The translations under genes were made by a program, and so were the position numbers. Under the pieces are notes generated by a model. That model saw nothing but the letters and a program-made list of their open reading frames with translations, was not told the DNA's origin and did no database searches. This document shows, in pieces, positions 1 through 64,000 of a stretch of 64,000 nucleotides of DNA. Positions within the stretch are counted from its first letter, which is position 1. The number at the start of each line of letters is the position of its first letter. Origin of the DNA: Acidimicrobiia bacterium (GTDB lineage: Bacteria; Actinomycetota; Acidimicrobiia; Spongiisociales; Spongiisociaceae); the NCBI GenBank assembly GCA_041576165.1, contig JBFGLM010000014.1, positions 26,577 through 90,576 of the forward strand, written 5' to 3'.

Positions 1-2
1 AC

Positions 3-1007
3 CAGGTTTTCGATCTGTATGAAGGCCGCGAAGGTGATCTGGTGACAGGTCTGGTGCAGCAGCACGACCACCGATACACGATCCTCGACCTCGGCAACGC
101 CGAGGCGATGATGCCTGGGTCGGAACGAATCCCGTACGAACGTTTGGATCGGGGCGCCCGCGTCAAGGCGCTGATTCTCGAGGTGCGCGGCGAGGTGAAA
201 GGTCCCCAGATCGTGGTGAGTCGGAGTCATCCCGATTTCGTACGACGCCTGCTCGAGCTGGAGGTCCCCGAGTTACTGGACCGCACCGTGGAGATCAAAG
301 CCATTGCCCGTGAACCCGGGCACCGCACGAAGATCGCAGTTGCGTCGAACGACCCGAACGTCGATCCGAAGGGCGCATGCGTGGGTGCCCGAGGCGCTCG
401 GGTCCGCCAGGTCGTCAACGAGCTCCGGGGTGAGAAGGTCGACGTCGTCCAATGGCGCGAGGAACGGGAGCAGTTCATTGCTGAGGCGCTCGGCCCGGCA
501 AAGGTGCGGGAGGTCGTCATCGACGACGAGCTGGAGACGGCCACGGTGACGGTCAGCGATCACCAGCTGTCTCTCGCCATCGGCAAAGAGGGCCAGAACG
601 CGCGCCTCGCCGCCCGCCTCACCGGCTATCGCATCGACATTCGCTCCGACGCTATGGAGGCAACCGGCCCTGAGGCCGCGCCGGCAGCTGGTGCGAGCGC
701 CGGGCGCGTGGCGCCGGCGGGAGATCAGCCGGAACAGGCGGCGACCGACGCGTCCCCGACGGAGCCAGTCGAGGACGCCGGTGCGGAGGATGTCGCGGCC
801 GCCGAAGATTCGGCGGCGGTGGAGGGTGTGGTGGCTGCCGATTCGGCGGCGGTTGAGGGTGTGGCGGTTGCAGATGCGGCGGCGGCGGGTGTGGCGGTTG
901 CAGACGCATCTGCCGACGACGCGCCGCCGGCGGATGAAGTTGCGACCCGCGACGGCGAAGATGTGGCCGAATCCTCCGACGCTGGAGAAAGTGACGAAGA
1001 AGAGTGA
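3..1007 (+). CDS. nusA: Transcription termination/antitermination factor NusA (5'-truncated by window edge) with long acidic Ala-rich C-terminal tail
   Basis: S1/KH motifs SRSHPDFVRRLLELEVPE, IAREPGHRTKIAV, GACVGARGARV, SLAIGKEGQNARLAARLTG; frame open from base 3. Confidence 0.97.
   Translation, partial: QVFDLYEGREGDLVTGLVQQHDHRYTILDLGNAEAMMPGSERIPYERLDRGARVKALILEVRGEVKGPQIVVSRSHPDFVRRLLELEVPELLDRTVEIKAIAREPGHRTKIAVASNDPNVDPKGACVGARGARVRQVVNELRGEKVDVVQWREEREQFIAEALGPAKVREVVIDDELETATVTVSDHQLSLAIGKEGQNARLAARLTGYRIDIRSDAMEATGPEAAPAAGASAGRVAPAGDQPEQAATDASPTEPVEDAGAEDVAAAEDSAAVEGVVAADSAAVEGVAVADAAAAGVAVADASADDAPPADEVATRDGEDVAESSDAGESDEEE
801..912 (+). repeat. Imperfect ~30-36 bp tandem repeat in nusA tail (ADSAAVEGVAV-like units)
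   Basis: gattcggcggcggt(g/t)gagggtgtgg(t/c)gg occurs twice, followed by degenerate copies. Confidence 0.75.
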
Positions 1008-1056
1008 CGGCGCCCGGCGGCGGGGACCGCCGGCGCAAGAGTGACCTGAGGAAGTC

Positions 1057-3207
1057 GTGGCGAAAGTAAGAATCTACGAAATCGCAAGAGAGCTCGACCT
1101 CGAATCGAAGGTCGTGCTCCAGCGCGCCCAGGAACTCGGCTTCGACGTCAAGACCGCTTCTTCGGGGATCGAGGAGGCCGACGCAGACACCGTTCGGTCT
1201 TCCTTCAACGGCGGTGACGCTGGTGGCTCCGAAGCGGCGGTCGCCGAGCCCGAGCCGGCGCGGCCAGAACCCGAGCCCGGGCCAACCCCCGAGCCAGTCC
1301 CAGAGGTAGCGCCGGAACCCGCTCCCGAGCCGGCACCCGCTCCCGAGCCGGCACCCGCTCCCGAGCCGCACGCTGCCGCCGAGCCCGACGCGGCCGAGCA
1401 AGCCCAGTCGGAAACCGCAGCCGCGCCCGCCACAGATCTGCGTGAGCTTATCGTCCAGCAAGGAATCACCGCCGCCGAGCTGGCAAGGGCCTTGAATGTC
1501 CCGGTCGGGGCAGTCGTCAAGACCATGCTCGAGATGGGGGAGATGGTGGCGGCCAACGCTCCGGTCCCCGACGAAGCCATCGAGCTCGTAGGGGAGCAGT
1601 TCGGCTATCTCATCGACATCGAGTTGACCGAGGCCGAGGAGGATGCGACGGTCACCGTCCGGGCGAAGCGCACCTTTGACGATGATGAGAAGGACCTGGT
1701 CTCCCGCCCCCCTGTGGTGACAGTCATGGGCCACGTCGATCACGGCAAGACCACCCTTCTCGACGCTATCCGTGCTACGAACGTCGTCGAGGGAGAGGCG
1801 GGCGGCATCACCCAGCACATCGGCGCCTATCAGGTCGACGTCAACGATCGTAAGCTCACCTTCATCGACACGCCCGGCCATGCCGCGTTCACCGCCATGC
1901 GAGCCCGCGGGGCCGAGGTGACCGACATCGTCGTGCTGGTGGTCGCGGCAAATGACGGGGTGATGCCGCAGACGGCCGAAGCTATCAGCCACGCCAAGGC
2001 GGCCGGAGTACCGATCATCGTCGCCATCAACAAGATCGACATTCCGGGCGCCGACCCCAACACGGTCCGGGCTCAACTCACGGAATACGAACTGGTGACC
2101 GAAGAGCTCGGTGGTGAGACGATTTCGGTCGAAGTCTCGGCGCTCGGCGGCGAGGGCATCGACAATCTCCTCGAGATGATCGATCTGGTCGCCCAACTGG
2201 AGGACTTCAAAGCCAATCCCAAACCCGCTGCGTCCGGAGTCGTGGTTGAGAGCGAGCTGGACACCGGGCGAGGTCCGGTGGCGACATTGATCGTGCAACG
2301 AGGCACGCTGAAACAGGGCGATTCGATCGTTGCAGGTCCGGTTGCCGGACGAGCCCGCGCCATGACCGACGAGAACGGAGTGCGTCTCAAGACGGCAGGC
2401 CCCTCGACTCCGGTAGAGGTGATCGGCTGGGCGGATGTTCCCTCTGCCGGCGATTTCTTCGAGGTGGTCAAGAACGACAAGGAGGCCCGGGCCCAGGCGG
2501 CCAAAGTCGTGGAGGAAATGCGGGCGCGAGATCTGGTCGTGCCTACCGCCCGGGAGCGTCTGACCGCGCTGCTCGAACAGATGCACACCGAGGACGAGGC
2601 GGAGCTGCGGCTGATCATCAAGGCGGATGTGGCCGGATCGGTCGAGGCGATTCGCGACGCCGTCGGCAAGATAGGTCGCGAAGGCGGCAAGATCACAATC
2701 ATCCACACGGGAGTTGGCGGCATCACCGAAAACGACGTGATCCTGGCCGACACCACCGAGGCGATCGTCGTGGGTTTCAACGTCCGACCAGATGGCAAAT
2801 CGCGGCGCCTCGCCGAACAGAACGGCATCGAGATACGCACGTACGCGGTGATCTACGAGCTGCTCGACGAGATCGAGCAGATGCTGGTAGGCCGTCTGGC
2901 GCCCGAAGAGGTGGAGCACATTCTCGGAGCGGCCGAAATCCGGGCGACGTTCCGGGTGCCGCGGCTTGGGCAGGTAGCCGGCTGCTACGTCACCGAGGGC
3001 CGGGTCGTGCGTGGGTCCCGAGCCCGGCTGATCCGCCAGGGTGTGGTGATCTATGACGGGCGCATCGCCTCCCTGCGACGTTTCAAAGACGACGTTTCGG
3101 AAGTTGCGGCCGGCTATGAATGCGGCATCGGGCTCGAGAACTTCGCCGACGTCAAGGAAGACGACGTGATCGAGGCGTACCGTGTCGACGAGGTTGCGCA
3201 AACCTGA
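1057..3207 (+). CDS. infB: Translation initiation factor IF-2
   Basis: N-terminal [11 protein letters not shown]; G-domain [32 protein letters not shown]; C-terminal [15 protein letters not shown]. Confidence 0.99.
1321..1368 (+). repeat. 18-bp tandem repeat (APEPAP) in IF-2 linker
   Basis: gctcccgagccggcaccc repeated ~2.7 times. Confidence 0.8.
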
Positions 3208-3254
3208 CCGGTAGCAGGCTGACGCTGCCTCCAGGTCGTCGTAGGGTAGAAGCA

Positions 3255-3557
3255 ATGGCAACCACCCATGCGGCCGCCCTCGAGGTCCATCTGCGAGTTC
3301 CTGATGTCCAGTCGCTCAAACAGAAGCGACAGCGGCTGAAGTCGCTCGGTGCCGACATCCGCAAGGCGTTTCCGGTTGGCTTCGCCGAAACCGATCACCA
3401 TGACTTGTGGCAGCGGGCCACCGTTGGGGTTGCCGTTGTGTCGTCCGATCACAGCCATCTCGACCGGATGATCTACTCGATCCGGCGCTACCTCGACGCC
3501 CGGCCCGAGATCGAAGTACTGCAGATCGCCGTCGCATACATGGAGGACTTCAATTGA
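3255..3557 (+). CDS. DUF503 (YlxP-like) protein
   Basis: SLKQKRQRLKSL...AETDHHDLWQRATVGVA signature; usual position between infB and rbfA; ATG 3255 chosen over the ORF-track start. Confidence 0.9.
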   Translation: MATTHAAALEVHLRVPDVQSLKQKRQRLKSLGADIRKAFPVGFAETDHHDLWQRATVGVAVVSSDHSHLDRMIYSIRRYLDARPEIEVLQIAVAYMEDFN

Positions 3558-3919
3558 GCCGCAGCGGTGTTCCCCGAATGCGCAAAGTGAACGAAACCCT
3601 CCGCCAGGTGATCGCAGATGAGTGTCAGAACTTGAAGGATCCCAGAATCGGCTTCCTCACGATCACCGGTGTCGAGACCGCTCCCGACCTGCGCCACGCC
3701 ACCGTCTTCTACTCGGTGTTGGGCGGGGATCCCGAGGAAACCGCCGACGCCCTCCGCGCTGCGGCCCCCCGAATCCGCACGGCGGTTGGTTCCCAAGTCC
3801 GGCTGAAGTATCTCCCGGAGCTGGTGTTCCGCGTCGATCCCAGCATCGAACACGGTGCTCGTATCACATCGATTCTGAGAGGTTTGGATACACGCAACGA
3901 CAAGGACGACCCCCAATGA
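3554..3919 (+). CDS. rbfA: Ribosome-binding factor A
   Basis: RMRKVNETLRQVIA...KDPRIGFLTITGVE..PDLRHATVFYS...VRLKYLPELVFRVD; TTG start overlapping DUF503 stop with GGAGG upstream. Confidence 0.95.
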   Translation: MSRSGVPRMRKVNETLRQVIADECQNLKDPRIGFLTITGVETAPDLRHATVFYSVLGGDPEETADALRAAAPRIRTAVGSQVRLKYLPELVFRVDPSIEHGARITSILRGLDTRNDKDDPQ

Positions 3920-4887
3920 CAGTAGGGCGTGAACTGCAACCAGACCTCGAAAAGGCGGCGGCGGCCATTGCCGAAGCGTCGTCGCTGGTCGTCACTTGCC
4001 ACATCGGGCCTGACGGAGATGCGCTGGGTTCGGCGCTCGCACTCGCTCTGGCGGCCCGCAATGCCGGCAAGGAAGCGGTGGCTACGTTCGGTGGCCCCTT
4101 TGTGGTTCCGGACCATTTCGGGTTCCTGGATCTCTCGCCGTTGGTACGCCGCGGCGAAGCACCCTCTGCACCTGAGGTCCTCGTCAGCTTCGATTCGGGC
4201 TCTCTGGACCGGCTCGGGGAGGTCCAGGAGCTGGCTGAGGCGGCTGGCTGTGTGGTGGTGATCGATCATCACGCTTCCAACACTGGATTCGGTGACGTCA
4301 ACGTCGTCGACCCGACGGCCGGTGCATCGGCGCAGCTGGGCTACTACCTCCTTCAGGAACTCGAGTGGCCGATCACGGCCTCGATCGCCACCGCGCTCCA
4401 TGTGGGCTTGGTGACTGACACCGGGCGCTTTCAGTACTCGAACACCAGCCCGGAGGTATTGCGGGTGGGCGCGGCGCTGGTGGCGGCCGGCGCCCGGCCG
4501 GAGGTCATCGGACAGCATGTGTACGAATCGGTTCCGTTTGGTTACCTGCAGGTGGCGGGATTGGTGTTGGGCCGGTCGGTGTTGGAGCCGGAGCTCCGAT
4601 TCGTCTGGTCGGTTCTGCGGGCGGCAGACCTCGTCGAGCACGGGATCGGAATCGAAGACACCGATGGCCTCATCGATGCAGTCCGGGTGGCGCGCGAAGC
4701 CGACGTCGCTGCGCTCGCCAAAGAACAGGACGACGGTGGGACCAAGGTCAGTCTGCGGTCGCGGGGACGGGTCGATGTTGCCGCCATCGCCGTGAGCCTG
4801 GGCGGTGGGGGTCACCACAACGCAGCTGGATTCAGTTACCCCGGCCAGCCGGAAGCTGCGATCGCCGAGGTGCGAGCGCTGCTGTGA
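3916..4887 (+). CDS. nrnA: DHH/DHHA1 phosphoesterase (NrnA-like oligoribonuclease/pAp phosphatase)
   Basis: HIGPDGDALGS, IDHH, TDTGRF, GGGHHNAAG motifs; ATGA overlap with rbfA. Confidence 0.9.
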   Translation: MTVGRELQPDLEKAAAAIAEASSLVVTCHIGPDGDALGSALALALAARNAGKEAVATFGGPFVVPDHFGFLDLSPLVRRGEAPSAPEVLVSFDSGSLDRLGEVQELAEAAGCVVVIDHHASNTGFGDVNVVDPTAGASAQLGYYLLQELEWPITASIATALHVGLVTDTGRFQYSNTSPEVLRVGAALVAAGARPEVIGQHVYESVPFGYLQVAGLVLGRSVLEPELRFVWSVLRAADLVEHGIGIEDTDGLIDAVRVAREADVAALAKEQDDGGTKVSLRSRGRVDVAAIAVSLGGGGHHNAAGFSYPGQPEAAIAEVRALL

Positions 4888-5753
4888 TCGACGGGTTCGT
4901 CCTCGTGGACAAGCCCGGAGCTTGGACCTCCCACGATGTGGTGGCCAAGGTTCGGCGCCTGGCCGGCCAGCGCAAGGTCGGGCACGCCGGGACCCTCGAT
5001 CCGATGGCCACCGGGCTCGTCGTGGTTGGTTTGGGCCGATGCACGAGGCTGCTCCGGTTCGTGCAGGACCGGCCGAAGGTGTACGTAGCCCGGGCTCGGT
5101 TTGGTGTGGCCACCGACACCCTCGATGCCGACGGGACTGAGACATGGCGGGCGCCGCTCCCGGTCACGCTGGCCGAGGTGCAGGCCGTCCTCGACGAGTT
5201 CCGCGGCGAGGTCACGCAGGTCCCGCCCATGGTCTCCGCGCTCAAACAAAGTGGCCGCCGCCTGCACGAACTGGCCCGCGAAGGCACAGTGGTTGAGCGC
5301 CCACCCCGGACCGTCACGATCGAAGAACTCCATGTGACCGACGTCTCCACCGGCGACTATCCGGAGGTGGCGTTCTGGGTTCGCTGTGGAAGCGGCACCT
5401 ATATCCGTTCGCTGGCCGACGACATCGCCCGGGCGTTGGGCGGCCGAGCTCATCTCACCGCGCTGCGTCGCACGGAGAACGGCGGTCATTCGGTGGAGTC
5501 GGCGGCCACGATCGCCGAGCTGGAGGCCGACTTCACCGCCACGGTCCTGTCTCCACGCGCCGGTCTTCCCGAGATGCAGGAGCTGGCCCTCGACGACCGG
5601 ACTGTCGCGGCGGTGCGGAACGGCGCCGCTCTACCTATCGAGCCGGGCGGCGAGTTGGACGACGGCCCGGTCCGGCTCGTTTACGAGGGCCGGTTGGTCG
5701 CCGTCTACCGTAACGACGGCACAGACCTCAAAGCGGAAGTCGTACTCACATGA
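4884..5753 (+). CDS. truB: tRNA pseudouridine(55) synthase
   Basis: DKPGAWTSHDVV, KVGHAGTLDPMATG, QVPPMVSALK, CGSGTYIRSLA. Confidence 0.97.
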   Translation: MIDGFVLVDKPGAWTSHDVVAKVRRLAGQRKVGHAGTLDPMATGLVVVGLGRCTRLLRFVQDRPKVYVARARFGVATDTLDADGTETWRAPLPVTLAEVQAVLDEFRGEVTQVPPMVSALKQSGRRLHELAREGTVVERPPRTVTIEELHVTDVSTGDYPEVAFWVRCGSGTYIRSLADDIARALGGRAHLTALRRTENGGHSVESAATIAELEADFTATVLSPRAGLPEMQELALDDRTVAAVRNGAALPIEPGGELDDGPVRLVYEGRLVAVYRNDGTDLKAEVVLT

Positions 5754-6688
5754 AAGTCTGGCGTGGCGATCCTCTGACGTGGGGCCCGGCACCGCCGAGC
5801 GGCTCGGCGGTGACCATCGGTGTGTTCGACGGCGTGCACAGGGGCCATCAGGCTGTGCTCTTCGGCGTCGCCGCGCGGGCGGCGGAGCTCGGAGGGCTGG
5901 AGCAGGTTGTGCTCACCTTCGACCGCCATCCCCGCAGCGTGGTTGATCCAGCATCTGCTCCGGCGCTGCTGACATCGTTGGATCAGCGAATCGAGCTGCT
6001 CGAGGATCTCGAGATCGACGTGGTCGGCGTCCTCCCGTTCGAGCAGATCCGGGACAGTTCGCCCGACGATTTCGTCTCGAAAATCCTGGTCGGCGCATTC
6101 GGTGCCCGGCTGGTGGCGGTCGGCGCCGATTTCCGGTTCGGGCGGGGGCGCAGCGGAGACGTCGAATCTCTCCGGCAAGCGGGGACCGAATACGGTTTCG
6201 AGGTGGATGCAATCGATCTCAGCTCGGCCTCCGGTGTGCCGATTTCCTCGACGACGATCCGGTCTCGCGTCCGCCAGGGTGATGTGGGGGCAGCCGCTGA
6301 TCTGCTCGGCCGCAACTTTGCGATTGTCGGGACGGTCGTCATGGGCGATCAGCGGGGAAGGACCATCGGCTTTCCGACAGCCAACGTGATACCCGACCCG
6401 AGGTTCGTCGTACCGAAACGGGGGGTCTATGCGGCGTGGGTGTGGATCGACGATCGGCACTCGCCCCGTCATCCGGCGGTCGTCAACGTTGGAATCCGAC
6501 CAACGTTCGGCGGAGACACCGAAGTAGTGGAAGCGCACCTCCTCGACTTCGAGGGAGACCTGTACGGGCAGCGGATCGGCATCGAAATGGTCTCACGCCT
6601 GCGGGATGAGCGGGTGTTCGACGGCGTCGAGTCGCTGGTCGCGCAGATCCGAGTGGACGCCGACACTGCGCGTTCGCTTCTGAGCTGA
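5750..6688 (+). CDS. ribF: Bifunctional riboflavin kinase/FAD synthetase
   Basis: IGVFDGVHRGHQ, ISSTTIR, GRTIGFPTAN, NVGIRPTF, EAHLLDFEGDLYG. Confidence 0.97.
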   Translation: MKVWRGDPLTWGPAPPSGSAVTIGVFDGVHRGHQAVLFGVAARAAELGGLEQVVLTFDRHPRSVVDPASAPALLTSLDQRIELLEDLEIDVVGVLPFEQIRDSSPDDFVSKILVGAFGARLVAVGADFRFGRGRSGDVESLRQAGTEYGFEVDAIDLSSASGVPISSTTIRSRVRQGDVGAAADLLGRNFAIVGTVVMGDQRGRTIGFPTANVIPDPRFVVPKRGVYAAWVWIDDRHSPRHPAVVNVGIRPTFGGDTEVVEAHLLDFEGDLYGQRIGIEMVSRLRDERVFDGVESLVAQIRVDADTARSLLS

Positions 6689-6738
6689 CGCGGCGAGTGG
6701 CAGGTGCCGCCGAGTTCGGCGACTACGGGCGACGCTGC

Positions 6739-6886
6739 TACACTATCCCGCAGTTTCTGCGGCATCCCGCACAGCTCCACCTACTCGGTGTGATCGTGCC
6801 TGGAAAGCCGGCTGAGATTTTCGGGTAGAACACCCTTAACACCCGGTACTGCCAGTCTCAAAGAAAAGAACCGATCAGAGATACAC
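6739..6886 (+). promoter_or_regulatory. rpsO promoter (-10 TACACT) and structured 5' leader, candidate S15 autoregulatory element
   Basis: TACACT at 6739-6744; complementary arms TGAGAT(6813-18)/GTCTCA(6855-60) and CGGGT/ACCCG just upstream of the start; S15 leaders are known in several phyla. Confidence 0.4.
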
Positions 6887-7144
6887 ATGAAGACCACGCA
6901 AGAGATCATCGCCGAATATGGTCAACACGACAGCGACACCGGCTCACCTGAGGTTCAGGTCGCTCTGCTGACCGAACGAATCAACCATTTGACCGACCAC
7001 CTACGCGATCACAAGCACGACCATCACAGTCGTCGCGGATTGCTGATGATGGTTGGTAAACGTCGGCGGTTGCTGAACTATCTCAATCGCCAAGACGTAG
7101 AACGTTATCGCAGCCTGATTTCCCGGCTGGGACTTCGTAGATAG
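6887..7144 (+). CDS. rpsO: 30S ribosomal protein S15
   Basis: [48 protein letters not shown]. Confidence 0.99.
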
Positions 7145-7320
7145 GGTTGGAGGAAGCGGCTGCGGCCGCTCCTCGCCGTTCTGGTCCGCCAGGACGGCAA
7201 CCGCGCACAGGGCGCGGATCGCCTCGGGCTGCTTGCGCGAGGCGGCGATATGGCTCCAGCGACGGAGCACGCTCCGGGATACCGGGGCCGAAGGAACGTC
7301 CCGCCGGTGCGGGACCACAT

Positions 7321-7406
7321 GGGGGTCGATTCTGGCCAGTTGTCAGTTGCCATTCCTCGCCGACCGGGTGAGGAATGACCACTGGTAATTGGCCCGGCGG
7401 CTCCCC
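7321..7406 (+). promoter_or_regulatory. Long stem-loop in pnp leader (Actino-pnp-like / RNase III processing hairpin)
   Basis: GGCCAGTTGTCAGT..CATTCCTCGCC pairs with GGTGAGGAATG..ACTGGTAATTGGCC (7334-7394), extended by GGGGGTCG/CGGCTCCC; immediately upstream of the pnp RBS. Confidence 0.75.
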
Positions 7407-7424
7407 TGACAATGAGGAGACGAC

Positions 7425-9881
7425 GTGGCAGAGACCACGGTTCGCGGCCTGGTCGGAGATCGGGAGGTCGTGATTGGTGCCGGCAAACTGGCCGGCCTGG
7501 CCAATGGTGCCGTAACCATCAACATCGGACAAACCGAAGTGCTGGTCACGGCGACCGCCAACGAATCGATCCGGGAAGGGATCGATTTCTTCCCGCTCAC
7601 CGTAGACGTAGAAGAGCGGATGTACGCTGCCGGGAAGATCCCCGGGTCATTCTTTCGCAGGGAAGGCAGGGCTACGGAGCGGGCCATACTGACCGCCCGG
7701 CTCATCGACCGTCCACTGCGCCCATCGTTCCAGGACGGGTACCGCAACGACACCCACGTCGTGGCCACCGTGCTGTCTGTGGACCAGGAGAATCCTTATG
7801 ACGTCATCGCCCTCAATGGTGCGTCTGCGGCGTTGTCCATCAGCGACATCCCCTTCGAGGGGCCGCTGGCAGCTGTCCGCCTGGGACTCATCGACGGGGA
7901 ATGGAAGCCGTTCCCGACGTTTGAGGAACTGGAGGACGCCGTATTCGATCTGGTCGTTGCCGGTGGCCGCAACGAGGACGGTGAGATCGACATTTCCATG
8001 GTCGAGGCCGGGTCCACCGAGGACGGTATCCGGCTGATCGAGGAGGGTCAGCCCCCCAGCGACGAAGCGGCGATAGTCCGCGGGCTCGAGGAGGCCAAGC
8101 CGTACATCAGCACCCTGATCGACCTGCAGCTCGAGCTGAAGAACCAGATCGGCAAACCCCGCGGCGACTGGCCCCTACAGGTGGACCACACCGACGATAT
8201 CTACGCGAGGATCGAGGAGCTCGCCGTGCCGAAGCTCGGTGAGATGGCCGGGATCGCAGACAAGTCCGAGCGGGCCGACGCCGAGAACCGGATCCGTGAC
8301 GAGGTCATGGAAGCCTTTGGCAGCGAAGACGAGGAAGAGCTGCGCCAAGCGTCCAGAGCATTCCGCACGGTGTCCAAGAAGCTGATGCGCGATCGGGTCG
8401 TGAATGAGGGTGTCCGCATCGACGGCCGCAGCTCGACCGACATCCGGTCGCTGTCGGCCGACGTGGGAGTGGTGCAGCGCGCCCACGGTTCTGGATTGTT
8501 CGAGCGGGGCGAAACCCAGGTGTTGAACATCACGACGCTCGGGATGCCGCGCATGGAGCAGATGCTTGACACGATTTCGAACGAAGAGTCGAAACGGTAC
8601 ATGCACCACTACAACTTCCCGCCATTCAGCACCGGCGAGGCCGGCTTCATGCGGGGCCCCAAGCGGCGCGAGATCGGACACGGTGCTCTTGCCGAGAAGG
8701 CCGTCCACCCGGTGGTGCCCGATCAAGAGCATTTCAACTACACGCTCCGGCTGGTGTCCGAAGTGCTGACGTCCAACGGGTCCACCTCAATGGCGTCGGT
8801 GTGCGCGTCGACCCTGTCCCTGATGGACGCAGGGGTCCCGATCATTGCCCCAGTGGCGGGGATCGCCATGGGCTTGATCGCCCAGGACGGCAAGTTCGTC
8901 ACGCTGACCGACATCCTCGGTGCTGAGGATGCCCTTGGTGACATGGACTTCAAGGTGGCCGGCACGGCGGAGGTCATCACTGCCCTGCAGCTGGACACCA
9001 AGATCAAGGGCCTTCCCTCTGATGTGCTGGCGTCCGCCATGGACCAGGCCAAGGAGGCTCGGCTCAAGATCCTCGAAGTCATGCAGGAAACGATTCCGGA
9101 ACCGCGGGCGGAGATGAATCCCTACGCGCCCCGGCTCGAGTCGGTCGTCGTCCCGAAGGACAAGATCGGCGAGATCATCGGTCCCAAGGGAAAGGTCATT
9201 CGCGAACTGGAGGAGGAGACCGGCGCGACGATCGAGATCCAGGAGGACGGAACCGTCCTCATCGGGTCCGAAGACGGCGACCAGCTCGCCGCCGCCAAGG
9301 AACGGATCATGCAGATTGCGTTCCCACCCGAACCGGAGCTCGACGTCGAATACGAAGGGGAAGTGGTCAACGTCACCAAGTTCGGCGCATTCATAAACAT
9401 CCTGCCCGGGCGGGACGGACTCCTCCATATCTCGAAGATGGATAAGGATCGTCGGGTCGATCGGGTCGAGGACTATCTGGATTTGGGTGATCCAGTCAAG
9501 GTGGTCGTGCGTGAAATCGACAAGATGGGCAAGATCAACCTGGACCTGGCAGAACCCATCGAACCGAAACCCGGCGCGCTGGCCCGCTCCGAGAAAGGCA
9601 ACGGCGACCGTGATCGGGACAGCCGGCCGCGGGGGGACGGCGGCCGCGACCGCGACCGCGGAAGGGGTCGCGACGGCGGCGATCGGGGTGGCCGACGCCG
9701 GGACGGAGGTGATCGTGCTCGAGGCCGCGGGGATCGCGACCGTGATCGGGACCGCGATAGGGACCGTGGCCGTGAGCGGGATCGTGACCGTGATCGGAGC
9801 AGTGATCGGGACCGGGACAGTGAGCGCAGTGGGCGTACGGTCGTTTCCTTTGAAGAGGAGTTCGAAAAGGGCATCGACTGA
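7425..9881 (+). CDS. pnp: Polyribonucleotide nucleotidyltransferase with Arg/Asp-rich C-terminal tail
   Basis: DFFPLTVDVEERMYAAGKIPGSFFRREG, RREIGHGALAE, SNGSTSMASVC, DMDFKVAGT, KH and S1 domains. Confidence 0.99.
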   Translation: MAETTVRGLVGDREVVIGAGKLAGLANGAVTINIGQTEVLVTATANESIREGIDFFPLTVDVEERMYAAGKIPGSFFRREGRATERAILTARLIDRPLRPSFQDGYRNDTHVVATVLSVDQENPYDVIALNGASAALSISDIPFEGPLAAVRLGLIDGEWKPFPTFEELEDAVFDLVVAGGRNEDGEIDISMVEAGSTEDGIRLIEEGQPPSDEAAIVRGLEEAKPYISTLIDLQLELKNQIGKPRGDWPLQVDHTDDIYARIEELAVPKLGEMAGIADKSERADAENRIRDEVMEAFGSEDEEELRQASRAFRTVSKKLMRDRVVNEGVRIDGRSSTDIRSLSADVGVVQRAHGSGLFERGETQVLNITTLGMPRMEQMLDTISNEESKRYMHHYNFPPFSTGEAGFMRGPKRREIGHGALAEKAVHPVVPDQEHFNYTLRLVSEVLTSNGSTSMASVCASTLSLMDAGVPIIAPVAGIAMGLIAQDGKFVTLTDILGAEDALGDMDFKVAGTAEVITALQLDTKIKGLPSDVLASAMDQAKEARLKILEVMQETIPEPRAEMNPYAPRLESVVVPKDKIGEIIGPKGKVIRELEEETGATIEIQEDGTVLIGSEDGDQLAAAKERIMQIAFPPEPELDVEYEGEVVNVTKFGAFINILPGRDGLLHISKMDKDRRVDRVEDYLDLGDPVKVVVREIDKMGKINLDLAEPIEPKPGALARSEKGNGDRDRDSRPRGDGGRDRDRGRGRDGGDRGGRRRDGGDRARGRGDRDRDRDRDRDRGRERDRDRDRSSDRDRDSERSGRTVVSFEEEFEKGID

Positions 9882-9904
9882 CAACCGGCGTTGAACGAAC
9901 CAAT

Positions 9905-9938
9905 GAGATGAGGGCCCGGCTGGCCCTCATCTCTTTTT
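9905..9938 (+). terminator. Intrinsic terminator after pnp
   Basis: GAGATGAGGGCC-cggct-GGCCCTCATCTC followed by TTTTT. Confidence 0.9.
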
Positions 9939-10000
9939 CGGCGGTCGCCGGGCCGCGGCCCAGCTCGGCCCGGCCGGCGAGCCGATAAGCTCACCGGGCA

Positions 10001-10894
10001 ATGCCCGAGCTTCCCGACATCGTCGTTTACATCGAATCGATGGAGCGCCATTTCGGCGGTGACGTGCTCCACTCGGCCCGGGTACCCAGCATCTCCTTGC
10101 TGCGGACGTACGATCCGCCGCTCCATCAGATGGAGGGACGCCGGGTAGAGGGGTTTCGCCGCATCGGCAAGAGGATCGTCTGGGACATGGGCGATGAGTA
10201 TTTCATGGTTTTCCACCTCATGATCGCCGGGCGGTTCCGGTGGGCGAAGAAGGGTATGGCCGTGCCCAAGAAGGTGGGCCATGCAGCATTCGATTTCTCT
10301 CACGGAACCCTGGTCCTGACCGAGCAGGGAACCAAGAAGCGGGCCTCGTTGTATGTGGTCCGCGGCGAGGAAGCGCTGGCCGAGCACGACCGGGGCGGGT
10401 TAGAGCCGCTCGAGGCATCAATGGAGGAATTCACCCGCGCCATCACGCGTGAGAACCGGACGCTGAAGCGGGCACTCACCGACCAGCACATCTTCAGTGG
10501 CATCGGCAACGCCTTCTCCGATGAGATCCTCCACCGGGCGCGGCTGTCGCCGGTCAAACGGACCGCCAGCCTCACCGAGGCCGAGCTCGAACGGCTGCAC
10601 ACCGCCACCCGGGAGTCACTCATCGAGTGGACCGAGCTGCTGCGCGACCAGGTCGGGGATGGGTTCCCCGACAAGGTGACGGCATTTCGACCGGAGATGG
10701 CGGTGCACGGCAAGTACGGCGAACCATGCCCGGCATGTGGTGATCCGGTCCAGCGAATTGTCTATGCCGCGAACGAGACGAATTACTGCGCCACCTGCCA
10801 AACTGAAGGAAAGCTCCTGGCGGATCGGTCGCTGTCCCGGCTACTGAAGGGCGACTGGCCCAAGACCCTCGAGGAGCTCGAAGAACGAGCGTGA
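10001..10894 (+). CDS. Fpg/Nei family DNA glycosylase (MutM-like paralogue)
   Basis: N-terminal PELPD, RRIGKRI, HLMIAGR, H2TH SGIGNAFSDEIL, zinc finger CPAC..YCATCQ. Confidence 0.9.
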   Translation: MPELPDIVVYIESMERHFGGDVLHSARVPSISLLRTYDPPLHQMEGRRVEGFRRIGKRIVWDMGDEYFMVFHLMIAGRFRWAKKGMAVPKKVGHAAFDFSHGTLVLTEQGTKKRASLYVVRGEEALAEHDRGGLEPLEASMEEFTRAITRENRTLKRALTDQHIFSGIGNAFSDEILHRARLSPVKRTASLTEAELERLHTATRESLIEWTELLRDQVGDGFPDKVTAFRPEMAVHGKYGEPCPACGDPVQRIVYAANETNYCATCQTEGKLLADRSLSRLLKGDWPKTLEELEERA

Positions 10895-11058
10895 GCACGG
10901 CGCGTTTCCGACGGGCTCCACTTCTCGAGCCGGCCTGAATTCGGTCAGCGCTGCCGAGGGCGTCGCCGATAGACATATGAGAAATCTCCCCCACTGCCCG
11001 TTGAATCCGACGGTGTCGCGGCGTCTTCACCTCTGCAATCAACGCCAGGAGGTGCATC

Positions 11059-11598
11059 ATGGCTCGGAACATGCGGTGGATCATCACGCTCACGCTGGCG
11101 CTCGTGCTGGCGCTACCGTCGATCGCGTATGCCAGCCAGACCGCAGACGGTGATGGAGCCGAAGAAGATGCCGCGGTAGACCGGGAGGTCGATCATGCAA
11201 CCTATGAGGCTGCTGATCGCGTCTCGGACCGGGCATCAGATCATGCATCGGTCACCGACCACGCGAGCGACGCGGTCAGCGACCACGCACGGGATGTGGT
11301 CACCGACCCGGTAGCAGATCAGGTCGCAGATCGCGAGACCGATGCGGTCACGGATCGGGTAACAGATCAGGTCACGGACCGGGAAGCGGACCGGGTGACC
11401 GATCACGAACGCGACCGGGTCACCGACCACCGGCCCGATCGGCGGTGTGCCGACCACCGCGATGACCACGACCATCGAGGCTGCGATCACGACCACCCGA
11501 CGGATCGAGTCAACGTCCGCAAGCTCATCTACCGACTGATCCAGGCTCACGAGTGGCAGAAGTTGTTCCGGCTTCTCCACGCGCTCGGCCTCGTCTGA
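11059..11598 (+). CDS. Secreted low-complexity protein with (V/A)(T/S/A)D(R/H/Q) tetrapeptide repeats
   Basis: AGGAGG RBS, signal peptide ending AYA, repeat core, His/Cys-rich segment, amphipathic C-terminal helix. Confidence 0.8.
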   Translation: MARNMRWIITLTLALVLALPSIAYASQTADGDGAEEDAAVDREVDHATYEAADRVSDRASDHASVTDHASDAVSDHARDVVTDPVADQVADRETDAVTDRVTDQVTDREADRVTDHERDRVTDHRPDRRCADHRDDHDHRGCDHDHPTDRVNVRKLIYRLIQAHEWQKLFRLLHALGLV

Positions 11599-11607
11599 GA
11601 ATCGGAT

Positions 11608-12168
11608 TTGGGGGTACCCGGACGCGACCTCGACGAGTGGGCCGACGGAATCCGTCGGCGGTCTGAGGATGCGTTTCGGGCCGTGTACGCCGTGGTGGCG
11701 GACGACCTGGCGTCGTTCGCCACCGGCATGCTCCGGGACCGTCGGGCGGCTGAGGATGTTGTCCAGCAGGCGTTTCTCGAGCTCGTCTCCGCCGCGCCCA
11801 AGTTCCGGGGCGACGGGAGGGCGCTGCGGGCATGGCTCTTCAAGAGTGTGCGGTTTGGCTGCCTGGACGAGATACGGCGCCGCAGCCGCCGGCCGGAAAC
11901 GCCGACCGATGATCTGCCCGAGCAGGCAGTGGTTCCCCTGCCGGGGCGGGACGACCACCCCGAGCTGTATGCGGCGCTCGAGACGCTATCCGAGCGTCAG
12001 CGGGCTCTTGTGCTTCTCCGCCACGTTTCGGGCCTGTCGGGCGAGGAGATCGGCAAGGTCATGGGTATGAGGAGGCCGGCCGTATACGCCGCGCTGGCAC
12101 GGGCCGAACGGCGGCTGCGGGGGACGCTGGACGCCGGCTCCGACGAGATGCGAAGGGAAACAGCATGA
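11608..12168 (+). CDS. ECF sigma-70 factor
   Basis: AAEDVVQQAFLEL, LRAWLF, LETLSERQRALVLLRHVSGLSGEEIGKVMG; start uncertain. Confidence 0.9.
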   Translation: MGVPGRDLDEWADGIRRRSEDAFRAVYAVVADDLASFATGMLRDRRAAEDVVQQAFLELVSAAPKFRGDGRALRAWLFKSVRFGCLDEIRRRSRRPETPTDDLPEQAVVPLPGRDDHPELYAALETLSERQRALVLLRHVSGLSGEEIGKVMGMRRPAVYAALARAERRLRGTLDAGSDEMRRETA

Positions 12169-13004
12169 GCACTGACAGCTTTCCGGAGCTGAGCGTTCTC
12201 CGCCTTGCCCTGGCTCCGCAGACGCGCGACCGGCACCTTGCCGAGGTGGTTAGCGCCATCCGGTCGGCACCTCACCGTCGCTCCGGTTTCCGGTTGAGCT
12301 GGCGGCGCTGGGTGGCGTCGGCCGCAGCAGCAGGCGCTCTGCTCACACCCGCGGCCGCGATCGCCGCCGACGGCGCTCTACCGGGGGACGCTCTGTACCC
12401 GATCAAGCGTCTCCTGGAGCCGGTTGTGCGACTCGTCGACCGCGATGTGATTGCGGAGCACCGTGTCGAGGAGCTGGAAGTGCTCATCGCCAGGGACGGC
12501 TCTTCGGACATCGTCACCGATCTTCTGATCGACGCCCGGGCGGCGGTCGGAGCCGTCGACGTTCCTGAGCTGCGGGACCGCCTCGCCGCAATCGAGGAGG
12601 TGATCGATCAGCGGACGACCGATCGAATCCCCGCCAGCACCGACCGGCCGAGGGTCGATACGCCGCCGGTCGATCCGCCTGTTACTACTTCGGCCCCAGC
12701 CGACGCCGGTCACCCGACCGACGGTCACGCGCCGGCGCCCGCGCCCGACCTTGAGCACCGAGACAGTGTCGCTCCGCCCGAAGACAGTCCCCCCGCGGTA
12801 GATGCTCCGTCGGTCACGACCGCCGTCCTGCGCGATGGCACCACCCATCGCGACGGTCTTGGTGGCGAGGCGGCCGACGTCGACTCGGCGCCGGCTGAGC
12901 AGCCGGTGATCGATGAGCCGGCGCACGACGCGCCGCCGGAATCAGGCGATACGCGCGAGACCGATGCCCCCACGGTCGACGGGGAGGGCGACCGGGCACC
13001 ATGA
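12165..13004 (+). CDS. Putative anti-sigma factor, DUF5667-like domain plus Pro/Asp-rich tail
   Basis: ATGA overlap with sigma gene; hydrophobic segment followed by ALPGDALYPIKRLLE. Confidence 0.75.
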   Translation: MSTDSFPELSVLRLALAPQTRDRHLAEVVSAIRSAPHRRSGFRLSWRRWVASAAAAGALLTPAAAIAADGALPGDALYPIKRLLEPVVRLVDRDVIAEHRVEELEVLIARDGSSDIVTDLLIDARAAVGAVDVPELRDRLAAIEEVIDQRTTDRIPASTDRPRVDTPPVDPPVTTSAPADAGHPTDGHAPAPAPDLEHRDSVAPPEDSPPAVDAPSVTTAVLRDGTTHRDGLGGEAADVDSAPAEQPVIDEPAHDAPPESGDTRETDAPTVDGEGDRAP

Positions 13005-13009
13005 CGCGT

Positions 13010-13043
13010 CGAAGGGGTGCCCCGTCCCGGGGGCACCCCTTCG
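13010..13043. terminator. Bidirectional hairpin between convergent genes
   Basis: Perfect 14-bp stem CGAAGGGGTGCCCC/GGGGCACCCCTTCG with 6-nt loop. Confidence 0.75.
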
Positions 13044-13059
13044 GGAACTCCAGGACCGC

Positions 13060-13779
13060 CTACTTGTTCTTGCCCTTGCCCTTGCCGTTGCCGCCGGCGT
13101 TGGAGTGGGCGGGCGCCCCGCCGCCGGTTTCGCCGCCCTTGTCCTTCTTGCCCTTGACCTTTTCTTCAGTGCCGTCGGTGGCCGCTTCGGTCTCGTCGGT
13201 ACCTTCGGTGGTCGCCTCGAGATCATCGCCCCCGTTCTTTCCCATATCCGAGTGCGCGAATCCCCGAACCCAATGGCCGAAGGGTTCCTTCATGTCGTGT
13301 TTGAACGGCTTCATGGCGTGGACCATGTTCGACACAACCGACCCGTGCGTGATCTGGCCATTGGGGCCGGTCACGTCGACGACCAGGCATCCTTCCGGGA
13401 CCTCTTCCTCGGCCGGCTCTGCAACGGCGCCTGCCGCGTCGGCCCCGCCGTCGGGCAGCGGGAGGCACATCGTGGACTCAGCCGGGTCCTCGTCGGTCCC
13501 GCTCTCCTCAACGACTTCTTCGTCTGCGGCTTCCTCTTCCAGAGCGCCGCTGATGTCGACAATCAGGGTGCCGTCCGCCTCGTCGAAGGCGTACGGCAAA
13601 TCGCCGGCCGTCCCAAGCTCCCACGTCTCGTCGGCTTCCTCGCCGGCCTCGTCGCCTGCTTCGACCAACTCGGCTTCGCTGTCGGACACATCGTCCAGCA
13701 ACGCGAAGGCGGGGGCGGAGATGATGACACTGGCAATAGCCGACAAGGTCAGCGTGCGGCCGCGGATGATTCGAAGCAC
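13060..13779 (-). CDS. Secreted acidic low-complexity protein with THGSVVS motif and G/K/N-rich tail
   Basis: GGAGGAG RBS before GTG, signal peptide ending AFA, E/D-rich body, His-rich GQITHGSVVSNMVH..GHWVRGFAH. Confidence 0.8.
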   Translation of the reverse strand: MLRIIRGRTLTLSAIASVIISAPAFALLDDVSDSEAELVEAGDEAGEEADETWELGTAGDLPYAFDEADGTLIVDISGALEEEAADEEVVEESGTDEDPAESTMCLPLPDGGADAAGAVAEPAEEEVPEGCLVVDVTGPNGQITHGSVVSNMVHAMKPFKHDMKEPFGHWVRGFAHSDMGKNGGDDLEATTEGTDETEAATDGTEEKVKGKKDKGGETGGGAPAHSNAGGNGKGKGKNK

Positions 13780-13840
13780 AGGCTCCTCCGGTGTTCGTGG
13801 GAAGGACGTCCGTCACGGTTCCCTGGCGTGTTCATGGAAG

Positions 13841-13868
13841 TAAACGACGGATATCCGGTGGCGGGTAC
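13841..13868 (-). promoter_or_regulatory. Candidate ECF promoter for the 13779 gene
   Basis: Minus strand GTACCC-N16-CGTTTA, ECF-like spacing and CGT -10 core. Confidence 0.35.
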
Positions 13869-13894
13869 GGGCTGACAGCAAGAACCTCTTGTTA

Positions 13895-13912
13895 ATCGAA
13901 CATATGTTCGAT
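13895..13912. promoter_or_regulatory. LexA (SOS) box upstream of imuA
   Basis: Perfect palindrome ATCGAACATATGTTCGAT matching the actinobacterial TCGAAC-N4-GTTCGA consensus. Confidence 0.92.
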
Positions 13913-14635
13913 AGATTGGGTTCCCGGTTAGGAGTTGATGTGGTGTCGGGGTCATCGCTGGCAAACCTGCCCTGGGGATCAATCTGGCAGGGTACGGCCG
14001 GGGCAATAGCCACCGACCGTCAAACGGCTGTATCTGCTGAGACAGCCCGACTAGCCGCGCCTCCCGGCCGGATCATTTCCCTCGAAGGACCTACCGGGCT
14101 CGGGATGACTCGAATCGGCTTGGGGTTGCTGTCCCAACTGGCCGCACACCTCCCGGTCGCCGTCGTTGACGTCCGAGGATGGATCTGCCCACTGGCCGCG
14201 TGGGAGTTGGGTATACCCCCGGAACGGCTGGTGACCGTTCGATGTGATGACCCAATTCAATGGCCCAAGGCACTGGCCGCGCTGCTCGAAGGAATCGGTG
14301 GTGTATACGCCGAAGTTCCCCCAGGAGTTCCCGAACAAGCGCTCAGAAGGTTGTCGGCCTTGGCCCGCTCGCGGGAAGCCGCAGTGGTGCTGCGGCCTTT
14401 ACGGGGCAAGCTCCCAGCCGGTGTCTCCTTTCTCCGTTTGCAGCCAACTGGGGTGGTGTGGGAGGGACCTGAGGCCGGTCACGGCCGGCTGAAGGGACGA
14501 AACATCACCCTCGAAGCTTCAGGTAAGGGAGCCGCGGGGATGCAACGAGTGATCGAGATGGAGGACGATGGCACGAACCTTGTGCATTTGGTTTCCGGAA
14601 TGGCCTCTGCGCCGCCCCGACGCGCAGCCGGATGA
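13904..14635 (+). CDS. imuA: ImuA'-like RecA-fold mutasome accessory protein
   Basis: Degenerate P-loop ISLEGPTGLGMT, VAVVD, RRLSALARSREAAVVL; downstream of SOS box and overlapping imuB; start uncertain (ATG within the SOS box). Confidence 0.75.
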   Translation: MFDRLGSRLGVDVVSGSSLANLPWGSIWQGTAGAIATDRQTAVSAETARLAAPPGRIISLEGPTGLGMTRIGLGLLSQLAAHLPVAVVDVRGWICPLAAWELGIPPERLVTVRCDDPIQWPKALAALLEGIGGVYAEVPPGVPEQALRRLSALARSREAAVVLRPLRGKLPAGVSFLRLQPTGVVWEGPEAGHGRLKGRNITLEASGKGAAGMQRVIEMEDDGTNLVHLVSGMASAPPRRAAG

Positions 14636-16040
14636 GCCGTGCATCGTCACCGGTGAACGTGACGGCCGCCCCCAGGTGGTTGCCGCCAACCACCTGGCTC
14701 TCGCAGCCGGAGTCCTTCCGGGGATGGAGCGTCGTGAAGCCGAGTGTCTGATTCCGGCGGGAATCAGTCTGGATCGGGACCTCGCCCGAGAAACGCGCCA
14801 GTTCGAACCGGTTCTGGATGCAGTAGAGGACCTGATTCCGAGGGTCGAGGTGGTAGAGCCGGGGTGGTTGTTCATACCTGTAGCCGGGGCGGTGCGCTAT
14901 TTCGGGGGTGAAAGTCCGCTCATCGATCGTGTGGCAAAGGAGGTTGACGCGGTGGCCGGGCCGGGGGGTCGGTTTGGCGTGGCCGGTGGGCCCTTTGCCG
15001 CCTTTTGGGCAGCGCGGCAAGCCACCAGTTCAGATCCGGTCAACTTCGTCGGCGATGATGCGAGCTTCCTGGCCGGTCTCGATATTGCGGCGCTGGCTAC
15101 TGAAGATCTGGTAGCGACCTTCCGTTGGCTCGGCATAGAAACGCTCGGGGCGCTGGCACGTCTTCCCCGTCCGGCGATCGCCTCCCGGTTCGGTACACCG
15201 GGTTTGGTGGCGCACCGGTTGGCTAGCGGGGAGGATCGAAATCCGACACCTCGTGCCTTACCTCCCGAGTTGACCGTCGAGGATCACTATGAGGAGCCGT
15301 TGCAGCTTCTCGAGCAAGTCGGGTTTGCCGCCCGGTCCCTGGCGAACCGGCTTATGGAGACACTCCGGCCCCACGGCATCTCGCCGCATCGCGTATGTGT
15401 GGAAGCCGAAGCAGCCGACGGCACGCTTCGGGCGAGGATATGGCGAAGCGCCGACCCCTTCTCGGAAGCTTCGCTCAGCGAACGGGTCTGGTGGCAGCTC
15501 CGGGCTTGGATCGAGTCGGCCGGGGTCCCCGGCGGACTGGTACGTCTGCGGCTCGCGCCCGAAGACCTCTCCGGCGCCGGCCGGCAGATGGCGTTGTTTG
15601 AAAATGTGGCGGCCGAGATCGAGGCGGAGCGAGCGCTGGCCCGGGTGCAGGCAATCCTCGGTCCAGATGCGGTTCTCGAAGCGCGCCCCACCGGTGGGCG
15701 TAATCCACAAGACCGGGTGCGCTGGTACCGGTGGGGAGACGAGGAGCCGGCCATTGCTCCTGAGGCTCCCTGGCCGGGAAAGTTGCCCGCTCCGGCCCCG
15801 GCGCTGGTGCCTCCCGAACCGAAAGTACTCGAGGTGGAGTGGGAGGCGGGTATCCCCGAACGTGTGAGGCTCGCCAGTCGGTGGGAGCCCGTCTTGAATT
15901 GGGCGGGACCCTGGCGTCAGGTTGGAGCTTGGTGGCGTGGCGAAGATCCCGCCGACCATTACCAGATCGTCACATACGCCGGGGCAATGCTGTGTGCCGT
16001 TGTGGAGGGGACCGCGTATTTGGTCGGGGTCTACGACTGA
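14568..16040 (+). CDS. imuB: ImuB-like inactive Y-family polymerase
   Basis: RTLCIWFPEWP, VVAAN..ALAAGV.PGM..REA, FEPVLDAVE..IPRVEVVEPG, GPWR...WW, GVYD C-terminus. Confidence 0.88.
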   Translation: MARTLCIWFPEWPLRRPDAQPDEPCIVTGERDGRPQVVAANHLALAAGVLPGMERREAECLIPAGISLDRDLARETRQFEPVLDAVEDLIPRVEVVEPGWLFIPVAGAVRYFGGESPLIDRVAKEVDAVAGPGGRFGVAGGPFAAFWAARQATSSDPVNFVGDDASFLAGLDIAALATEDLVATFRWLGIETLGALARLPRPAIASRFGTPGLVAHRLASGEDRNPTPRALPPELTVEDHYEEPLQLLEQVGFAARSLANRLMETLRPHGISPHRVCVEAEAADGTLRARIWRSADPFSEASLSERVWWQLRAWIESAGVPGGLVRLRLAPEDLSGAGRQMALFENVAAEIEAERALARVQAILGPDAVLEARPTGGRNPQDRVRWYRWGDEEPAIAPEAPWPGKLPAPAPALVPPEPKVLEVEWEAGIPERVRLASRWEPVLNWAGPWRQVGAWWRGEDPADHYQIVTYAGAMLCAVVEGTAYLVGVYD

Positions 16041-16045
16041 CCTCG

Positions 16046-16777
16046 TCAGGAGTCGCTGGCTGCGTTCACCTTCGTTGAAATGATCGAGTGGACCCGATCA
16101 CGCAGTTCATCGATCTCCTTGCCCGTCAAGCCGGCCGTCTCGATGGGCGGATAGATCTCGACGTGGATGGGGCCCGGCCGAATCACCCGCGTGGTCGGAC
16201 GCCACACCTTCCGACTGCCGGTGATGGCGGTTGGCAAGATCGGGATGCCCATTGACGCCGCGATCGTGAATGCTCCCTTTTTGAATGGTCGCATGACACC
16301 GTCTCGCGGACGAGTCCCCTCGGGATAGACGATGAGCGAGCGGCCGAGATTGATTGCCTCTTTGGCCGAGCGGTTGATGTGGGCGTGGACTGAGCCTCCC
16401 GCCATCCGATCGACCTCTACGATCCCGATGGCACGCAGGGCGCTGCCGAAGATCGGGATGCGGAACAGCTCCTTTTTGGCGAGGTAACGAATCGGCAACG
16501 GGAACACGATGAAGTGCGAGAAGATGTCGAACGCCGACTGGTGATTGGAAACGATCACATATGAACGGGATGGATCGACGTTTTCCGTGCCGCTCACAGA
16601 CAGCGTGGCGCCGCTGAGCCGGAACCACTGCTGCGCCCACGACTTGGCGGCGGTCTCGATCCGAGGATCGTCCGCCCGGCGCACCGCGAGCAGCCAAACG
16701 AACGCGGCATACGCGGCAGTGGCCGGGATCATCACCGAGATCGTGAGCATGCTGCGCGCCAGACCCCGAATCCACAT
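16046..16777 (-). CDS. plsC: 1-acyl-sn-glycerol-3-phosphate acyltransferase family
   Basis: SNHQSAFD, AKKELF, VYPEGTR, PFKKGAF. Confidence 0.92.
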   Translation of the reverse strand: MWIRGLARSMLTISVMIPATAAYAAFVWLLAVRRADDPRIETAAKSWAQQWFRLSGATLSVSGTENVDPSRSYVIVSNHQSAFDIFSHFIVFPLPIRYLAKKELFRIPIFGSALRAIGIVEVDRMAGGSVHAHINRSAKEAINLGRSLIVYPEGTRPRDGVMRPFKKGAFTIAASMGIPILPTAITGSRKVWRPTTRVIRPGPIHVEIYPPIETAGLTGKEIDELRDRVHSIISTKVNAASDS

Positions 16778-16865
16778 AACCTCACGGTATCAGCCCGGCC
16801 GTGAGGTGACGGCCGTTGGATTCGTCAGCGGCGAGCTCGCTGGACGCGCCTCCGGCCCGTCACAC

Positions 16866-16920
16866 GGCGAACCTTCGGCTGGAGGGTGCCTTGAGGGCAC
16901 CCTCCAGCCTAAGGTTCGCC
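16866..16920. repeat. 55-bp near-perfect inverted repeat in divergent intergenic region
   Basis: GGCGAACCTTcGGCTGGAGGGTGCC-ttgag-GGCACCCTCCAGCCtAAGGTTCGCC (25-bp arms, one mismatch). Confidence 0.9.
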
Positions 16921-16925
16921 CCGTT

Positions 16926-18110
16926 TTGCGACTCACCAACGATCAGGCTGTGCGCGCTTTTCTCGCTGCGCAAGGGTTCAACGACCGGCCGCCAAATGGC
17001 GCGGTCACCGCGCGGCACTTCCGGCGCGTGGTCGACCGGGTGACGCTGCTTCAAATCGATTCAGTCAACGTTGTCACCCGGGCTCACTACGTTCCCCTGT
17101 TCGCGCGGCTAGGCCCATACGACCGGGACGACCTGGACCATCACATTTACGGGCGGCGGGCCATGTTCGAGTACTGGTGCCACGAACAGTCGTATGCACC
17201 CATCCACCTCTACCCGGCCATGATCACGAGAATGCGAGCCCTCGAAGCCAAGCCGTGGCGTCGGGTGCGGCGACTCCTCGAGGAGCAGCCGGGATATCTG
17301 GATCTCGTGCTCGAGGAAGTAGCCGCCCACGGTCCGATGTCGGCCCGCGAGCTCTCGGACCCCGGCACGCGAACGGGACCGTGGTGGGGTCACGGGAAGG
17401 GCAAGATCGCTTTGGATTATCTGTTCTCGGCCGGAAAGCTGGCGATCGCCCGGCGCATGAACTTCGAGCGGTTTTACGATCTGCCCGAACGGGTCATTCC
17501 TGCGAGCGTTCTCGCCCAGCCTGCCCTGAGCGAACGCGATGCTATGCGAGAACGCCTTCGCCACTCGATCAAGTCGCTGGCGGTCGCCACGGCCGCCGAC
17601 CTGTGTGACTACTTCCGGACCACTCAGAAAGAGGCAGGTCCCGTGATCGACGCCATGGTGGCAAAAGGTGAGCTGGTGCCGATCGAGGTGGAGGGATGGA
17701 ATCGGCCCGCTTACACCCATCCCCATCTGTCGATCCCCCGTTCGGTCGGGGGCCGTTCGCTGGTCGCCCCATTTGATTCAATGGTGTGGGACCGACGGCG
17801 CACAGAACGCCTATTCGGCTTTCACTACCGCATCGAGATCTACGTACCCGCCCCCCAGCGCAAGTATGGCTATTACGTGTTCCCGTTTCGCCTCGGGGAA
17901 CAGATCGTCGCCCGGGTGGACCTGAAGGCAGACCGGGCCGCAGGCGCGCTGCGTGTGCTCGGGGCTTTCAGCGAGGACGGATTGGATCGCAAACACGTCG
18001 CCCGCGAGCTGCGGGACGAGCTCGACCGGATCGCCGAGTGGCTCGCACTCGATCGGGTGGTGCTCGGCCGGCGGGGAGATCTGATGGCCGAACTCCGGGT
18101 GGCCTCGTGA
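16926..18110 (+). CDS. YcaQ-like (HTH_42) crosslink-repair DNA glycosylase
   Basis: AFLAAQGF, LLQIDSVNVVTRAHYVPLFARLG (QxD), FEYWCHE, LVAPFDSMVWDR, YRIEIYVP..RKYGYY; ORF-track start 16545 is over-extended. Confidence 0.9.
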   Translation: MRLTNDQAVRAFLAAQGFNDRPPNGAVTARHFRRVVDRVTLLQIDSVNVVTRAHYVPLFARLGPYDRDDLDHHIYGRRAMFEYWCHEQSYAPIHLYPAMITRMRALEAKPWRRVRRLLEEQPGYLDLVLEEVAAHGPMSARELSDPGTRTGPWWGHGKGKIALDYLFSAGKLAIARRMNFERFYDLPERVIPASVLAQPALSERDAMRERLRHSIKSLAVATAADLCDYFRTTQKEAGPVIDAMVAKGELVPIEVEGWNRPAYTHPHLSIPRSVGGRSLVAPFDSMVWDRRRTERLFGFHYRIEIYVPAPQRKYGYYVFPFRLGEQIVARVDLKADRAAGALRVLGAFSEDGLDRKHVARELRDELDRIAEWLALDRVVLGRRGDLMAELRVAS

Positions 18111-18727
18111 GTGGTCTTGACCATCGATCACCCAAGTCGGATTGGCGACAATGGGCCCGCGGGCTTCACCACCGCGGACTTGCCGACCGGGCCGGGCCCG
18201 GGATCCTGTCACACGCTGCCCGGTATCTGGAGCGGGTGGCTCCGACCACGGTGGTGTTGTTCGCAAACCTCCCGGATGAGGTCAGCGTTGATGGGCTGGC
18301 CGAGATAGAGCGTCACGATTTCGCCCTTACTCGCACGCCTCCGACCGGGTGGTTGACCATCCACCGGTGGACGGCACCGCGAGAAACGCACCCGTTCGGG
18401 TTCAGTCAACCGGTCGGACAGGCGCCCAAGGTACCTTTTGATCAGATCGGCGTTGTGGTCGTGCCGGCGCTGGCCTTCGATCGAAGCGGCGTCCGACTCG
18501 GACGGGGCGCCGGCTATTACGACGAGCTCTTTTCGCGCCTCCCGCAATCGGTGCTGCGGGTGGGGGTCACTCCGGCTGCGCTGGTGGTGGAGCGCCTACC
18601 CCGGGCGCCGCACGATGCAGTGGTGGACGTCCTCATCACCGAGGACGGGCTGATTGACACCTCACGTTGCGCTCCATCCGATGATCTTCTCAACCGAAAT
18701 CATGATGGCAGCGCCGAGCCGGACTGA
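18107..18727 (+). CDS. 5-formyltetrahydrofolate cyclo-ligase
   Basis: VVVPALAFDRSGVRLGRGAGYYD, PHD..VDVLITE; GTGA overlap with upstream gene. Confidence 0.9.
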   Translation: MSGLDHRSPKSDWRQWARGLHHRGLADRAGPGILSHAARYLERVAPTTVVLFANLPDEVSVDGLAEIERHDFALTRTPPTGWLTIHRWTAPRETHPFGFSQPVGQAPKVPFDQIGVVVVPALAFDRSGVRLGRGAGYYDELFSRLPQSVLRVGVTPAALVVERLPRAPHDAVVDVLITEDGLIDTSRCAPSDDLLNRNHDGSAEPD

Positions 18728-19072
18728 CGCATACTGCGGGTACTTCGCTCGGAGCGGGCGGACACATGCGTCATGACCGGGGTCGGTGGACTCCACCCGA
18801 CGGGCCGTCCCGTCGACCCGCACCCACCACAACGAGTCCCAATCCTCGGAATAGTGGTCGACGAGCACCGTCACGCGTGAGTCGTGGCGAAGGTTGACGA
18901 GGCGGCGTAATTCCGTAGTGCGCTTCGGTTTGTGGTCGACCGCGGTGATCAGCACGTCTCCGTCCCTAGCGAAGACGATCGGTACCAGATGCGGGCGGCC
19001 GTCAGAGCTGATGGTGGCCAGCACGGCCGATCTGGCGCCGTCAAGATGCGCGAGCGCTTCTGGACGGTTCAT
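18662..19072 (-). CDS. PPOX-class F420-dependent oxidoreductase (Rv0121-like)
   Basis: LATISSDGRPHLVPIVFA, AVDHKPK, VDHYSEDWDSLWWVRVDG, KYPQY. Confidence 0.88.
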   Translation of the reverse strand: MNRPEALAHLDGARSAVLATISSDGRPHLVPIVFARDGDVLITAVDHKPKRTTELRRLVNLRHDSRVTVLVDHYSEDWDSLWWVRVDGTARRVESTDPGHDACVRPLRAKYPQYASVRLGAAIMISVEKIIGWSAT

Positions 19073-19809
19073 CCTCCCAGTCCGGCGGTCCAGTCCTGCG
19101 GACCGGCGGCGGGGCGAGTAGTCCCGGCGAGCGACTGAATCCCGAAGGCGTCGGCCGGGATCGTGAGGAAGGCGTCCGGCTCCCACAGGCCGGCGTCGAT
19201 CGCGATCTGAGATCGTCCGTGCCCGGCCGACCCCCATTCGACATAGGTGACCATCTGCTGAGCGTCCTCGAACGCCGAGGATCTGAACAGGGCCAGCTCT
19301 CCGTCGGTGCGATCAATGGACCCCACCCGCCCATTCATCGGAATGACTGCCTTGGCGATCCCCGCCCCATCCCCCAGGTTGGCGCCGTCTCCTACCGCCA
19401 GCCACACAGCCTCGAGTGGCTCAAGCTCAATGGACGGGATCTGGAAATACTGTGGGCGACTGCAGAGCGCATATCCACCCAGATCGCCCGCCACGATCCC
19501 AACATTGGCAATCGCGACAAACCCGTTCGCCCCGAACTGGATCTCTGTGATCGCAAACTCGGCCGTCGCATCCGGAGGCAGGGTCGTGGTGGTCGCTCGC
19601 GTCGTCTCCGCCGCGGCCGCGGTTGTATCGGTTTCCTGCAAGATGGTTGTGGTCGCGTCGCGGGCCGAAGTGTCGGTGGTCTCCACCGTGGGCGGTGTGG
19701 TTGTAGAAGCATCCGTCGTCTGAATCGTCGAACGACGGGGCTCGCGTAGCACCAGGAGAACCGCGGCCACCAAGAGCAGCAACGCGAGGACACCAATCAA
19801 CCTACGCAT
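19069..19809 (-). CDS. Membrane-anchored protein, Thr-rich stalk plus lamin-tail-like domain
   Basis: N-terminal hydrophobic helix, poly-Thr linker, FAITEI..IAN..DLGGYALC..YVEWG. Confidence 0.7.
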   Translation of the reverse strand: MRRLIGVLALLLLVAAVLLVLREPRRSTIQTTDASTTTPPTVETTDTSARDATTTILQETDTTAAAAETTRATTTTLPPDATAEFAITEIQFGANGFVAIANVGIVAGDLGGYALCSRPQYFQIPSIELEPLEAVWLAVGDGANLGDGAGIAKAVIPMNGRVGSIDRTDGELALFRSSAFEDAQQMVTYVEWGSAGHGRSQIAIDAGLWEPDAFLTIPADAFGIQSLAGTTRPAAGPQDWTAGLGG

Positions 19810-20564
19810 CGTTGCCTTCTCTCGACTACCTCGTTGATCAAACGGACCAGCGTCGGCTGGGCAGAATCCGACCACACAGTGTGTCCTTGCTCGCTGGGGT
19901 GGAACAGGTCCGGTGAGAACATACCTGGTCGGGTTCGGAATGGCTCTGATGCCAGCTCGCGGATCGGCACCTTGACCACGTGTGGTTGGCCGGCGGCTGT
20001 CTGGCGATGAACCCGCTCAAACAACGCTGACCGGACGTTGAGCAGATGGGCGAGTGGGCCCGGCAACCGGGGTATCGCACCGACATTGCCAATGCCCAAC
20101 AGCGCAACTATCGCCCCGGCGTCTACCAGCGACTGCACGATGAACCGGAAATCCGCCCGGAAGCGCTTCAGCGGCACGCCCCGGATCGCGTCGTTCGATC
20201 CGACCGATACCAGGGCGATGTCGGGCTCGGTATCGAGTGCTGCTGTCAGCTGCGTGCGGCGCACATCGGCGGCCTTCGAGCCACCGACCGCCACGCTGAC
20301 CAGCGTCACCCGGACGTCGGGCCTGATGCGCACGAGAGACTGCCGGATCCAAATATCGGCAGGGTCCAGCAAACCTGGGCCGGTCAGGGTGCTGTCGCCT
20401 AACGCAACGATCGTGATGGGTGTGCCGTCCTCGGGTCCGACCGCACCGGAGGCATCGAGGTTGGTGAACGAGGGGAGGGTGCGGTGGCCGGCGTAGTAAC
20501 CCTGAGCCACCAGGCCCACGACTGTGGCCAGCCCGGCCCCGGACATCGCCTTGCGTAGCTGCAT
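19797..20564 (-). CDS. SGNH/GDSL hydrolase
   Basis: ALGDST, VGSND, DLFHPS motifs. Confidence 0.9.
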   Translation of the reverse strand: MQLRKAMSGAGLATVVGLVAQGYYAGHRTLPSFTNLDASGAVGPEDGTPITIVALGDSTLTGPGLLDPADIWIRQSLVRIRPDVRVTLVSVAVGGSKAADVRRTQLTAALDTEPDIALVSVGSNDAIRGVPLKRFRADFRFIVQSLVDAGAIVALLGIGNVGAIPRLPGPLAHLLNVRSALFERVHRQTAAGQPHVVKVPIRELASEPFRTRPGMFSPDLFHPSEQGHTVWSDSAQPTLVRLINEVVERRQRCVG

Positions 20565-20624
20565 GAGTGGTTTTCTAGCAGCATCGGAAAGCCAGCCGGT
20601 CGCACCTAGGCCGGCCGCAGCTCC

Positions 20625-21569
20625 CTACTTTCCGCGTCTGTGCTCGTCGTCCTCGTCCCCGGTCTTGTCCGGGTGGTTGGCCTGGCGGTCCTTGTCTCTC
20701 CTGCCGTGGTCAGCGGACTGGTCGCCGGAACCGGCGTCCGGGTCCTGGTCGCCGGCCAGCAGTGTGAAGGTGAAGCTGGCCTCGCCGCCGCTCGCAGCTT
20801 TGACCGCCACCGAGAAGGTCTCGCCGATCGGGACATTAGAGAACGAGACCCGCAGGTCCCATGTTCCCTTTTCTCCGACTCGCGTCTCGCCTGCGCCGTA
20901 CGGAGAGGTGACTTTGATCATGTCGCCCGGGTGGCCGGTGCCCCAATACACGTCGCGGGGCTTCTTTCCCTCCACCGTCCCGTACTTGTTGTTTGCAGTG
21001 AACGCGCCCGTGCGGCGGTCGACGGCCTCTTCGTTCCCATCAGTCCCGCCGGGCGCCGCGCTGGGAGATGGTCCAGGCACGTCGTAGTGCGCTGTGACCG
21101 ATGCCTCGCGCACGGTCACACCATCGGGGCTGGTGGCGTACAAGGTGGCCTTGTTCGGTCCTGGGGTCAGTACTAGTCCGATTGACCAGTTGCCTTTGCC
21201 ATCGTGCGTTGCGGCAAACCCGGCCGCCGTGACCGTCCACCCGACAGGAGCAGTCCCGCGGAATGTCACGTATTGCTCGGCGAAACGGGCTTCCGGCTGG
21301 GGGAAAGTGATCTCAAATGGGATCGCTCCGGCGGCCGCAGTGAACGAGACATCCGGGTCTGCCGGCTCACCGGACACCGAGGCCGCAACCTCGAGCAACG
21401 TTGTGGTCGGAGCGGAGGACGGCTCGGTCCCTGCGACGAATCCAGACATGACCTGTACGGGCTCAGGTGCACGCGGCGCCAGCGAGCCAGCCTTCGCCAA
21501 GGCGACCCCAGCCAGCAGCACGACGACAAAGGCCGCGCTGAAGACAGCGATGGTCCGTTTGTTGAACAA
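20625..21569 (-). CDS. Secreted protein with two Ig-like beta-sandwich domains (paralogue of 47308 anti-sigma ectodomain)
   Basis: TTG after AGGGGG RBS (GTG 21650 alternative), signal peptide ending ALA, FRGTAP..GNWSIGLVL.PGPN and DVYWGT..VTSPYG..GTW. Confidence 0.75.
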   Translation of the reverse strand: MFNKRTIAVFSAAFVVVLLAGVALAKAGSLAPRAPEPVQVMSGFVAGTEPSSAPTTTLLEVAASVSGEPADPDVSFTAAAGAIPFEITFPQPEARFAEQYVTFRGTAPVGWTVTAAGFAATHDGKGNWSIGLVLTPGPNKATLYATSPDGVTVREASVTAHYDVPGPSPSAAPGGTDGNEEAVDRRTGAFTANNKYGTVEGKKPRDVYWGTGHPGDMIKVTSPYGAGETRVGEKGTWDLRVSFSNVPIGETFSVAVKAASGGEASFTFTLLAGDQDPDAGSGDQSADHGRRDKDRQANHPDKTGDEDDEHRRGK

Positions 21570-21653
21570 GCAGTTCCCCCTGCGGGTTCGAAGATTCCCC
21601 GGGTCCGCGTGGATGATGAACTTGTGGGGGCGGTGGTCCCGCCTTCTCACACA

Positions 21654-21683
21654 AGACTCGCCCTATGGGGCCGCTGAGGTTTA
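21654..21683 (-). promoter_or_regulatory. Candidate ECF promoter TAAACC-N17-CGAGTCT
   Basis: Near-identical to TAAACC-N16-CGAGTGT upstream of the 46778 ECF sigma gene. Confidence 0.55.
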
Positions 21684-21722
21684 CCGGGTTCCTAGGAAGA
21701 ATCTGGGCGGCGGCCGTCGGGG

Positions 21723-22934
21723 TCAGGCCGCGCTCAGGGTGTGCGCCGCAGTCTCGGTGATCTGTTCGATACCCCAGCTGAGATCGTCCTCCCCGATGAT
21801 CAAGGGTGGAGCGAAGCGGACGCTGTGGCCGTGGGTGTCTTTGGCGATGACCCGTCGCTTCAAGAGGGCTTCGACGAAGTCACGCCCGCTCGGCCCCTGC
21901 GCCGGCAGATCAACTCCAGCCCAAAGACCCCGGCCGCGGACCGAGACTACGCCGTCGACTGAACGCAGCCCGCTGCGCAGCACCCGTCCGAGTTCGCGGG
22001 CGCGCTGCTGATACTCGCCGGTCTTGAGCATCGAGACGACTTCTCGCCCGATGGCGGCGGCCAGTGGGTTGCCGCCGAAGGTGCTGCCATGTTCGCCCGG
22101 CTGCAGAACGCCCATGACGGCCCAGTTGGCGACCACCGCCGAGAGCGGCACGATGCCTCCGCCCAGAGCTTTGCCAAGGATGTAAACGTCGGGTCTGACG
22201 TCGTCGTGGTCGCATGCGAAGGTGTGTCCGGTCCGGCCGAGGCCCGACTGGATTTCGTCTGCGATGAACAGCACGCCGTAGCGGGCCGTGATCGCTCTCA
22301 CCTTGCGCAAGTACCGGGGGGGCGGGGTGATGACTCCGGCTTCACCCTGGACGGGCTCCAGCAACACCGCAACGGTGGTCTCGTCGATGGCGGCTTCGAG
22401 CGCGTCGGCGTCGCCGAACGGCACCGATCGGAAGCCCGGTGTGAACGGCCCGAATCCGGTGCGAGCCTGCGGATCGTCGGAGAAGCTGATGATCGAGATC
22501 GTCCGGCCGTGAAAGTTGCCGTCGGCGACGATGATCGTCGCCGTGCCAGGTGCGACACCCTTGGCTTCGTAGCCCCATTTGCGAGCCAGCTTGAGCGCGG
22601 TTTCGACCGCCTCGGCGCCACTGTTCATCAACAGGGCCGCGTCCAGCCCGGTGAGCTCGGCCAAGTCGCGGCACAACCGACCCATCTGGTCGTTGTGTAT
22701 GGCCCGGCTGGTCAGTGTCACCTTGGCCAGCTGTCGTTCGGCGGCTGCGACCAGGCGGGGGTGGCGGTGGCCGAAGTTGAGCGCCGAATACGCCGACAGC
22801 ATGTCCAGGTAGCGGACACCCTCGACATCGGTGATCCACGCCCCCTCGGCGCACGCGGCTGCCACCGGGAGCGGGTGATAGTTGTGAGCGGCGAACCGCT
22901 CATCAGCGCGAATGATGTCGTCGTTCTTGGCCAT
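21723..22934 (-). CDS. rocD: Ornithine--oxo-acid aminotransferase
   Basis: AHNYHPLPV, YLDMLSAYSALNFGHRHP, NFHGRT, DEIQSGLGRTG, LGKALGGG, PGEHGSTFGGNP. Confidence 0.95.
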   Translation of the reverse strand: MAKNDDIIRADERFAAHNYHPLPVAAACAEGAWITDVEGVRYLDMLSAYSALNFGHRHPRLVAAAERQLAKVTLTSRAIHNDQMGRLCRDLAELTGLDAALLMNSGAEAVETALKLARKWGYEAKGVAPGTATIIVADGNFHGRTISIISFSDDPQARTGFGPFTPGFRSVPFGDADALEAAIDETTVAVLLEPVQGEAGVITPPPRYLRKVRAITARYGVLFIADEIQSGLGRTGHTFACDHDDVRPDVYILGKALGGGIVPLSAVVANWAVMGVLQPGEHGSTFGGNPLAAAIGREVVSMLKTGEYQQRARELGRVLRSGLRSVDGVVSVRGRGLWAGVDLPAQGPSGRDFVEALLKRRVIAKDTHGHSVRFAPPLIIGEDDLSWGIEQITETAAHTLSAA

Positions 22935-23779
22935 CACGCAGTCTTCGCGGCCTGAGCGCCGGTCCCGATGTCGAGCGGTAACGTCAGGCAGCGGACGGCG
23001 CCCCCCGCTTTCAAGAACTCGCCTACGGGGGTCACGACTGGGTGAAACCCGCGGCTGCGCAGCTCGTCACACAGCCGCGTACTGAGGTATGGGCTGATGA
23101 CGGTGCGGTCGATGACGATCGAGTTGGCGGCGAACTTGAGCGCTTCCTCGTCCGTGAGAAGGACGGGATCAGGGACGAGAGCTTGCAGCGTCTCCAGCCC
23201 ACGATCGGTCAGCCCGGCCGGCGCGATGAGGGCACTGTGCGAATCGAGCGGAGCGAACACCAGGTCGATGTGGTACAGACGGGGATCGGGCAGCGCGAGC
23301 GGTAGCACCGGGATCGCCAGCACCTGGCTGATGTTGCGCCAGGCGGCCCGGCTGGACCGTTGACCGTGACCGGCGATGAGTTGGTCAGCAAAGGGCAGCG
23401 CATCGCCCATACCCTCGAATGCTCCACCGGAGATGCTTTGGACAATGAAGCCATTGGCCGCAGCCCACTCGGCATAGAGCTCGGGCTCTCCGTCACGCTC
23501 GGGGAAACGCATCCGGGCAGGCAAGAACATCCCTCCGGTGACCACACCCGCATTGGCGCTGAAGACCATGTCGGGGAGGGAAGGATCTGGAGCGACCGTT
23601 TCCACCCGGCCACTTGCTTGCTCGATCGCCGTCACCAGGCCATGCCACTGGCGTTGCGCGGACGTGCGATCGACGGCAGCTTCCTGGTCCATCCAGGGGT
23701 TGATGGCATACTCCACCGTGAAGTAGTCGGGCGGGCACATGAGGTAGCGATGTCCCCAGTCGAGACTGGTCCTCTGCAT
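22934..23779 (-). CDS. Amidinotransferase-fold enzyme (DDAH / arginine dihydrolase-like)
   Basis: YLMCPP.YFTVEYAINPWM, LPDMVFSAN, FEGMGD, YHID, EFLKAGGAVRCLTL; GGAGGAG RBS; coupled to rocD. Confidence 0.85.
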   Translation of the reverse strand: MQRTSLDWGHRYLMCPPDYFTVEYAINPWMDQEAAVDRTSAQRQWHGLVTAIEQASGRVETVAPDPSLPDMVFSANAGVVTGGMFLPARMRFPERDGEPELYAEWAAANGFIVQSISGGAFEGMGDALPFADQLIAGHGQRSSRAAWRNISQVLAIPVLPLALPDPRLYHIDLVFAPLDSHSALIAPAGLTDRGLETLQALVPDPVLLTDEEALKFAANSIVIDRTVISPYLSTRLCDELRSRGFHPVVTPVGEFLKAGGAVRCLTLPLDIGTGAQAAKTA

Positions 23780-23848
23780 ACAGCTCCTCCTTCGCGTCGC
23801 CGCAGCCGCCGGTCCAGTGCCGCGGAATGGCACGGCTCGTTCACGGCT

Positions 23849-23922
23849 GGTCAATTGGATGACCGTTCAGTACAGTGTATTGTATCACTATATAATGACT
23901 AATGAGATCAATGTATTTGACC
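23849..23922. promoter_or_regulatory. AT-rich divergent control region with several TCA-N6-8-TGA-type palindromes (candidate XRE-cupin operators) and TATAAT
   Basis: GGTCAATTGGATGACC, TACAGTGTATTGTA, TCACTATATAATGA, TCAATGTATTTGA; TATAAT at 23891-23896. Confidence 0.6.
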
Positions 23923-23941
23923 GGCTGAGACGAGGTTTCCT

Positions 23942-24541
23942 GTGAGCGACGATGTGATCACTCAAGCGCCGACCGTGACCGAGGCGGTGGCCCGCAATGT
24001 ACGCGAAGCCCGCATCGAGCGGGGGTGGACCCTTGACCAACTGGCCGGCCGCTCTGGGGTCAGCAAGGGCATGGTCGTCCAGATCGAACAAGGAAGGACC
24101 AACCCCAGCATCGGTACGTTGAGCAAGATCTCCGAGGCCCTGGGAGTGTCGCTGCCGGACCTCGTGGACAACGGGGGAGCACCCACGGTGCGTGTTGTCG
24201 AAAGCGACCAGGCGGCGCTGCTGTGGGATACATCCGCCGGAAGCAGCGCGCGGCTGCTGGTCGGCGGGCGCCGGCCCGACTTCATCGAACTGTGGGAGTG
24301 GGTGCTCGTTCCCGGCGAAGAATACGAGGGCACCGTGCACCCGCTCGGGATACGCGAGCTGCTGTATGTAGACAAGGGGGTTTTGAGCTTGGCGGTGGGA
24401 GAACACGAGTACCGGCTGGCCGCGGGCACATCGGCGGCGTACCCCGGCGACCAACCTCACCGCTACCGCAACGACGGACCCGACCGAGTTCGCATATTCC
24501 TGGTCATGGTCGACCCTGGAGGAACCGGGCGCAGCGGGTGA
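23942..24541 (+). CDS. XRE-family HTH + cupin transcriptional regulator (PuuR-like)
   Basis: RIERGWTLDQLAGRSGVSKGMVVQIEQGRTNPSIGTL; cupin ELWEW..HPLGIRE..DQPHRYRN. Confidence 0.92.
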   Translation: MSDDVITQAPTVTEAVARNVREARIERGWTLDQLAGRSGVSKGMVVQIEQGRTNPSIGTLSKISEALGVSLPDLVDNGGAPTVRVVESDQAALLWDTSAGSSARLLVGGRRPDFIELWEWVLVPGEEYEGTVHPLGIRELLYVDKGVLSLAVGEHEYRLAAGTSAAYPGDQPHRYRNDGPDRVRIFLVMVDPGGTGRSG

Positions 24542-24559
24542 TCGGCAGGGTCGGAGCCC

Positions 24560-25738
24560 TCAGCCCGCCAGCTCTTTCTCGACCGGCGTCCGGAACCGGG
24601 GCGTCACCACCGTCCCGTCCAGGATCCCCTCCAGCCGGCTCACTTCTTCGTGTAACAGCGCGTCGTGTGTGGAGGAGAGCGGCTCGAACAATGCGGTGAC
24701 GATCTCACCCGTGGGGCGCTGTCCCCATCCGCCCACCACGCGGCCGTCGGCCCACAAGGTAGGACCGGCATTGCCGTTGCGGTCGAACAGACGGGCCGCG
24801 TGACTCCCGAAATACCAATCGCGCTCCTTCCAGCCCATCGGTGTGGGGTCCAGGCCTGGTAAGAGCGCCACCCACGATTCGGGCGCTGCAGTGCCTCCGA
24901 CGTCGCCGGTCAACACCCAGCCGGTGCCCTCGTCGAGCGCCACTTCGACCGCGCGGTTGGCGACCAGCGCTTCGCGTGTCTGGCGGACCGTCCACCCCGT
25001 CCACCATTTCAGGTCGTTGAATGTGCCGGGCCCGTAGCCGGCCAGCCAACGGCCGGCGAGATCCGTTCGGGCATCCGACGGATCTATGTCGGGCATCGCT
25101 CGACCCAACCACGCCTCCATGGGCGCCCACCGGTACTGGCTACTGAGCCAACTTCCTCGGGGGCGGGCACGGACGATCTTGCCTTCGGTCGCGAGCAGGA
25201 ACAGGACCCGGGTGGAGATACCCATTTCACCGGCCCACATGGCTTCGCCTCCGAACCGCAGTTTCTGTTTGAGTGCCGGCACATCGGTCGACAGTTCACG
25301 CGCCACTGCCTGCCCGCGCTGCGTCAGCGCTGCCAGCGTGCGTTGCTGCACGTCGTCGAGCCAGCCGTCTCCGTTCTGGGCGACATCTTGGTCTTCGAGC
25401 ATCTTGACCAGCTTGGTCCGCTCCCGCTTCGCGAGCGGCGCCGAGCAGCCGTGGTGGAGCAGCGGTGCGAGATCTGTAGGTACGACAAACATCGTCCGGC
25501 GCATTCCGAGCACGCGTACGAGCGTGCGGGCTGTGTAGAGCGAATTGGCGACCGCATCGATCGAAGGCTCTGCCATTCGGGCCCAGGCCGACAGATACAC
25601 GGTTGCCGGATCGCTGGAATGAAGACCGACCTGGGCCTCGGCGACCTCCTCGACTCGCTGTGCGCGGCCAATAGGGGTCAGGTGATGGCGGAGTGCGAGG
25701 CGGTGCCGACGTTCCGCGGTACTGATCGTCGGGGTCAC
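24560..25738 (-). CDS. AlkZ-like (HTH_42) DNA glycosylase, HSSD variant
   Basis: GLHSSDPATVYLSAWAR, LGMRRTMF, GYGPGT..DLKWWTG, LLPGLDPTPMGWKERDWY, FDRNGNAGP, GRVVGGW. Confidence 0.88.
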   Translation of the reverse strand: MTPTISTAERRHRLALRHHLTPIGRAQRVEEVAEAQVGLHSSDPATVYLSAWARMAEPSIDAVANSLYTARTLVRVLGMRRTMFVVPTDLAPLLHHGCSAPLAKRERTKLVKMLEDQDVAQNGDGWLDDVQQRTLAALTQRGQAVARELSTDVPALKQKLRFGGEAMWAGEMGISTRVLFLLATEGKIVRARPRGSWLSSQYRWAPMEAWLGRAMPDIDPSDARTDLAGRWLAGYGPGTFNDLKWWTGWTVRQTREALVANRAVEVALDEGTGWVLTGDVGGTAAPESWVALLPGLDPTPMGWKERDWYFGSHAARLFDRNGNAGPTLWADGRVVGGWGQRPTGEIVTALFEPLSSTHDALLHEEVSRLEGILDGTVVTPRFRTPVEKELAG

Positions 25739-26151
25739 GCCGGATGGTCGACGACGTGGGCCAGCTCATCAAGCTCAGGCATAAGGATGACGCTCTCTTG
25801 TTCATTGGGGTCGGTCCGGGCCACCAGAGCCCGGGCCGGCTCGTTCTTGCTGGCGTTCACGGGCAGATGGGGGACGCCGCCCGGGATGTACACGAAGTCT
25901 CCCGGTCCGACGTCGATTCTCTCCCGGAGCTCTTCGCCGTACCACATTGCAGCACGGCCCTCGAGCACATAGATTGCCGTCTCGTGACCGGCATGGCGGT
26001 GGGCCTTGGCCCTGCCGCCGGGCGGTATCTCGAGCAGATGGGCACACAGACTCTGGGCGCCCACCGACTCGGCCGAAACTCCCATGAACTGGTTGAGGCC
26101 TTGTTTGCTCTCGGTGCCGGTGGATGATCTGACCACCGCAACCCCTGCCAT
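25735..26151 (-). CDS. Cupin domain protein
   Basis: IPPGGRAKAHRHAGHETAIY, GDFVYIPGGVPHLPVN, ARTDPNEQESV. Confidence 0.9.
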   Translation of the reverse strand: MAGVAVVRSSTGTESKQGLNQFMGVSAESVGAQSLCAHLLEIPPGGRAKAHRHAGHETAIYVLEGRAAMWYGEELRERIDVGPGDFVYIPGGVPHLPVNASKNEPARALVARTDPNEQESVILMPELDELAHVVDHPA

Positions 26152-26223
26152 CTTCACCCCTTCTTCGGTCGACGCCGAGGCTACCGGGGAGGGACGCCAC
26201 CCTCACAGTGGGGGAAGCAGTGT

Positions 26224-26901
26224 TCAGTTCGACTTCGAATCGGGGTCGGCGTTCACTTCGGCTGCGAGCCGGTTCCGATCGAGGACCCGGATGCTGCGGT
26301 ACCCCGTTTCGACCAGCCCGGCTTCGGCGAGTTCAGACAGCGACCGGTTGATCGTCTGACGGCGTACTCCCAACATGGCGGCCATCGTGGTCTGGGACAT
26401 CTCGACGTGCCCGGCATCGTCGGCGTGTTCGACGAGCAGGCCTGCAACTTGCTGGCGGGCCGTGCGTCCAAGCAACAGCTCCAGCTGGTCGTGGGATTCG
26501 CCGAGCGCACGCATCGCCGCCGTCAGAAATGCAAGCGACAGCGACGTGCTCGACTCCAGCAGCGGGATCAGTTTGCGGCGGTCGAACCAGTAGATCTCGC
26601 AGTACGTCGCCACGTAGGCGCTCGACTGGTACGGCACGTTGAGGAACATCGAGATGTCGCCGATGAACTTGCCGCTGCCGGGTCGCGTGATGATTCGCTG
26701 GCGACCGTTGTGTCGGGAAACCTCGACGATCCCACGCAAGATCAGATGGCAGTACCGGGATGGCTCTCCCTGGTCGAAGACTTTGTCACCGGGTCGGTAG
26801 ACGATCACGTCCCCGCATTCGGCCAGTGCCTCCAGGTCGGCCCGCGACGGGCGTTTCCCGAGCGTCGCCCGTAAGGTCCGGATCAGGCGTGGGTTGCTCA
26901 T
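26224..26901 (-). CDS. Crp/Fnr family transcriptional regulator
   Basis: cNMP-binding fold (VFDQGEP..ILRGIVEV..GDI) and HTH MSQTTMAAMLGVRRQTINRSL; GGAGG RBS. Confidence 0.88.
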   Translation of the reverse strand: MSNPRLIRTLRATLGKRPSRADLEALAECGDVIVYRPGDKVFDQGEPSRYCHLILRGIVEVSRHNGRQRIITRPGSGKFIGDISMFLNVPYQSSAYVATYCEIYWFDRRKLIPLLESSTSLSLAFLTAAMRALGESHDQLELLLGRTARQQVAGLLVEHADDAGHVEMSQTTMAAMLGVRRQTINRSLSELAEAGLVETGYRSIRVLDRNRLAAEVNADPDSKSN

Positions 26902-27113
26902 CTGTGGTCCTCCCGGCCGAGCGGTGCGGGTGGTCGGCGCCCGGATCATCGCCGCCTGTTCGAGACCGCTCAATCTTGCCGGTTGGTCCGGGGCCGCCCT
27001 TGCTTGTGGACGTGGAGTCACAGGTTAGAAGGATTGATCGTGCGGTTGCTGCAATGCGCCTGTCGGGAAGTCGCAGGCCAGACGGGACGGCAGGTGGTGT
27101 GGGAACGGCGATC

Positions 27114-28007
27114 CTACGGCCTCACCTGCTGGGCGAGGCGCGCGTACGGCGATGCTCCCCGTGTCGACACGCCACTCAGACCCGACTCGAGTTCCCCGCG
27201 GGCGGCGCCGAGGATCGCTTCGACGGCGATCCCTCCGGCTTCCGGATCGTCTGGGTCGACCAGCTCGGAATGGCGGGTGTTGGCGACGTGTAGACCGGGG
27301 TGGTGGCCGGCGTCGACCAGCCGTTCGTAATAGCTCTCGGCGTGGTCGATCGGCACATTGGTGTCGCGCACGCCGTGGATCAGCATCATCGGCACATCGA
27401 CGGACCGACCTGTTTTGCCTTCCGGGGTGAAGTGAGAGGCGTCGACCTCGCCCCACAGCGTTTGGATTCGCCATCCGTAGTGGTAGGCGCCACCCAGGCC
27501 GATGAAAGCTTCCGGGACGTGGGAGATGTGGTCCAGGCAGCTGAAGTCGTAACCGCCGTGCGGGGTCAGCGCTAAACCCGACCCGGGCAGGCCGCCGTAG
27601 GAGAAGCCAACCAGTATCAGGTTGTCCGGATCTGCGCCGTACCGGGAGGCCTGGTTGCGGGCGTAGCGGACCGAACAGACCACATCTTCGAAGGTGTCTC
27701 GAACGGCCTGGCGAGTCCGCGGCTGGCCGCTGTAGTAGGTGGGGACAAAAACGGCTGCACCCCTCGATGCAACGGCTTGGGCCAGACGGTGCATATCGCC
27801 GTTGCCTGTGTTCCCGCCACCGTGCAGCAGAACCACGAGCGGAACGGGTTCGTCGCCGGGTTCGGCTGGAGCGAATAGGTCAATCGTCTGGGTGTTGGGT
27901 CCGGTCAAGTCGTGGATGACCGTGACCTCCTGCGCACCGGAGGCGGCCGGTACCGACAGCAATCCGAAGGCAATTATGGATGCGATGGTGCGGGCTGTAT
28001 GTGACAT
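27114..28007 (-). CDS. Secreted alpha/beta hydrolase (esterase-like)
   Basis: Signal peptide, LLHGGG, GFSYGG nucleophile elbow, IHGVRD.NVP, H near C-terminus. Confidence 0.88.
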   Translation of the reverse strand: MSHTARTIASIIAFGLLSVPAASGAQEVTVIHDLTGPNTQTIDLFAPAEPGDEPVPLVVLLHGGGNTGNGDMHRLAQAVASRGAAVFVPTYYSGQPRTRQAVRDTFEDVVCSVRYARNQASRYGADPDNLILVGFSYGGLPGSGLALTPHGGYDFSCLDHISHVPEAFIGLGGAYHYGWRIQTLWGEVDASHFTPEGKTGRSVDVPMMLIHGVRDTNVPIDHAESYYERLVDAGHHPGLHVANTRHSELVDPDDPEAGGIAVEAILGAARGELESGLSGVSTRGASPYARLAQQVRP

Positions 28008-28073
28008 GCCCGCACCGTCCGGCGCAGCACTTACAGATCGCTCAGGCTGGGCCTAACACCGGCTGGACCCCCT

Positions 28074-28093
28074 GAAAGGTGCGAGAAAGGTGC
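28074..28093. promoter_or_regulatory. 9-bp direct repeat with 11-bp period, candidate SARP binding site
   Basis: GAAAGGTGC-ga-GAAAGGTGC between the hydrolase and the SARP gene. Confidence 0.6.
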
Positions 28094-28164
28094 TCGGGGT
28101 GGGATTGTCGGGACCGGCAACGCCGGTGTCGGCGTAGCCTTGATCGAGGATGGAGGGGCCGGCC

Positions 28165-31100
28165 ATGCAATTCCAGATCCTGGGTCCGTTGGAGATGACC
28201 AGCAGTGGTCAGCCGGTCGATCTGGGTGCCAGGAAACAGCGCATGCTGCTGGCGCTGCTTCTGATCAACGCCAATCGGGTCGTGTCCACCGACCGGATTT
28301 TGGAAAGCCTGTGGGGGGACGACGCCGAGGGCAAGGAAAACGCCCTTTGGGTTTACGTCTCTCGCCTTCGCGGCGTCCTAGAACCCGAGCGGGGCAAGGG
28401 CGAGCAGGGGGAGGTACTCGTTACCCGCGACCACGGATATCAGCTCAACGTCGATCCGGACGCGATCGACGCAGCACGGTTTGAGCGGGCCGCCGCCGAG
28501 GGGCGATCTCTGGTCAGGGACGATCCCGAACGTGCGGCCGGCCTCTTGGCGACCGCGCTCGAGGAGTGGTCGGGTATTCCGTTGCAGGAGTTCGCATACG
28601 AGGAATTCGCCCAGTCCGAGTTGGCACGCCTCGAAGAGTTACGGGTCACGGCGCTGGAGGATCGGATTGAAGCCGACCTTCGCCGCGGCGCCGCCCGGGA
28701 TGTGATCGCCGATCTGGAAGCTCTTCACGACCAGTACCCGCTCCGCGAGCGGCCGGTCGGCCAACTCATGCTGGCTTTGTACCGTTCCGGACGTCAGGCC
28801 GACGCGCTGAGGACCTTCACCCGCTACGAACGGCACTTGGCGGAGGAGCTCGGCGTTGAGGCGTCGCCGGAACTCCGGCGGCTCGAGGAGCAGATCTTGC
28901 TCCACGATTCCCGCATCCAAGCCAGTCGGCCGACCCGGGTTGCAGCCGCACACGTCGCCAGGGCAGTGAACCCCTACAAGGGCTTGCGGGCCTTTGGAGA
29001 GGATGACGCATCAGACTTCTACGGTCGCGAGCGTCTGATCGCCGACTTGATGCGCCGGATGGGTGAGGGCCAGCAGATGCTCGCTCTGGTCGGGGCGAGC
29101 GGGTCGGGCAAGTCGAGTGTTGTGAAGGCCGGCTTGATTCCCGCGATCCGCAAGTCCGACGACCCTGGCCGGCAGAGTTGGATAGTGGCGCAGATGGTGC
29201 CCGGATCCCATCCTTTTACCGAACTCGAGGTGGCGTTGCTCCGGTCCACGCTTGATGGACCGGAGTCGCTGGCCGAGCAGATCCGGGTGCCGGACACGGG
29301 GATTCTGGGCGCATGTTTGCGGGTTTTGCCGGACCCGGACAGCCGTCTGTTGCTGGTGATAGACCAGTTCGAGGAGCTGTTCACCCTGGCCGAGGACGAG
29401 GCCGTCAGACGGGACTTCCTGGCAGGGCTGGTGACCGCAGTGGATGACCCACACGGACGGATCACCGTGGTGCTGACGCTGCGGGCCGATTTTTATCACC
29501 GGCCGTTGACCAATCCGGACTTTGGTGACCGGCTGGGCGAGGCCGTGGTCAACGTGGTTCCGCTGCGACCGGACGAACTGGAGACCGCCGCCCTCAAGCC
29601 CGCGCAACACATGGGGATGGAGCTCGAGCCGGCGCTGCTCGGGGCGCTGATCGGCGACGTGGCCGGTCAGCCGGGGGCGCTGCCGCTGTACCAATATGCC
29701 CTCACCGAACTCTTCGATCGCCGCGTGGGGAACACCCTCACGCTGGACGCGTACCGGGCCTCAGGTGGAGTGGCGGGTGCGCTGTCGACCCGGGCCGAAG
29801 ATCTGTATGCGCGGCTGACCGTGAGCCAGCGGACCGCAGCGAAGCAGCTGTTCCTGCGACTGGTGACGATCGCGGAGACGGATGAGTGGTCGCGGCGGCG
29901 GGTGCCGGCCCGGGAGATCCTGGCGCTCGACCTGGACGTGCTGGCTCTGCAGGCGGCAATCGATCTCTATGCCGGCCACCGACTGCTGACGTTGGATCGG
30001 GATTCGACGACCGGGTCGCCGACGGTCGAGGTCGGCCACGAAGCATTGCTCAACGAGTGGGAGCGTTTGCGCGACTGGATCGACGCTGCCCGTGACGACG
30101 TCCGGCGTCATGCTGCATTGACGACGTCGATGTTCGAGTGGTGGGAATCGGCCCGGGATCCCGGCTTCCTGCTGACCGGGTCGCGGTTGGAAGCGTATGA
30201 GCAATGGGCGGGCCAGGCGACCATGCAGCTGACGAAAGGTGAGCGGGAGTTCCTGGCGGCCTCGGTGGAGGCTCGGGACACGGCGGTGGAATTCGAGCTC
30301 GAACGCCAGCAGCTGGAGCTGCGGGCGGTCCGCTCGGCCAGGCGGAGGTTGTGGGGGCTTGGCGCACTGATCATTGCGGTTGCGGGTCTTGCGGTGGTGG
30401 TGCTCGCACTGGCGCCATGGTCAACGAAGCCGGTGGTGACCGCCATGCTCCGGTCTGTGGATGGAGGAGGCCAGGACGCGCAGAATATGTTCGTTCGGGG
30501 CCTTGAGTCAGCTGAGCGTGACTTCGGTATCGAACTCGCTGTCGAGACCGGGCCGTTCGTGGACCTTCCGGCGGAGTACGACGTTGCGGTTCGAGATACG
30601 GACCTGTTCATTGGCAGCCTCGACACAATGCGAAGCTGGTGGCCAGGCTGGACGGACGCAGAAGCGCAAAGGTTACTGGCCCAGGACTCGCCTGGTACGA
30701 GTCGCGCGTATCTGGGGTTCCAGACTCTCGTCCCTGATGCGGCCTCGGTCAGGTTGAGCGCGCACGAGGGTGCATATTTGGCCGGCGCAGCTGCGGCGCT
30801 GAACTCTCAGTCAAATGTGATCGCATTCATCGGCCCGGTCCAGGTCGAAGACATCGAGTCATTTCGGGCGGGCTATGAGCAAGGTGCCCGCCACGCTCGG
30901 CCCGGCGTCCGTGTTTTGTCGCAGTACGTGACGACCACTGATTCCGAAGACGCAGCGTTCATGCCGCTATCGCCCGATCGCTGGCCGACAACAGCCCAAG
31001 CGGCCAGAACAGCCGACTTCTTGATCGCGGAAGGCGCCGACGTTGTTTTCTGGGTCGGCGGGGTGGACGGGGGCATGGGCGTGCTCGAAGCGGTTGCGCG

Positions 31101-32085
31101 GGCAAACGAGGACGCGCACCGGGTCTGGTTCATTGGGACGGATGTCAATTGGGGACTCGAGCGAGTGAATGGCCAACGGGCTATATCCCATGTACTCACA
31201 TCGGTTGTGACCCGTTGGGACGCAGTCGCCTACAACCTGGTCGACGCATACACATCCGGAGAGCTGTCGCCGGGCCCGGTCGAGTACGGAGTCGCCGCGG
31301 GAGTGATCGAACTGACGGCTACCGGGGGCCACCTGGCAGATGTGCGGGCCACGCTGGCCGAAATCGGATCGCGTATTGCCACGGGAGCCACACAGGTAGA
31401 CCGCGTTCCGGACTCCGTCGTCTCGGCTCCGGTCGATGCTGGCGTCGTTAGCGATGCACGGGTGCGCTTTGACGGGACGGTCTGTGAGTACGAAGGCCCG
31501 CTCGAGGTTGTCGCCGGTAACACCCTGCGGTTGACGTACGAGAACGATGCAAGTGTGCCTAGCTCCCTTCGATTGCGAGTGTCGGCACTGCAGTCGATCC
31601 CGGCCGAGTCCGGTCGCCGGAACGTGGGATACCTGCGCGTGAACGGAAGCAACCGGAGCATCAGCTGTACGACCGCGGCACGAATGGTCCCAGGACCCAG
31701 CCTCGAGCTTGTGAACCACCCGGCGACTGCGATTGATCACGTCGTCCAAGTGGTCTACGACGGCAGCCAATGCACGCTTCTCGATGGACAAGAGGTCCGC
31801 GTTGGATCCCTGGTCGAGTTCGACGTTGCCAATCGATCGTCGAAATTCGCTTCATTCCCGGTGTGGCATGCCGCCGACGGTTCGAGCGACCTCCTGAGCG
31901 AACCGGGTGGCCGGTTTATCGGGGACACCTTCCTCGCTCACATGGATCGTTATTACACCGAAGGGTTGGCTTCGCGGGGCACGTCCGTTCGTTTTGTCGC
32001 CCGGATCGACACGGCGGGCGAGCATTTCGTGACGTGTTTCAGTGGCGACGAGCCGGGTAACGCCGCATTTGTCGCGACCGATTGA
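28165..32085 (+). CDS. Transmembrane regulator: SARP (wHTH+BTAD) - nSTAND1 NTPase - TM - BMP/PnrA-like ligand-binding domain - two beta-sandwich repeats
   Basis: MQFQILGPLE, LMLALYRSGRQADAL, NPYKGLRAF..FYGRE, GASGSGKSS, IDQFEELFT, HEALLNEWERL, TM LWGLGALIIAVAGLAVVVLALA, EGAYLAGAAAA..FRAGYEQGA..FIGTDVN. Confidence 0.88.
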   Translation: MQFQILGPLEMTSSGQPVDLGARKQRMLLALLLINANRVVSTDRILESLWGDDAEGKENALWVYVSRLRGVLEPERGKGEQGEVLVTRDHGYQLNVDPDAIDAARFERAAAEGRSLVRDDPERAAGLLATALEEWSGIPLQEFAYEEFAQSELARLEELRVTALEDRIEADLRRGAARDVIADLEALHDQYPLRERPVGQLMLALYRSGRQADALRTFTRYERHLAEELGVEASPELRRLEEQILLHDSRIQASRPTRVAAAHVARAVNPYKGLRAFGEDDASDFYGRERLIADLMRRMGEGQQMLALVGASGSGKSSVVKAGLIPAIRKSDDPGRQSWIVAQMVPGSHPFTELEVALLRSTLDGPESLAEQIRVPDTGILGACLRVLPDPDSRLLLVIDQFEELFTLAEDEAVRRDFLAGLVTAVDDPHGRITVVLTLRADFYHRPLTNPDFGDRLGEAVVNVVPLRPDELETAALKPAQHMGMELEPALLGALIGDVAGQPGALPLYQYALTELFDRRVGNTLTLDAYRASGGVAGALSTRAEDLYARLTVSQRTAAKQLFLRLVTIAETDEWSRRRVPAREILALDLDVLALQAAIDLYAGHRLLTLDRDSTTGSPTVEVGHEALLNEWERLRDWIDAARDDVRRHAALTTSMFEWWESARDPGFLLTGSRLEAYEQWAGQATMQLTKGEREFLAASVEARDTAVEFELERQQLELRAVRSARRRLWGLGALIIAVAGLAVVVLALAPWSTKPVVTAMLRSVDGGGQDAQNMFVRGLESAERDFGIELAVETGPFVDLPAEYDVAVRDTDLFIGSLDTMRSWWPGWTDAEAQRLLAQDSPGTSRAYLGFQTLVPDAASVRLSAHEGAYLAGAAAALNSQSNVIAFIGPVQVEDIESFRAGYEQGARHARPGVRVLSQYVTTTDSEDAAFMPLSPDRWPTTAQAARTADFLIAEGADVVFWVGGVDGGMGVLEAVARANEDAHRVWFIGTDVNWGLERVNGQRAISHVLTSVVTRWDAVAYNLVDAYTSGELSPGPVEYGVAAGVIELTATGGHLADVRATLAEIGSRIATGATQVDRVPDSVVSAPVDAGVVSDARVRFDGTVCEYEGPLEVVAGNTLRLTYENDASVPSSLRLRVSALQSIPAESGRRNVGYLRVNGSNRSISCTTAARMVPGPSLELVNHPATAIDHVVQVVYDGSQCTLLDGQEVRVGSLVEFDVANRSSKFASFPVWHAADGSSDLLSEPGGRFIGDTFLAHMDRYYTEGLASRGTSVRFVARIDTAGEHFVTCFSGDEPGNAAFVATD

Positions 32086-32368
32086 CGCGGGCCGGCGGAG
32101 GTGGCCCTGCTGGTGGGTGAGGCAGTGGTCGTCCTGGCGGCGTTGTCGTCGCCTCCCAGAATCGGGCTCACCACCCCAGCAACCGAGAGCGGTCTCGGAA
32201 CACTGCTCACCGACGCCCCGCGAAGAGCCGACGTGACTTCGGCGTCGAGACGTTCGTGGTGGCCCACCGACCGACCGGAAGCGGCAGTCGGGTCGGTTTT
32301 CACCGTCGGGACCGGCACCGGATGACCGCGGCGCCGAGCCGGTGCGACGTGGTGACCTCGCCGCAGTG

Positions 32369-33871
32369 TCAGCGATATAGCTCAACCGCGAACGGATTGA
32401 GTCCACCCGGTCCGCCCGGTGGGTTGGAGCCGCGCAGGCTTTGAGGGAGCGCCGAATCGGGCAGTACGAATGCCGACATCTGTTTCATGGCGTGCGCGCC
32501 GCTACACGGCGCGGGCACGCACGGTTCACCCGGGCTGTGGAAGACCCAATCGGCGCCCTTCCACGCCGTCGTCTGCAAGTAGATCGCCCGGAACCGCCGG
32601 ATGTGCAGCCAGCTGCTCCCGGTACCCAGGGTCGATTCCCAGAATTCGGGGATATATGCGAACCGGGCTGTGTTGCTTCCCAGGCTCTGGTTGAAGATCA
32701 CCGCCGAGTAAGAGCCCGCCACGTACTCGTCTATGCAGACCTCCATGTGCTGCCAGGAGCGGTTTTGGTCGGGATTTCCGTCCAGGTCCCAGTCCTGCTG
32801 CCCCCCGTTGAACGTCGAGGGTGCGCAGCTGGCGGGGGCATCGTCGGCGGCCGTGGCGGTCGAGGTTCCTCCGTAGTCCGCAGCTGGCGAGATGTAGTGC
32901 CAGAGCGGACGGTCGTCCACAGCGCGGCCGAAGACGGTGGTGGTGGTGGCGCTCTGCGCCAGCCGGGGCGTGTAGCCGCCGGGAACCGGGCCAACCAAGC
33001 CCTGCTCAGCGCCGTTGCCCGGGAAACCGGTGTCGGTGTTGAGCGTGTCGACCAGCGGGTTGTAGCAGAGATCACGAACCTCGTTGGCCACCAGCCCGTC
33101 CGTATCGGGGATGATGATGTGGTCGTAGCCGTGAGCGATGTTTTGGGCGAGCACCTGGGGTGGCGGTGATGCCGAGCACTCCGGGCTGGTCGGTATCAGT
33201 GGGTTTCCGAACTTCCTGCCCTTGAGACTGCCGAAGTTCCCGGACACCGACCCGGTGCACGGGTCCTGGGCGAGCCCGGACGGGCTGGATGACAGACACA
33301 GATGACCTGAGCCGGCGCCACTGGAGATCCCGAACGGCAGGATGCCGCCTGTCCCATTGATCGGACGCAACCGTGACACGGCAAACGCGCCGGTCGCGAG
33401 TTCGTCCACGCCGAACAAGCGTCCGAAGGTCGTATCGATCAGTTGCGTCGGCAGTCGAACCCGCAACAGGCCGCGCGCCGATTCGAAGGACAGGCACCAG
33501 TTGGCGGGATCGGTCGGAACCCAGGTCGCCGGAGCGGGGAGCGCAACGAAATTGAAGCCTCCGTCGTTGCGCTCGGACGCCTGGTCGACGCAGGACTCCC
33601 ACAGGGACTGCCACTCGGCCGGGGTGTAAGTGGTCGGGAGGTTGTCCTCGACGTACGCAAGTGCTTCATCCCGCATCGCCGTTCCGCCGTTGAGTGCCGC
33701 GACCACGCCGGCCATTGCGCTCATGTCGGCTGCGGTCTGATCGGCCCTCCGCTCGTTGAACCCGGCACCGAGGTCGATCGCCAGGGCCGCGAAGCCGAGC
33801 AACAGCAGCATTGCGGCCGCCACGATGAGGGCCGACGCGCCCCGCTCCTCCCCGAGGCCCCGGGTCAGCAT
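32369..33871 (-). CDS. TadG-like Flp pilus assembly/adhesin protein
   Basis: EERGASALIVAAAMLLLLGFAALAIDLG..RADQTAAD prepilin-like N-terminus; Cys-rich body. Confidence 0.85.
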   Translation of the reverse strand: MLTRGLGEERGASALIVAAAMLLLLGFAALAIDLGAGFNERRADQTAADMSAMAGVVAALNGGTAMRDEALAYVEDNLPTTYTPAEWQSLWESCVDQASERNDGGFNFVALPAPATWVPTDPANWCLSFESARGLLRVRLPTQLIDTTFGRLFGVDELATGAFAVSRLRPINGTGGILPFGISSGAGSGHLCLSSSPSGLAQDPCTGSVSGNFGSLKGRKFGNPLIPTSPECSASPPPQVLAQNIAHGYDHIIIPDTDGLVANEVRDLCYNPLVDTLNTDTGFPGNGAEQGLVGPVPGGYTPRLAQSATTTTVFGRAVDDRPLWHYISPAADYGGTSTATAADDAPASCAPSTFNGGQQDWDLDGNPDQNRSWQHMEVCIDEYVAGSYSAVIFNQSLGSNTARFAYIPEFWESTLGTGSSWLHIRRFRAIYLQTTAWKGADWVFHSPGEPCVPAPCSGAHAMKQMSAFVLPDSALPQSLRGSNPPGGPGGLNPFAVELYR

Positions 33872-34290
33872 GTGTGGTTTCCCGTCGCCCACAGAGTGGT
33901 GGGCTGTTCGATGCTCACGTTGACGGTTGAGCCGAGAGTGGCCGGCATCATCGACGTGACACCGGGGAAGCCGGTGAGCGGAGTCACGTTCACGACAACA
34001 GACACCGTGGCCCGACTGCCAACAGCACCGGGGTCTGTGAAGGAAACAACCGCTCCGGTGGTGGAGTCCATGGCGCCGCAGACGGCCGCTCCCATGCTTG
34101 CCACCGAACCCGAATTGGAGGCAGCGAGCCTGGCTGCTTCGCGGGCCCCGTGACGCACGTCGTTTTGCTGGCTCATGAGCCAGCCGAATTCGGCGATTCC
34201 TACCAGCAAAAGAACCAATAGCGGCATGAGCAGTGCGAATTCGACGAGCGCAGCTCCTCTATCGGGCGAGTCCGGGTTGTCCATCGACAT
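33865..34290 (-). CDS. TadE-like pseudopilin
   Basis: DRGAALVEFALLMPLLVLLLVGIAEFG..AREAARLAA. Confidence 0.9.
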   Translation of the reverse strand: MSMDNPDSPDRGAALVEFALLMPLLVLLLVGIAEFGWLMSQQNDVRHGAREAARLAASNSGSVASMGAAVCGAMDSTTGAVVSFTDPGAVGSRATVSVVVNVTPLTGFPGVTSMMPATLGSTVNVSIEQPTTLWATGNHTC

Positions 34291-34612
34291 GCCTGTCCGA
34301 GTGGGGTATTGCGTTCAAGCCCGGAACGCCGACAGACTAAGCCGACGCTTGCCGTACAGGGTCAAGACGCGCGCAAATATCAAAAATGAGTCGTTTGAAT
34401 CACTGGGAGCAGTTGCCAGCTGGGTTGAAGTGGTCGACGCCAAACGGCCGACGGTGGCGGCGACCAGGACGCAATGCGTCGGTCGAGACTCGAACGAGCC
34501 AAACTCGGGATAGTTGATCCGCAACGTCCATAAGCAGCCCCGGGACGGCGGGCGACCCGGGCTTGCCCCGGCTCTGCTCGCCGGACCTCTCGGCGAACTC
34601 GCTCCAAGTTCA

Positions 34613-34630
34613 ATCGAACATATGTTCGAT
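34613..34630. promoter_or_regulatory. LexA (SOS) box upstream of dnaE2
   Basis: ATCGAACATATGTTCGAT, identical to the box at 13895. Confidence 0.92.
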
Positions 34631-34641
34631 AATTGGATACG

Positions 34642-37600
34642 ATGTCTGACGTGGCGCAGAAGAGAGCAAAGTACGCGGAGTTGCACGCCCATTCGAACTT
34701 CTCGTTTCTCGATGGGGCATCGCATCCGGAGCGGATCGTTGAGCAGGCAGTGCAACTCGGGCTCGAAGCCCTGGCCGTCACCGATCACGACGGCTTCTAC
34801 GGGCTCGTCAGGTTTTGGAGCGCGGCCCGCGAGGCCGGACTCCCGGCCGTGTACGGCGCCGAGATTTCGCTCCCGCCGGGCGGGCCCGACGCCGAACGGG
34901 AGGGCCGTGACCTCCCGATCCGCGCGGCGCAGACCAAAGACGCCACCCGGCCGATCACCAGCGCCGGCGAGTCAGATCGCTGGCGGCGGGGGCGCATCCG
35001 CCGTATGCACGGCACCAAACCCGTCGACCAGGGCTTGGTCGACCACCTGGTACTGCTGGCGCCTTCCCCCGACGGCTACGCCGAACTGTCGAAACTGATC
35101 AGCCGGGCCCAGTTCCGGGGCGAGAAGGACCGACCGATCTACCGCTGGGAGGATCTGGCCGAAGCCGCTACCAAAGGCCGGCTGGTGGCCCTCAGCGGCT
35201 GCTGGCAGGGCGCCATCCCCCGCGCCGCCCAGACCGGCGATGTGGCCGCTACCACCCGGGCCGCCACCCAGCTCAAGGACATCTTCGGCACCCGCCTCCA
35301 CCTCGAGCTGTGGGACCATCTCATGCCCGAGGACGGACCGCGTAATGACCTGATGTGGGAGGTGGCGCGGCAGCTCAAGCTGCCGGTGGTGGCAACCAAC
35401 AACGTCCACTACGCCGACCGTCACGACGCCGACCTGTCCGAAGTCCTCGCCGCCATCGGTGGGCGCCGCACGCTGGTGGAGCAGGATGGGTTCCGCCCGG
35501 CCACCGACGAGCGCTACCTGAAGTCACCCGAGGAGATGGCGGCCCGTTTCGCCCGCTACCCGGGAGCAGTCGAGCGATCGGTTCATCTCGCTCGAGCTCT
35601 GACGTTCGATCTGAAGCTGGTCGCTCCCAAACTGCCGGATTTTCCGATGCCGGGTCACTTCCAGGACGAGATGGAGTACCTGCGCCATCTCACCTTCGAA
35701 GGCGCCCTCGACGTGTATCCCGACTCGGCCGGTGGGATCGATCCCCGTGCCCGGGACCGGCTCGAGCACGAACTGCAGATCATCGAGAACCTCGGGTTCC
35801 CCGGCTATTTCCTGGTGGTGTGGGACATCGTCAACTTCGCCCGGGACCAAGACATCTTGTGCCAGATCCGTGGGTCGGGCGCCGACTCGGCGGTGTGCCG
35901 CTGTCTGGGACTCACCCGGGTCGACCCGATCCGGCTGATGTTGCCGTTCGAGCGGTTCTTGTCAGAAGAACGCGGGCGGCCGCCCGACATCGATCTCGAT
36001 CTCGAAGCCGAACGGCGCGAGGAGGTCATCCAGTACTGCTACCGCCGCTATGGGCGGGAGCGGGCCGCCATGGTGGCGAATGTGATCACCTACCGGGCCC
36101 GTTCGGTGCTGCGCGACGTCGGCAAAGCCTTCGGATTCACTCAGGCCCAGGTCGACGGCCTCTCCAAGTACGTCGACAGCCGCAACACTTCCCAGCTCCG
36201 CCTCGAGGCGCCCCTGCCGGAAGGGATGACTGCCGACTTCGTATACGACGTCTGTCACCGGATCGATGGGTTCCCCCGCCATCTGGGGATTCATTCCGGC
36301 GGGATGGTGATCGCCGACCGGCCGCTGTGGCAGGTGGTCCCGATCGAGTGGGGCCGGATGGAGGATCGCACCGTGCTGCAGTGGGACAAGGACGACTGCG
36401 CCGCGATCGGGATCGTCAAGTTCGACCTGCTCGGCCTCGGCATGCTCAACGCCCTCCACCTCACGGTCGACGCCATCGAGGATGCCCACGGGGTCAAGAT
36501 CGATCTGGCGACGATCCCCCAGGAGTCGGCCGTCTACGAGATGATGACCAAGGCCGACACGGTGGGCCTGTTCCAGGTCGAGTCGCGGGCGCAGATGGCA
36601 ACCCTTCCCCGGATGAAACCGAAGACCTTCTACGACCTGGCGGTCGAGGTCGCCCTCATCCGGCCCGGTCCGATCCAGGGGGCGTCCGTCCATCCCTACC
36701 TGCGCCGGCGCAATGGCGAGGAGCCGGTTCGCTACCCCCACCCGCTCACCGAGCCAATCCTCAAAAAGACCCTCGGGGTGCCCGTCTTCCAGGAACAACT
36801 CATGGAGCTGGCCCGACTGTGCGCCGGGTTCGACGGCGGCCAGTCCGACCGGCTGCGGGCCGCGATGACCCACAAACGCTCCGACGAAGCGATGGCCCGG
36901 CTGCGGGATGAGGTGTTCGCCGGGATGGCCTCCAACGGGGTGACCGGCGCCGCCGCCGAGGAGATCTGGGAGAAGCTGCAGGGATTCGCCAGCTTCGGCT
37001 TTCCGGAGAGCCACTCGGTCAGCTTCGCCTACATCGTGTACATGTCGGCCTGGTTGCGGTACCACTGGCCCGCCGAGTTTCTGGCGGGCCTGTTGAACGC
37101 CCAGCCGATGGGCTTCTACAGCCCCAATTCGCTGGTGCAGGATGCGATCCGCCACGGGGTGGTGGTGCTCGACCCCGACATCAACCTGTCCCGGTACGAC
37201 TGCACGATCGAACATCACGACGCCGATCCCGGCGACATCGCCACCTACTACGGCATGCGGTGGCGGCGGGGGAGAGGCGCCATCGACGACCCGATCCGCA
37301 CGGCGGTGGCGGTGCGGCTTGGGTTCCGATATGTGCGCAACCTGGGCGACGCCGAGGTCACCCGCATCGAGGTGGCTCGCCAGATCGGCGGGCCGTTTCG
37401 GGATCCGATCGACCTATCCCATCGGGCCGGGCTGCCGGTTGATGCGCTGGAGGGCCTGGCCGCATCAGGCGCGCTGGAGTCATTGGGTCTCGACCGTCGA
37501 GAGGGGCTGTGGGCGGCGGGCGCGCTGGCAGAGATCGGTCCCGGCCGGCTGCCGCTGGCGCCCGGGGCCGATGCACCGCCGCTGCCGGGGATGGATGAGC

Positions 37601-38001
37601 GCGCGGTCCACCAGGCTGCTCTGTGGTCGACCGGGGTGTCGGTCCGCCATCCGATCGAGTTCGCCCGAGAGCGGCTGGCCGCCCAGGGCTGCGTCACCGT
37701 GGCCGAGGCGCTGGCCGTGCTCCGCAACGGAGTCAAGGCCAAGGTGGGCGGCATTGTCACCCACCGTCAGCGGCCGGGGACCGCAGCCGGGGTGATCTTC
37801 TTCAACCTGGAGGACGAGACCGGACTGTTGAACGTCGTCGTGCTGCCCGACATCTGGTCGGCCAACAAGGAGATCGCCCGCCGCAGCGTGGGGCTGATCA
37901 TCGACGGGTTGCTGGAATACCGCGACGGTGTCACCAACCTGGTGGCCCGCTCGTTTGAACCGATCGAGACCGACGAGGTGGCCACCCGTAACTTCCGATG
38001 A
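34642..38001 (+). CDS. dnaE2: Error-prone DNA polymerase DnaE2 (ImuC)
   Basis: YAELHAHSNFSFLDGASHP, PPDIDLD, QWDKDDC, QVESRAQM, FPESHS, NAQPMGFY, RQRPGTA, C-terminal TRNFR. Confidence 0.97.
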   Translation: MSDVAQKRAKYAELHAHSNFSFLDGASHPERIVEQAVQLGLEALAVTDHDGFYGLVRFWSAAREAGLPAVYGAEISLPPGGPDAEREGRDLPIRAAQTKDATRPITSAGESDRWRRGRIRRMHGTKPVDQGLVDHLVLLAPSPDGYAELSKLISRAQFRGEKDRPIYRWEDLAEAATKGRLVALSGCWQGAIPRAAQTGDVAATTRAATQLKDIFGTRLHLELWDHLMPEDGPRNDLMWEVARQLKLPVVATNNVHYADRHDADLSEVLAAIGGRRTLVEQDGFRPATDERYLKSPEEMAARFARYPGAVERSVHLARALTFDLKLVAPKLPDFPMPGHFQDEMEYLRHLTFEGALDVYPDSAGGIDPRARDRLEHELQIIENLGFPGYFLVVWDIVNFARDQDILCQIRGSGADSAVCRCLGLTRVDPIRLMLPFERFLSEERGRPPDIDLDLEAERREEVIQYCYRRYGRERAAMVANVITYRARSVLRDVGKAFGFTQAQVDGLSKYVDSRNTSQLRLEAPLPEGMTADFVYDVCHRIDGFPRHLGIHSGGMVIADRPLWQVVPIEWGRMEDRTVLQWDKDDCAAIGIVKFDLLGLGMLNALHLTVDAIEDAHGVKIDLATIPQESAVYEMMTKADTVGLFQVESRAQMATLPRMKPKTFYDLAVEVALIRPGPIQGASVHPYLRRRNGEEPVRYPHPLTEPILKKTLGVPVFQEQLMELARLCAGFDGGQSDRLRAAMTHKRSDEAMARLRDEVFAGMASNGVTGAAAEEIWEKLQGFASFGFPESHSVSFAYIVYMSAWLRYHWPAEFLAGLLNAQPMGFYSPNSLVQDAIRHGVVVLDPDINLSRYDCTIEHHDADPGDIATYYGMRWRRGRGAIDDPIRTAVAVRLGFRYVRNLGDAEVTRIEVARQIGGPFRDPIDLSHRAGLPVDALEGLAASGALESLGLDRREGLWAAGALAEIGPGRLPLAPGADAPPLPGMDERAVHQAALWSTGVSVRHPIEFARERLAAQGCVTVAEALAVLRNGVKAKVGGIVTHRQRPGTAAGVIFFNLEDETGLLNVVVLPDIWSANKEIARRSVGLIIDGLLEYRDGVTNLVARSFEPIETDEVATRNFR

Positions 38002-38044
38002 ACGCGCGGCCGTGCTTGTCACTCCGACTGCCCGCCTGGGTCCT

Positions 38045-39082
38045 TCACCGCTCTGATGTTCTTCCCGTCAGTCTGGTGTGACGCAGATAGTCATCAATCA
38101 ACCTCTCGAGTTCGGCCCCGTCCGCTGCAACCCGCACGTTGATTGTCTGGAAGTACAACGGAAGGTCCTTCAGCCGCGCCGGGTCCATCGTGTAGACGAG
38201 TGGGGCCAGGCCTTTGCCCCGCGCGTAGCCCACCTCATACATCACGTTCTCATTCAGCTGGGTGACATCGGCGATGACGGCCGTGGCGGCCTCAACCGCA
38301 TCGATGAAGTTTGTGAAGATGGCGTCACTCGATGGGACCTGGTCGAGCCGTACCGGGGTCATCCGGTGCGAGATCGCCGGTTCGATTGTGGAGGCGTAGA
38401 GCTCATCGTGCTGCGTGTCGTACGGCAGGAGAACGAGACACCGGCCGACCTTGGCGGTCTGCAGCAATGCAACCACGGCGGCTGCCGCGTCGGTCGGGGT
38501 CGAGCGGATCGTTTCGCGCACCCGGCGGAGGCAAGTCTCGAGTTCGCCATCGGCGAATTGCCGCTCAACGTGGTCGCGATACGCCCTCAGGAGTCTTTTC
38601 GACCGGCCCTTTTCAGTTGGTATCGGCAAGAGCGGGGTCCCGAGCTCGATGGCCTGTTCCCCGACCAGCTCCGTATGTGTACCGCCTGAAATCGTCACCA
38701 CGATGTCGGCCTCCCGGACCATGGTGAGGCGCCGGCCCAGTGCGGTGCGGCCGGCCAACCGGCGGACCCCGATGCCAGCGTCCTCTGTCATCCGGCGTGC
38801 CCCGTCGAGATCGGGCCGCTTCTCCAGAACGGTCCCGGGTATCCAGGCCTCGTATACATCCTGGAGGTCGACTCCGTGGGACTCCGCATATCGCCGGGCG
38901 CCGTCCAGAGCGGCCGAATCGGTCGAGATGACGTGCGGTCGCTTGCTGCTGTGGAGGAATCCTCCGGTCAGGATCTTCGCGTGCATTCGCGAGAGGATCT
39001 CGAAGGCCAGGGCGGAAACGAAATCTGGGGGCATCCCCTGCAGGTCAGTGCCTCCGTAGAGGCAGACTCGCGTCCTACGCAT
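38045..39082 (-). CDS. SLOG domain fused to nucleoside 2-deoxyribosyltransferase-like (TIR-like fold) domain
   Basis: N-half VCLYGG..ILTGG..D..ALDGA..RRLTMVREADIVVTISGG..LLPIP..G; C-half CLVLLPY..RLD..VIADVTQLNENVMYEVGYARG..LP. Confidence 0.7.
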   Translation of the reverse strand: MRRTRVCLYGGTDLQGMPPDFVSALAFEILSRMHAKILTGGFLHSSKRPHVISTDSAALDGARRYAESHGVDLQDVYEAWIPGTVLEKRPDLDGARRMTEDAGIGVRRLAGRTALGRRLTMVREADIVVTISGGTHTELVGEQAIELGTPLLPIPTEKGRSKRLLRAYRDHVERQFADGELETCLRRVRETIRSTPTDAAAAVVALLQTAKVGRCLVLLPYDTQHDELYASTIEPAISHRMTPVRLDQVPSSDAIFTNFIDAVEAATAVIADVTQLNENVMYEVGYARGKGLAPLVYTMDPARLKDLPLYFQTINVRVAADGAELERLIDDYLRHTRLTGRTSER

Positions 39083-39175
39083 GATCACCAGTCAGCCGAT
39101 TGGATGTCGCGAGCCTACGCAGTTTCGATTGTCATGGACGCGACACAGCTCGATCACTCGCGACTGTCCGACAGC

Positions 39176-39820
39176 TCAGGCCCTGGCCCACCTGCGGCGG
39201 CGATGGGTCCCCACCGCCCAGATTCCCAATGTGTCGTGCCATGTCCGAGGCCGCCGGTGCCGGCCGTGCCCGGCAATCACGACCGGATCGTGGTCGCGCC
39301 ACGGATCGAACCGTGGATTGGTGGCCCAGCGACTAGCCCACACCGCGGCCACCATCCCGGTCGAGAACCACCCGAGCAGGCACCAGGCTCCCTCCTGTCG
39401 CCAAACGATTGGATGACCGATCAGCGGGACCAGCAGCCGACCGGCGCTCTCGATATCTGCGGGGGAGACGAGCGCCGGGTCCCGAACCCGGTTGGCGTCG
39501 CCGCGGGTCGAATAGGCCCCTCCTTCTCGCAGCCCGGCGATTCGGTGCGTGACCCGGGTGCCGTTGTGGTTGCGGAACGTGATGACCGTTCCGACGCCCA
39601 GCTGCGCGCCGTCGTGAGGGGGCCCGACCACGATGTCGCCCCGTGCGATCGTCGGTGCCATCGAGTGAGAGGAGATGACCGACGCCACCCACCCGGCTAC
39701 GACCGGCAAGGCGACGGCCGCTACGAGGAGGAACAGTGCCACGTGGACCACAAACAGCGACAGGAGCCCCGCGTAGAAGCGGAGCTCCTTGATCGCTTGT
39801 GACGGCGGGCGAGCGTGCAT
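39176..39820 (-). CDS. sipW: Signal peptidase I, S26B/SipW type
   Basis: ISSHSMAPTI..GD, VTHRI, TRGDAN..D, VPLIG. Confidence 0.85.
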   Translation of the reverse strand: MHARPPSQAIKELRFYAGLLSLFVVHVALFLLVAAVALPVVAGWVASVISSHSMAPTIARGDIVVGPPHDGAQLGVGTVITFRNHNGTRVTHRIAGLREGGAYSTRGDANRVRDPALVSPADIESAGRLLVPLIGHPIVWRQEGAWCLLGWFSTGMVAAVWASRWATNPRFDPWRDHDPVVIAGHGRHRRPRTWHDTLGIWAVGTHRRRRWARA

Positions 39821-39824
39821 GTTC

Positions 39825-40388
39825 CTAGACGCTGGTCCCGTCCCAGACGAAGTCGGCTGTGACCGACTTGCCGAAGGGGTCGGCGACGATAGGCACCGTG
39901 ATGTCGAATTTGACCCGGCGATACGTCCCAGCCGTCATCGGCAAATGCGTTGTAGTCGCGGCGGGAGTCAGCGTGTCGAGCGCACCCGTGAAGACCGGAG
40001 TACCCCCGACAAAGCCCGTGCAATCTCCGAACGTGTCCGACGCCGAACCGGTTGTCTCGGTGACGGTCACCAGCACGTCCTTTGCCAGATCATCGGTGTT
40101 GTCCACGAGATTGGCACCGAGGTCGGGCGTGAAGGTCGACGGACCGTTGTAGTAGAGCGTGATGCACGACGACACGATGTCGCCGGGAACGAGGTTGGTG
40201 ACCGAGAACATGGGGATGTTCCCGTCGTTGTCGGTGAAGACCCCATTGGTCACCGCCACCGAGTTGCCCGGGTTGGTCGTCTGACCGGTGAAGGCGGCGC
40301 GCGAGCCGGTGATGATGAGCAGGGACACGACCATGAGCGCGACCACAGCCGAAGCTGACCGGGCGATACCGGCGCGTGTCGTTGTCAA
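39825..40388 (-). CDS. TasA/camelysin-like secreted fibre protein with SipW-cognate signal peptide
   Basis: SRAAFTGQTTNPGNSV after hydrophobic helix; NLVPGD..CITLYYNG; TTG after GGGAGG (ATG 40412 alternative); adjacent to sipW. Confidence 0.75.
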   Translation of the reverse strand: MTTTRAGIARSASAVVALMVVSLLIITGSRAAFTGQTTNPGNSVAVTNGVFTDNDGNIPMFSVTNLVPGDIVSSCITLYYNGPSTFTPDLGANLVDNTDDLAKDVLVTVTETTGSASDTFGDCTGFVGGTPVFTGALDTLTPAATTTHLPMTAGTYRRVKFDITVPIVADPFGKSVTADFVWDGTSV

Positions 40389-40420
40389 TTGACCTCCCAG
40401 TCCTTGACGCATTGAGAGTG

Positions 40421-40448
40421 ATATCGACTACCGAAAGTGGTTTCTTGA
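40421..40448 (-). promoter_or_regulatory. Candidate sigma-28 (FliA/WhiG-type) promoter
   Basis: Minus strand TCAAG-N15-GTCGATAT, resembling the TAAA-N15-GCCGATAA consensus. Confidence 0.5.
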
Positions 40449-40455
40449 AAGCGAA

Positions 40456-40676
40456 TCAGCTCGGGACAGTCCGGTTGGCCACCGGATGGTCCGGCATGCA
40501 CAGTTCTTCGATCGGCATCTCAAAAAGTGCCGCCAGCTTGAAGGCGAGCGGCAGGCTGGGGTCGTACCGGCCGTTCTCGATGGGTTGACCGTCTGCCGGG
40601 AAACACCGAGTGCGTCGCCAAGTCTGCTCTGACTCCATCCCCGGCCTGAGCGGAGTTCCCGGATCCGGTTCTTCAC
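40456..40676 (-). pseudogene. Small XRE HTH regulator, frameshifted
   Basis: VKNRIRELR..WSQSRLGDALGVSRQTVN then 1-nt deletion near 40583 before IENGRYDPSLPLAFKLA. Confidence 0.85.
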
Positions 40677-41054
40677 AGCGTTCGCCGCGAGGCCAGGGCG
40701 CTCCCCACCAGCCAGGCCAGCATGCCGTTTGCGCAGATGATCCATGGCCGGACCCGTCGGCCTCGAGCCCGGCCAGCGCCAGGAATCCGAACGTGATGGC
40801 GGTGATCATCGCGACGCCAAGACCCGTCGCCATGCCGCTGAGCTGGATTTGGCGCTGCAGCTCGTCCACCCGCTGGAGGTGGCGCACGATCGCCAGACAA
40901 CCCCACATCGCCGGGATCAGCGGGGCCAGCGCAACGCCGAGCTTCCAGCGCCACCGGTGTCAAAGTCAACCAGCACGAAGATGGTGGCCAGGACCGCGGC
41001 ATATCCGATCACGGCTGGCAGGAACTCGCGGAGGTACGTCTGACCGGTCTGCAC
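40673..41054 (-). pseudogene. Small membrane protein with at least two frameshifts
   Basis: YLREFLPAVIGYAAVL / LAPLIPAMWG..RVDELQRQIQL..TFGFL / PWIICANGMLAW are separated by frameshifts; GTGA overlap with HTH gene. Confidence 0.75.
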
Positions 41055-41099
41055 CTCGAAGGTTCACGACGCGAATGTAAACCTCGTTTCTTTCCATTA

Positions 41100-41117
41100 T
41101 GTCAAGGATGCTTTCCA
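41100..41117. promoter_or_regulatory. Candidate operator of the small HTH regulator
   Basis: Imperfect palindrome TGTCAAGGATGCTTTCCA upstream of the pseudogene pair. Confidence 0.4.
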
Positions 41118-41145
41118 GCAGTAACGGCGCTCTAGGGTGCGGGCG

Positions 41146-42174
41146 ATGTTCGACCATCCCGAGTACGACGGTCACGAGTCGGTCACCTACGTATCCGAGC
41201 GGGCATCCGGACTCCACGCCATCATCGCCATCCATTCGACGGTGTTGGGGCCGGCTGGCGGAGGGGTGCGCATGTTCGATTACGAGCGCACTGACCTCGC
41301 CCTCACCGACGCGCTCCGGCTCTCGAAAGGCATGACCTACAAAGCGGCAATGAGCGACTTGCCCTTCGGCGGCGGCAAGGCGGTTGTCATCGGCGACCCG
41401 GCCAGAAAGACCGATCGCCAGTTTGAGGCGTTGGGCGATGCGATCGAGGCACTCGGCGGCAGGTACTTCTGTGGAGAAGATGTCGGGACGACCCCAGACG
41501 ACATGGCAGTCATACATCGCCGCACCTCGTACGTGGTGGGTCTCCCGGGCAAGACAGGCGACCCGTCTCCGGCGACGGCGGAGGGGGTCTACGTGTCGAT
41601 CCTGGCCGCGGTGGCCCATGTATTCGGCAGCAGCGACCTCCGCAATCGACATGTGGCCGTCCAGGGCCTGGGCAACGTGGGTGCCCGCCTGGTTGAATTG
41701 CTGGCCGGAGCTGGTGCCCGGCTCACGGTCGCCGATCTCGATACCAGCAAAGTCGACAGAGCCCGGGCGCGTTTTGGCGCGGCGGCAGCGGCGCCGGAAG
41801 CGATCCACAAGGTGGCGGCAGCTGTGTTCAGCCCATGTGCATTGGGGGCGGTGGTCAACGACTCGACCGTTGACGAGATCGGCGCCCGCATCATCTGCGG
41901 CAGTGCCAACAACCAGCTGGCGACCCCTCAGCACGGCCGGCTGCTGCACGAACGCGGGGTTGTATATGTGCCGGACTACGTGGCGAGCGTCGGTGGAGCG
42001 ATCTCGGCGATGCGGGAGCGAATCGATTACGTCGAGGGCGAGTACAAACGCCGTATCGCCGGAGTAGGCGAGCGGGTCAGGCAGCTGCTCGAGCGATCAG
42101 TGACTGCCGGCGAACCTCCTGCGCAGGCGGCTGATGCGATCGCCCGTTCGATCGTGGAAGCCGCCCACGGCTGA
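41146..42174 (+). CDS. Glu/Leu/Phe/Val dehydrogenase (leucine/valine dehydrogenase-like)
   Basis: IAIHSTVLGPAGGGVR, LSKGMTYKAA, GGGKAVVIG, GEDVGT, QGLGNVG, GSANNQL. Confidence 0.93.
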   Translation: MFDHPEYDGHESVTYVSERASGLHAIIAIHSTVLGPAGGGVRMFDYERTDLALTDALRLSKGMTYKAAMSDLPFGGGKAVVIGDPARKTDRQFEALGDAIEALGGRYFCGEDVGTTPDDMAVIHRRTSYVVGLPGKTGDPSPATAEGVYVSILAAVAHVFGSSDLRNRHVAVQGLGNVGARLVELLAGAGARLTVADLDTSKVDRARARFGAAAAAPEAIHKVAAAVFSPCALGAVVNDSTVDEIGARIICGSANNQLATPQHGRLLHERGVVYVPDYVASVGGAISAMRERIDYVEGEYKRRIAGVGERVRQLLERSVTAGEPPAQAADAIARSIVEAAHG

Positions 42175-42190
42175 AGGCTCTTCGCGTTGG

Positions 42191-42925
42191 CTAGGTACTG
42201 AGGACGACGCCAAAGCCGCGCGCCGCCAACTCCAGCACGACGTACCGCGGCTCTATGAGGTCTTCGACCCGTCGCCGGGAGAGCTCACCCAGCTCGGAGA
42301 TCCGAGCCGTGTAGCTGCCGTCACGGCGGGCATGTGACAGGATCCGGGCGTTGGCCCAGACCTTGGCGCGCGCTTCCTTCAGGAAGCGCTTGGTGCCGAG
42401 CCGGTTGAACGGTGTGAGCAGCCGGTCGACTAGCGTCCGGTCTCCCGGCTGTTCCACCTTCTCCAGCTGTTTGTCTTCTGCCGCGACCCGGGATGCGAGG
42501 ATGTCGTCGATGCGCCGGTGATCGACCTCCCGCCGCCCGATCACGCCCGGGTCATCGAACTCGGCGTCGGTGATGACGGCGACCAAGGCTTGGGGGAGGT
42601 CGTAGTTGATGTGAGCGTTCATACCAAGGAGGACCATCCGCAGCGGTGGCAGGCGGGTTTCGTCGCTCGCCGTGAACGCCACTTCCCATGGGCCCGGGGC
42701 AGTGGTGTCGGCGGTCCACTCCTCGAGGGCCTCGAGGTAGAGCTCGGCGAACACGACGTCCCAGCGTTCGACCCAATCCGGGTCGAGGAAGACTCCGTCC
42801 GCCAGGGCCTCGCCAACTGCGATGGTGGTGCGCAGGTAGGTGTCGTGAAAGTACCGCCGCGGGTCGGCTGGTGCGAAGTCCCCGGATCTGTCCTGCATAT
42901 CGGCAATGACCGTCTCGAGGCTCAT
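42191..42925 (-). CDS. DUF5995-like protein
   Basis: F...YLRTT, FLDPDWVERWDVVFAELYL, LGMNAHINYDLPQAL, DHRRIDDIL. Confidence 0.8.
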   Translation of the reverse strand: MSLETVIADMQDRSGDFAPADPRRYFHDTYLRTTIAVGEALADGVFLDPDWVERWDVVFAELYLEALEEWTADTTAPGPWEVAFTASDETRLPPLRMVLLGMNAHINYDLPQALVAVITDAEFDDPGVIGRREVDHRRIDDILASRVAAEDKQLEKVEQPGDRTLVDRLLTPFNRLGTKRFLKEARAKVWANARILSHARRDGSYTARISELGELSRRRVEDLIEPRYVVLELAARGFGVVLST

Positions 42926-42988
42926 GAGGTCCAGCCTAGATTCACCACTCGCCGATCGGTCCCTCTCGCCTTTGGGCCCCGTCCTGGC

Positions 42989-43801
42989 TCACGAGAACTC
43001 GGCGTTCGATGACTCCCTCGCACGAAAATACTGCTCGGTGGCGTCGTCGGCCGGGAAGAAGAGTTCGATGACTAGCTCCTGAATCGTTATGTCCCGGGGC
43101 GAGCCAATGGTCGCGAGGGTCGAGAACATTTTGATTTCGATCGTCCCTCGGCGCATATGCAGCGGCAGGACGAAGTCCGCCGACCGCTCGACGTCGCCGG
43201 TGGTGCGCTCGCCGACCCCGAGCATTGCCGTCGCCTCCTCGATCAGCTCTTGGAGGTGGGCGTCGGCCGGATCGGCGATCAGCTCCCGTCGCAGCCGGAC
43301 CGCGGTCGCGGCGGCCAGCTCCTCCAGATTCACGATGTGCTGGCCCAAGCCGGTCGGGTGCGTGAACAGACGGAGCAAGTTCCCGCCCGCCGCCTCGATC
43401 GACTCGGGGGAAGCCCACTCGAGCGTGAACGTAGTGGCCGCCTGGTTGGCCCGGACCAAGTTCCAGTGGCGGTCGAGGGCCACGGCCGGGTATGGGTCGT
43501 GGCGCTCCAGCATCAGATCGATCGCCCGCTTCACCGAGGCCATCTCGGGATCCTCCAGCGCCGTTTCCTGATATTGAGGCGCAAAACCGGCGGCATGGAG
43601 CAGGACGTTGCGCTCGCGGAGTGGCACGTCCAGGCCCTCGGCCAGATGAAGCACGAGTTCGCGGCTCGGTTTGGACTTGCCGGTTTCCACGAACGAGAGG
43701 TGTCGCTGGGATACCCCGGTTGCCTCGGCGAGTGCCAGCTGGCTCAAGCGTCGATGCTCCCGCCACTCCTTGAGCAGGGGGCCGATTGGTCGGGTCGCCA
43801 T
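42989..43801 (-). CDS. XRE HTH regulator with MmyB-like ligand-binding domain
   Basis: LLKEWREHRRLSQLALA..SQRHLSFVETGKSKPSRE, PYPAVALDRHWN, DITIQELVIELFFPAD. Confidence 0.9.
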   Translation of the reverse strand: MATRPIGPLLKEWREHRRLSQLALAEATGVSQRHLSFVETGKSKPSRELVLHLAEGLDVPLRERNVLLHAAGFAPQYQETALEDPEMASVKRAIDLMLERHDPYPAVALDRHWNLVRANQAATTFTLEWASPESIEAAGGNLLRLFTHPTGLGQHIVNLEELAAATAVRLRRELIADPADAHLQELIEEATAMLGVGERTTGDVERSADFVLPLHMRRGTIEIKMFSTLATIGSPRDITIQELVIELFFPADDATEQYFRARESSNAEFS

Positions 43802-43907
43802 ACACCCAAATGTACCGACCTCCTCGCTGCGTGACGATGACCTGTCAGGTAATTGCAGTCATGACCCGCCGACCGCACGATGGGGTTGAGCTTCTGAGGA
43901 GGAACGC

Positions 43908-44315
43908 ATGACAGCCACGACCGCGTCGATCGATGCAATACTGCGCCGCGTCTTGCAGGCCAACGCGGCGTTCAGCCTGGCATCGGGGCTCGCTTTGGTG
44001 CTCGCCGCCGGTCCGCTGGCGGGCTTCAGTGGTATCGAGCCGATCGTTCTACGAGCCGTCGGCATCGGGCTCCTCCCATGGGCAGCCTTCGTTTTCCACA
44101 CTTCCCGGCGTGCCGCGTTGCGCCGTCGCGAGGTGCTCGTCGTGATCGCCGGCGATCTCGCCTGGGTGGCCGGAACGATCATCCTCGCTCTTGCAGCATT
44201 CTCAGCATTCACGGTGGCCGGACTGATCACGTTGTTGGTGCTGGGCGCCATCGTCGCCGACTTGGCCGCAGCACAAATCATCGGGTTGCGGCGGATGGGT
44301 GCGGAGGGCAGCTGA
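43908..44315 (+). CDS. Four-helix integral membrane protein, divergent from regulator
   Basis: LRRVLQANAAFS, four hydrophobic segments, DLAWVAGT; GAGGAGG RBS. Confidence 0.8.
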   Translation: MTATTASIDAILRRVLQANAAFSLASGLALVLAAGPLAGFSGIEPIVLRAVGIGLLPWAAFVFHTSRRAALRRREVLVVIAGDLAWVAGTIILALAAFSAFTVAGLITLLVLGAIVADLAAAQIIGLRRMGAEGS

Positions 44316-44317
44316 CG

Positions 44318-44737
44318 TCAGGCGGTACGGCGGGCGCGTTTGTCGCGCAACAGCGCAAGCAGCGCCAGCGCATATGCGTCCGGGGCGGAGCCGGCGGTCT
44401 CGTGGCTCTCCCGGCCTTCGAGCCGGAACGTGCACCGGTAGCCATCGATGGTTTGATCCAGACGGACGAATGCCTCGCCCACGGCGTCGCGGAGCTGGGA
44501 TTCAGTCGGCAGCCACACAACATCCTCCGACAGAATCCAGTCGAGCGACCACTCGACCGCGCCGTTGAACGTGATCGCGCGAAGCGGACCGAATTCGTGG
44601 ATTTCGGTCGAGAGATCGTTGATCGCAAAGATCTGCCCGTCGAGGTCCCGGTCGGGGATCGCAAAGCGATCGTGCTCCCGGGGCTCCCATACGAGGCCTG
44701 CTTCTTGAAGCTCTCGTGCCAGTTCGAGTGAAACCAC
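44318..44737 (-). CDS. Conserved actinobacterial hypothetical protein
   Basis: SLELARELQEAGLVWEP..DRF, FNGAVEWSLD, WLPTESQLR; TAGCCT 7 nt before GTG. Confidence 0.8.
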   Translation of the reverse strand: MVSLELARELQEAGLVWEPREHDRFAIPDRDLDGQIFAINDLSTEIHEFGPLRAITFNGAVEWSLDWILSEDVVWLPTESQLRDAVGEAFVRLDQTIDGYRCTFRLEGRESHETAGSAPDAYALALLALLRDKRARRTA

Positions 44738-44813
44738 AGACCGGAGGCTACCTGGTCGCGGCCTGTGTATGAGCCCGATACCATGCCCGGTTCCCGACTG
44801 CGGAGGCCACCGG

Positions 44814-45320
44814 ATGCCGATGAGTGACACGCTCGCTGGTGCGTACAACGACCAGATATCCCTCGAATTCTCGTCGTCGCACACCTACCTGCAGCTGGCT
44901 GCCTACTTCTCGACTCAGAGCCTCACCGGCTTCGAGGCGTGGATGCGGACTCAGGCGGAGGAGGAGCGGGCACACGCCGTGAAATTCTTCGACTTTGTGC
45001 TCGACCGGGGCAACCAGGTGCGGCTGGGCCCCATCGAGGCGCCGGGAGCTGTCCCGGGCAGCCCGCTGGAGGCGTTTGAGTTGGCACTACGCCAGGAACA
45101 GGATGTCACCGCCAGTATCGGCGAGCTGCTCAATCTCGCTCAGCGGGAGGGAGACGCCGCCTCCTACCCACTGCTGCAGTGGTTCATGAACGAGCAGGTG
45201 GAAGAGGAGTCGACGGTCGGCGAGATCGTCGATCAGTTGCGGTTCGCGAACGGCAACCCAGCTGCGATCCTCATGCTCGATCGCGAGTACGCCACCCGGG
45301 AGCCGGCCCCGCCGGCCTGA
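44814..45320 (+). CDS. Non-heme ferritin
   Basis: NDQISLEF, QAEEERAHA, LRQEQDVT, LQWFMNEQVEEE; GGAGG RBS. Confidence 0.93.
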   Translation: MPMSDTLAGAYNDQISLEFSSSHTYLQLAAYFSTQSLTGFEAWMRTQAEEERAHAVKFFDFVLDRGNQVRLGPIEAPGAVPGSPLEAFELALRQEQDVTASIGELLNLAQREGDAASYPLLQWFMNEQVEEESTVGEIVDQLRFANGNPAAILMLDREYATREPAPPA

Positions 45321-45463
45321 ACACGCGCGCCAATCGACCATCACCCCGAGCCCGGGTAACGAACGCATGCCACCAACCGGGCGCGAAAACGCCGGCTCGC
45401 GGACGCGTTGTGATCACACGGGTGCCGCAACGCAGGGCCCAACGCTGCTGCGCGCTCTGAGGT

Positions 45464-46609
45464 TCACAACCCTTCCGTGATCTGGGCCCAGGCCGCCGAG
45501 TCCGGATCGATGAGATCCATGTGATCGACCCCATCGAGCCACATGGTCTCGACATCGTCGCCGGCCCGTGCCGCGCGTTCGGCATATGACCGGCTCACCT
45601 GCTGCGGGACGTCCTCGTCATGGGACCCGTGGACGATCAGCTGCGGTACCCCTACCGGAACTTGTTCGATCGGTGAGGCCGCAGGAATTACCGTGGTCGC
45701 CTCGGTGCCAAGGAACCGATGGGGTCCGTTCTGCGGATCTTCTGGATCGTGGAGCGCCGCCAGATCCAACACTCCGGCTAGCGAAACAACGCGGCTGGGC
45801 GAGATCCGCTCACTTCGGGTTGCCGCCAGCAAGGCCAGTAGGGCCCCCGCGGAATGCCCGATGAGTGTCACGTTGCCCGGGTCGCACGGTGATGTCATCG
45901 CGATCTCGGAAACGTGGTCGAGCGCAGCAACTGCGTCCGCCAGCGTGGACCGCCATCCTCCAATCGGAGGTATCCGCCGGTACTCGACGTTCCAGGTCGC
46001 GTAGCCGCGCCGGGAGAGGTCGACGGCCATCCCGTCCATCAGGTCGCGGGTCCAGAGGTCGCGCCAGTAGCCACCATGGAAGAGAACGACCAGCGGCCGG
46101 GTTTCTGTCCCCGGCGGGACGCGCAAGTCGCCGACCTGGTCGGAGTGGGCGCCGTACGCCAGCGTCGAGAACGGCAGCGCTGCCCGATGGACGAGATGCC
46201 ACATTGCCCACCGATAGCCCTCCACGCCCCGGCCGAAGATCTGTTACACGGCGGCGGGCTCGATCACGCTGCGGGCCCGGTACGGTTCCCGATCCCGGAT
46301 ATTGGAGATGTGGACCTCGACGGTGGGGATGCGGGACGCGGCGACGGCATCGGCGATCGCGTAGGAAGTATGGGCGAACGCACCAGGGTTGAGCACGATC
46401 CCGTCGAACCCGGCGCCGGCCTCTTGGATCGCGTCGATGATTGCACCCTCGTGGTTGGTCTGGACGGTCTCGACCTCCACGCCGAGCCGGTCACCCCACG
46501 CAGCACAACCTTGATCGAGCCCCGGCAACGTGAGGGTCCCGTAGATGGAAGGCTCCCTGATCCCCAGCAGGTTCAGATTCGGCCCGTGGATCACCAGAAT
46601 ACGCCGCAC
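45464..46609 (-). pseudogene. aroQ: Type II 3-dehydroquinate dehydratase fused to alpha/beta hydrolase, interrupted by in-frame TAA at 46244-46246
   Basis: HGPNLNLLG.REP.IYG, NPGAF.H.S, VEVHISNI..RE; same frame continues *QIFGRGVEGYRWAM into HGGYW..GHSAG..HG..D..H hydrolase. Confidence 0.8.
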
Positions 46610-46695
46610 CGGGCGGAGGTTACCGCTGGCGGGTCAGTCGTCGACTGGGCCTTATTCACCATCAGCGGTTACCGTTCCTGAATCGCCCCGATCGA

Positions 46696-46724
46696 TAAAC
46701 CTTCTTCGACCCCCGAACGAGTGT
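46696..46724 (+). promoter_or_regulatory. Candidate autoregulatory ECF promoter TAAACC-N16-CGAGTGT
   Basis: ~55 nt upstream of the ECF sigma start; matching copy at 21654-21683. Confidence 0.55.
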
Positions 46725-46777
46725 ACGGGTGAACACACGACAGCGATCAAGGCGGGGTCGAAGTCCAGCACGGAGCC

Positions 46778-47311
46778 GTGATGAGCAAGGCCCAGAGCGA
46801 CCACCCAGGGGTGGTGACGCTTCCGGAGGACTTTGATTCCTTCTACCAGCGGGAGTTCCGTTCGGTGGTTGCCCTCGCGTATGCCCTGTCAGGGAGCCGC
46901 ATCGCGGCTGAGGATTTGGCGCAGGAGGCGTTTATTGCAGCACATCAGCAGTGGGACCGGGTGGGCCGATACGAGGCCCCAGGAGCCTGGGTTCGACGTG
47001 TTGTGTCCAACAAATCGGTTTCGTTGTTCCGCAAGCGGACCTCGGAGGCCAAGGCCTTGTCCCGCATCGGCCTCGGCCGCCAGGAAGCAATCCGGGAACT
47101 GGATGAACCCTCAGATGAGTTCTGGGATATGGTGCGAGACCTTCCCAAACGGCAGGCCCAGGCGGTGGCCTTGCATTACCTGGAGGACCGGCCGATCGCC
47201 GAGGTCGCTGAGATCCTCGAATGTTCGGAAAGCACTGCGAAAGTGCATCTACACAAGGCACGAAAGACGCTCGCCAAGCGTCTCAAGACCATGGACCGTG
47301 ATCTGATATGA
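46778..47311 (+). CDS. ECF sigma factor (actinobacterial SigE-like family)
   Basis: FDSFYQRE..LAYALSGS..AEDLAQEAF..W, AWVRRVVSN, LPKRQAQAVALHYLED..EVAEIL..STAKVHLHKAR. Confidence 0.93.
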   Translation: MMSKAQSDHPGVVTLPEDFDSFYQREFRSVVALAYALSGSRIAAEDLAQEAFIAAHQQWDRVGRYEAPGAWVRRVVSNKSVSLFRKRTSEAKALSRIGLGRQEAIRELDEPSDEFWDMVRDLPKRQAQAVALHYLEDRPIAEVAEILECSESTAKVHLHKARKTLAKRLKTMDRDLI

Positions 47312-48327
47312 CCATCCTGGACGAACGAGCTCGCCACGCGGCGAGAGAGTTGAATAGCGCAGTGGCGGAAGCCGACCTGCTGTTGTTCGAGTCGGGTATC
47401 CCCGCACTTCGTCAAACGCCGGTCGTCACCCACAATCGGTCGCGCACCTTCGTATTCGCCGGCGCATTTGCGGCTGTGTTGCTGTTCGTCGGTCTGACAC
47501 TTGCTCCGGGCCGCATGACTGCACCGACCGATCCTGAGGGCGAAGCTGCCACCAGGCAGCCCAGCCCTGCCGCTGATGTTGTGACTGTGGACGGTGATCC
47601 AGATGCGAGAACACCGACAACGGCCGACGGCGAAGGCGCTCCGGTGACATCGATTGCAGTGGCCGACCTGACCCCTCCTGCCATCACCGTTACGTCACCA
47701 GAGAACGATGCTGAGTACACGGCCGACGACTTCGGTGGCGCGGCTGTCCCGCTGGTCGAGTTCAGCGGCAGCGCCGAGCCGGGATCGACCGTCGTGGCTC
47801 GCACCGGCGTCGACCCGGAGCCGACAGTCGCGGTCGGCCCAGACGGACTGTGGTCGATCGAGCTGATTCTGCAGGCCGGGACCAATCCGGTCCGCTTCAC
47901 AGCGTTTGATGCGGCGGGGAACGAGCAGGACGCCACGGTGACGGTCACCTACACACCGGAGACGTCCGCCACAACGACCACCACCCAGCCGGCCGTCGAA
48001 AGTCCGCCGAAGGATGATCCGTCGGGGGAGGATCGTCGGGAAACCCCAGACGATGCTCCCTCGACGGTCGCCTTTACTGCGGCCGCCACCGCGGGTGAGG
48101 CCTCCGGCAATCCGGCGACGGACGTCTTCTCTGGCACCGCCGCTACCGGCTCGCGAGTCACACTGACCTCCGAGTACGGCGACGCAACTGCGGTCGCAGG
48201 CGCTGATGGCACCTGGAGCGTCACGATGGCCTTCCGGAATGCCCCGCTCGAGCAGCCCTTCCTGGTCACCGCCGCAGATGACTCAGGAAACCGGCTGAAG
48301 CTCGAATTCGTGGTCCGCGCCGGCTGA
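47308..48327 (+). CDS. Putative anti-sigma factor with single TM and extracellular Ig-like domains
   Basis: ATGA overlap with sigma; LDERARHAA N-terminus, TM FVFAGAFAAVLLFVGL, DLTPPAITVTSP..DAAGN Ig-like motif. Confidence 0.75.
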   Translation: MTILDERARHAARELNSAVAEADLLLFESGIPALRQTPVVTHNRSRTFVFAGAFAAVLLFVGLTLAPGRMTAPTDPEGEAATRQPSPAADVVTVDGDPDARTPTTADGEGAPVTSIAVADLTPPAITVTSPENDAEYTADDFGGAAVPLVEFSGSAEPGSTVVARTGVDPEPTVAVGPDGLWSIELILQAGTNPVRFTAFDAAGNEQDATVTVTYTPETSATTTTTQPAVESPPKDDPSGEDRRETPDDAPSTVAFTAAATAGEASGNPATDVFSGTAATGSRVTLTSEYGDATAVAGADGTWSVTMAFRNAPLEQPFLVTAADDSGNRLKLEFVVRAG

Positions 48328-49086
48328 TCAAGCCGACCGCGGGACGTGCTCGGGCGCGAGTTCTTTGGCGCGCTCCAGCGTCTCGGCCGGTAACTCGTCC
48401 GCGATCATCTCGAAGCGGGCCCGAAACGCCTCGACGATTGCGTCCCGGACAGACTCCCAGCTGACGTTCGGCCGCTCGGATCTGACGTCGCCTGTCGCTT
48501 CCGGTCGCCAGTTCAGCCCCAGCTCTCGGTACACGGGTGTCAATGCTCGATTGACGAGATCGCGGCCGCCGACGACGACCACACCGCCGACGTGGGCCGC
48601 CCGCCGGGTCAATCGCTGGCCGGTGCCGACCAGCTTGCGCTCGCCCCGCGCGTTCACGCTGTAGTTCCCCGGGCAGTACTCACCAGGAACTTCGCCGATA
48701 CCGGCGTCGATCCCCAGCCCCTGTAGCGCCGACACCATGATCCGGCCCAACGTGAGGAAGCGCTCCGTGACGCCTTCCTTGGGTGATGCCTCGGGCATCG
48801 CCCATCCGAAGGCAATCGTCTCTGCGTGAAATATGGCCGCCCGGCCGCCGGCTAGACGCTCGATCGGCGTGAATCCAAACGCCCGGGCCGCCCGCACCGC
48901 GCCCAGATAGCCGGGCGACGCTGCGTCTTGACGTCCGAACGCCACGACGTCGCCGGGTCGGTGGATCCGCAGCGTCTCCGGTTCGCTCCCCTCGTCGACC
49001 CCGAGGAGCACGGCACGCGACACCGCGGTGTCCAAGGCAGGATCGTGAGCGAACTCATCGGTGATCAGGCGGATAGTTCGTGACAT
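48328..49086 (-). CDS. Lipoate-protein ligase family (LplA/LipL-like)
   Basis: RLAGGRAAIFH, GEVPGEYCPGNYSVN, KLVGTGQR. Confidence 0.85.
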   Translation of the reverse strand: MSRTIRLITDEFAHDPALDTAVSRAVLLGVDEGSEPETLRIHRPGDVVAFGRQDAASPGYLGAVRAARAFGFTPIERLAGGRAAIFHAETIAFGWAMPEASPKEGVTERFLTLGRIMVSALQGLGIDAGIGEVPGEYCPGNYSVNARGERKLVGTGQRLTRRAAHVGGVVVVGGRDLVNRALTPVYRELGLNWRPEATGDVRSERPNVSWESVRDAIVEAFRARFEMIADELPAETLERAKELAPEHVPRSA

Positions 49087-49110
49087 CGTGTTTGGCAGCG
49101 TATCGTTAAG

Positions 49111-49138
49111 GGAACTTCACGCGGGCCAGGAACGTCTT
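49111..49138 (+). promoter_or_regulatory. Candidate ECF promoter GGAACT-N16-CGTCTT
   Basis: Canonical AAC/CGT ECF elements 8 nt before the ATG at 49147. Confidence 0.5.
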
Positions 49139-49146
49139 TTCAGTAG

Positions 49147-50001
49147 ATGGCCGTCAGAAACGACCGATTGTTGCGGGTAGCAGCCAGTGTCGTCGCAGCG
49201 ACGATGCTGTTCGCCGCGTGCGGGGAGGCCTCGCTCGGTGATGTTGGTCAACGTTCGACAGATTGGATCGGCGACGTCCAGGCTTCGTCCACCACGGCCA
49301 CGACGCTTCTCGCCCAGGCCGTCGAAGCACGGGTCGCCGGGCTGGCGTTGAGCTCGGCGGCGGGGATCGAGTGGGTCAACGACAGTCTGGCCATTTCGGA
49401 TCCGGGTCTAGATGCAGCATCAGTCGCGGGTGAGGTGTGGCGTCGCAGCGGACGGGCGGACGCGTATGTCCAGGCACACCGGGCGGATATTGCATCTGCG
49501 CTGCCCGGGGTCAAGTTCCCCGGCGCGATCCCGGCCTCGGTGGAGCATGTCACGAGCCAGCTGGTGTACAAGCCAAACACGGGACGGTTGGCTTCCGAAG
49601 TGGCTGCTGCCTTTGGGCTCTGGTCGGTACAGCCCTATAGCCAGAGCCGCGTCGTGGGACAGCAGGCGGTCCTGCTGGTCGGTCTTGCCGGCGAACCAAG
49701 TGAGGAGATCGAAGACCCGTGCCTGCGAGTGCAACTGGCGGACGCACTCGCCTGCCGGGACCTGTCGATCGACGGCCAGGAAGCCGCTGAGTTTCAGGTC
49801 GAGGGCGGGGTGCGGTTCGTTTGGTGGGACGATGTGTACCGCTACGAACTGTTCTACCGCACCGACGAAGAACCGGAAGTCGGCCTCCTGATGGCCGAAT
49901 CCATGGTGGAACTGGCCCACATCGAGGAACAGGCCTTCGAAGCCTATCGAGGCGTGGCCGGCCGGCCCGTCGTAGTAGAGGACACCGCACCAACGAAGTG
50001 A
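49147..50001 (+). CDS. Hypothetical lipoprotein
   Basis: Lipobox FAAC; high-GC3 coding pattern. Confidence 0.75.
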   Translation: MAVRNDRLLRVAASVVAATMLFAACGEASLGDVGQRSTDWIGDVQASSTTATTLLAQAVEARVAGLALSSAAGIEWVNDSLAISDPGLDAASVAGEVWRRSGRADAYVQAHRADIASALPGVKFPGAIPASVEHVTSQLVYKPNTGRLASEVAAAFGLWSVQPYSQSRVVGQQAVLLVGLAGEPSEEIEDPCLRVQLADALACRDLSIDGQEAAEFQVEGGVRFVWWDDVYRYELFYRTDEEPEVGLLMAESMVELAHIEEQAFEAYRGVAGRPVVVEDTAPTK

Positions 50002-50319
50002 GGTTTCGACGGCGGCAGGCCGCCGTCGAGTGGCGCCACCTTCGGGTGGCGTTCGTTTAGGGACCGGCCTGTCGGCCGCGCCGCTGCTGGGTCGCACCGC
50101 ACAGGCCGCTGCGCCCCAGTGCGAGGAGGACGGCCGGAGCCTATTCCCCCCCCCTGTAAGGGCCGACGCCGCCGCGGCGTCGCTCGCCTGCGGCTTCGCT
50201 CACTGCCTGTCCGGCTGTAGCTGTAGCTGTGGCCGTCGGGGTCCGCTGGGCTGCGGCTTCGCGTCTGCGCACTCGCGCGTCTGCCGTATCCTGACGGCAC
50301 ACTACGAAGGGAATCTGCC

Positions 50320-52212
50320 ATCTTCCATCAAGGGGGCTGGTGGTCGTACCTGCGGTATGACGAAGACCAGCGTGCACCGGATATCGATCGGTCCTTGCTG
50401 GGACGGGTGTTCGCGTATGGGCGACCGTACCGGACTGAGCTGATCGGAGTGGTCGTCACGATCTTCGTCATCTCGACTCTGAGCGTCGTTCCCTCCCTCC
50501 TCATTCGGGAGTTGGTTGACGTAGCGATTCCCGAGCGGAACGTCGGACTGCTGACCGTGCTCGGGGCGGGGATGATCGGGGTGCCGTTTGTCAACGCAGT
50601 GGTGGGAGCGGTGCAGCGGTGGCTGTCATCGCGGGCCGGCGAGGGCATCATCTTCGACCTCAGGCGCGCGTTGTATACCCACTTGCAGGGCATGTCACTC
50701 CGGTTCTTCACCTCAACCCGTACCGGTGAGCTGATCTCGCGTCTCGACAACGACGTGGTGGGTGCACAGCAGGCGATCACCGGCACCTTTGTGACGATTG
50801 CGTCGAACATCGTTTCGGTGGCCGTGATCCTGGTGGTGATGATCCAGGCCGAGTGGCGTCTGACCCTCCTGGCCGTCGCCGCGTTGCCGCTCTTCGTGTA
50901 TCCGGCCCGCCGGGTTGCGCGGGTGCTGCGGAAGATCACCCAGCGCCAGATGGAGCACAACGCGTCGATGAGCGCCATCCTCCAGGAGACCTTCAACGTG
51001 TCGGGCGCATTGCTGGTGAAGTTGTTCAATCGAGGTGACAGCGAGGTAGCCAGATTCTCGGAAGAGGCGGGAATGGTGCGCGATCTCGGTGTGCAGCGGG
51101 CCGTCGTCGGCCGCTGGTTCTTCGCGGCGCTGGGCCTGGTCAGCGCGGTGGGTACCGCTGCGGTCTTCTGGGTGGGTGGCTTCATGGTCATCAACGGCGG
51201 GCTTACCCTGGGGACAATCGTGATGTTTTCAACGCTGTTGAACCAGCTCTACGGACCACTCTCGGCGATTACCAATGCGCGGGTTGAGTTCGCAACTTCG
51301 CTCGTTTCGTTCGAGCGAGTGTTCGAGGTGCTGGACCTTCGTCACGACATAGCCGAAGTGGCCCAGCCAGAGCCGCTGGGTGCGATCTCCGGCTCGGTCG
51401 AGTTCGACGACGTGCGCTTCCGTTACCAGGGCGATGATCCAGTCGGCCTGGCAGCGACCAAGCGTTTCGGGCGGCCCGGCGACGACGACGGGGGCACGAG
51501 TCCCGCCGGTACGCGGGAATGGGCGTTGGAGGGCATTTCCTTCAAGGTCGAGCCGGGCGAGCTGGTTGCGCTGGTGGGCCCGAGCGGCGCCGGGAAAACG
51601 ACCATCAGCTATTTGCTCCCCCGCCTCTACGACGTGACGGAAGGGGCGGTTCGGATCGACGGCGTGGACGTGCGCGATACAGCGCTGTCGGATCTGGCGG
51701 AAGGAATCGGGGTCGTGACCCAGGAGTCGTATCTGTTCCACGACACGATCGCCGCCAATCTCCGCTACGCAAAACCGAACGCCAGCATCGGGGAACTCGC
51801 GGAGGCGGCCAGCGCGGCGAACATCCTTGACTTCATCGAGTCACTGCCGGACGGCTTCGAAACGGTGGTGGGTGAACGCGGCTATCGGCTCTCCGGCGGT
51901 GAAAAGCAACGAATGGCGATCGCCCGGGTCATATTGAAGGACCCGTGCATCCTGATTCTCGATGAGGCCACGTCGCATCTGGACTCCCAGTCGGAGGCGC
52001 TCATTCAGGACGCGCTCGAACGGGTGATGATGGACCGCACATCGATCGTGATCGCCCACCGGCTGTCGACGATCCTTGCTGCCGACCAGATCCTCGTGCT
52101 GGACCGCGGCCGGCTGGTCGAATCCGGGACCCACGCCGAGTTGCTCGCTCGTGGCGGGTTGTATGCCGACCTGTTCGAGACCCAGTTTCGGGCCGAAGTC
52201 AGGGCGGGTTGA
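50320..52212 (+). CDS. ABC transporter fused permease/ATP-binding protein (MdlB/MsbA-like), probable ATC start
   Basis: TMD with TRTGELISRLDNDV; GPSGAGKT, LSGGEKQR, ILDEATSHLD, IAHRLST; frame extends 5' of the ORF-track TTG (50395) to ATC-FHQGGWWSYL. Confidence 0.9.
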   Translation: MFHQGGWWSYLRYDEDQRAPDIDRSLLGRVFAYGRPYRTELIGVVVTIFVISTLSVVPSLLIRELVDVAIPERNVGLLTVLGAGMIGVPFVNAVVGAVQRWLSSRAGEGIIFDLRRALYTHLQGMSLRFFTSTRTGELISRLDNDVVGAQQAITGTFVTIASNIVSVAVILVVMIQAEWRLTLLAVAALPLFVYPARRVARVLRKITQRQMEHNASMSAILQETFNVSGALLVKLFNRGDSEVARFSEEAGMVRDLGVQRAVVGRWFFAALGLVSAVGTAAVFWVGGFMVINGGLTLGTIVMFSTLLNQLYGPLSAITNARVEFATSLVSFERVFEVLDLRHDIAEVAQPEPLGAISGSVEFDDVRFRYQGDDPVGLAATKRFGRPGDDDGGTSPAGTREWALEGISFKVEPGELVALVGPSGAGKTTISYLLPRLYDVTEGAVRIDGVDVRDTALSDLAEGIGVVTQESYLFHDTIAANLRYAKPNASIGELAEAASAANILDFIESLPDGFETVVGERGYRLSGGEKQRMAIARVILKDPCILILDEATSHLDSQSEALIQDALERVMMDRTSIVIAHRLSTILAADQILVLDRGRLVESGTHAELLARGGLYADLFETQFRAEVRAG

Positions 52213-52257
52213 GGCGTCGTTGCGAAAATGTCACACCCGGCTGGCAGGGTGAAGGAC

Positions 52258-52635
52258 ATGGAACCCATACCTGGCTCACCCGACAACCAGACCTGCCGTC
52301 ATGTCGCGCAGCGGTTTGCCGGCCTCCACGTCGTGGCTTGCGGCAACTGCGGACATGTCGAGTATCGGGACCCGCAGGGGTCCGTTGCGTCTGCGGTGGC
52401 CCTCGCCAGGCTGTTTGGTGACTTCGATCTGGCAGCAACGCTGCCGGCTCTCCATGCTCCGGGTCACGCCGTGCGGCTGTACGAGGCTCCGACCCGGGCA
52501 CAGCGCCGCCACCTGGCCGCGTTTCCAGCGCACCAATGGTTCGAGGTCGACGAAGGCTTGTGGCTTGCCCATGACGAGCGGTACCTGCTGCTGGCCACAT
52601 CCCGGCCGATCGATCTCCAGCTGACCGGCGCGTGA
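52258..52635 (+). CDS. Hypothetical protein with Cys/His zinc-ribbon-like N-terminus
   Basis: AAGGA RBS; CRH..CGNCGH; fills the gap between convergent neighbours. Confidence 0.6.
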   Translation: MEPIPGSPDNQTCRHVAQRFAGLHVVACGNCGHVEYRDPQGSVASAVALARLFGDFDLAATLPALHAPGHAVRLYEAPTRAQRRHLAAFPAHQWFEVDEGLWLAHDERYLLLATSRPIDLQLTGA

Positions 52636-52652
52636 CGCCAGACCCTGGGGCT

Positions 52653-54059
52653 TCAGGCGGCAAGCGCCAGTCGGTCAATGAGATCCCACAACGCGTCCAC
52701 GTGGGCGCGGCGGGTGTTGGTCTGACCGATCGCCACACGAATGAACCGGGTGTCGCCGACGACCGAGGCGGTGAGGTAGGCAGATCCCGTCCGGTTGATC
52801 GCCTCGGCCAGAGCGTCGGTGGCCGCATTACCGCCAACGTGCCGGAAGGAGACGAGCGAGAATGTCGTCGGAGCGATCATCTCGAAGCGGTGATCGGCTA
52901 GCAGGCGCTGTTCGAGGTCCCGAGCCAGCTCCACGTGTTCGCGCACCAATGCTCGCAGTCCGGTCGCGCCATAGGTTCTGAGCACCCACCAGAGTTTCAG
53001 TGCCCGGAAGCGTCGACCCAGCGACACATGCCAATCGCGGTAGTCGATGACGTCGCCCGACTCGCTGGCCGCGTTGCGCAGGTAGGGGGGCACTATGGTC
53101 AGCGTCTCTGTGAGCTCGCGCCGGTCCGACACGTAGAACACCGAACAGTCGAAGTTGGTCGCCATCCATTTGTGAGGATTGAAGGTGTAGGAATCAACGC
53201 CGGCCAGACCATCCTGGTGGTGGCGAAACTCGGGGCACAGCATCGCCGTCCCGGCAAACGCAGCGTCCACATGGTGCCACAGCCGGTCCATGCGAGCGAT
53301 GTCGCCTATCGATGCCACCGGATCCACAGCAGTCGTGCCGGTCGTTCCGATGGTGGAGGCAACGAATGCCGGCACCAGCCCCCCGGCCCGGTCCGCCTCG
53401 ATCGAATCACTCAGAGCGTCCGGCCGCATGGCGAACTCGTCATCCACATCGATCAGACGCACGTGGCGGAAGCCGGCGGCCTTGGCGCCCTTCTCGATCG
53501 AGCTGTGGGCCTGCGCCGACGTGTAGACCACCATGTCGTCGACGGCCGCCCCGCGGGTTCGGGCTCGCTCGCGTGCCACCAGCATCGCTGTGTGGGTCGA
53601 GTCGGACGCGCTCATCTGGATCACGCCACCGCCCGAGCCGGTGCTCTTCCAATGTTGTGGCAACTCGAGCAGGTCAACGAACCAGTCGAGCACGTGGGTT
53701 TCGATCTCGGTCAGAGCCGGAGAGGTCGACCACAACATGCCCTGCTGGCCGAGGCCGGCTGCGGCCAGCTCACCGAGGATCGACGGGAAGGATGCGTTGG
53801 CCGGGAAGAAGGCAAACCAGTTGGGGGACTGCCAGTGGACGAGGCCGGGTGCGACGACCCGATCGAGATCCGCGACAATCTCCCCAAACGGTTCGGGCTG
53901 CTCGGGCGCTTGTGGGGGGAGGAGGGCCCGAATGTCACCGGGCTTGACGTCGGATTGGACCGGAAGGTGTTCCAGGCGCTCCCAATAGTCCGCGATCCAG
54001 TCGATGAGGAGACGTCCAAACTCGCGAAACTCCTCGGGTGACATTGGCTCCGGGTTCAT
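52653..54059 (-). CDS. PLP-dependent aromatic-L-amino-acid decarboxylase (group II)
   Basis: HWQSPNWFAFFP, AHSSIEK, HVDAAFAG, FNPHKW, LGRRFRALKLW. Confidence 0.93.
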   Translation of the reverse strand: MNPEPMSPEEFREFGRLLIDWIADYWERLEHLPVQSDVKPGDIRALLPPQAPEQPEPFGEIVADLDRVVAPGLVHWQSPNWFAFFPANASFPSILGELAAAGLGQQGMLWSTSPALTEIETHVLDWFVDLLELPQHWKSTGSGGGVIQMSASDSTHTAMLVARERARTRGAAVDDMVVYTSAQAHSSIEKGAKAAGFRHVRLIDVDDEFAMRPDALSDSIEADRAGGLVPAFVASTIGTTGTTAVDPVASIGDIARMDRLWHHVDAAFAGTAMLCPEFRHHQDGLAGVDSYTFNPHKWMATNFDCSVFYVSDRRELTETLTIVPPYLRNAASESGDVIDYRDWHVSLGRRFRALKLWWVLRTYGATGLRALVREHVELARDLEQRLLADHRFEMIAPTTFSLVSFRHVGGNAATDALAEAINRTGSAYLTASVVGDTRFIRVAIGQTNTRRAHVDALWDLIDRLALAA

Positions 54060-54147
54060 GATCACCTCCGTGAGCCGCCACCGTAATCAACTGCGCCACC
54101 AAGAAGTCCGGATGCGGGGTCCCGGCAGAAAGCTCCCGGCAGCTGAA

Positions 54148-54468
54148 TCAGGCTCCGAGGGCCCGGCTCAAGACCGCCAGTCGTTCCGACACCGCTCGGT
54201 AGTAGACCCATCGACCCTGCCTCGTGCTCTCGACCAGGCCGGCCTCGCGCAGCACCTTGAGATGATGGCTAACGGTGGGCTGGGATACGCCGAGCGGCTC
54301 GACCAGGTCACATGCTGCGCAGGCTTCGCCGGCAGCCGCAATCAAGCTCAACAATCGCAGCCGGGTGGGGTCGGCGAGGACCGAAAACCAGCGGGCCAGA
54401 CGCCGGGACTCGGTCATCTGCAGCGGTTCGTCGAGCAACGGCTCGCAGCACTGCTCAACTATGTCCAT
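54148..54468 (-). CDS. ArsR/SmtB family regulator (Rv2640c-like)
   Basis: CCEPL, LADPTRLRLLSLI, EACAACDL, SQPTVSHHLKVL, GRWVYY. Confidence 0.92.
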   Translation of the reverse strand: MDIVEQCCEPLLDEPLQMTESRRLARWFSVLADPTRLRLLSLIAAAGEACAACDLVEPLGVSQPTVSHHLKVLREAGLVESTRQGRWVYYRAVSERLAVLSRALGA

Positions 54469-54691
54469 CGGACACCCGAATGGTCAGGCCCTCGATCACG
54501 GCCGGCGGCAATAGCCGGAAGCTGACACGGCCGTCACGAAGGATGTCATCTGACCGCTCACGGCCGTTTGGAATCCGGGTCCTGTGGCTTCGCGCCATGC
54601 GCACAGCGGATTGGCCGGGGCCGGAGACTGCCGGGTCAATGGCCGACGCCGGGATCGTTCGATGCTCGTGAAACGCATGTGCCTACTCCTT

Positions 54692-54757
54692 ATATATAGG
54701 CAATCGTCTATATATGAGAGAGTTCATCGTGACGCAAATATAGATGTTTGTCAATAC
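54692..54757 (-). promoter_or_regulatory. Promoter (TTGACA-N17-CACGAT) with two ArsR-type palindromic operators
   Basis: ATATATAGGC-aatc-GTCTATATAT (54692-54715) and ATATAGATGTTTGTCAATAC (54738-54757). Confidence 0.7.
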
Positions 54758-54846
54758 ATAATCCGGTTTCGAGCAGGTGAACCGAGCGTGTCGCCAGGTA
54801 GGGCCTGCCTGCGACGGGTAACCGGAAGGACACCTAGGCTCTGCCC

Positions 54847-55932
54847 ATGGTCACGTTGCGAAAAGGTCTGACAGCACTTCGCCCTTACGTACCGGGTCGA
54901 GGCGAGCGGGAGATCATGGATCTGTATGGCCTGAGTGAGGTCATCAAACTCGCCTCCAATGAATCACCCACGTCACCGTTCCCGGAAGTCGTCGCAGCGA
55001 TCCGAGGGGCGGCCACCGAAGTCAACCGGTATCCGGAAACCACGTATACCGAGCTTGGGGCCGCGGTGGGAGCGCTCATCGGAGTGAATCCCGATCACCT
55101 CTGGTTCGGTGGAGGAGGCGCGGAACTCCTGCGCGAAATGGCCCTGGCAGTCGCGGGCCCGGGAACGAGCATCGTGTACCCCCACCCGAGCTTCGTTGTC
55201 TACGCCCTTGCCGCGACCATCACCGGCTCCGAGGCGATTCCGGTGGCCCTCGATGGCCAGCATCGGCTGCAGCTGGACGCTATGGGCGCCGCCGTGAGAG
55301 ACGATACCGCGGTGGTGTTCGTGTGCAATCCGAACAATCCGACCGGTACCCACGTTCCGACGGCCGATGTGCGACGCTTGCTCGACCAGGTCCCTGATCG
55401 AGTACTGGTAGTGGTCGACGAGGCGTACCTCCACTACGTCGCCGCGGATGATTACGAAACGATGGTCCCGCTCGTGGACGCCTACCAGAACCTGATCGTG
55501 CTGCACACATTTTCGAAGGTGTACGCCTTGGCCGGTTTGCGGATCGGTTACGCCGTCGGCAACGCGGACCTGATCGCTGAGTTGCGCCGGGTACAGCTCC
55601 CGTTCACCGCAAACCGGGTTGCGCAGGTGGCGGCACTCGAGGCCGTGCGGCATCAAGATCAAGTGGAAGCGGCCGTGTTACGAAATGCGCGGGGGCGCGA
55701 TGCGCTGGTCGTCGGCCTCACCGCCCGCGATGTCCCTGTTGCCGATAGTCAGACGAATTTCGTGTACTGCCGCTTGCCCGGCGATCCGGCGGCCACCGCC
55801 GAGGGTTTTCTGGAGCGAGGCGTGATCGTGCGGCCCACGTCGACTGAGTGGACGCGCGTCAGCGTCGGAACGTTGGACGAGATCGAGACATTTCTGGCTG
55901 TGTACGACGACCTCGTGGGCGGCTCAGCCTGA
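54847..55932 (+). CDS. Histidinol-phosphate/aromatic aminotransferase (HisC/Pat family)
   Basis: KLASNE, NRYP, CNPNNPTG, DEAY, TFSKVYALAGLRIGY. Confidence 0.92.
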   Translation: MVTLRKGLTALRPYVPGRGEREIMDLYGLSEVIKLASNESPTSPFPEVVAAIRGAATEVNRYPETTYTELGAAVGALIGVNPDHLWFGGGGAELLREMALAVAGPGTSIVYPHPSFVVYALAATITGSEAIPVALDGQHRLQLDAMGAAVRDDTAVVFVCNPNNPTGTHVPTADVRRLLDQVPDRVLVVVDEAYLHYVAADDYETMVPLVDAYQNLIVLHTFSKVYALAGLRIGYAVGNADLIAELRRVQLPFTANRVAQVAALEAVRHQDQVEAAVLRNARGRDALVVGLTARDVPVADSQTNFVYCRLPGDPAATAEGFLERGVIVRPTSTEWTRVSVGTLDEIETFLAVYDDLVGGSA

Positions 55933-55959
55933 GGTGCGTACCCCTCGCACCGCGTTCCA

Positions 55960-56883
55960 TCAAGTGCCGACCTCGGTCCAACCATCGTCGTTCAGCTCAA
56001 CGATCCTGCCCCGGGGCGGCCGCACGGACTCAATGCCGTGCAGAGCGTACGCGAGCATCTCCACGCCGTCGATTAGCCGCGGCCCGGGCCGGCTGAAGTA
56101 GGCCGACCCATCGGCGAGAAAGACGCGGGCGTTCTTGGCGAACAGCAGCCAGTCCTCGCTGTTGCACATCGCTTCGAAGTGCTCGACTGAGGTCCCCAGG
56201 TCGAAACCGCAGAATGCCAGCAGCACGACATCGGGGTTGACGCGAGTCAGATCATGCCAGGCGGTGCGACTCGACTTCTCCCCGGAGGTCCCCAGCAGAT
56301 TCACCCCGCCAGCAGCTTCGACCATGTCCGGCACCCAGTGGCCGGGCACGAAAGGCGGATCGGGCCACTCGAGCGCAGCCACCGTCGGATGAGGGCGCCG
56401 CCGAGTGGATCGGCGCACCGCCGCCAGCCGGTCGCTGAGGCTGCCGACGAGCTGGTCGACGTTGGGAGCTCCGACCTGATGGCCGATCTCCGCGATCGAA
56501 AACAAGAGGTCGTCCAGCGTGTGCGGGTCGGAGGCAACGACCCGAGCGGCGCGCGGCATGGTGCAGATGGCAGCTTCCACCGTGGCGGTAGGAATGGCGC
56601 AGACCTCGCAGAGGTTCTGGGTGACGATCACATCAGGCTCGAGCGCCCGGAGCCGGTCTTCGTGGAGCCGGTAGATGGTGTGTATATCGGATACCGAGGC
56701 AGCGACGGCTGCGTCGATCTCGGACGGCGAGAGACCGCTCGCCAGCAGATCCTCGGTCACGCGCGGAAGATCGCTTGCCGCAGCCGGGTAGTCACATTCG
56801 TGGGTCACGCCGATGACGTCGTCGCCTACTCCCAGGGCAAACAGGATTTCGGTTGCGCTCGGCAACAGCGAGACGATGCGCAT
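55960..56883 (-). CDS. Cobalamin/Fe-siderophore-binding (BtuF-like) protein without signal peptide
   Basis: MRIVSLLPSATEIL, VTHECDYP, TQNLCEVCA, GHWVPDMV, DGSAYFSRPGPRL. Confidence 0.88.
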   Translation of the reverse strand: MRIVSLLPSATEILFALGVGDDVIGVTHECDYPAAASDLPRVTEDLLASGLSPSEIDAAVAASVSDIHTIYRLHEDRLRALEPDVIVTQNLCEVCAIPTATVEAAICTMPRAARVVASDPHTLDDLLFSIAEIGHQVGAPNVDQLVGSLSDRLAAVRRSTRRRPHPTVAALEWPDPPFVPGHWVPDMVEAAGGVNLLGTSGEKSSRTAWHDLTRVNPDVVLLAFCGFDLGTSVEHFEAMCNSEDWLLFAKNARVFLADGSAYFSRPGPRLIDGVEMLAYALHGIESVRPPRGRIVELNDDGWTEVGT

Positions 56884-57009
56884 GCCGCCACAGTAGTGCG
56901 GAACGTCTGCGAGCCTGCCCTCGAGTCCGCCGGGCGTCAACAGACGTCTTGCCGTTGGCATACCGCGCCAGCGGGTCCGTTGCCTGTGCGGCGCGATATC
57001 GTTGTCCAC

Positions 57010-57489
57010 ATGCGCCGCTGGGTCCGATTCTGGCCTGCTATCGCCGTCTGGTTCACCTTGGTGAGCTGTGGGGCGGACGCGACATCCGAGGCGTCCGCGA
57101 CGGCACCGGCCCCGAGTGAGGCGGCGATTGCCACCTCGAGCAGCAGCGCGGCGCCGGCGTCGACCGGAGCAGGGAGCGTGCAGGCGTGTGCCGATGTGAT
57201 CGATGGCACGATCCAGGTGTTGAGCGGTGGCAGCTTCCGCTTCGACGCCACGGTGCGGTCCGGTGACACTGGGTGGGACAAGTATGCAGATGCGTGGGAG
57301 GTTCGCCAGGTCGACGGAACCGTACTCGGCGTGCGGGTGCTGGCCCATCCTCACGAGACGGAGCAGCCGTTCACCCGATCCCTGTCGCCGGTAGATATAC
57401 CTCCAGATGTCGATCAGGTCGTCGTCGCGGCGAGCGATTCGGTCAATGGATTCTGTGGCGAAACCCTGACGCTGGACGTGCCGCGCTGA
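57010..57489 (+). CDS. Conserved hypothetical lipoprotein
   Basis: Lipobox LVSC; DTGWDKYADAWEV..RVLAHPHETEQPFTRS. Confidence 0.8.
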   Translation: MRRWVRFWPAIAVWFTLVSCGADATSEASATAPAPSEAAIATSSSSAAPASTGAGSVQACADVIDGTIQVLSGGSFRFDATVRSGDTGWDKYADAWEVRQVDGTVLGVRVLAHPHETEQPFTRSLSPVDIPPDVDQVVVAASDSVNGFCGETLTLDVPR

Positions 57490-58035
57490 TCAAGCTTCGT
57501 CGAGGCGGGGTATGGCGGTGTCGATGACCGGCGTGTCCTCGGTGGGCTCGCCGGCCGACTTGAGCGGTGCAGGAATCAGCAAGACGGGCAACCTGGAGTT
57601 CTGTGTGACCTGCATCGAAACACTCATCCACGCCGCTTCGGTGAACAGTTTGCGGGTTGCCCCCATGACGATCAGGTCTGCCTCATGTTGGGTTGCCACA
57701 TCAACGATGCCGGCCCCGGCGTCACCACCTTCGATGAACCTCGACATGGCCTCGACCCCGCGGGCGCGGAGAGCGCTCACTACCGGCTCGACCAGGCGTT
57801 TCCCCCGCTCTTCGATGTAGCTGGTCACGTGCCGGTCATCGGGGGTGATATCGGCTTCGAGTTCTTCGTCGAACGGCCGCCATTCTTCGGAACGAAGTTG
57901 GTCGAGAAAGGAGCGGGGCGCTTCGACGACGGTTACAACCAACACCGAAGCTTCGTTGCCGGCTACGAGACGCTCCACGAAGTCGGCGACCGGTTCCGGT
58001 GGCAGAACGCCGGCGGTCGCAATCACGATGCGCAC
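57490..58035 (-). CDS. Universal stress protein
   Basis: MRIVIAT, IVDVA..ADLIVMGA, SVS..V..SRLPVLLIP. Confidence 0.85.
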   Translation of the reverse strand: MRIVIATAGVLPPEPVADFVERLVAGNEASVLVVTVVEAPRSFLDQLRSEEWRPFDEELEADITPDDRHVTSYIEERGKRLVEPVVSALRARGVEAMSRFIEGGDAGAGIVDVATQHEADLIVMGATRKLFTEAAWMSVSMQVTQNSRLPVLLIPAPLKSAGEPTEDTPVIDTAIPRLDEA

Positions 58036-58203
58036 GGCGTCAATCTAGGCAGGTTGCGGGAACATACGCGCCGTCAACTGCTGGGTATTTCCCGCTCAAG
58101 GACGGCGTGTCCGGGCCCATCGTGCACCCAGCAAGCAGTGAAGAAACGAGAAACTCGGCTACCCGCCGGGAAGGATCAGGACTCCCGCGGCGTAGCATTG
58201 AAC

Positions 58204-58899
58204 ATGATGACCGGATACGAAGGAATGACCGTGATGGTGGTTGACGACGAACCGATGGTTCGTGAGGTGGTCACCAATTACCTCGAACGCGACGGCTTCT
58301 CGGTAGAACCCGTCGCCGACGGACATGAAGCGCTGCGCCGACTCGAGGAGTCCCTACCCGATTTGGTGGTGCTCGATGTGATGCTGCCGGCCGTGGACGG
58401 CCTGTCGGTCCTACGCTCAATCCGGCAACGCAGCGACGTCCCGGTCATCCTGCTCACGGCCCGAGGGGAGGAGTCAGACCGCGTTCTCGGTCTCGAACTC
58501 GGCGCCGACGACTATGTGCCAAAGCCATTCTCGCCCCGAGAGCTCACTGCCCGGGTGCGGTCGGTGCTGAGGCGGGCGGCGCCGCGTTCGGATGTGGACC
58601 AACTCGAATTCGGCGACCTCACCATCGATGTCACGAAACGTGAAGTTCGAGTCGGAGGCCACCTGGCGGACCTGACCCGGAGGGAATTCGAACTGCTGCT
58701 GTTCATGGCGATGTCGCCCCGCCAAGTCTTCACCCGGTCCCAACTACTGGAGCAAGTGTGGGACTCATCGGCCGATTGGCAGGATCCGGCGACGGTCACG
58801 GTCCACGTGCGGAGACTCCGCCAGAAGCTGGAGAAAGATCCGCAGAACCCCCGGTGGATAGCCACCGTTTGGGGGGTCGGCTACCGGTTCGAGCCGTGA
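58204..58899 (+). CDS. OmpR-family response regulator
   Basis: VVDDE, LDVMLP, LTARGEESDRVLGLELGADDYVPKPFSPREL, LTRREFELL, TVWGVGYRF. Confidence 0.95.
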   Translation: MMTGYEGMTVMVVDDEPMVREVVTNYLERDGFSVEPVADGHEALRRLEESLPDLVVLDVMLPAVDGLSVLRSIRQRSDVPVILLTARGEESDRVLGLELGADDYVPKPFSPRELTARVRSVLRRAAPRSDVDQLEFGDLTIDVTKREVRVGGHLADLTRREFELLLFMAMSPRQVFTRSQLLEQVWDSSADWQDPATVTVHVRRLRQKLEKDPQNPRWIATVWGVGYRFEP

Positions 58900-60080
58900 C
58901 CACCACAGTTCGCGTCCTTCTGGTTGTTGGCGGTGGGCTCCTCATCACCGAGCTGGTGATGACTCCGTCCTGGGCGGACCGGTGGAGTTTGCTGGCGATT
59001 TACCTGGGGGCGGCCGTCGCCACGCTGGCGGTTGCCTGGTTTCTGCGGCGCTTCTACCTCCCACGGGTCAAATCGCTCCGCACGGCGGTGTTGGCGGTGG
59101 CGGTGGCTGCCGTGTCCGTGGCGGCGGTCAGCGTTGCCCTGTCGTCGGGTTTCATGTTCTTCTCCGCCCACGATCTACGTCTGCTGGGCGTGGCGCTGGC
59201 CCTGGGCTTCGGCCTCGCAGTGGTCATGTCCATTGCGGTCACCAGGCCGCTGGCCGACGATCTCCGCTCACTGGCCGATGCGGCCCGCCACGTGGCGGAA
59301 GGCGATTTGAGCACTGCGACGGAATCGGCCCGCTCGGATGAGGTGGGGACGGTGGCGGCCGCCATGGACGGAATGATTGAACAACTACGAGACAACGAAG
59401 CGGCCCGAGCCCGAGCCGAGGCCGCCCGCCGGCATTTCCTGGCTGCCGTGAGCCACGACCTACGGACGCCGCTCGCGTCGATTCAGGCCGCGGTGGAGGC
59501 GCTCGAGGATGGCATGGTCGATGACCCGGACCGCTACTACCGGGCGATGCAGGCCGACATCGGGCTGCTCCGCAGCTTGGTGGATGACCTGTTCCTGATG
59601 ACTCGGCTCGAGGCCGGTGATGCAGCGCTGGACCACGTGCCCGTGGATCTCGCAGAACTCGCCGACGAGGCGGTGGAGGCCATGACGCCGATCGCCGCTC
59701 GGCGCCAGATTTCCTTGGAGCTTTCGTCACCTGATGGGGTGCATGCAGTGGGTTCACCGACTGCCCTCAGCCGGGTGATCCGGAATCTGTTGGACAACGC
59801 CATTCGCCACGCACCGTCGGCCAGCAAAGTGTCGGTCACACTCGCCAACGGCGATTGGGCTTCGGTGAAGGTCACCGACATGGGTGACGGCTTTGACCCA
59901 GCGTTCATAGACGAAGCGTTCGACAGCTTCCGGCGCGATGATCCCGCCCGCACGAGGGCCGCCGGCGGCGCCGGTCTCGGCCTCGCCATCGCCAAGGGAG
60001 TGGTTGAGGCACACGGCGGCCGCATCTGGGCCGAACCCGGCCCAGGTGGTCGGGTCGGGTTCGAGATCCCCAACGCCTGA
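58896..60080 (+). CDS. HAMP-containing sensor histidine kinase
   Basis: Multiple TMs, HAMP, VSHDLRTPL, NLLDNAIRH, D.GDG, GAGLGLAIA. Confidence 0.95.
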   Translation: MTTTVRVLLVVGGGLLITELVMTPSWADRWSLLAIYLGAAVATLAVAWFLRRFYLPRVKSLRTAVLAVAVAAVSVAAVSVALSSGFMFFSAHDLRLLGVALALGFGLAVVMSIAVTRPLADDLRSLADAARHVAEGDLSTATESARSDEVGTVAAAMDGMIEQLRDNEAARARAEAARRHFLAAVSHDLRTPLASIQAAVEALEDGMVDDPDRYYRAMQADIGLLRSLVDDLFLMTRLEAGDAALDHVPVDLAELADEAVEAMTPIAARRQISLELSSPDGVHAVGSPTALSRVIRNLLDNAIRHAPSASKVSVTLANGDWASVKVTDMGDGFDPAFIDEAFDSFRRDDPARTRAAGGAGLGLAIAKGVVEAHGGRIWAEPGPGGRVGFEIPNA

Positions 60081-60154
60081 TAGACGGCCGTGCGCCGCTC
60101 GGGAGCGGTTGATCTGTCCGACTACGCTCGGGGAACCCAGCAACGGAAGGTTTG

Positions 60155-60661
60155 ATGCCCGAGCCCTCAGACGAACTCCTGAACAAGGTCACCTGGAGGA
60201 TTCCGAACGCTCTGGCGTTGATCGGCTCACGAGCAGGCGACGAATGGAATGGCATGACCGCTTCCTGGATCACCCAGGTGTCCATGGAGCCAGTACTGGT
60301 GGGTGTCGGTATCGAAAACAAGGCCGTCACACACCGCCTCATCAGCGATGGCGGATCGTTCACCGTGAACCTGTGGTCGCCGGAGGACACGCGACCGTTC
60401 GTCAAGTTCTCGAAACCGGCCACCAAGGTGGACATGACGCTCAACGGGCAGCCGATTCGAGAGGGCGTGACCGGCGCTCCGATATTCGAAGCCGCCATCG
60501 CCTGGATGGAGTGCGAGGTGCGCCACGCGCAGGATTTCGGTACTCACACGTTCTTCGTCGGAGAAGTCGTTGACGCGGGTGTGAACAACGACGAGACCCG
60601 GGCTGCCGCGATCAGCGATACCCGAATGAAGTACGGGGGCGTCAAGCGCGGCGGCCACTGA
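60155..60661 (+). CDS. Flavin reductase family protein
   Basis: NGMTASWITQVSMEP, TGAPI, AWMECEV, GTHTFFVGEV. Confidence 0.9.
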   Translation: MPEPSDELLNKVTWRIPNALALIGSRAGDEWNGMTASWITQVSMEPVLVGVGIENKAVTHRLISDGGSFTVNLWSPEDTRPFVKFSKPATKVDMTLNGQPIREGVTGAPIFEAAIAWMECEVRHAQDFGTHTFFVGEVVDAGVNNDETRAAAISDTRMKYGGVKRGGH

Positions 60662-60664
60662 CTG

Positions 60665-60820
60665 CCCAGGGCGACGGCCCTCTGGAGTGAGCGGCGCGTT
60701 CGGATGTTGGCTTCTAGCGTGCGGCATGAGCCCTCCTCGTGAGTTGTGAGTCGCTAACCCACAATCTCGCTTGGAGGGCTCACTCCATCCCCCCAAGGGA
60801 CAACGTCCCCGGTTGTCACA
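60665..60820 (-). mobile_element. IS481-family left-end remnant
   Basis: Terminal TGTGACAACCGGGGACGTTGT, GAGCCCTCC/GGAGGGCTC hairpin and truncated ORF MPHARSQHPNAPLTPEGRR resembling the IS481 transposase N-terminus. Confidence 0.7.
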
Positions 60821-60859
60821 GCTAGCCTGCGGCCCGGCATCATGGTTGGGAGGAACTGC

Positions 60860-61630
60860 GTGGATGCACGGGTTGACGGCAAAGTCGCTCTGATCACAGG
60901 TGCAAGTCGGGGAATAGGCGAGGCCATTGCCGCCGGGTTCTTGGCGTCCGGCGCCAAGGGCGTGGTGGTGACGGGCCGCAAACAGGAGAACCTCGACGCG
61001 GCGGTGGCCCGGCTGGGAGAAGCAGATCGGGTCCAGGCCGTCCAGGCCAGAGCCGATATCGAGCCGGACGCTGCCCGGGCGGTGAGCGAAGCTCTGGACC
61101 GGTTCGGATCGTGCGACATCCTCGTGAACAATGCCGGCACCAACGCGGCCCCTGGCAACCTGGTGGACGTCGATCTGGCCGCGATCGACAAGACATGGTC
61201 GGTCAACCAGCGTGGTCCGCTGGTGATGACCCAGGCGGCGTGGCGGGGATGGATGCGTGACCACGGCGGCGTTATCTGCAACACGGCATCCGTCGGCGGG
61301 ATCAGGCCTGGACCATTTCTCGGCGCCTACAACATCTCCAAGGCCGCCTTGATCTTCATGACCAAGCAGCTGGCGCTGGAGCTGGCGCCGTCTGTCAGAG
61401 TCAATGCAGTCGCACCTGCGGTGGTGAAGACGAGGCTGTCCGAGATCCTGTGGAAAGGCGACGAGGCGGCCGCCGCCGCCATGCACCCGTTGCAGACATT
61501 GGGAGAGCCGGTCGACGTAGCCAATGCGGTGGTCTTCATGTGTTCAGATCAAGCTCGGTGGATCACAGGCGTCACACTGTCCGTCGATGGAGGCGCCGCC
61601 AATGCGTCGAGTACGGTGGGGCCGATCTAG
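60860..61630 (+). CDS. Short-chain dehydrogenase/reductase
   Basis: ITGASRGIG, LVNNAG, YNISK, VNAVAP, ITGVTLSVDGG. Confidence 0.95.
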   Translation: MDARVDGKVALITGASRGIGEAIAAGFLASGAKGVVVTGRKQENLDAAVARLGEADRVQAVQARADIEPDAARAVSEALDRFGSCDILVNNAGTNAAPGNLVDVDLAAIDKTWSVNQRGPLVMTQAAWRGWMRDHGGVICNTASVGGIRPGPFLGAYNISKAALIFMTKQLALELAPSVRVNAVAPAVVKTRLSEILWKGDEAAAAAMHPLQTLGEPVDVANAVVFMCSDQARWITGVTLSVDGGAANASSTVGPI

Positions 61631-61666
61631 ACCGGCCCCTCGTAGCCCAGTGAAGGGACCGAGGAC

Positions 61667-62026
61667 GTGAAGATTCCAAAGCCGACCGACGAGGACAAGG
61701 CGTTTTTCCGCTCGCTGGTGCCGGCGGCGCCGGGGGTTGAAGTGAAGCCGATGTTTGGCAATCTGGCTGCGTTCGTCAACGGCAACATGTTCATGGGCTT
61801 GTTTGGGCCCGACGTCGGTCTCCGGTTGGGCGGCGAGGACATGACGGAGCTGGCCGCCGTTGTCGGTTCTGGTGCGTTTGGCCCGGAGGACCGCCCGATG
61901 AAGGAGTACGTCTCGATACCGAGAGACTGGCGGAATGATACGGCGCGGGCCGGTGAGTGGGCGGAGCGGGCGCACGATCACGTCGCCGCAATGCCTCCGA
62001 AGGTCAAGAAGGCCAAGAAGAGTTAG
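61667..62026 (+). CDS. TfoX/Sxy N-terminal domain protein
   Basis: KPMFGNLAAFVNGNMFMGL, RPMKEYV. Confidence 0.85.
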   Translation: MKIPKPTDEDKAFFRSLVPAAPGVEVKPMFGNLAAFVNGNMFMGLFGPDVGLRLGGEDMTELAAVVGSGAFGPEDRPMKEYVSIPRDWRNDTARAGEWAERAHDHVAAMPPKVKKAKKS

Positions 62027-62049
62027 AAACCGGCCCCCGTCGCCTGGTC

Positions 62050-62541
62050 TTACCAACCCCAGGTGCCGGCGGCGCCTTTGAATGGGCCGACGACATCCGA
62101 GGTTATCCACCCGCCGTAGAAGTCGCCCTCCTGGGGTGTAACCCGCTCTCCGTCGACCCATGCCTCATCCACCCGGCCTGCATAGAAACTGAGATGGCCG
62201 GTGAGTGCCGCGTACGTCGGGCGGGGGGACGGATACGACCAGGCGGCACTGGGCGAGACATCGTCTCCGACCCGGATCGACCAGTACACGGCCGATCCTT
62301 TCCATTCGCAGACGGTCGTCTGTCCGGCAACGGGTTCCATCAACTCGAGACGTACGTCATCCGGTGGGATGTAGTACGCAGGAGGGTGGCTGGTCTCCAG
62401 GATGCGCCAGCATGAAGACGAGTCGGCAATCACCAGTCCGCCGAACACCACCCGGATTCGTTTGGATGTGCGCTCCAGAGCTGGCGGACGCGGATAGTCC
62501 CACACCGATTCCTGGCCGGGAGCTGGGTCAACCCTTCGCAT
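62050..62541 (-). CDS. DUF427 domain protein
   Basis: ESVWDYPRPP, LETSHPPAYYIP, CEWKGSAVY, AAWSYP, GDFYGGWIT. Confidence 0.92.
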   Translation of the reverse strand: MRRVDPAPGQESVWDYPRPPALERTSKRIRVVFGGLVIADSSSCWRILETSHPPAYYIPPDDVRLELMEPVAGQTTVCEWKGSAVYWSIRVGDDVSPSAAWSYPSPRPTYAALTGHLSFYAGRVDEAWVDGERVTPQEGDFYGGWITSDVVGPFKGAAGTWGW

Positions 62542-62581
62542 GAAGCGAGATCGTACATCAGCCGGCCGGTCACGGGTTGGT

Positions 62582-63448
62582 GTGGCCGATTGCGCGCCGG
62601 GTAGTGTCCCACGGATCAACGGTCTGCCAGAAGAGATCAAGCACCATTACACGGCCGAGATCGCCGAGGATCTCCGCATCCGTCACGGCGCCGGTCGGCT
62701 GGAGCTGGATCGTGTCCAGGAGATCGTCCGGCGTCATCTGCCGGCTCGACCAGTGAAGATTCTCGATGTGGGCGGTGCGTCTGGAGTCCATACTGAGTGG
62801 CTGCTGGACGACGGCCATCAGGTGCATCTCGTGGACCCGCTGCCGATGCACGTCGAGCAGGCTCACGCCCGCCTGGGCGGGCAGACCGGGTTCACGGCGG
62901 AGGTGGGTGATGCCCGAGCGCTACCAGCCGGCGATGGGATGTACGACGCGGTGTTGTTGTTTGGCCCTCTCTATCACCTCACGTCGCGCCATCACCGGGT
63001 GCTGGCCTGGCGAGAAGCATCCCGCACGGTCGGCCCTGACGGGTTGGTGTTCGGGATGGGAATCAGCCGCTTCGCCTCATTGATCGATGGGCTGGCGCGG
63101 AGCTTCATCTTTGACAGCGAGTTCCGCTCCATCGTGGCAGAGGACCTGGCTTCGGGTCAGCACCGAAATCCAACCGGACGGCCCGAATGGTTCACGACCG
63201 CCTATTTTCACCGTCCTGAGGAGTTGGCGGAGGAGGCCGAATCAGCGGGCCTCGTCGTTGAGGCGCTCGTGGCGGTGGAAGGGTTGGCGGCTTGGCTTCC
63301 GGGCGTAGCCGAGCGGTGGCCCGATCAGGCGGATCGCAAGGTCATCTTGGATGCGGTGCGATCAGTTGAATCGGAGGGGAGCCTGCTCGGCGCCAGCCCC
63401 CACGTCATCACTGTCGGTCGGGTGGGCCCACCGACGTCTGGCGGGTGA
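62582..63448 (+). CDS. Class I SAM-dependent methyltransferase
   Basis: ILDVGGASG, GDARAL, DAVLLFGPLYHL, FTTAYFHRP; start uncertain. Confidence 0.88.
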   Translation: MADCAPGSVPRINGLPEEIKHHYTAEIAEDLRIRHGAGRLELDRVQEIVRRHLPARPVKILDVGGASGVHTEWLLDDGHQVHLVDPLPMHVEQAHARLGGQTGFTAEVGDARALPAGDGMYDAVLLFGPLYHLTSRHHRVLAWREASRTVGPDGLVFGMGISRFASLIDGLARSFIFDSEFRSIVAEDLASGQHRNPTGRPEWFTTAYFHRPEELAEEAESAGLVVEALVAVEGLAAWLPGVAERWPDQADRKVILDAVRSVESEGSLLGASPHVITVGRVGPPTSGG

Positions 63449-63496
63449 GCCCGCCTCGGGGTTGGAAACCGACGATATCCTTGGGTCGGAGGTGGG

Positions 63497-63799
63497 ATGG
63501 ACGCGCCCGACCGGATTGAGGTCCGCACCAAGAGCGATCTCATAGTGGAGTGGCCCGATGGCGAGCGAAGCGTGATCACCGCCCGCGTGCTCCGTGCCGC
63601 GTGTGGGTGCGCGACATGCCACAACGAGGATGGCGGCGCGCTCCGGGCGGCCAATCGGCCGGCTGCCGTGACGATTGAATCGGCCAGCCTCGTCGGCGCC
63701 TACGGCATCAACCTCGAGTTCGGGCCCGACGGCCACCGTACGGGCATCTTCGACTGGGTGACGTTGCGGGCGCTGGCACGAGAGTCGCCGGACGCGTGA
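63497..63799 (+). CDS. DUF971 / GBBH-like N-terminal domain protein
   Basis: W.DG..LRAACGCATC, VGAYGI..F..DGHRTGIF.W..LR. Confidence 0.88.
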   Translation: MDAPDRIEVRTKSDLIVEWPDGERSVITARVLRAACGCATCHNEDGGALRAANRPAAVTIESASLVGAYGINLEFGPDGHRTGIFDWVTLRALARESPDA

Positions 63800-63896
63800 G
63801 CAGAGGTAGAGCCGGTCCCGGGTCACGGAGGCGGCGGCACCATACCGGCGGGCAGCCGCGCGGTGATGCGTATCGCGGGATCCGACCGCCCCGCGC

Positions 63897-63998
63897 TCAA
63901 CCGACCGGGGTCTTCGCCTGATTGGTCACCATGGTCCCGCCCATGATCGAGCGTGCGTTGACGGCCAGGGCCGGCGCATCCGACAGCAGATCGGCCTG
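63897..63998 (-). CDS. C-terminal end of a gene running off the window, possibly LiaF/DUF2154-like
   Basis: ...DAPALAVNARSIMGGTMVTNQAKTPVG*; only 33 residues visible. Confidence 0.4.
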   Translation of the reverse strand, partial: QADLLSDAPALAVNARSIMGGTMVTNQAKTPVG

Positions 63999-64000
63999 AC

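Follow-up and report, generated by a model that had tools for sequence, protein, structure and literature searches.

Bacteria very commonly signal through ECF sigma/anti-sigma pairs, and the signal is known for a minority of them. The question raised by the present locus, which lies in a 64,000-nucleotide stretch of Acidimicrobiia DNA (hereafter the window), is what such a pair might sense when the outer part of its sensor has a secreted relative. Here the comparison in itself suggests a signal: the protein that forms the outer part of the sensor is also the main product of the system. A preliminary description of the window, made from its letters, had proposed a feedback system in which the sensor is a membrane-tethered copy of the secreted product, and the open reading frames were found where it had placed them. 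Comparison at the sequence level establishes the predicted pair, the paralogy and a shared, conserved promoter motif. The explanation that we consider best overall, a conserved Acidimicrobiia ECF signaling module with sensor-product coupling, stands in our judgment at even balance.

The sigma factor and its membrane-bound partner

The sigma gene (46778-47311, plus strand, starting at GTG 46778 or ATG 46781) encodes a stress-type sigma factor of 177 amino acids that matches Pfam Sigma70_r2 over residues 23-88 (46.5 bits) and Sigma70_r4_2 over residues 113-165 (59 bits). Sigma domains 2 and 4 are the only ones present and the length is typical (about 170-200 aa), as in ECF (group 4) sigma-70 factors, and the score against the sigma70-ECF model TIGR02937 (76.6 bits) exceeds its cut-off of 42.9. 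The protein falls outside the SigE family TIGR02983 (123.1 bits against a cut-off of 141.55), although this is its best NCBIfam match, and its only sequence match in the PDB is SigW (E 1.2e-10). Orthologues with 55-84% identity occur in 11 of 40 related genomes, and two further ECF sigma factors of the genome that contains the window are paralogues about 50% identical to it. The ECF group numbering includes an ECF38/39/51/222 clade, according to excerpts of PMC7826278.

The following gene (47308-48327, plus strand) encodes a single-pass anti-sigma factor of 339 amino acids and shares 4 nt, ATGA, with the end of the sigma gene and its stop, an overlap shared by 7 of 10 orthologous loci when the window is counted. 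Its N-terminal helix (residues 2-26; 47311-47385), in which D5, R7 and A8 are invariant among orthologues, is followed by a transmembrane segment (residues 48-66; 47449-47505), a disordered linker and two domains, D1 (residues 125-216; 47680-47955) and D2 (residues 256-337; 48073-48318). The AF2 model and Foldseek both assign D1 and D2 an Ig-like fold; in the model these domains have ten-residue block means of pLDDT 83-97, mostly above 90, and the cytoplasmic part of about 45 residues has one predicted helix, at residues 3-22. The 339 residues matched no Pfam anti-sigma domain (class I ASD, zf-HC2, RskA, RsgI_N or FecR) at E≤1 and no NCBIfam anti-sigma domain at E≤0.01. They score 29.3 bits against Pfam Big_13 (cut-off 27) and 49.6 bits against NCBIfam Ca_tandemer (cut-off 50), a model to which D2 is close.

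Prediction of a complex between the sigma factor and anti-sigma residues 1-48 passed with a score of 0.81, the best control reaching 0.10; 116 of 157 solved complexes attain this mark, as do 2 of 215 mismatches, with the caveat that a pass can stem from resemblance to solved ECF/anti-sigma complexes. At least 69% of the contacts were common to the runs, partner pLDDT was at least 62, and the predicted contacts join sigma residues 24-49 and 104-169 to anti-sigma residues 2-26. A similar gene order accompanies the paralogous sigma factors: at all 19 such loci the next gene encodes a short N-terminal segment and then a hydrophobic segment, usually followed by a Pro/Thr-rich stretch, with differing ectodomains, and the overlap is 4 nt in 15 of the 19. 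The Pfam matches, the conserved overlap and the passing prediction back the proposal of an ECF sigma factor with its anti-sigma factor, and we consider it very probable that the two form a cognate pair.

A secreted paralogue of the sensor ectodomain

The gene for the secreted paralogue (20625-21569, minus strand, 314 aa) begins with a TTG that is preceded by GGGGGA and agrees with the starts of the free, or orphan, copies in relatives. By its residue pattern (K4/R5, hydrophobic residues 7-22, A23-x-A25) the product has a predicted Sec signal peptide (residues 1-25; 21495-21569), in which A23 and A25 are invariant among 9 of 9 orphans; the A-x-A pattern is absent from the matching place in the anti-sigma orthologues. 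A disordered linker lies ahead of D1 (residues 86-162; 21084-21314), and a charged tail lies behind D2 (residues 191-270; 20760-20999). AF2 models give this protein and the anti-sigma factor the same layout, each with a disordered stalk of 55-60 residues. Scores against Glucodextran_B (16.3 bits, cut-off 27) and Ca_tandemer (20.9 bits, cut-off 50) stay below threshold.

BLASTP aligned the two proteins over 316 columns at 31% identity (E 6e-17), recovering both domain alignments quoted in the preliminary description and taking in the membrane segment as well. Smith-Waterman scores, compared with 500 shuffles, gave z values of 19.3 for the ectodomains, 6.1 for D1, 17.8 for D2 and 4.9 for the membrane segment with its linker, and in each of these four comparisons none of the 500 shuffles scored as high as observed. 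Cross-domain controls gave z 1.1 (anti-sigma D1 against paralogue D2) and 3.6 (anti-sigma D2 against paralogue D1). When the whole genome was searched with the anti-sigma protein at E≤0.01, 5 places were found, all members of its own family, and the likeness therefore extends beyond what Ig folds share generically, as the shuffles also indicate. These results support homology across the transmembrane segment, the linker, D1 and D2.

The preliminary description was right about the paralogy, but the pair is not the whole family. The genome holds at least 4 members, and the secreted paralogue is nearer to an anti-sigma-like protein on contig C11 (E 3e-30) than to the window anti-sigma factor; in that protein the ectodomain is carried by the anti-sigma factor of an unrelated ECF sigma.

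A GDSL/SGNH hydrolase gene (19797-20564, minus strand; Pfam Lipase_GDSL_2, 72.4 bits) lies 60 nt downstream of the paralogue, and the gap contains no terminator-like site. Homologues of the hydrolase come after the orphan copy in G004 (L054), G029 (L055) and L124. The hydrolase is a possible operon partner of the paralogue, and the gene arrangement suggests that the two are probably co-transcribed.

A shared promoter motif and its conservation

The sigma operon is preceded by an ECF-type promoter motif, TAAACC and CGAGT 16 nt apart (46696-46722, plus strand), which ends 55 nt before the sigma start. The same two words, 17 nt apart, lie about 86 nt before the TTG of the paralogue (21656-21683, minus strand). 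These are the only matches to TAAACC-N16/17-CGAGT in the window, where 0.01 would be expected, and two matches were found in 0 of 100 shuffles; the motif claimed for both loci was borne out, and its spacers are now fixed at 16 nt for the sigma operon and 17 nt for the paralogue. All other sites seen have 16 nt. The whole genome contains 8 strict matches, against about 2 expected from base composition, and a scan with a PWM built from 16 sites, of which this genome supplied 2, ranks the paralogue promoter fourth (25.4 bits). One strict match (C12:59112-59138) lies upstream of the gene for another ECF sigma factor, and the paralogous sigma factors have the TAAACC -35 word in common while their -10 words differ. 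The motif supports autoregulation, in which the sigma factor would use its own AAC-type -35 and CG-type -10 promoter, and the secreted paralogue is in all likelihood a direct target. An M23/SLH peptidase and a small RNA candidate probably also belong to the regulon in this genome.

For promoter use by the sigma factor we rely on conservation of the motif. It occupies the same relative place in the orthologous sigma loci L007 and L010-L015. Among 43 public Acidimicrobiia MAG loci, 4 of which are missing upstream sequence, it precedes 28 of 28 sigma operons (23 with strict CGAGT, 5 with CGTGT or CGATT), 6 of 6 orphan copies whose upstream region is available and 5 of 5 divergent copies, and it was found at 0 of 5 loci with a distant sigma factor (≤32% identity); in related genomes 8 of 9 orphan copies carry it, and all these counts overstate independence because the compared genomes are kin. 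Upstream of the orphans of G004, G025, G026, G029, G037, G038 and G040 it reads GGTAAACC-N16-CG(A/T)(G/C)T, at a distance of 36-106 nt from the first aligned residue (in G038, 302 nt before residue 86). The strict genome-wide matches in G026, G029 and G037 number 2 each and are the sigma operon and the orphan only; these two also make up 2 of the 3 in G040, and the sole match in G025 is the orphan. Controls with the reversed pattern gave 0-3 matches per genome. Both promoters of G038 have a rare -10 variant, CGTGT, as do those of the L104/L117 pair. The one motif-less orphan belongs to G027, where no sigma/anti-sigma pair with the window-type ectodomain was found. Since the motif recurs at the sensor operon and the orphan across relatives, the conserved core regulon, as judged from these promoters, comprises the sigma operon together with a free version of the sensor that this operon encodes.

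In relatives the anti-sigma factor retains the ectodomain and the anchorless copy lies 0-13 kb away or on another contig. In six relatives (G038 and 5 MAG loci) the two genes stand back to back, their divergent promoters overlapping; elsewhere 6-13 kb separate sensor and free copy. The separation of 25 kb that the preliminary description had given is a local accident. The co-occurrence that it had suggested looking for is seen across genomes: the ectodomain family is present in 14 of 41 and in 0 of 21 same-family genomes of genera g2, g3, g4 and g7, in which this sigma factor was not detected at E≤1e-20 either. G005 and G010, which are 72% and 78% complete, yielded no orphan, and G034 has a family member without a sigma match at 1e-20, the gene starting 503 nt from a contig end. 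In a tree, 15 of 20 orphans fall into one clade (SH-aLRT 99). This majority clade is old, which means that sensor and product have long coexisted. The branch that leads to the window paralogue is very long, at about 2 changes per column. In a tree of D2 only, which is poorly resolved, the G038 orphan falls beside the anti-sigma factor of its own genome, contrary to the tree of D1 and D2. The single D2 cysteine is kept in 29 of 32 sensors and in 9 of 21 orphan first D2 domains.

Proposed coupling of sensor and product

According to the mechanism that we propose, the sigma factor would be translationally coupled to the single-pass anti-sigma factor, whose short N-terminal helix would clamp it by lodging between sigma domains 2 and 4, and which would show a disordered stalk and two Ig-like domains outside the cell. 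Once freed, the sigma factor would read TAAACC-N16/17-CGAGT promoters, its own and that of the paralogue, which would supply the same stalk, Ig1 and Ig2 minus the cytoplasmic sigma-binding segment. Sensor and product may retain one fold because both would bind one extracellular partner, for example a protease, a ligand or some component of the wall or surface. The tethered copy would then report a condition that needs the free copy, and the free copy, accumulating, would damp the signal.

It is this physical or ligand coupling that we infer, and given the pair and the direct target we lean slightly toward coupling through a shared partner. The minimal core regulon, being the sensor's own copy, counts indirectly in its favor, as do the long coexistence of sensor and product and the RsgI6/Xyn10D precedent (excerpts of PMC4711584). 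Direct contact between sensor and product seems unlikely. Slightly more doubtful still is the reading in which the cell gauges its own secreted protein through the tethered copy, homotypic Ig-Ig contact setting sigma release; occupancy of the sensor by the product would be the signal, the only conserved output would be the thing sensed, and in most relatives the contact could use the single D2 cysteine.

The same pair and regulon could also exist with no functional coupling at all, the paralogue being a mere output, a surface- or wall-associated Ig-like protein, and the likeness a historical leftover from a duplication in which one copy of the anti-sigma gene shed its cytoplasmic segment but retained the operon promoter. 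A truncated duplicate would show just such homology through the membrane segment, linker and both domains, and the back-to-back arrangement in six relatives, the sensor-product identity of only about 31%, the uneven retention of the D2 cysteine and the C11 anti-sigma factor, which looks like module shuffling, all fit this account. A leftover, however, would not be expected to hold its fold and promoter in several families within an order, or to be the sole other genome-wide motif match in three genomes. This argument is one from conservation, and we regard the uncoupled account as a serious but lesser possibility.

It is improbable that another ECF sigma factor of the genome, whether a paralogue or the C12 sigma, reads the paralogue promoter and that the proposed link is wrong or shared. 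The strict motif upstream of the C12 sigma gene, the common -35 word and the 17-nt spacer would suit such a reading, but the confinement of strict matches to sigma operon and orphan in three genomes, the joint shift of the -10 variant in both promoters of one genome and the proximity of the two genes in many relatives speak against it. That a generic Ig-fold likeness and a fortuitous short motif coincided by chance is scarcely credible: both domains are indeed Ig-like, with weak Pfam matches and Foldseek matches among generic tandem-Ig surface proteins, yet the shuffles, the family-only genome matches, the motif expectation for the window and the retention of the motif at dozens of orthologous sites contradict it.

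The closest precedent for sensor-product coupling is sigma-I6/RsgI6 of Clostridium thermocellum with xyn10D, xyn10Y and xyn10Z. According to excerpts of PMC4711584, the GH10 module of RsgI6 is 57% identical to Xyn10D, sigma-I6 is autoregulated, and one polysaccharide is bound by sensor and products alike; there, too, the sensor module is paralogous to proteins made from sigma-recognized promoters. That system, as excerpted, has a sigma-I type factor, an RsgI_N domain and a shared module that is one domain among many products, whereas here we find an ECF factor with an anti-sigma helix of about 25 residues, the whole extracytoplasmic part is copied with the membrane segment turned signal peptide, and in several genomes the motif marks no target besides the sigma operon and this product. 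The window system parallels sigma-I/RsgI in this one respect and is not a member, its sigma factor matching ECF models and its anti-sigma factor giving no RsgI_N match in Pfam. If coupling is true, the logic of a sensor that copies the product would reach beyond the polysaccharide-degrading systems of Firmicutes to include ECF sigmas of Actinomycetota, and the module would be a compact design, found in nature, for homeostasis of a surface protein at the level of the product. The system, from an uncultured lineage, is testable with two promoters and three proteins.

With SigW-RsiW (PDB 5wuq) and the Streptomyces SigE family the window system shares the two-domain sigma factor, an autoregulatory AAC...CG-type promoter and a 16-17 nt spacer; excerpts of PMC6767563 give AAC at -35, TC at -10 and spacers of 16 or 17 bp for S. 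coelicolor SigE. As in classical ECF pairs, the anti-sigma factor is membrane-bound and co-transcribed, but its short cytoplasmic part lacks their Pfam and NCBIfam anti-sigma domains, and the sigma factor stays under the SigE-family cut-off. In Bacillus subtilis RsgI and PBP1, sensor and effector have the same type of element and answer to the same envelope cue (excerpts of PMC9732909), which the disordered stalks of both window proteins resemble; in the excerpted account that element is disordered, with no folded paralogous ectodomain, and PBP1 is not described as the sigma's product.

In fold, D1 and D2 resemble tandem Ig-like surface proteins (Foldseek E 9e-8 to 7e-6), namely the Deinococcus HPI S-layer (8cka), SiiE (2yn3/2yn5), the Marinomonas ice-binding adhesin (4p99), Bap (7dm0) and RbmA (4be6). 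Identities are 10-22% and TM-scores about 0.2, the latter owing to the arbitrary way in which the model orients the domains, and the two domains here compare with tens in the adhesins. The ectodomain family comprises at least 128 protein clusters, in which every match with a source-given name is called a hypothetical protein, and the present system offers it a first context.

The sigma factor operon and the paralogue of its anti-sigma ectodomain

The open reading frame at 46778-47311 (+) encodes 177 amino acids with the Pfam domains Sigma70_r2 and Sigma70_r4_2. Among NCBIfam models it scores best with the SigE family (TIGR02983; 123.1 bits, under the cut-off of 141.55), and it exceeds the cut-off of the general ECF model TIGR02937. 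The anti-sigma reading frame (47308-48327, +) and the end of the sigma gene overlap by 4 nt. The genes that flank the operon, one for a type II dehydroquinase (divergent) and one that is lipoate-ligase-like (convergent), are conserved. Read from its sequence, the operon encodes an ECF sigma factor and a translationally coupled single-pass partner. The AlphaFold2 model of the partner, built on an alignment of 10 orthologues, has an N-terminal helix (residues 3-22), a membrane helix (51-64, inside the hydrophobic stretch 48-66), a disordered stretch up to about residue 120 and two beta domains (125-216 and 256-337) with pLDDT mostly above 90 (ten-residue block means 83-97).

No known anti-sigma profile in Pfam or NCBIfam matched this protein. 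Its N-terminus is kept across 10 orthologous loci (consensus TLDxRARxAA, with D5, R7 and A8 invariant), where the ectodomain is also retained. Complex prediction for the sigma factor and residues 1-48 of the partner, from a 10-row alignment each, gave a score of 0.81 against 0.10 for the best control. Of 157 solved complexes, 116 attain this mark, as do 2 of 215 mismatched pairs. Between runs, 69% or more of the contacts agreed, and the pLDDT of the partner was at least 62. The modelled contacts place helix 2-26 against sigma residues 24-49 and 104-169, i.e. between domains 2 and 4. Since ECF/anti-sigma complexes have already been solved, this pass may in part reflect likeness to them. The prediction supports, rather than shows, that the product is an anti-sigma factor which binds its sigma through the N-terminal helix.

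The preliminary description held that the anti-sigma and a secreted protein are homologous over two domains, and our comparison agrees. From the membrane segment on, BLASTP aligns the two over 316 columns with 31% identity (E 6e-17). Against 500 shuffles the ectodomains reached a z of 19.3, D1 alone 6.1, D2 alone 17.8 and the membrane segment with linker 4.9, the observed score being attained by none of the 500 in any of these comparisons, and the cross-domain controls (D1 against the D2 of the other protein) gave z 1.1 and 3.6. Queried against the whole genome at E<=0.01, the anti-sigma found five places, all in the same family: itself, the secreted paralogue, a gene on contig C11 and two tandem D2 repeats in one gene on contig C107. 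With Pfam Big_13 the genome gives no more than 4 weak matches, and the anti-sigma and paralogue genes account for two of these. The match is therefore not explained by general Ig likeness, and the whole predicted extracytoplasmic part of the partner is paralogous to the signal-peptide protein. The secreted paralogue is nearer to the C11 protein (E 3e-30) than to the anti-sigma of the window. The C107 gene (L003/L005, G000:C107:7340-7987), a fourth family member, is broken by the contig end.

Foldseek matched the modelled D1 and D2 to tandem Ig-like surface proteins, namely the Deinococcus HPI S-layer, SiiE, a Marinomonas adhesin, Bap and RbmA (E 9e-8 to 7e-6); TM-scores are low, since the model fixes no meaningful orientation of the domains. 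When the alignment of the anchorless copies ("orphans") was used for a profile search, 128 protein clusters matched at E<=1e-10; all hits with a name from their source are listed as "hypothetical protein", and the precomputed Pfam domains with plausible bearing on the clusters are Ig-like families only. In an alignment of 53 ectodomains, 29 of 32 anti-sigma ectodomains have exactly one cysteine, at one column of D2 (window 48073-48318), lost in this genome (G000) and in the related genomes G005 and G010; in the first D2 domain of the orphans the same column is Cys in 9 of 21 and Ser in 10 of 21. A single cysteine kept outside the membrane in this way hints at a role in disulfide or thiol chemistry, one that is gone from the window's own pair.

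A promoter motif common to sigma operon and paralogue

A TAAACC-N16/17-CGAGT motif had been proposed upstream of both loci, and it stands there as TAAACC-N16-CGAGT before the sigma operon (46696-46722, +) and as TAAACC-N17-CGAGT before the paralogue (21656-21683, -). The window has no further match; 0.01 are expected in it, and none of 100 shuffles gave two. Genome-wide there are 8 strict matches, against about 2 by an estimate from base composition. The assembly is a MAG (5.1 Mb in 161 contigs, 96.5% complete, 7.5% contamination), and both loci lie on its contig C14. A strict TAAACC-N16-CGAGT also lies 73 nt upstream of another ECF sigma gene (G000:C12:59112-59138; 184 aa, L087, 688-1239, minus), which could mean cross-regulation or overlapping specificity.

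Conservation in relatives is, in our view, the decisive sequence evidence for a shared motif. A sigma orthologue of 55-84% identity occurs in 11 of 40 related genomes (the unpublished genome G039 being counted only in genome denominators), and in 9 of those 11 the gene downstream carries an anti-sigma-type ectodomain. The motif lies upstream of the sigma gene at seven loci (L007 and L010-L015), and about 280 nt upstream of it in G005 and G010. When the 11 genomes were searched with the secreted protein, an anchorless second copy was found in G004, G025, G026, G027, G029, G037, G038 and G040, and none was found in G005 and G010, which are 72% and 78% complete. The pattern GGTAAACC-N16(17)-CG(A/T)(G/C)T stands shortly upstream of 8 of 9 orphans, the window's counted. 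The exception is G027, whose orphan has no TAAACC in its upstream region and whose nearest sigma (56%) precedes a gene with a different ectodomain.

Some relatives have hardly any other strict match in the genome. G026, G029 and G037 each have two, at the sigma operon and the orphan, and G040 has these and one other; G025 has one, at the orphan (its sigma promoter reads CGATT), and the one in G038 is an unrelated site. The reversed pattern, used as a control, matched 0-3 times per genome. Species-representative genomes, scanned with the anti-sigma alignment, added 43 loci from public records titled as Acidimicrobiia MAGs, partly overlapping the related genomes. With the -10 word relaxed to CGNNT, the motif precedes all 28 loci with an orthologous sigma (>=58% identity) upstream (23 strict), all six orphans with upstream sequence (3 strict) and all five divergent second copies beside a sigma operon (some 26 nt off, on the other strand), and none of the five loci with a distant sigma (<=32% identity); four of the 43 end too close upstream to be assessed. 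Conservation of the motif, for which the preliminary description had asked, is found at orphans and orthologous sigma loci alike. The genomes are kin, so that these counts are not independent events; the pattern is spread over several families of one order.

The two promoters also tend to vary together. In G038, and likewise in the L104/L117 pair (one assembly prefix), each of the two promoters has the rare CGTGT, and most other pairs have the common CGAGT at both; one-base differences between the promoters are seen in G004 (CGAGT/CGACT) and G025 (CGATT/CGAGT). One conserved and co-varying motif is therefore, as far as sequence can tell, common to the sigma operon and the paralogue.

The secreted copy and further candidate targets

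The paralogue (20625-21569, -) begins at a TTG preceded by GGGGGA. A longer reading from GTG 21650 (341 aa) was dropped in favor of TTG 21569, because of the Shine-Dalgarno-like GGGGGA, the agreement with orphan starts in relatives and the position of the GTG only 6 nt past the -10 word, although a leaderless start there may occur. The orphan N-termini start with one or two basic residues, followed by a hydrophobic segment and by an A-x-A that is invariant in all 9, a pattern that fixes the TTG start for the window's copy. The A-x-A is absent from anti-sigma orthologues, and the pattern argues for release of orphan-type copies by signal peptidase. The predicted model has an N-terminal hydrophobic helix (residues 4-26), disorder up to about residue 80, D1 (86-162), D2 (191-270) and a charged disordered C-terminal tail, a layout common to it and the anti-sigma model. 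The tail itself, of ~40 residues (window 20628-20750, -), is specific to the window's paralogue and absent from the 8 other orphans aligned.

A GDSL hydrolase gene (19797-20564, -) follows the paralogue in the window and likewise in G004, G029 and L124. A scan of 18900-21800 found no sigma-70 promoter; its sole terminator-like site falls within a gene, and none lies in the gap between paralogue and hydrolase. A membrane-anchored Thr-rich protein of unknown family (19069-19875, -) overlaps the end of the hydrolase gene, and a 59-residue stretch of it has a match of 46% identity ~1.3 kb downstream of the G026 orphan (L039); given this overlap and match, the operon may have three genes.

A position weight matrix trained on 16 sites, 2 of them from this genome, ranked four sites well above the remainder: C14:5031 (30.2 bits), followed by a candidate small RNA; the sigma operon (30.1 bits), with sigma and anti-sigma; C25:910 (27.1 bits), followed by a signal-peptide M23 peptidase with an SLH domain; and the promoter of the secreted paralogue (25.4 bits). 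Pfam bears out the M23 and SLH assignment (G000:C25:3-910, L086), on a contig apart from the window's in a MAG with 7.5% contamination. The motif also precedes the same kind of gene in G010 (L083, G010:C586), which suggests that the sigma factor also controls a wall hydrolase of the M23/SLH type. An SLH-repeat protein of G010 (L080) likewise has the motif.

The top match (C14:5031-5180) precedes the start of the window by about 21.4 kb and has no gene behind it. The candidate small RNA has a long hairpin whose loop of 17-19 nt is CU-rich and anti-Shine-Dalgarno-like. This loop is identical in G000, G005 (L074, G005:C13) and G010 (L066, G010:C8), the only three of 41 genomes searched in which the candidate was found; the stems differ, and G005 and G010 add a strong second hairpin. 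The regions matched no Rfam family at E<=0.1. The candidate small RNA, the M23/SLH peptidase and the GDSL hydrolase are likely further regulon members in this genome, and all are envelope-directed functions.

History, precedent and related loci

In G038 and at five MAG loci the sensor and copy genes adjoin back to back; the distance between them is 6 kb in G026, 8 kb in G040, 10 kb in G029, about 13 kb on the L115/L124 contig and 25 kb in the window; in the remaining genomes they lie on different contigs. A tree of D1+D2 (189 columns, 53 rows; from a quick search, with SH-aLRT only and long branches) places 15 of 20 orphans in one clade with SH-aLRT 99, the C11 anti-sigma-like protein included, and sets apart a clade of orphans with three repeats (G029, G040 and L124); L109, classed as an orphan, ends 400 nt upstream, and its label may be wrong. 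These relationships fit an old duplication followed by long co-retention of sensor and copy. The window's copy has a very long branch (1.9-2.1 changes per column), which marks it as unusually diverged in sequence. A D2-only tree (27 rows, 86 columns) leaves 13 of 24 inner branches open and conflicts with the D1+D2 tree for G038; being poorly resolved, it was not relied on to order the events.

Each component belongs to a known kind, be it the ECF sigma factor, the membrane anti-sigma or the Ig-like surface domains. A sensor module paralogous to regulated products is also already known, from sigma-I/RsgI. The GH10 sensor module of Clostridium thermocellum RsgI6 is described as 57% identical to Xyn10D, and the RsgI6 sigma as recognizing the xyn10D promoter (PMC4711584); the likeness to our system is a sensor module paralogous to a product with a promoter that the sigma reads there and would read here. 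The open-access full texts searched yielded no description of an ECF anti-sigma with an ectodomain that recurs in a regulon member, of the family of the secreted paralogue and ectodomain, of a short helical anti-sigma segment of this kind, or of an ECF pair in which all of the anti-sigma's outer part is duplicated in a product that is a conserved, sometimes sole, other target. The anti-sigma would hold the sigma by its N-terminal helix, as the model supports. On the strength of the minimal regulon and the RsgI6/Xyn10D precedent, we propose that the sigma would read both its own and the paralogue's promoter, and that the free copy, released by signal peptidase, would share an extracellular partner with the sensor, so that the product could feed back on the signal.

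Similar partners accompany other ECF sigma factors, which adds support for calling the window's partner an anti-sigma factor. Paralogous sigmas, about 45-56% identical, are followed at 19 of 19 loci (L016-L035, in G000 and relatives) by a gene with a short N-terminal and a hydrophobic segment, with a 4-nt overlap in 15. These downstream genes share the same short N-terminal helix, membrane segment and, usually, a Pro/Thr-rich stalk, and their large ectodomains differ from one another and from the window's. Several of the loci have a TAAACC -35 word with a GTGTG-type -10, and the set suggests a lineage-specific expansion from a single sigma/anti-sigma design. The C11 locus (L002, G000:C11:46780-50727; genes at 789-1370 and 1363-2472) encodes another ECF sigma, which shares 24% identity with that of the window and has no TAAACC/CGAGT motif seen upstream. 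Its anti-sigma-like partner has an orphan-type ectodomain with A-x-A directly after the membrane segment, and the MAG loci with distant sigmas (L122, L123, L125, L128 and L129) may be its orthologues.

Follow-up and report, generated by a model that had tools for sequence, protein, structure and literature searches.

Sensing by STAND/NLR-type switches is understood to take place in the cytoplasm, and large SARPs are known as soluble proteins that regulate antibiotic genes. ToxR and CadC are membrane-bound one-component regulators that have an N-terminal OmpR-type wHTH inside the cell and a sensor outside, and they bind DNA while membrane-bound. The large SARPs of Streptomyces, such as AfsR, consist of a SARP module followed by NB-ARC and TPR domains. 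According to the available part of a study of AfsR, two SARP domains sit side by side on the box as a dimer that overlaps the -35 element, the NOD and TPR domains are inhibitory, and ATP relieves this inhibition (PMC10936776). Large SARPs are grouped only as NB-ARC-TPR and SARP-LAL types in the available part of a preprint on these proteins (bioRxiv 10.64898/2026.09.02.748808). No paper on the architecture analyzed below was found in the literature searched.

Domain order and predicted topology

The window, a stretch of 64,000 nucleotides, comes from a metagenome-derived, incomplete Acidimicrobiia genome (5.1 Mb, 161 contigs, 7.5% contamination). An ORF of 1311 aa in one continuous frame spans positions 28150 to 32085 of its forward strand. 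Residue numbering throughout counts from an alternative ATG at 28150, although the ATG at 28165 is the likelier start, with a GGAGG ribosome-binding site read in the sequence eight nt 5' of it (28152..28156). The coding sequence from 28165 to 32085 gives 1306 aa, which is the length of the database copy of the protein (P0002), so the coordinates that an earlier note on this DNA had assigned to the gene are correct.

The N-terminal part has the arrangement that characterizes SARPs, an OmpR-type wHTH (Trans_reg_C, aa 21-99, 28210..28446; Pfam E 1.3e-14) followed by a BTAD (aa 106-250, 28465..28899; 3.1e-42), and it matches EmbR (2fez, E 7e-37) and, over aa 2-318, AfsR (8k60, E 1.3e-32). It is followed by an nSTAND1 NTPase (PF20703, aa 275-671, 28972..30162; 8.7e-110, 368 bits against a cut-off of 27.1) that covers profile positions 1-378 of 379. 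Walker A (GASGSGKSS at aa 315, 29092-29118) and a Walker B-type motif (LVIDQFEE, with IDQFEE at aa 404, 29359-29376) are both present, as they are in the family consensus. The same chain thus carries wHTH, BTAD, and an intact nSTAND1, as had been claimed. In AfsR, too, an N-terminal wHTH and BTAD precede a STAND-class NTPase by which activation is gated, but the NTPase here is nSTAND1 rather than NB-ARC, and a transmembrane (TM) helix and an outside sensor replace AfsR's cytoplasmic repeats. No NB-ARC or TPR match was found in the protein with Pfam, and with a score of 168 bits against a cut-off of 1430 for the NCBIfam AfsR model it is not an AfsR equivalog. Our search for a solved nSTAND1 structure found none.

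A juxtamembrane linker that is conserved in the family consensus (aa 672-733, 30163..30348) ends in an Arg run, SARRR, and leads into the sole strong hydrophobic segment of the protein, aa 734-756 (30349..30417; Kyte-Doolittle 2.88). Six Lys/Arg residues lie in the 20 residues preceding this helix and two in the 20 following it. All four Cys residues of the ectodomain are in two C-terminal repeats, and the cytoplasmic 733 aa contain one. Since the wHTH and the NTPase have to lie in the cytoplasm, in agreement with the positive-inside rule, the Bmp half is placed outside. The earlier proposal of a single TM helix with an extracellular Bmp half therefore holds as a predicted N-in (type-II), single-pass topology.

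A TM helix is found at the same place, right after nSTAND1, in 116 of 119 relatives and in all eight own-genome paralogues that extend past the NTPase, so that the WD40 propellers of the paralogues are predicted to be outside as well. The statement that STAND NTPases normally sense through cytoplasmic repeats consequently fails for this SARP-nSTAND1 family. With ToxR/CadC-type regulators the protein shares a cytoplasmic OmpR-type wHTH, a single TM helix, and a sensor (here predicted) outside the membrane. Unlike in those regulators, a BTAD and a switch NTPase of ~400 aa lie between the DNA-binding domain and the membrane, and the sensor has a Bmp fold; none of the ToxR or CadC sensor families in Pfam matched the protein.

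Membrane-tethered regulators can be released by proteolysis, and an outside event might accordingly lead to cleavage at or near the TM helix, with a soluble SARP-nSTAND1 fragment leaving the membrane to activate transcription. We consider this improbable, in part because ToxR/CadC-type regulators bind DNA from the membrane. DNA binding by a membrane-held protein is sterically demanding, and soluble large SARPs such as AfsR act in the cytoplasm, as stated in the available part of that study (PMC10936776), but no protease gene is linked at the four loci compared and no cleavage site is marked in the sequence.

The Bmp/PnrA-type ectodomain

The first part of the ectodomain (aa 760-1089, 30427..31416) is a two-lobe periplasmic-binding fold of the Bmp/PnrA type. 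Pfam detects Bmp (PF02608) at aa 864-1056 (4.5e-20, 72 bits against a cut-off of 24.1), and in the AlphaFold2 model most of the first ~330 residues of the ectodomain exceed pLDDT 90. Compared with Bmp-family structures, this model gave Z scores of 22.6-28.7 (7x0r, 28.7; 2fqw, 28.3; 6shu, 28.1), whereas generic sugar-binding proteins reached no more than 18.6. A Foldseek match to the Bmp fold (E 2.5e-21) and a sequence match to the PnrA/BmpD/BmpA/Lbp group (E 1e-11) agree, which confirms the solute-binding domain that had been recognized by eye. Proteins of this group are nucleoside binders of ABC importers with the same fold (Z 27-29), whereas the domain here is internal to a 1306-aa regulator, follows a TM helix, and is no lipoprotein. 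ABC transporter genes were absent from the eight neighboring ORFs scanned. A Bmp fold tied to transcription control is also found in Med of Bacillus halodurans (2hqb; Z 26.0, rmsd 3.2 over 278 residues, Foldseek rank 19), which is titled a transcriptional activator of the comK gene and which we take to be linked to comK. Med is a separate lipoprotein without a DNA-binding part, in contrast to the present regulator, which carries its own DNA-binding module.

As given in the available part of a study of BmpA, the nucleoside pocket has two stacking Phe residues, with two Asp and one Lys contacting the ribose (Phe27, Phe176, Asp98, Asp225, and Lys242) (PMC13325309). Mapped by sequence alignment only, F905, F937, and D998 are kept and align with BmpA Phe151, Phe176, and Asp225; the aromatic equivalent to Phe27 is not kept, and the column of Asp98, the conserved Asp that follows the third strand in the family, is a gap. 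The ribose-binding Lys242 is replaced by Thr (T1021) and a near-invariant Asp by Asn (N1000), at positions that are Lys in 206 and Asp in 235 of the 248 family Bmp domains; the Thr and Asn pair was seen in none of 248 other Bmp domains. The nucleoside-like signal that had been proposed remains in keeping with the family consensus, which retains the published pocket residues, but not with this copy, whose alignment suggests that its ligand is probably not a canonical nucleoside. With two near-invariant pocket positions changed, the sensor may bind nothing, or something unexpected.

If it binds nothing, the ectodomain could be a membrane tether or a contact surface for a different envelope protein, for example an ABC-transporter permease or a cell-wall component, and the NTPase would answer a cytoplasmic cue or partner. 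The unique pair of substitutions and the missing conserved Asp are in line with such a loss, as are the three ordinary Bmp binding proteins that the genome also encodes; the ectodomain is moreover the most diverged in its clade and GC3-poor, which would fit relaxed constraint. We nevertheless regard the loss of a small ligand as unlikely, because the two-lobe fold is modeled at high confidence, D998, F905, and F937 are kept, and no stop interrupts the 552 ectodomain residues. Ligands also vary among Bmp relatives, e.g., riboflavin (4iil) and that of the AtzT protein (6pi5), so the substitutions may point to a different ligand and not to the absence of one.

Two repeats of ~100 aa complete the protein: repeat 1 at aa 1099-1188 (31444..31713; VRFDGTVC at aa 1105, Cys 1112 and Cys 1173) and repeat 2 at aa 1195-1311 (31732..32082; VVYDGSQC at aa 1201, Cys 1208 and Cys 1296). 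They are 25% identical (pairwise E 0.003), and one domain HMM built here matches both (E 1.2e-17 and 1.4e-16), so that the relationship first noticed from short motifs is one of homology. The Cys pair of repeat 1 is conserved (in family alignment numbering, C353 is invariant and C414 occurs in 90% of rows or more). In the model, repeat 1 forms a β-sandwich, with most 10-residue blocks at pLDDT 80-97, and repeat 2 is poorly modeled (pLDDT <50 in both models). Pfam at E values up to 10 returned nothing meaningful for the repeats, and a PDB sequence search with them gave no match; in the VIA and Foldseek lists for the whole model, the entries were taken up by the Bmp domain. A cupredoxin-like fold was indicated only by an ESM Atlas lead (0.86), and the consensus, inspected by eye, is without a His/Met pattern of the kind that would supply the copper ligands of a true cupredoxin.

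Family distribution and divergence of the ectodomain

The protein belongs to a widespread family with hundreds of members in uncultured Acidimicrobiia. Homologue loci in other genomes came from a genome search, the related-locus search of genome contigs with the single protein having returned none. PF02608 is present in 112 of the 120 best N-half relatives (57-67% identical), and nSTAND1 in 62 of the 150 best ectodomain matches. Paralogues in the same genome are 42-50% identical to this protein, and in a quick tree of the NTPase they form a separate clade, with the protein itself grouping with Bmp-carrying relatives. Conservation of the order SARP, nSTAND1, TM helix, and Bmp implies that it is under selection. 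Shorter proteins combine wHTH/BTAD with Bmp: in the five checked by Pfam, nSTAND1 is absent from all, BTAD is found in four, and a TM helix reaches threshold in three. Even where the switch is missing, Bmp is thus linked to this DNA-binding module, and where a TM helix is detected these shorter proteins share the three-part plan of ToxR/CadC.

The earlier note had suspected a swapped-in sensor on the basis of a weaker GC3 bias after the TM helix. A comparison of the two parts of the gene showed that the drop is real, from 0.80 before the helix to 0.70 after it. Across the genome, genes of 300 aa or longer have a mean GC3 of 0.781 (sd 0.051), with 6% at 0.70 or below; among 134 genes of 800 aa or longer, GC3 falls by 0.10 or more within the gene in 0.7%. 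The ectodomain is also an outlier in identity, being 28-35% identical to those of its three closest N-half relatives, where other pairs with equal N-half identity average 50%. The presence of Bmp in 112 of the 120 relatives and the placement of the NTPase indicate that the architecture itself did not arise by a local swap, but the outlying identity and low GC3 leave two routes for the domain, which may have been replaced by a distant Bmp domain or may have diverged fast. The best ectodomain matches among 1.84 billion representatives are just 33-42% identical, so no donor can be named.

A GC3 shift located at the TM helix, in a metagenome-derived genome of 161 contigs with 7.5% contamination, could also reflect a fusion created by assembly or gene calling. 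Such an artefact is extremely improbable, since the same domain order is found in those 112 relatives, which come from many different sources, as well as in loci of other genomes that look complete, and the reading frame is continuous.

The family is patchy, with matches in 2 of 24 genomes of the same taxonomic family, and it is expanded in this genome. This pattern might be expected of a conflict or immune system that uses the SARP module as its output, and nSTAND1 was first named in conflict or counter-invader systems according to the available part of one study (PMC8195603), with its occurrence in counter-invader systems given in another (bioRxiv 10.1101/2023.09.22.558884). A role in defense is nonetheless very unlikely for this protein. 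None of 5027 PADLOC models matched, no defense genes lie nearby, and the protein has no effector domain; its predicted output is activation of transcription, and its own promoter carries a candidate box. An outside sensor would in addition be ill-suited to phage proteins inside the cell.

A candidate SARP box and the proposed mechanism

Upstream of the gene we found a perfect 9-nt direct repeat, GAAAGGTGC, at 28074..28093 on the forward strand, newly recognized here. The two copies are spaced 11 nt start to start and lie 72-91 nt 5' of the ATG at 28165; nowhere else in the 5.1-Mb genome does an exact tandem copy occur. SARPs recognize tandem direct repeats that lie near a promoter and are separated by one helical turn, and the candidate site has this form. 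The pattern AAG[GT]-N7-AAG[GT] (AAGK), at spacing 11, occurs 5' of 6 of 19 homologue loci (this one and five others, the 19 coming from related genomes and not being independent samples), and 5' of none of the 19 at any of 14 other spacings; 500 shuffles averaged 0.06 such loci and never exceeded 1. Because the pattern was defined after two loci had been seen, only four of the other 17 loci count as independent, and it is absent from 13 of the 19. Exact 7-mer repeats gave four of 19 loci at spacing 11 and zero or one at other spacings, and more distant homologues have different repeated words at the same spacing. Recurrence of the AAGK core 5' of five other loci, at the 11-nt spacing only, points to a SARP-type autoregulation of the gene's own promoter, as judged from sequence. 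Searches of the incomplete genome for further copies (the tandem box with up to four mismatches, and AAGGT-N6-AAGGT) yielded 4 hits, compared with 2-4 at other spacings and thus no excess, a scan for sigma-70-like promoters returned 0 sites, and no gene neighborhood was conserved across four loci (the window and three others).

The receptor-like reading of the protein holds on its domain parse and predicted topology. We think it rather probable that it is a single-pass, N-in, one-component, ATP-gated transcription activator, with SARP and nSTAND1 inside and a Bmp venus-flytrap and two disulfide-type β-domains outside. A change in the ectodomain (ligand binding or loss, or clustering) would pass through the TM helix and juxtamembrane segment and free the NTPase from an inhibited state. 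ATP binding and self-association would then bring two SARP modules side by side, and these might occupy both GAAAGGTGC repeats and bring in RNA polymerase by analogy with AfsR. The outcome would be positive autoregulation and probably control of unlinked targets too.

More tentatively, at somewhat less than even odds in our view, the protein may represent a class of transmembrane NLR-like receptors in Actinomycetota, in which a submembrane STAND switch reads an outside sensor via a single helix and activates transcription through a fused SARP. Paralogues have WD40 propellers or an OpuAC domain as sensor, with Ser/Thr kinase and cyclase modules added. If the proposed mechanism is true, the protein would offer a simple self-contained system for STAND gating across a membrane, with sensor, switch, and output in one chain, a candidate site at its own promoter, and natural sensor swaps (Bmp, WD40, and OpuAC) on one signaling chassis. 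If such a class exists, STAND proteins would be surface receptors as well as cytoplasmic sensors.

Domain layout and predicted topology of the regulator

The open reading frame of the regulator gene spans 28150-32085 on the forward strand and translates to 1311 aa with no internal stop; residues are numbered from 28150. A GGAGG motif (28152-28156) lies 8 nt ahead of a further ATG (28165), and the protein's database entry (P0002) is 1306 aa long, so that 28165, the start used in the earlier note, is the likelier one. Pfam assigned Trans_reg_C (aa 21-99), BTAD (aa 106-250), nSTAND1 (aa 275-671; 8.7e-110, 378 of 379 profile positions), and Bmp (aa 864-1056) domains. The NCBIfam scan returned sub-threshold matches only, including the AfsR equivalog model (168 bits, cut-off 1430) and a Bmp-type B6-binding protein model (65, cut-off 400). 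The Walker A motif GASGSGKSS (K321) and the Walker B segment LVIDQFEE are both intact, as previously noted, and agree with the family consensus. By these defining features, the protein is a SARP and nSTAND1 protein. Solved relatives found by sequence search (EmbR and AfsR) span aa 2-318 only, and the search found no solved nSTAND1 structure. Large SARPs have been split, in one report, into NB-ARC-TPR and SARP-LAL types (10.64898/2026.09.02.748808). Unlike AfsR-like large SARPs, the regulator has neither NB-ARC nor TPR and thus is not one of them. nSTAND1 has been named (PMC8195603) and used (10.1101/2023.09.22.558884) in a conflict-system context, but PADLOC returned no match for the regulator, and we regard a role in such a system as very improbable.

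Only aa 734-756 form a strongly hydrophobic stretch (Kyte-Doolittle 2.88), directly preceded by SARRR, with six Lys/Arg in the 20 residues before the helix versus two in the 20 after it. The parts that bind DNA and ATP must be in the cytoplasm, and the C-terminal 555 residues are accordingly predicted to be on the outer side of the membrane. The cytoplasmic 733 residues contain one Cys and the part after the transmembrane (TM) helix, the ectodomain, contains four, all within two C-terminal repeats; across 121 sequences, C1112 of repeat 1 is invariant and C1173 of repeat 1 is present in at least 90% of rows. This distribution is in line with the predicted outside location, and the single TM helix and external sensor half proposed in the earlier note are upheld as predictions by the hydrophobic segment, the flanking charges, and the Cys residues.

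Fold, ligand pocket, and origin of the ectodomain

Two AlphaFold2 models of the ectodomain (pLDDT 76.6 and 79.4; pTM 0.80 and 0.79) both placed its first ~330 residues in a two-lobe α/β fold, mostly with pLDDT >90. The top Foldseek matches were BmpD, Lbp, PnrA, AtzT, RfuA, and Med (E 2.5e-21 to 7e-16). In a structure search independent of Foldseek, Bmp-family chains scored Z 22.6-28.7, and generic sugar-binding proteins and LacI-type cores scored Z ≤18.6. The models thus confirm that the C-terminal half contains a periplasmic-binding fold. No Pfam match was obtained in the last ~215 residues. A repeat HMM built in this analysis from the first matches, which defines a domain of ~100 aa, matched both C-terminal repeats of the regulator (E 1.2e-17 and 1.4e-16) and was found in 136 of 270 collected proteins, singly in 122 and doubly in 14. 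With a deeper alignment, repeat 1 was modeled as a β-sandwich, most of its 10-residue blocks having pLDDT 80-97, and repeat 2 gave no usable model even with the deeper alignment. A cupredoxin-like match of the repeats (ESM Atlas score 0.86, under the 0.9 line) is only a lead.

The conserved pocket of BmpA comprises Phe27, Phe151, Phe176, Val224, Asp225, and Lys242, with Asp98, Asp225, and Lys242 contacting ribose, as described in PMC13325309. We mapped this pocket from sequence alone, using HMMER alignments to BmpD, Lbp, and PnrA and a 249-row Bmp-domain alignment. F905, F937, and D998 of the regulator retain the equivalents of Phe151, Phe176, and Asp225. Thr1021 occupies the family Lys position (Lys in 206 of 248, Arg in 23), Asn1000 occupies a family Asp position (235 of 248), and the regulator has no residue aligned with the conserved family Asp that follows the third strand (Asp in 172 of 248). 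The resulting Asp-Asn-Thr combination occurs in none of the 248 other Bmp domains, and all seven nearest N-half relatives checked (the N-half being the part before the TM helix) have Asp-Asp-Lys; the orthologue P0153 is an example that retains this set. The nucleoside-like signal proposed in the earlier note may well apply to the Bmp family as a whole, but the copy in the regulator, with Thr1021 and Asn1000, probably does not bind such a ligand in the canonical way. As far as its sequence tells, it does not work as one of the Bmp transport proteins that bind nucleosides. A sensor that no longer binds any ligand, serving instead as a tether or partner site, is an improbable alternative that we still weigh beside our preferred reading of a switch set from outside.

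The earlier note also suggested, from weaker GC3 after the TM helix, that the sensor module had been swapped in. GC3 does weaken, from 0.80 before the helix to 0.70 after it. In the source genome, a drop of at least 0.10 inside one gene was seen in 0.7% of 134 long genes, and GC3 ≤0.70 was seen in 6% of genes encoding at least 300 aa; in one WD40 paralogue GC3 falls by a similar amount (0.093). The Bmp family PF02608 was present in 112 of the 120 best N-half matches (57-67% identical, the regulator's own entry counted). The named matches are from Acidimicrobiia or Actinobacteria metagenome bins and are annotated as BTAD-domain regulators or 'Med / SARP'. The architecture can be seen in database annotations, as previously remarked. 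The genome's own nSTAND1 paralogues are 42-50% identical to the regulator in the NTPase. In a quick maximum-likelihood tree of 65 NTPase domains, in which every third Bmp-type row was taken, six own paralogues formed one clade (SH-aLRT 96) and the regulator fell in a 28-row clade (SH-aLRT 98) of Bmp-type proteins and a few others; the tree label 'noBmp' follows a local criterion, and some rows so labeled do have PF02608. The wHTH-BTAD-nSTAND1-TM-Bmp architecture itself is old, and the chance that the SARP-nSTAND1-Bmp fusion is an assembly artefact is negligible.

The ectodomain is only 28-35% identical to those of the three nearest N-half relatives. Among 134 proteins, other pairs with N-half identity of 65-70% had a mean ectodomain identity of 50% (5th-95th percentile 34-68%), and by this sequence comparison the regulator's ectodomain is an outlier among its relatives. 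Its best matches anywhere are only 33-42% identical, and no donor can be named from them. The swapped-in sensor thus does not hold for the architecture, but fast divergence of this ectodomain, or its replacement within the lineage by a distant Bmp domain, is possible.

Paralogues and wider family

The source genome (G000; 5.1 Mb, 161 contigs, 96.5% complete, 7.5% contamination) contains nSTAND1 above the Pfam cut-off at 12 places. Pfam parsing covered seven long paralogues in addition to the regulator; six of them are complete from the N-terminus onward, and a contig end breaks the seventh. The six share the layout wHTH-BTAD-(cyclase in one)-protein kinase-nSTAND1-TM-WD40, one with OpuAC at the end. 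Five paralogues of 1630-1942 aa (L013, L015-L017, and L019, on contigs C22:70402-75294, C37:20802-26438, C20:20013-25841, C46:26886-32444, and C105:2831-8035) carry a Ser/Thr kinase, preceded by an adenylate/guanylate cyclase in the C20 protein. L018 (C29:31217-37426; 2068 aa) has the same inside part and WD40 followed by a C-terminal OpuAC (E 6.7e-37), and with this glycine-betaine-type domain the shared chassis bears a solute-binding sensor of a second kind. A TM helix lies ~50 residues past the NTPase, after an Arg-rich run, in all eight paralogues that read on (the regulator included), and at the corresponding place in 116 of 119 relatives elsewhere. Since the helix precedes the propeller, the WD40 propellers of the paralogues are predicted to be outside.

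Elsewhere in the genome, L020 (C22:75313-78527) lies 18 nt from the gene at C22:70402-75294, both nSTAND1-TM-WD40 genes standing head to tail on the same strand, with the upstream gene of the pair broken by a contig end. A SARP-nSTAND1 paralogue at C15:85304-87439 has one in-frame TAG within the NTPase match and may be a pseudogene or reflect a sequencing error. L022 (C2:96418-101769; 1783 aa) is reversed, with an N-terminal hydrophobic segment, DUF11 and SdrD_B surface-type repeats, a hydrophobic segment at ~aa 1290, and a distant C-terminal nSTAND1 (E 2.3e-28).

Among the best 150 ectodomain matches, 62 have nSTAND1 and 10 have a SARP module with no NTPase detected. Five of these ten, proteins of ~600 aa (P0041, P0078, P0112, P0124, and P0147), were checked and consist of wHTH(-BTAD) and Bmp, with BTAD in four, a TM helix at the threshold used in three, and nSTAND1 in none by Pfam; the three TM-bearing ones are minimal ToxR-like versions of the same receptor. 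The top-scoring ectodomain matches, P0004 (1047 aa) and P0005 (689 aa), have three and two tandem Bmp domains, respectively, and a terminal hydrophobic segment, without the regulator part. The family is distributed patchily: matches at E ≤1e-30 occurred in 14 of 41 near genomes, a tally that takes in one unpublished genome (G028), but in only two of 24 in the same taxonomic family, and 16 of 401 genomes of the class matched at E ≤1e-150.

Upstream repeat, neighborhood, and proposed mechanism

The 9-nt word GAAAGGTGC occurs twice (28074-28082 and 28085-28093), 11 nt start to start, within the 157-nt gap between the regulator gene and a divergent α/β-hydrolase gene. No other exact tandem copy of this candidate box occurs in the genome, where the closest further match has three mismatches. 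We compared upstream regions (-150 to -10) from 19 of 21 listed homologue loci; L028, with a match that begins only at residue 244, and the own TAG-bearing paralogue L053 were left out. At spacing 11, four of 19 loci had exact 7-mer direct repeats, and every other spacing between 7 and 20 gave zero to one (shuffled controls: mean 0.20, maximum 2 in 200). The pattern AAG[GT]-N7-AAG[GT], set after viewing the own locus and that of homologue L026 (TAAGGTCGA / AAAGGTCGA), occurred at spacing 11 in six of 19 loci and in 0/19 at each of 14 other spacings from 6 to 20 (shuffled controls: mean 0.06, maximum 1 in 500). Since the pattern was chosen post hoc and the genomes are related, this evidence is suggestive, not proven. 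The six loci fall within the seven best matches to the regulator; the seventh, L039, has a variant word outside the pattern. More distant homologues have other words at spacing 11, namely TAGAGC (L041 and L045), CATGTG (L052), and GAGGTAG (L049), a hint that box and protein clade vary together. The candidate box nevertheless has the form of a SARP site; on the AfsR box, the SARP domain sits as a side-by-side dimer that overlaps the -35 element (PMC10936776).

Upstream of the regulator, 23942-28007 encodes an HTH_3-cupin regulator, an AlkZ-like DNA glycosylase, a cupin, a Crp-type cNMP-binding regulator, and the divergent α/β-hydrolase (BD-FAE/S9). None of these genes recur beside the three orthologues examined, unrelated α/β-hydrolases excepted. 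The candidate box stays with the regulator gene while the neighbors differ, which points to autoregulation. Convergent with the regulator gene, on the reverse strand at 32369-34290, are pilus-assembly pseudopilin-type ORFs of 141 aa (TadE-like, E 1.2e-15) and 507 aa, the N-terminus of the latter being TadE/G-like below threshold (E 6e-4, 20.5 bits versus cut-off 22.3). A DNA polymerase III alpha-type gene follows (34633-38001, forward strand; 1122 aa) with PHP, core, finger, HHH, and OB domains, and within the examined stretch GC is lowest (0.59-0.62) at 33900-34800, upstream of this gene.

With its parts, their order, the fold, the predicted topology, and the upstream repeat shown, we favor, with some reserve, the reading of the regulator as an ATP-gated SARP activator that is anchored in the membrane, has its switch set from outside, and exerts feedback on its own promoter. 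An outside signal would set the nSTAND1 switch across the membrane, ATP would gate SARP activation, and the activated regulator would act back on its own promoter. We infer these steps by analogy with ToxR/CadC-type regulators and with AfsR, in which the NOD and TPR domains are inhibitory and ATP lifts the inhibition (PMC10936776). Signaling through proteolytic release of the regulator is, in our judgment, quite unlikely. In full-text searches of openly accessible papers, no title or opening of an abstract described the SARP-nSTAND1-TM-sensor architecture. New here are the reading of a transmembrane STAND design shared across the family, the altered pocket in the regulator's own Bmp domain, and its candidate autoregulatory box.
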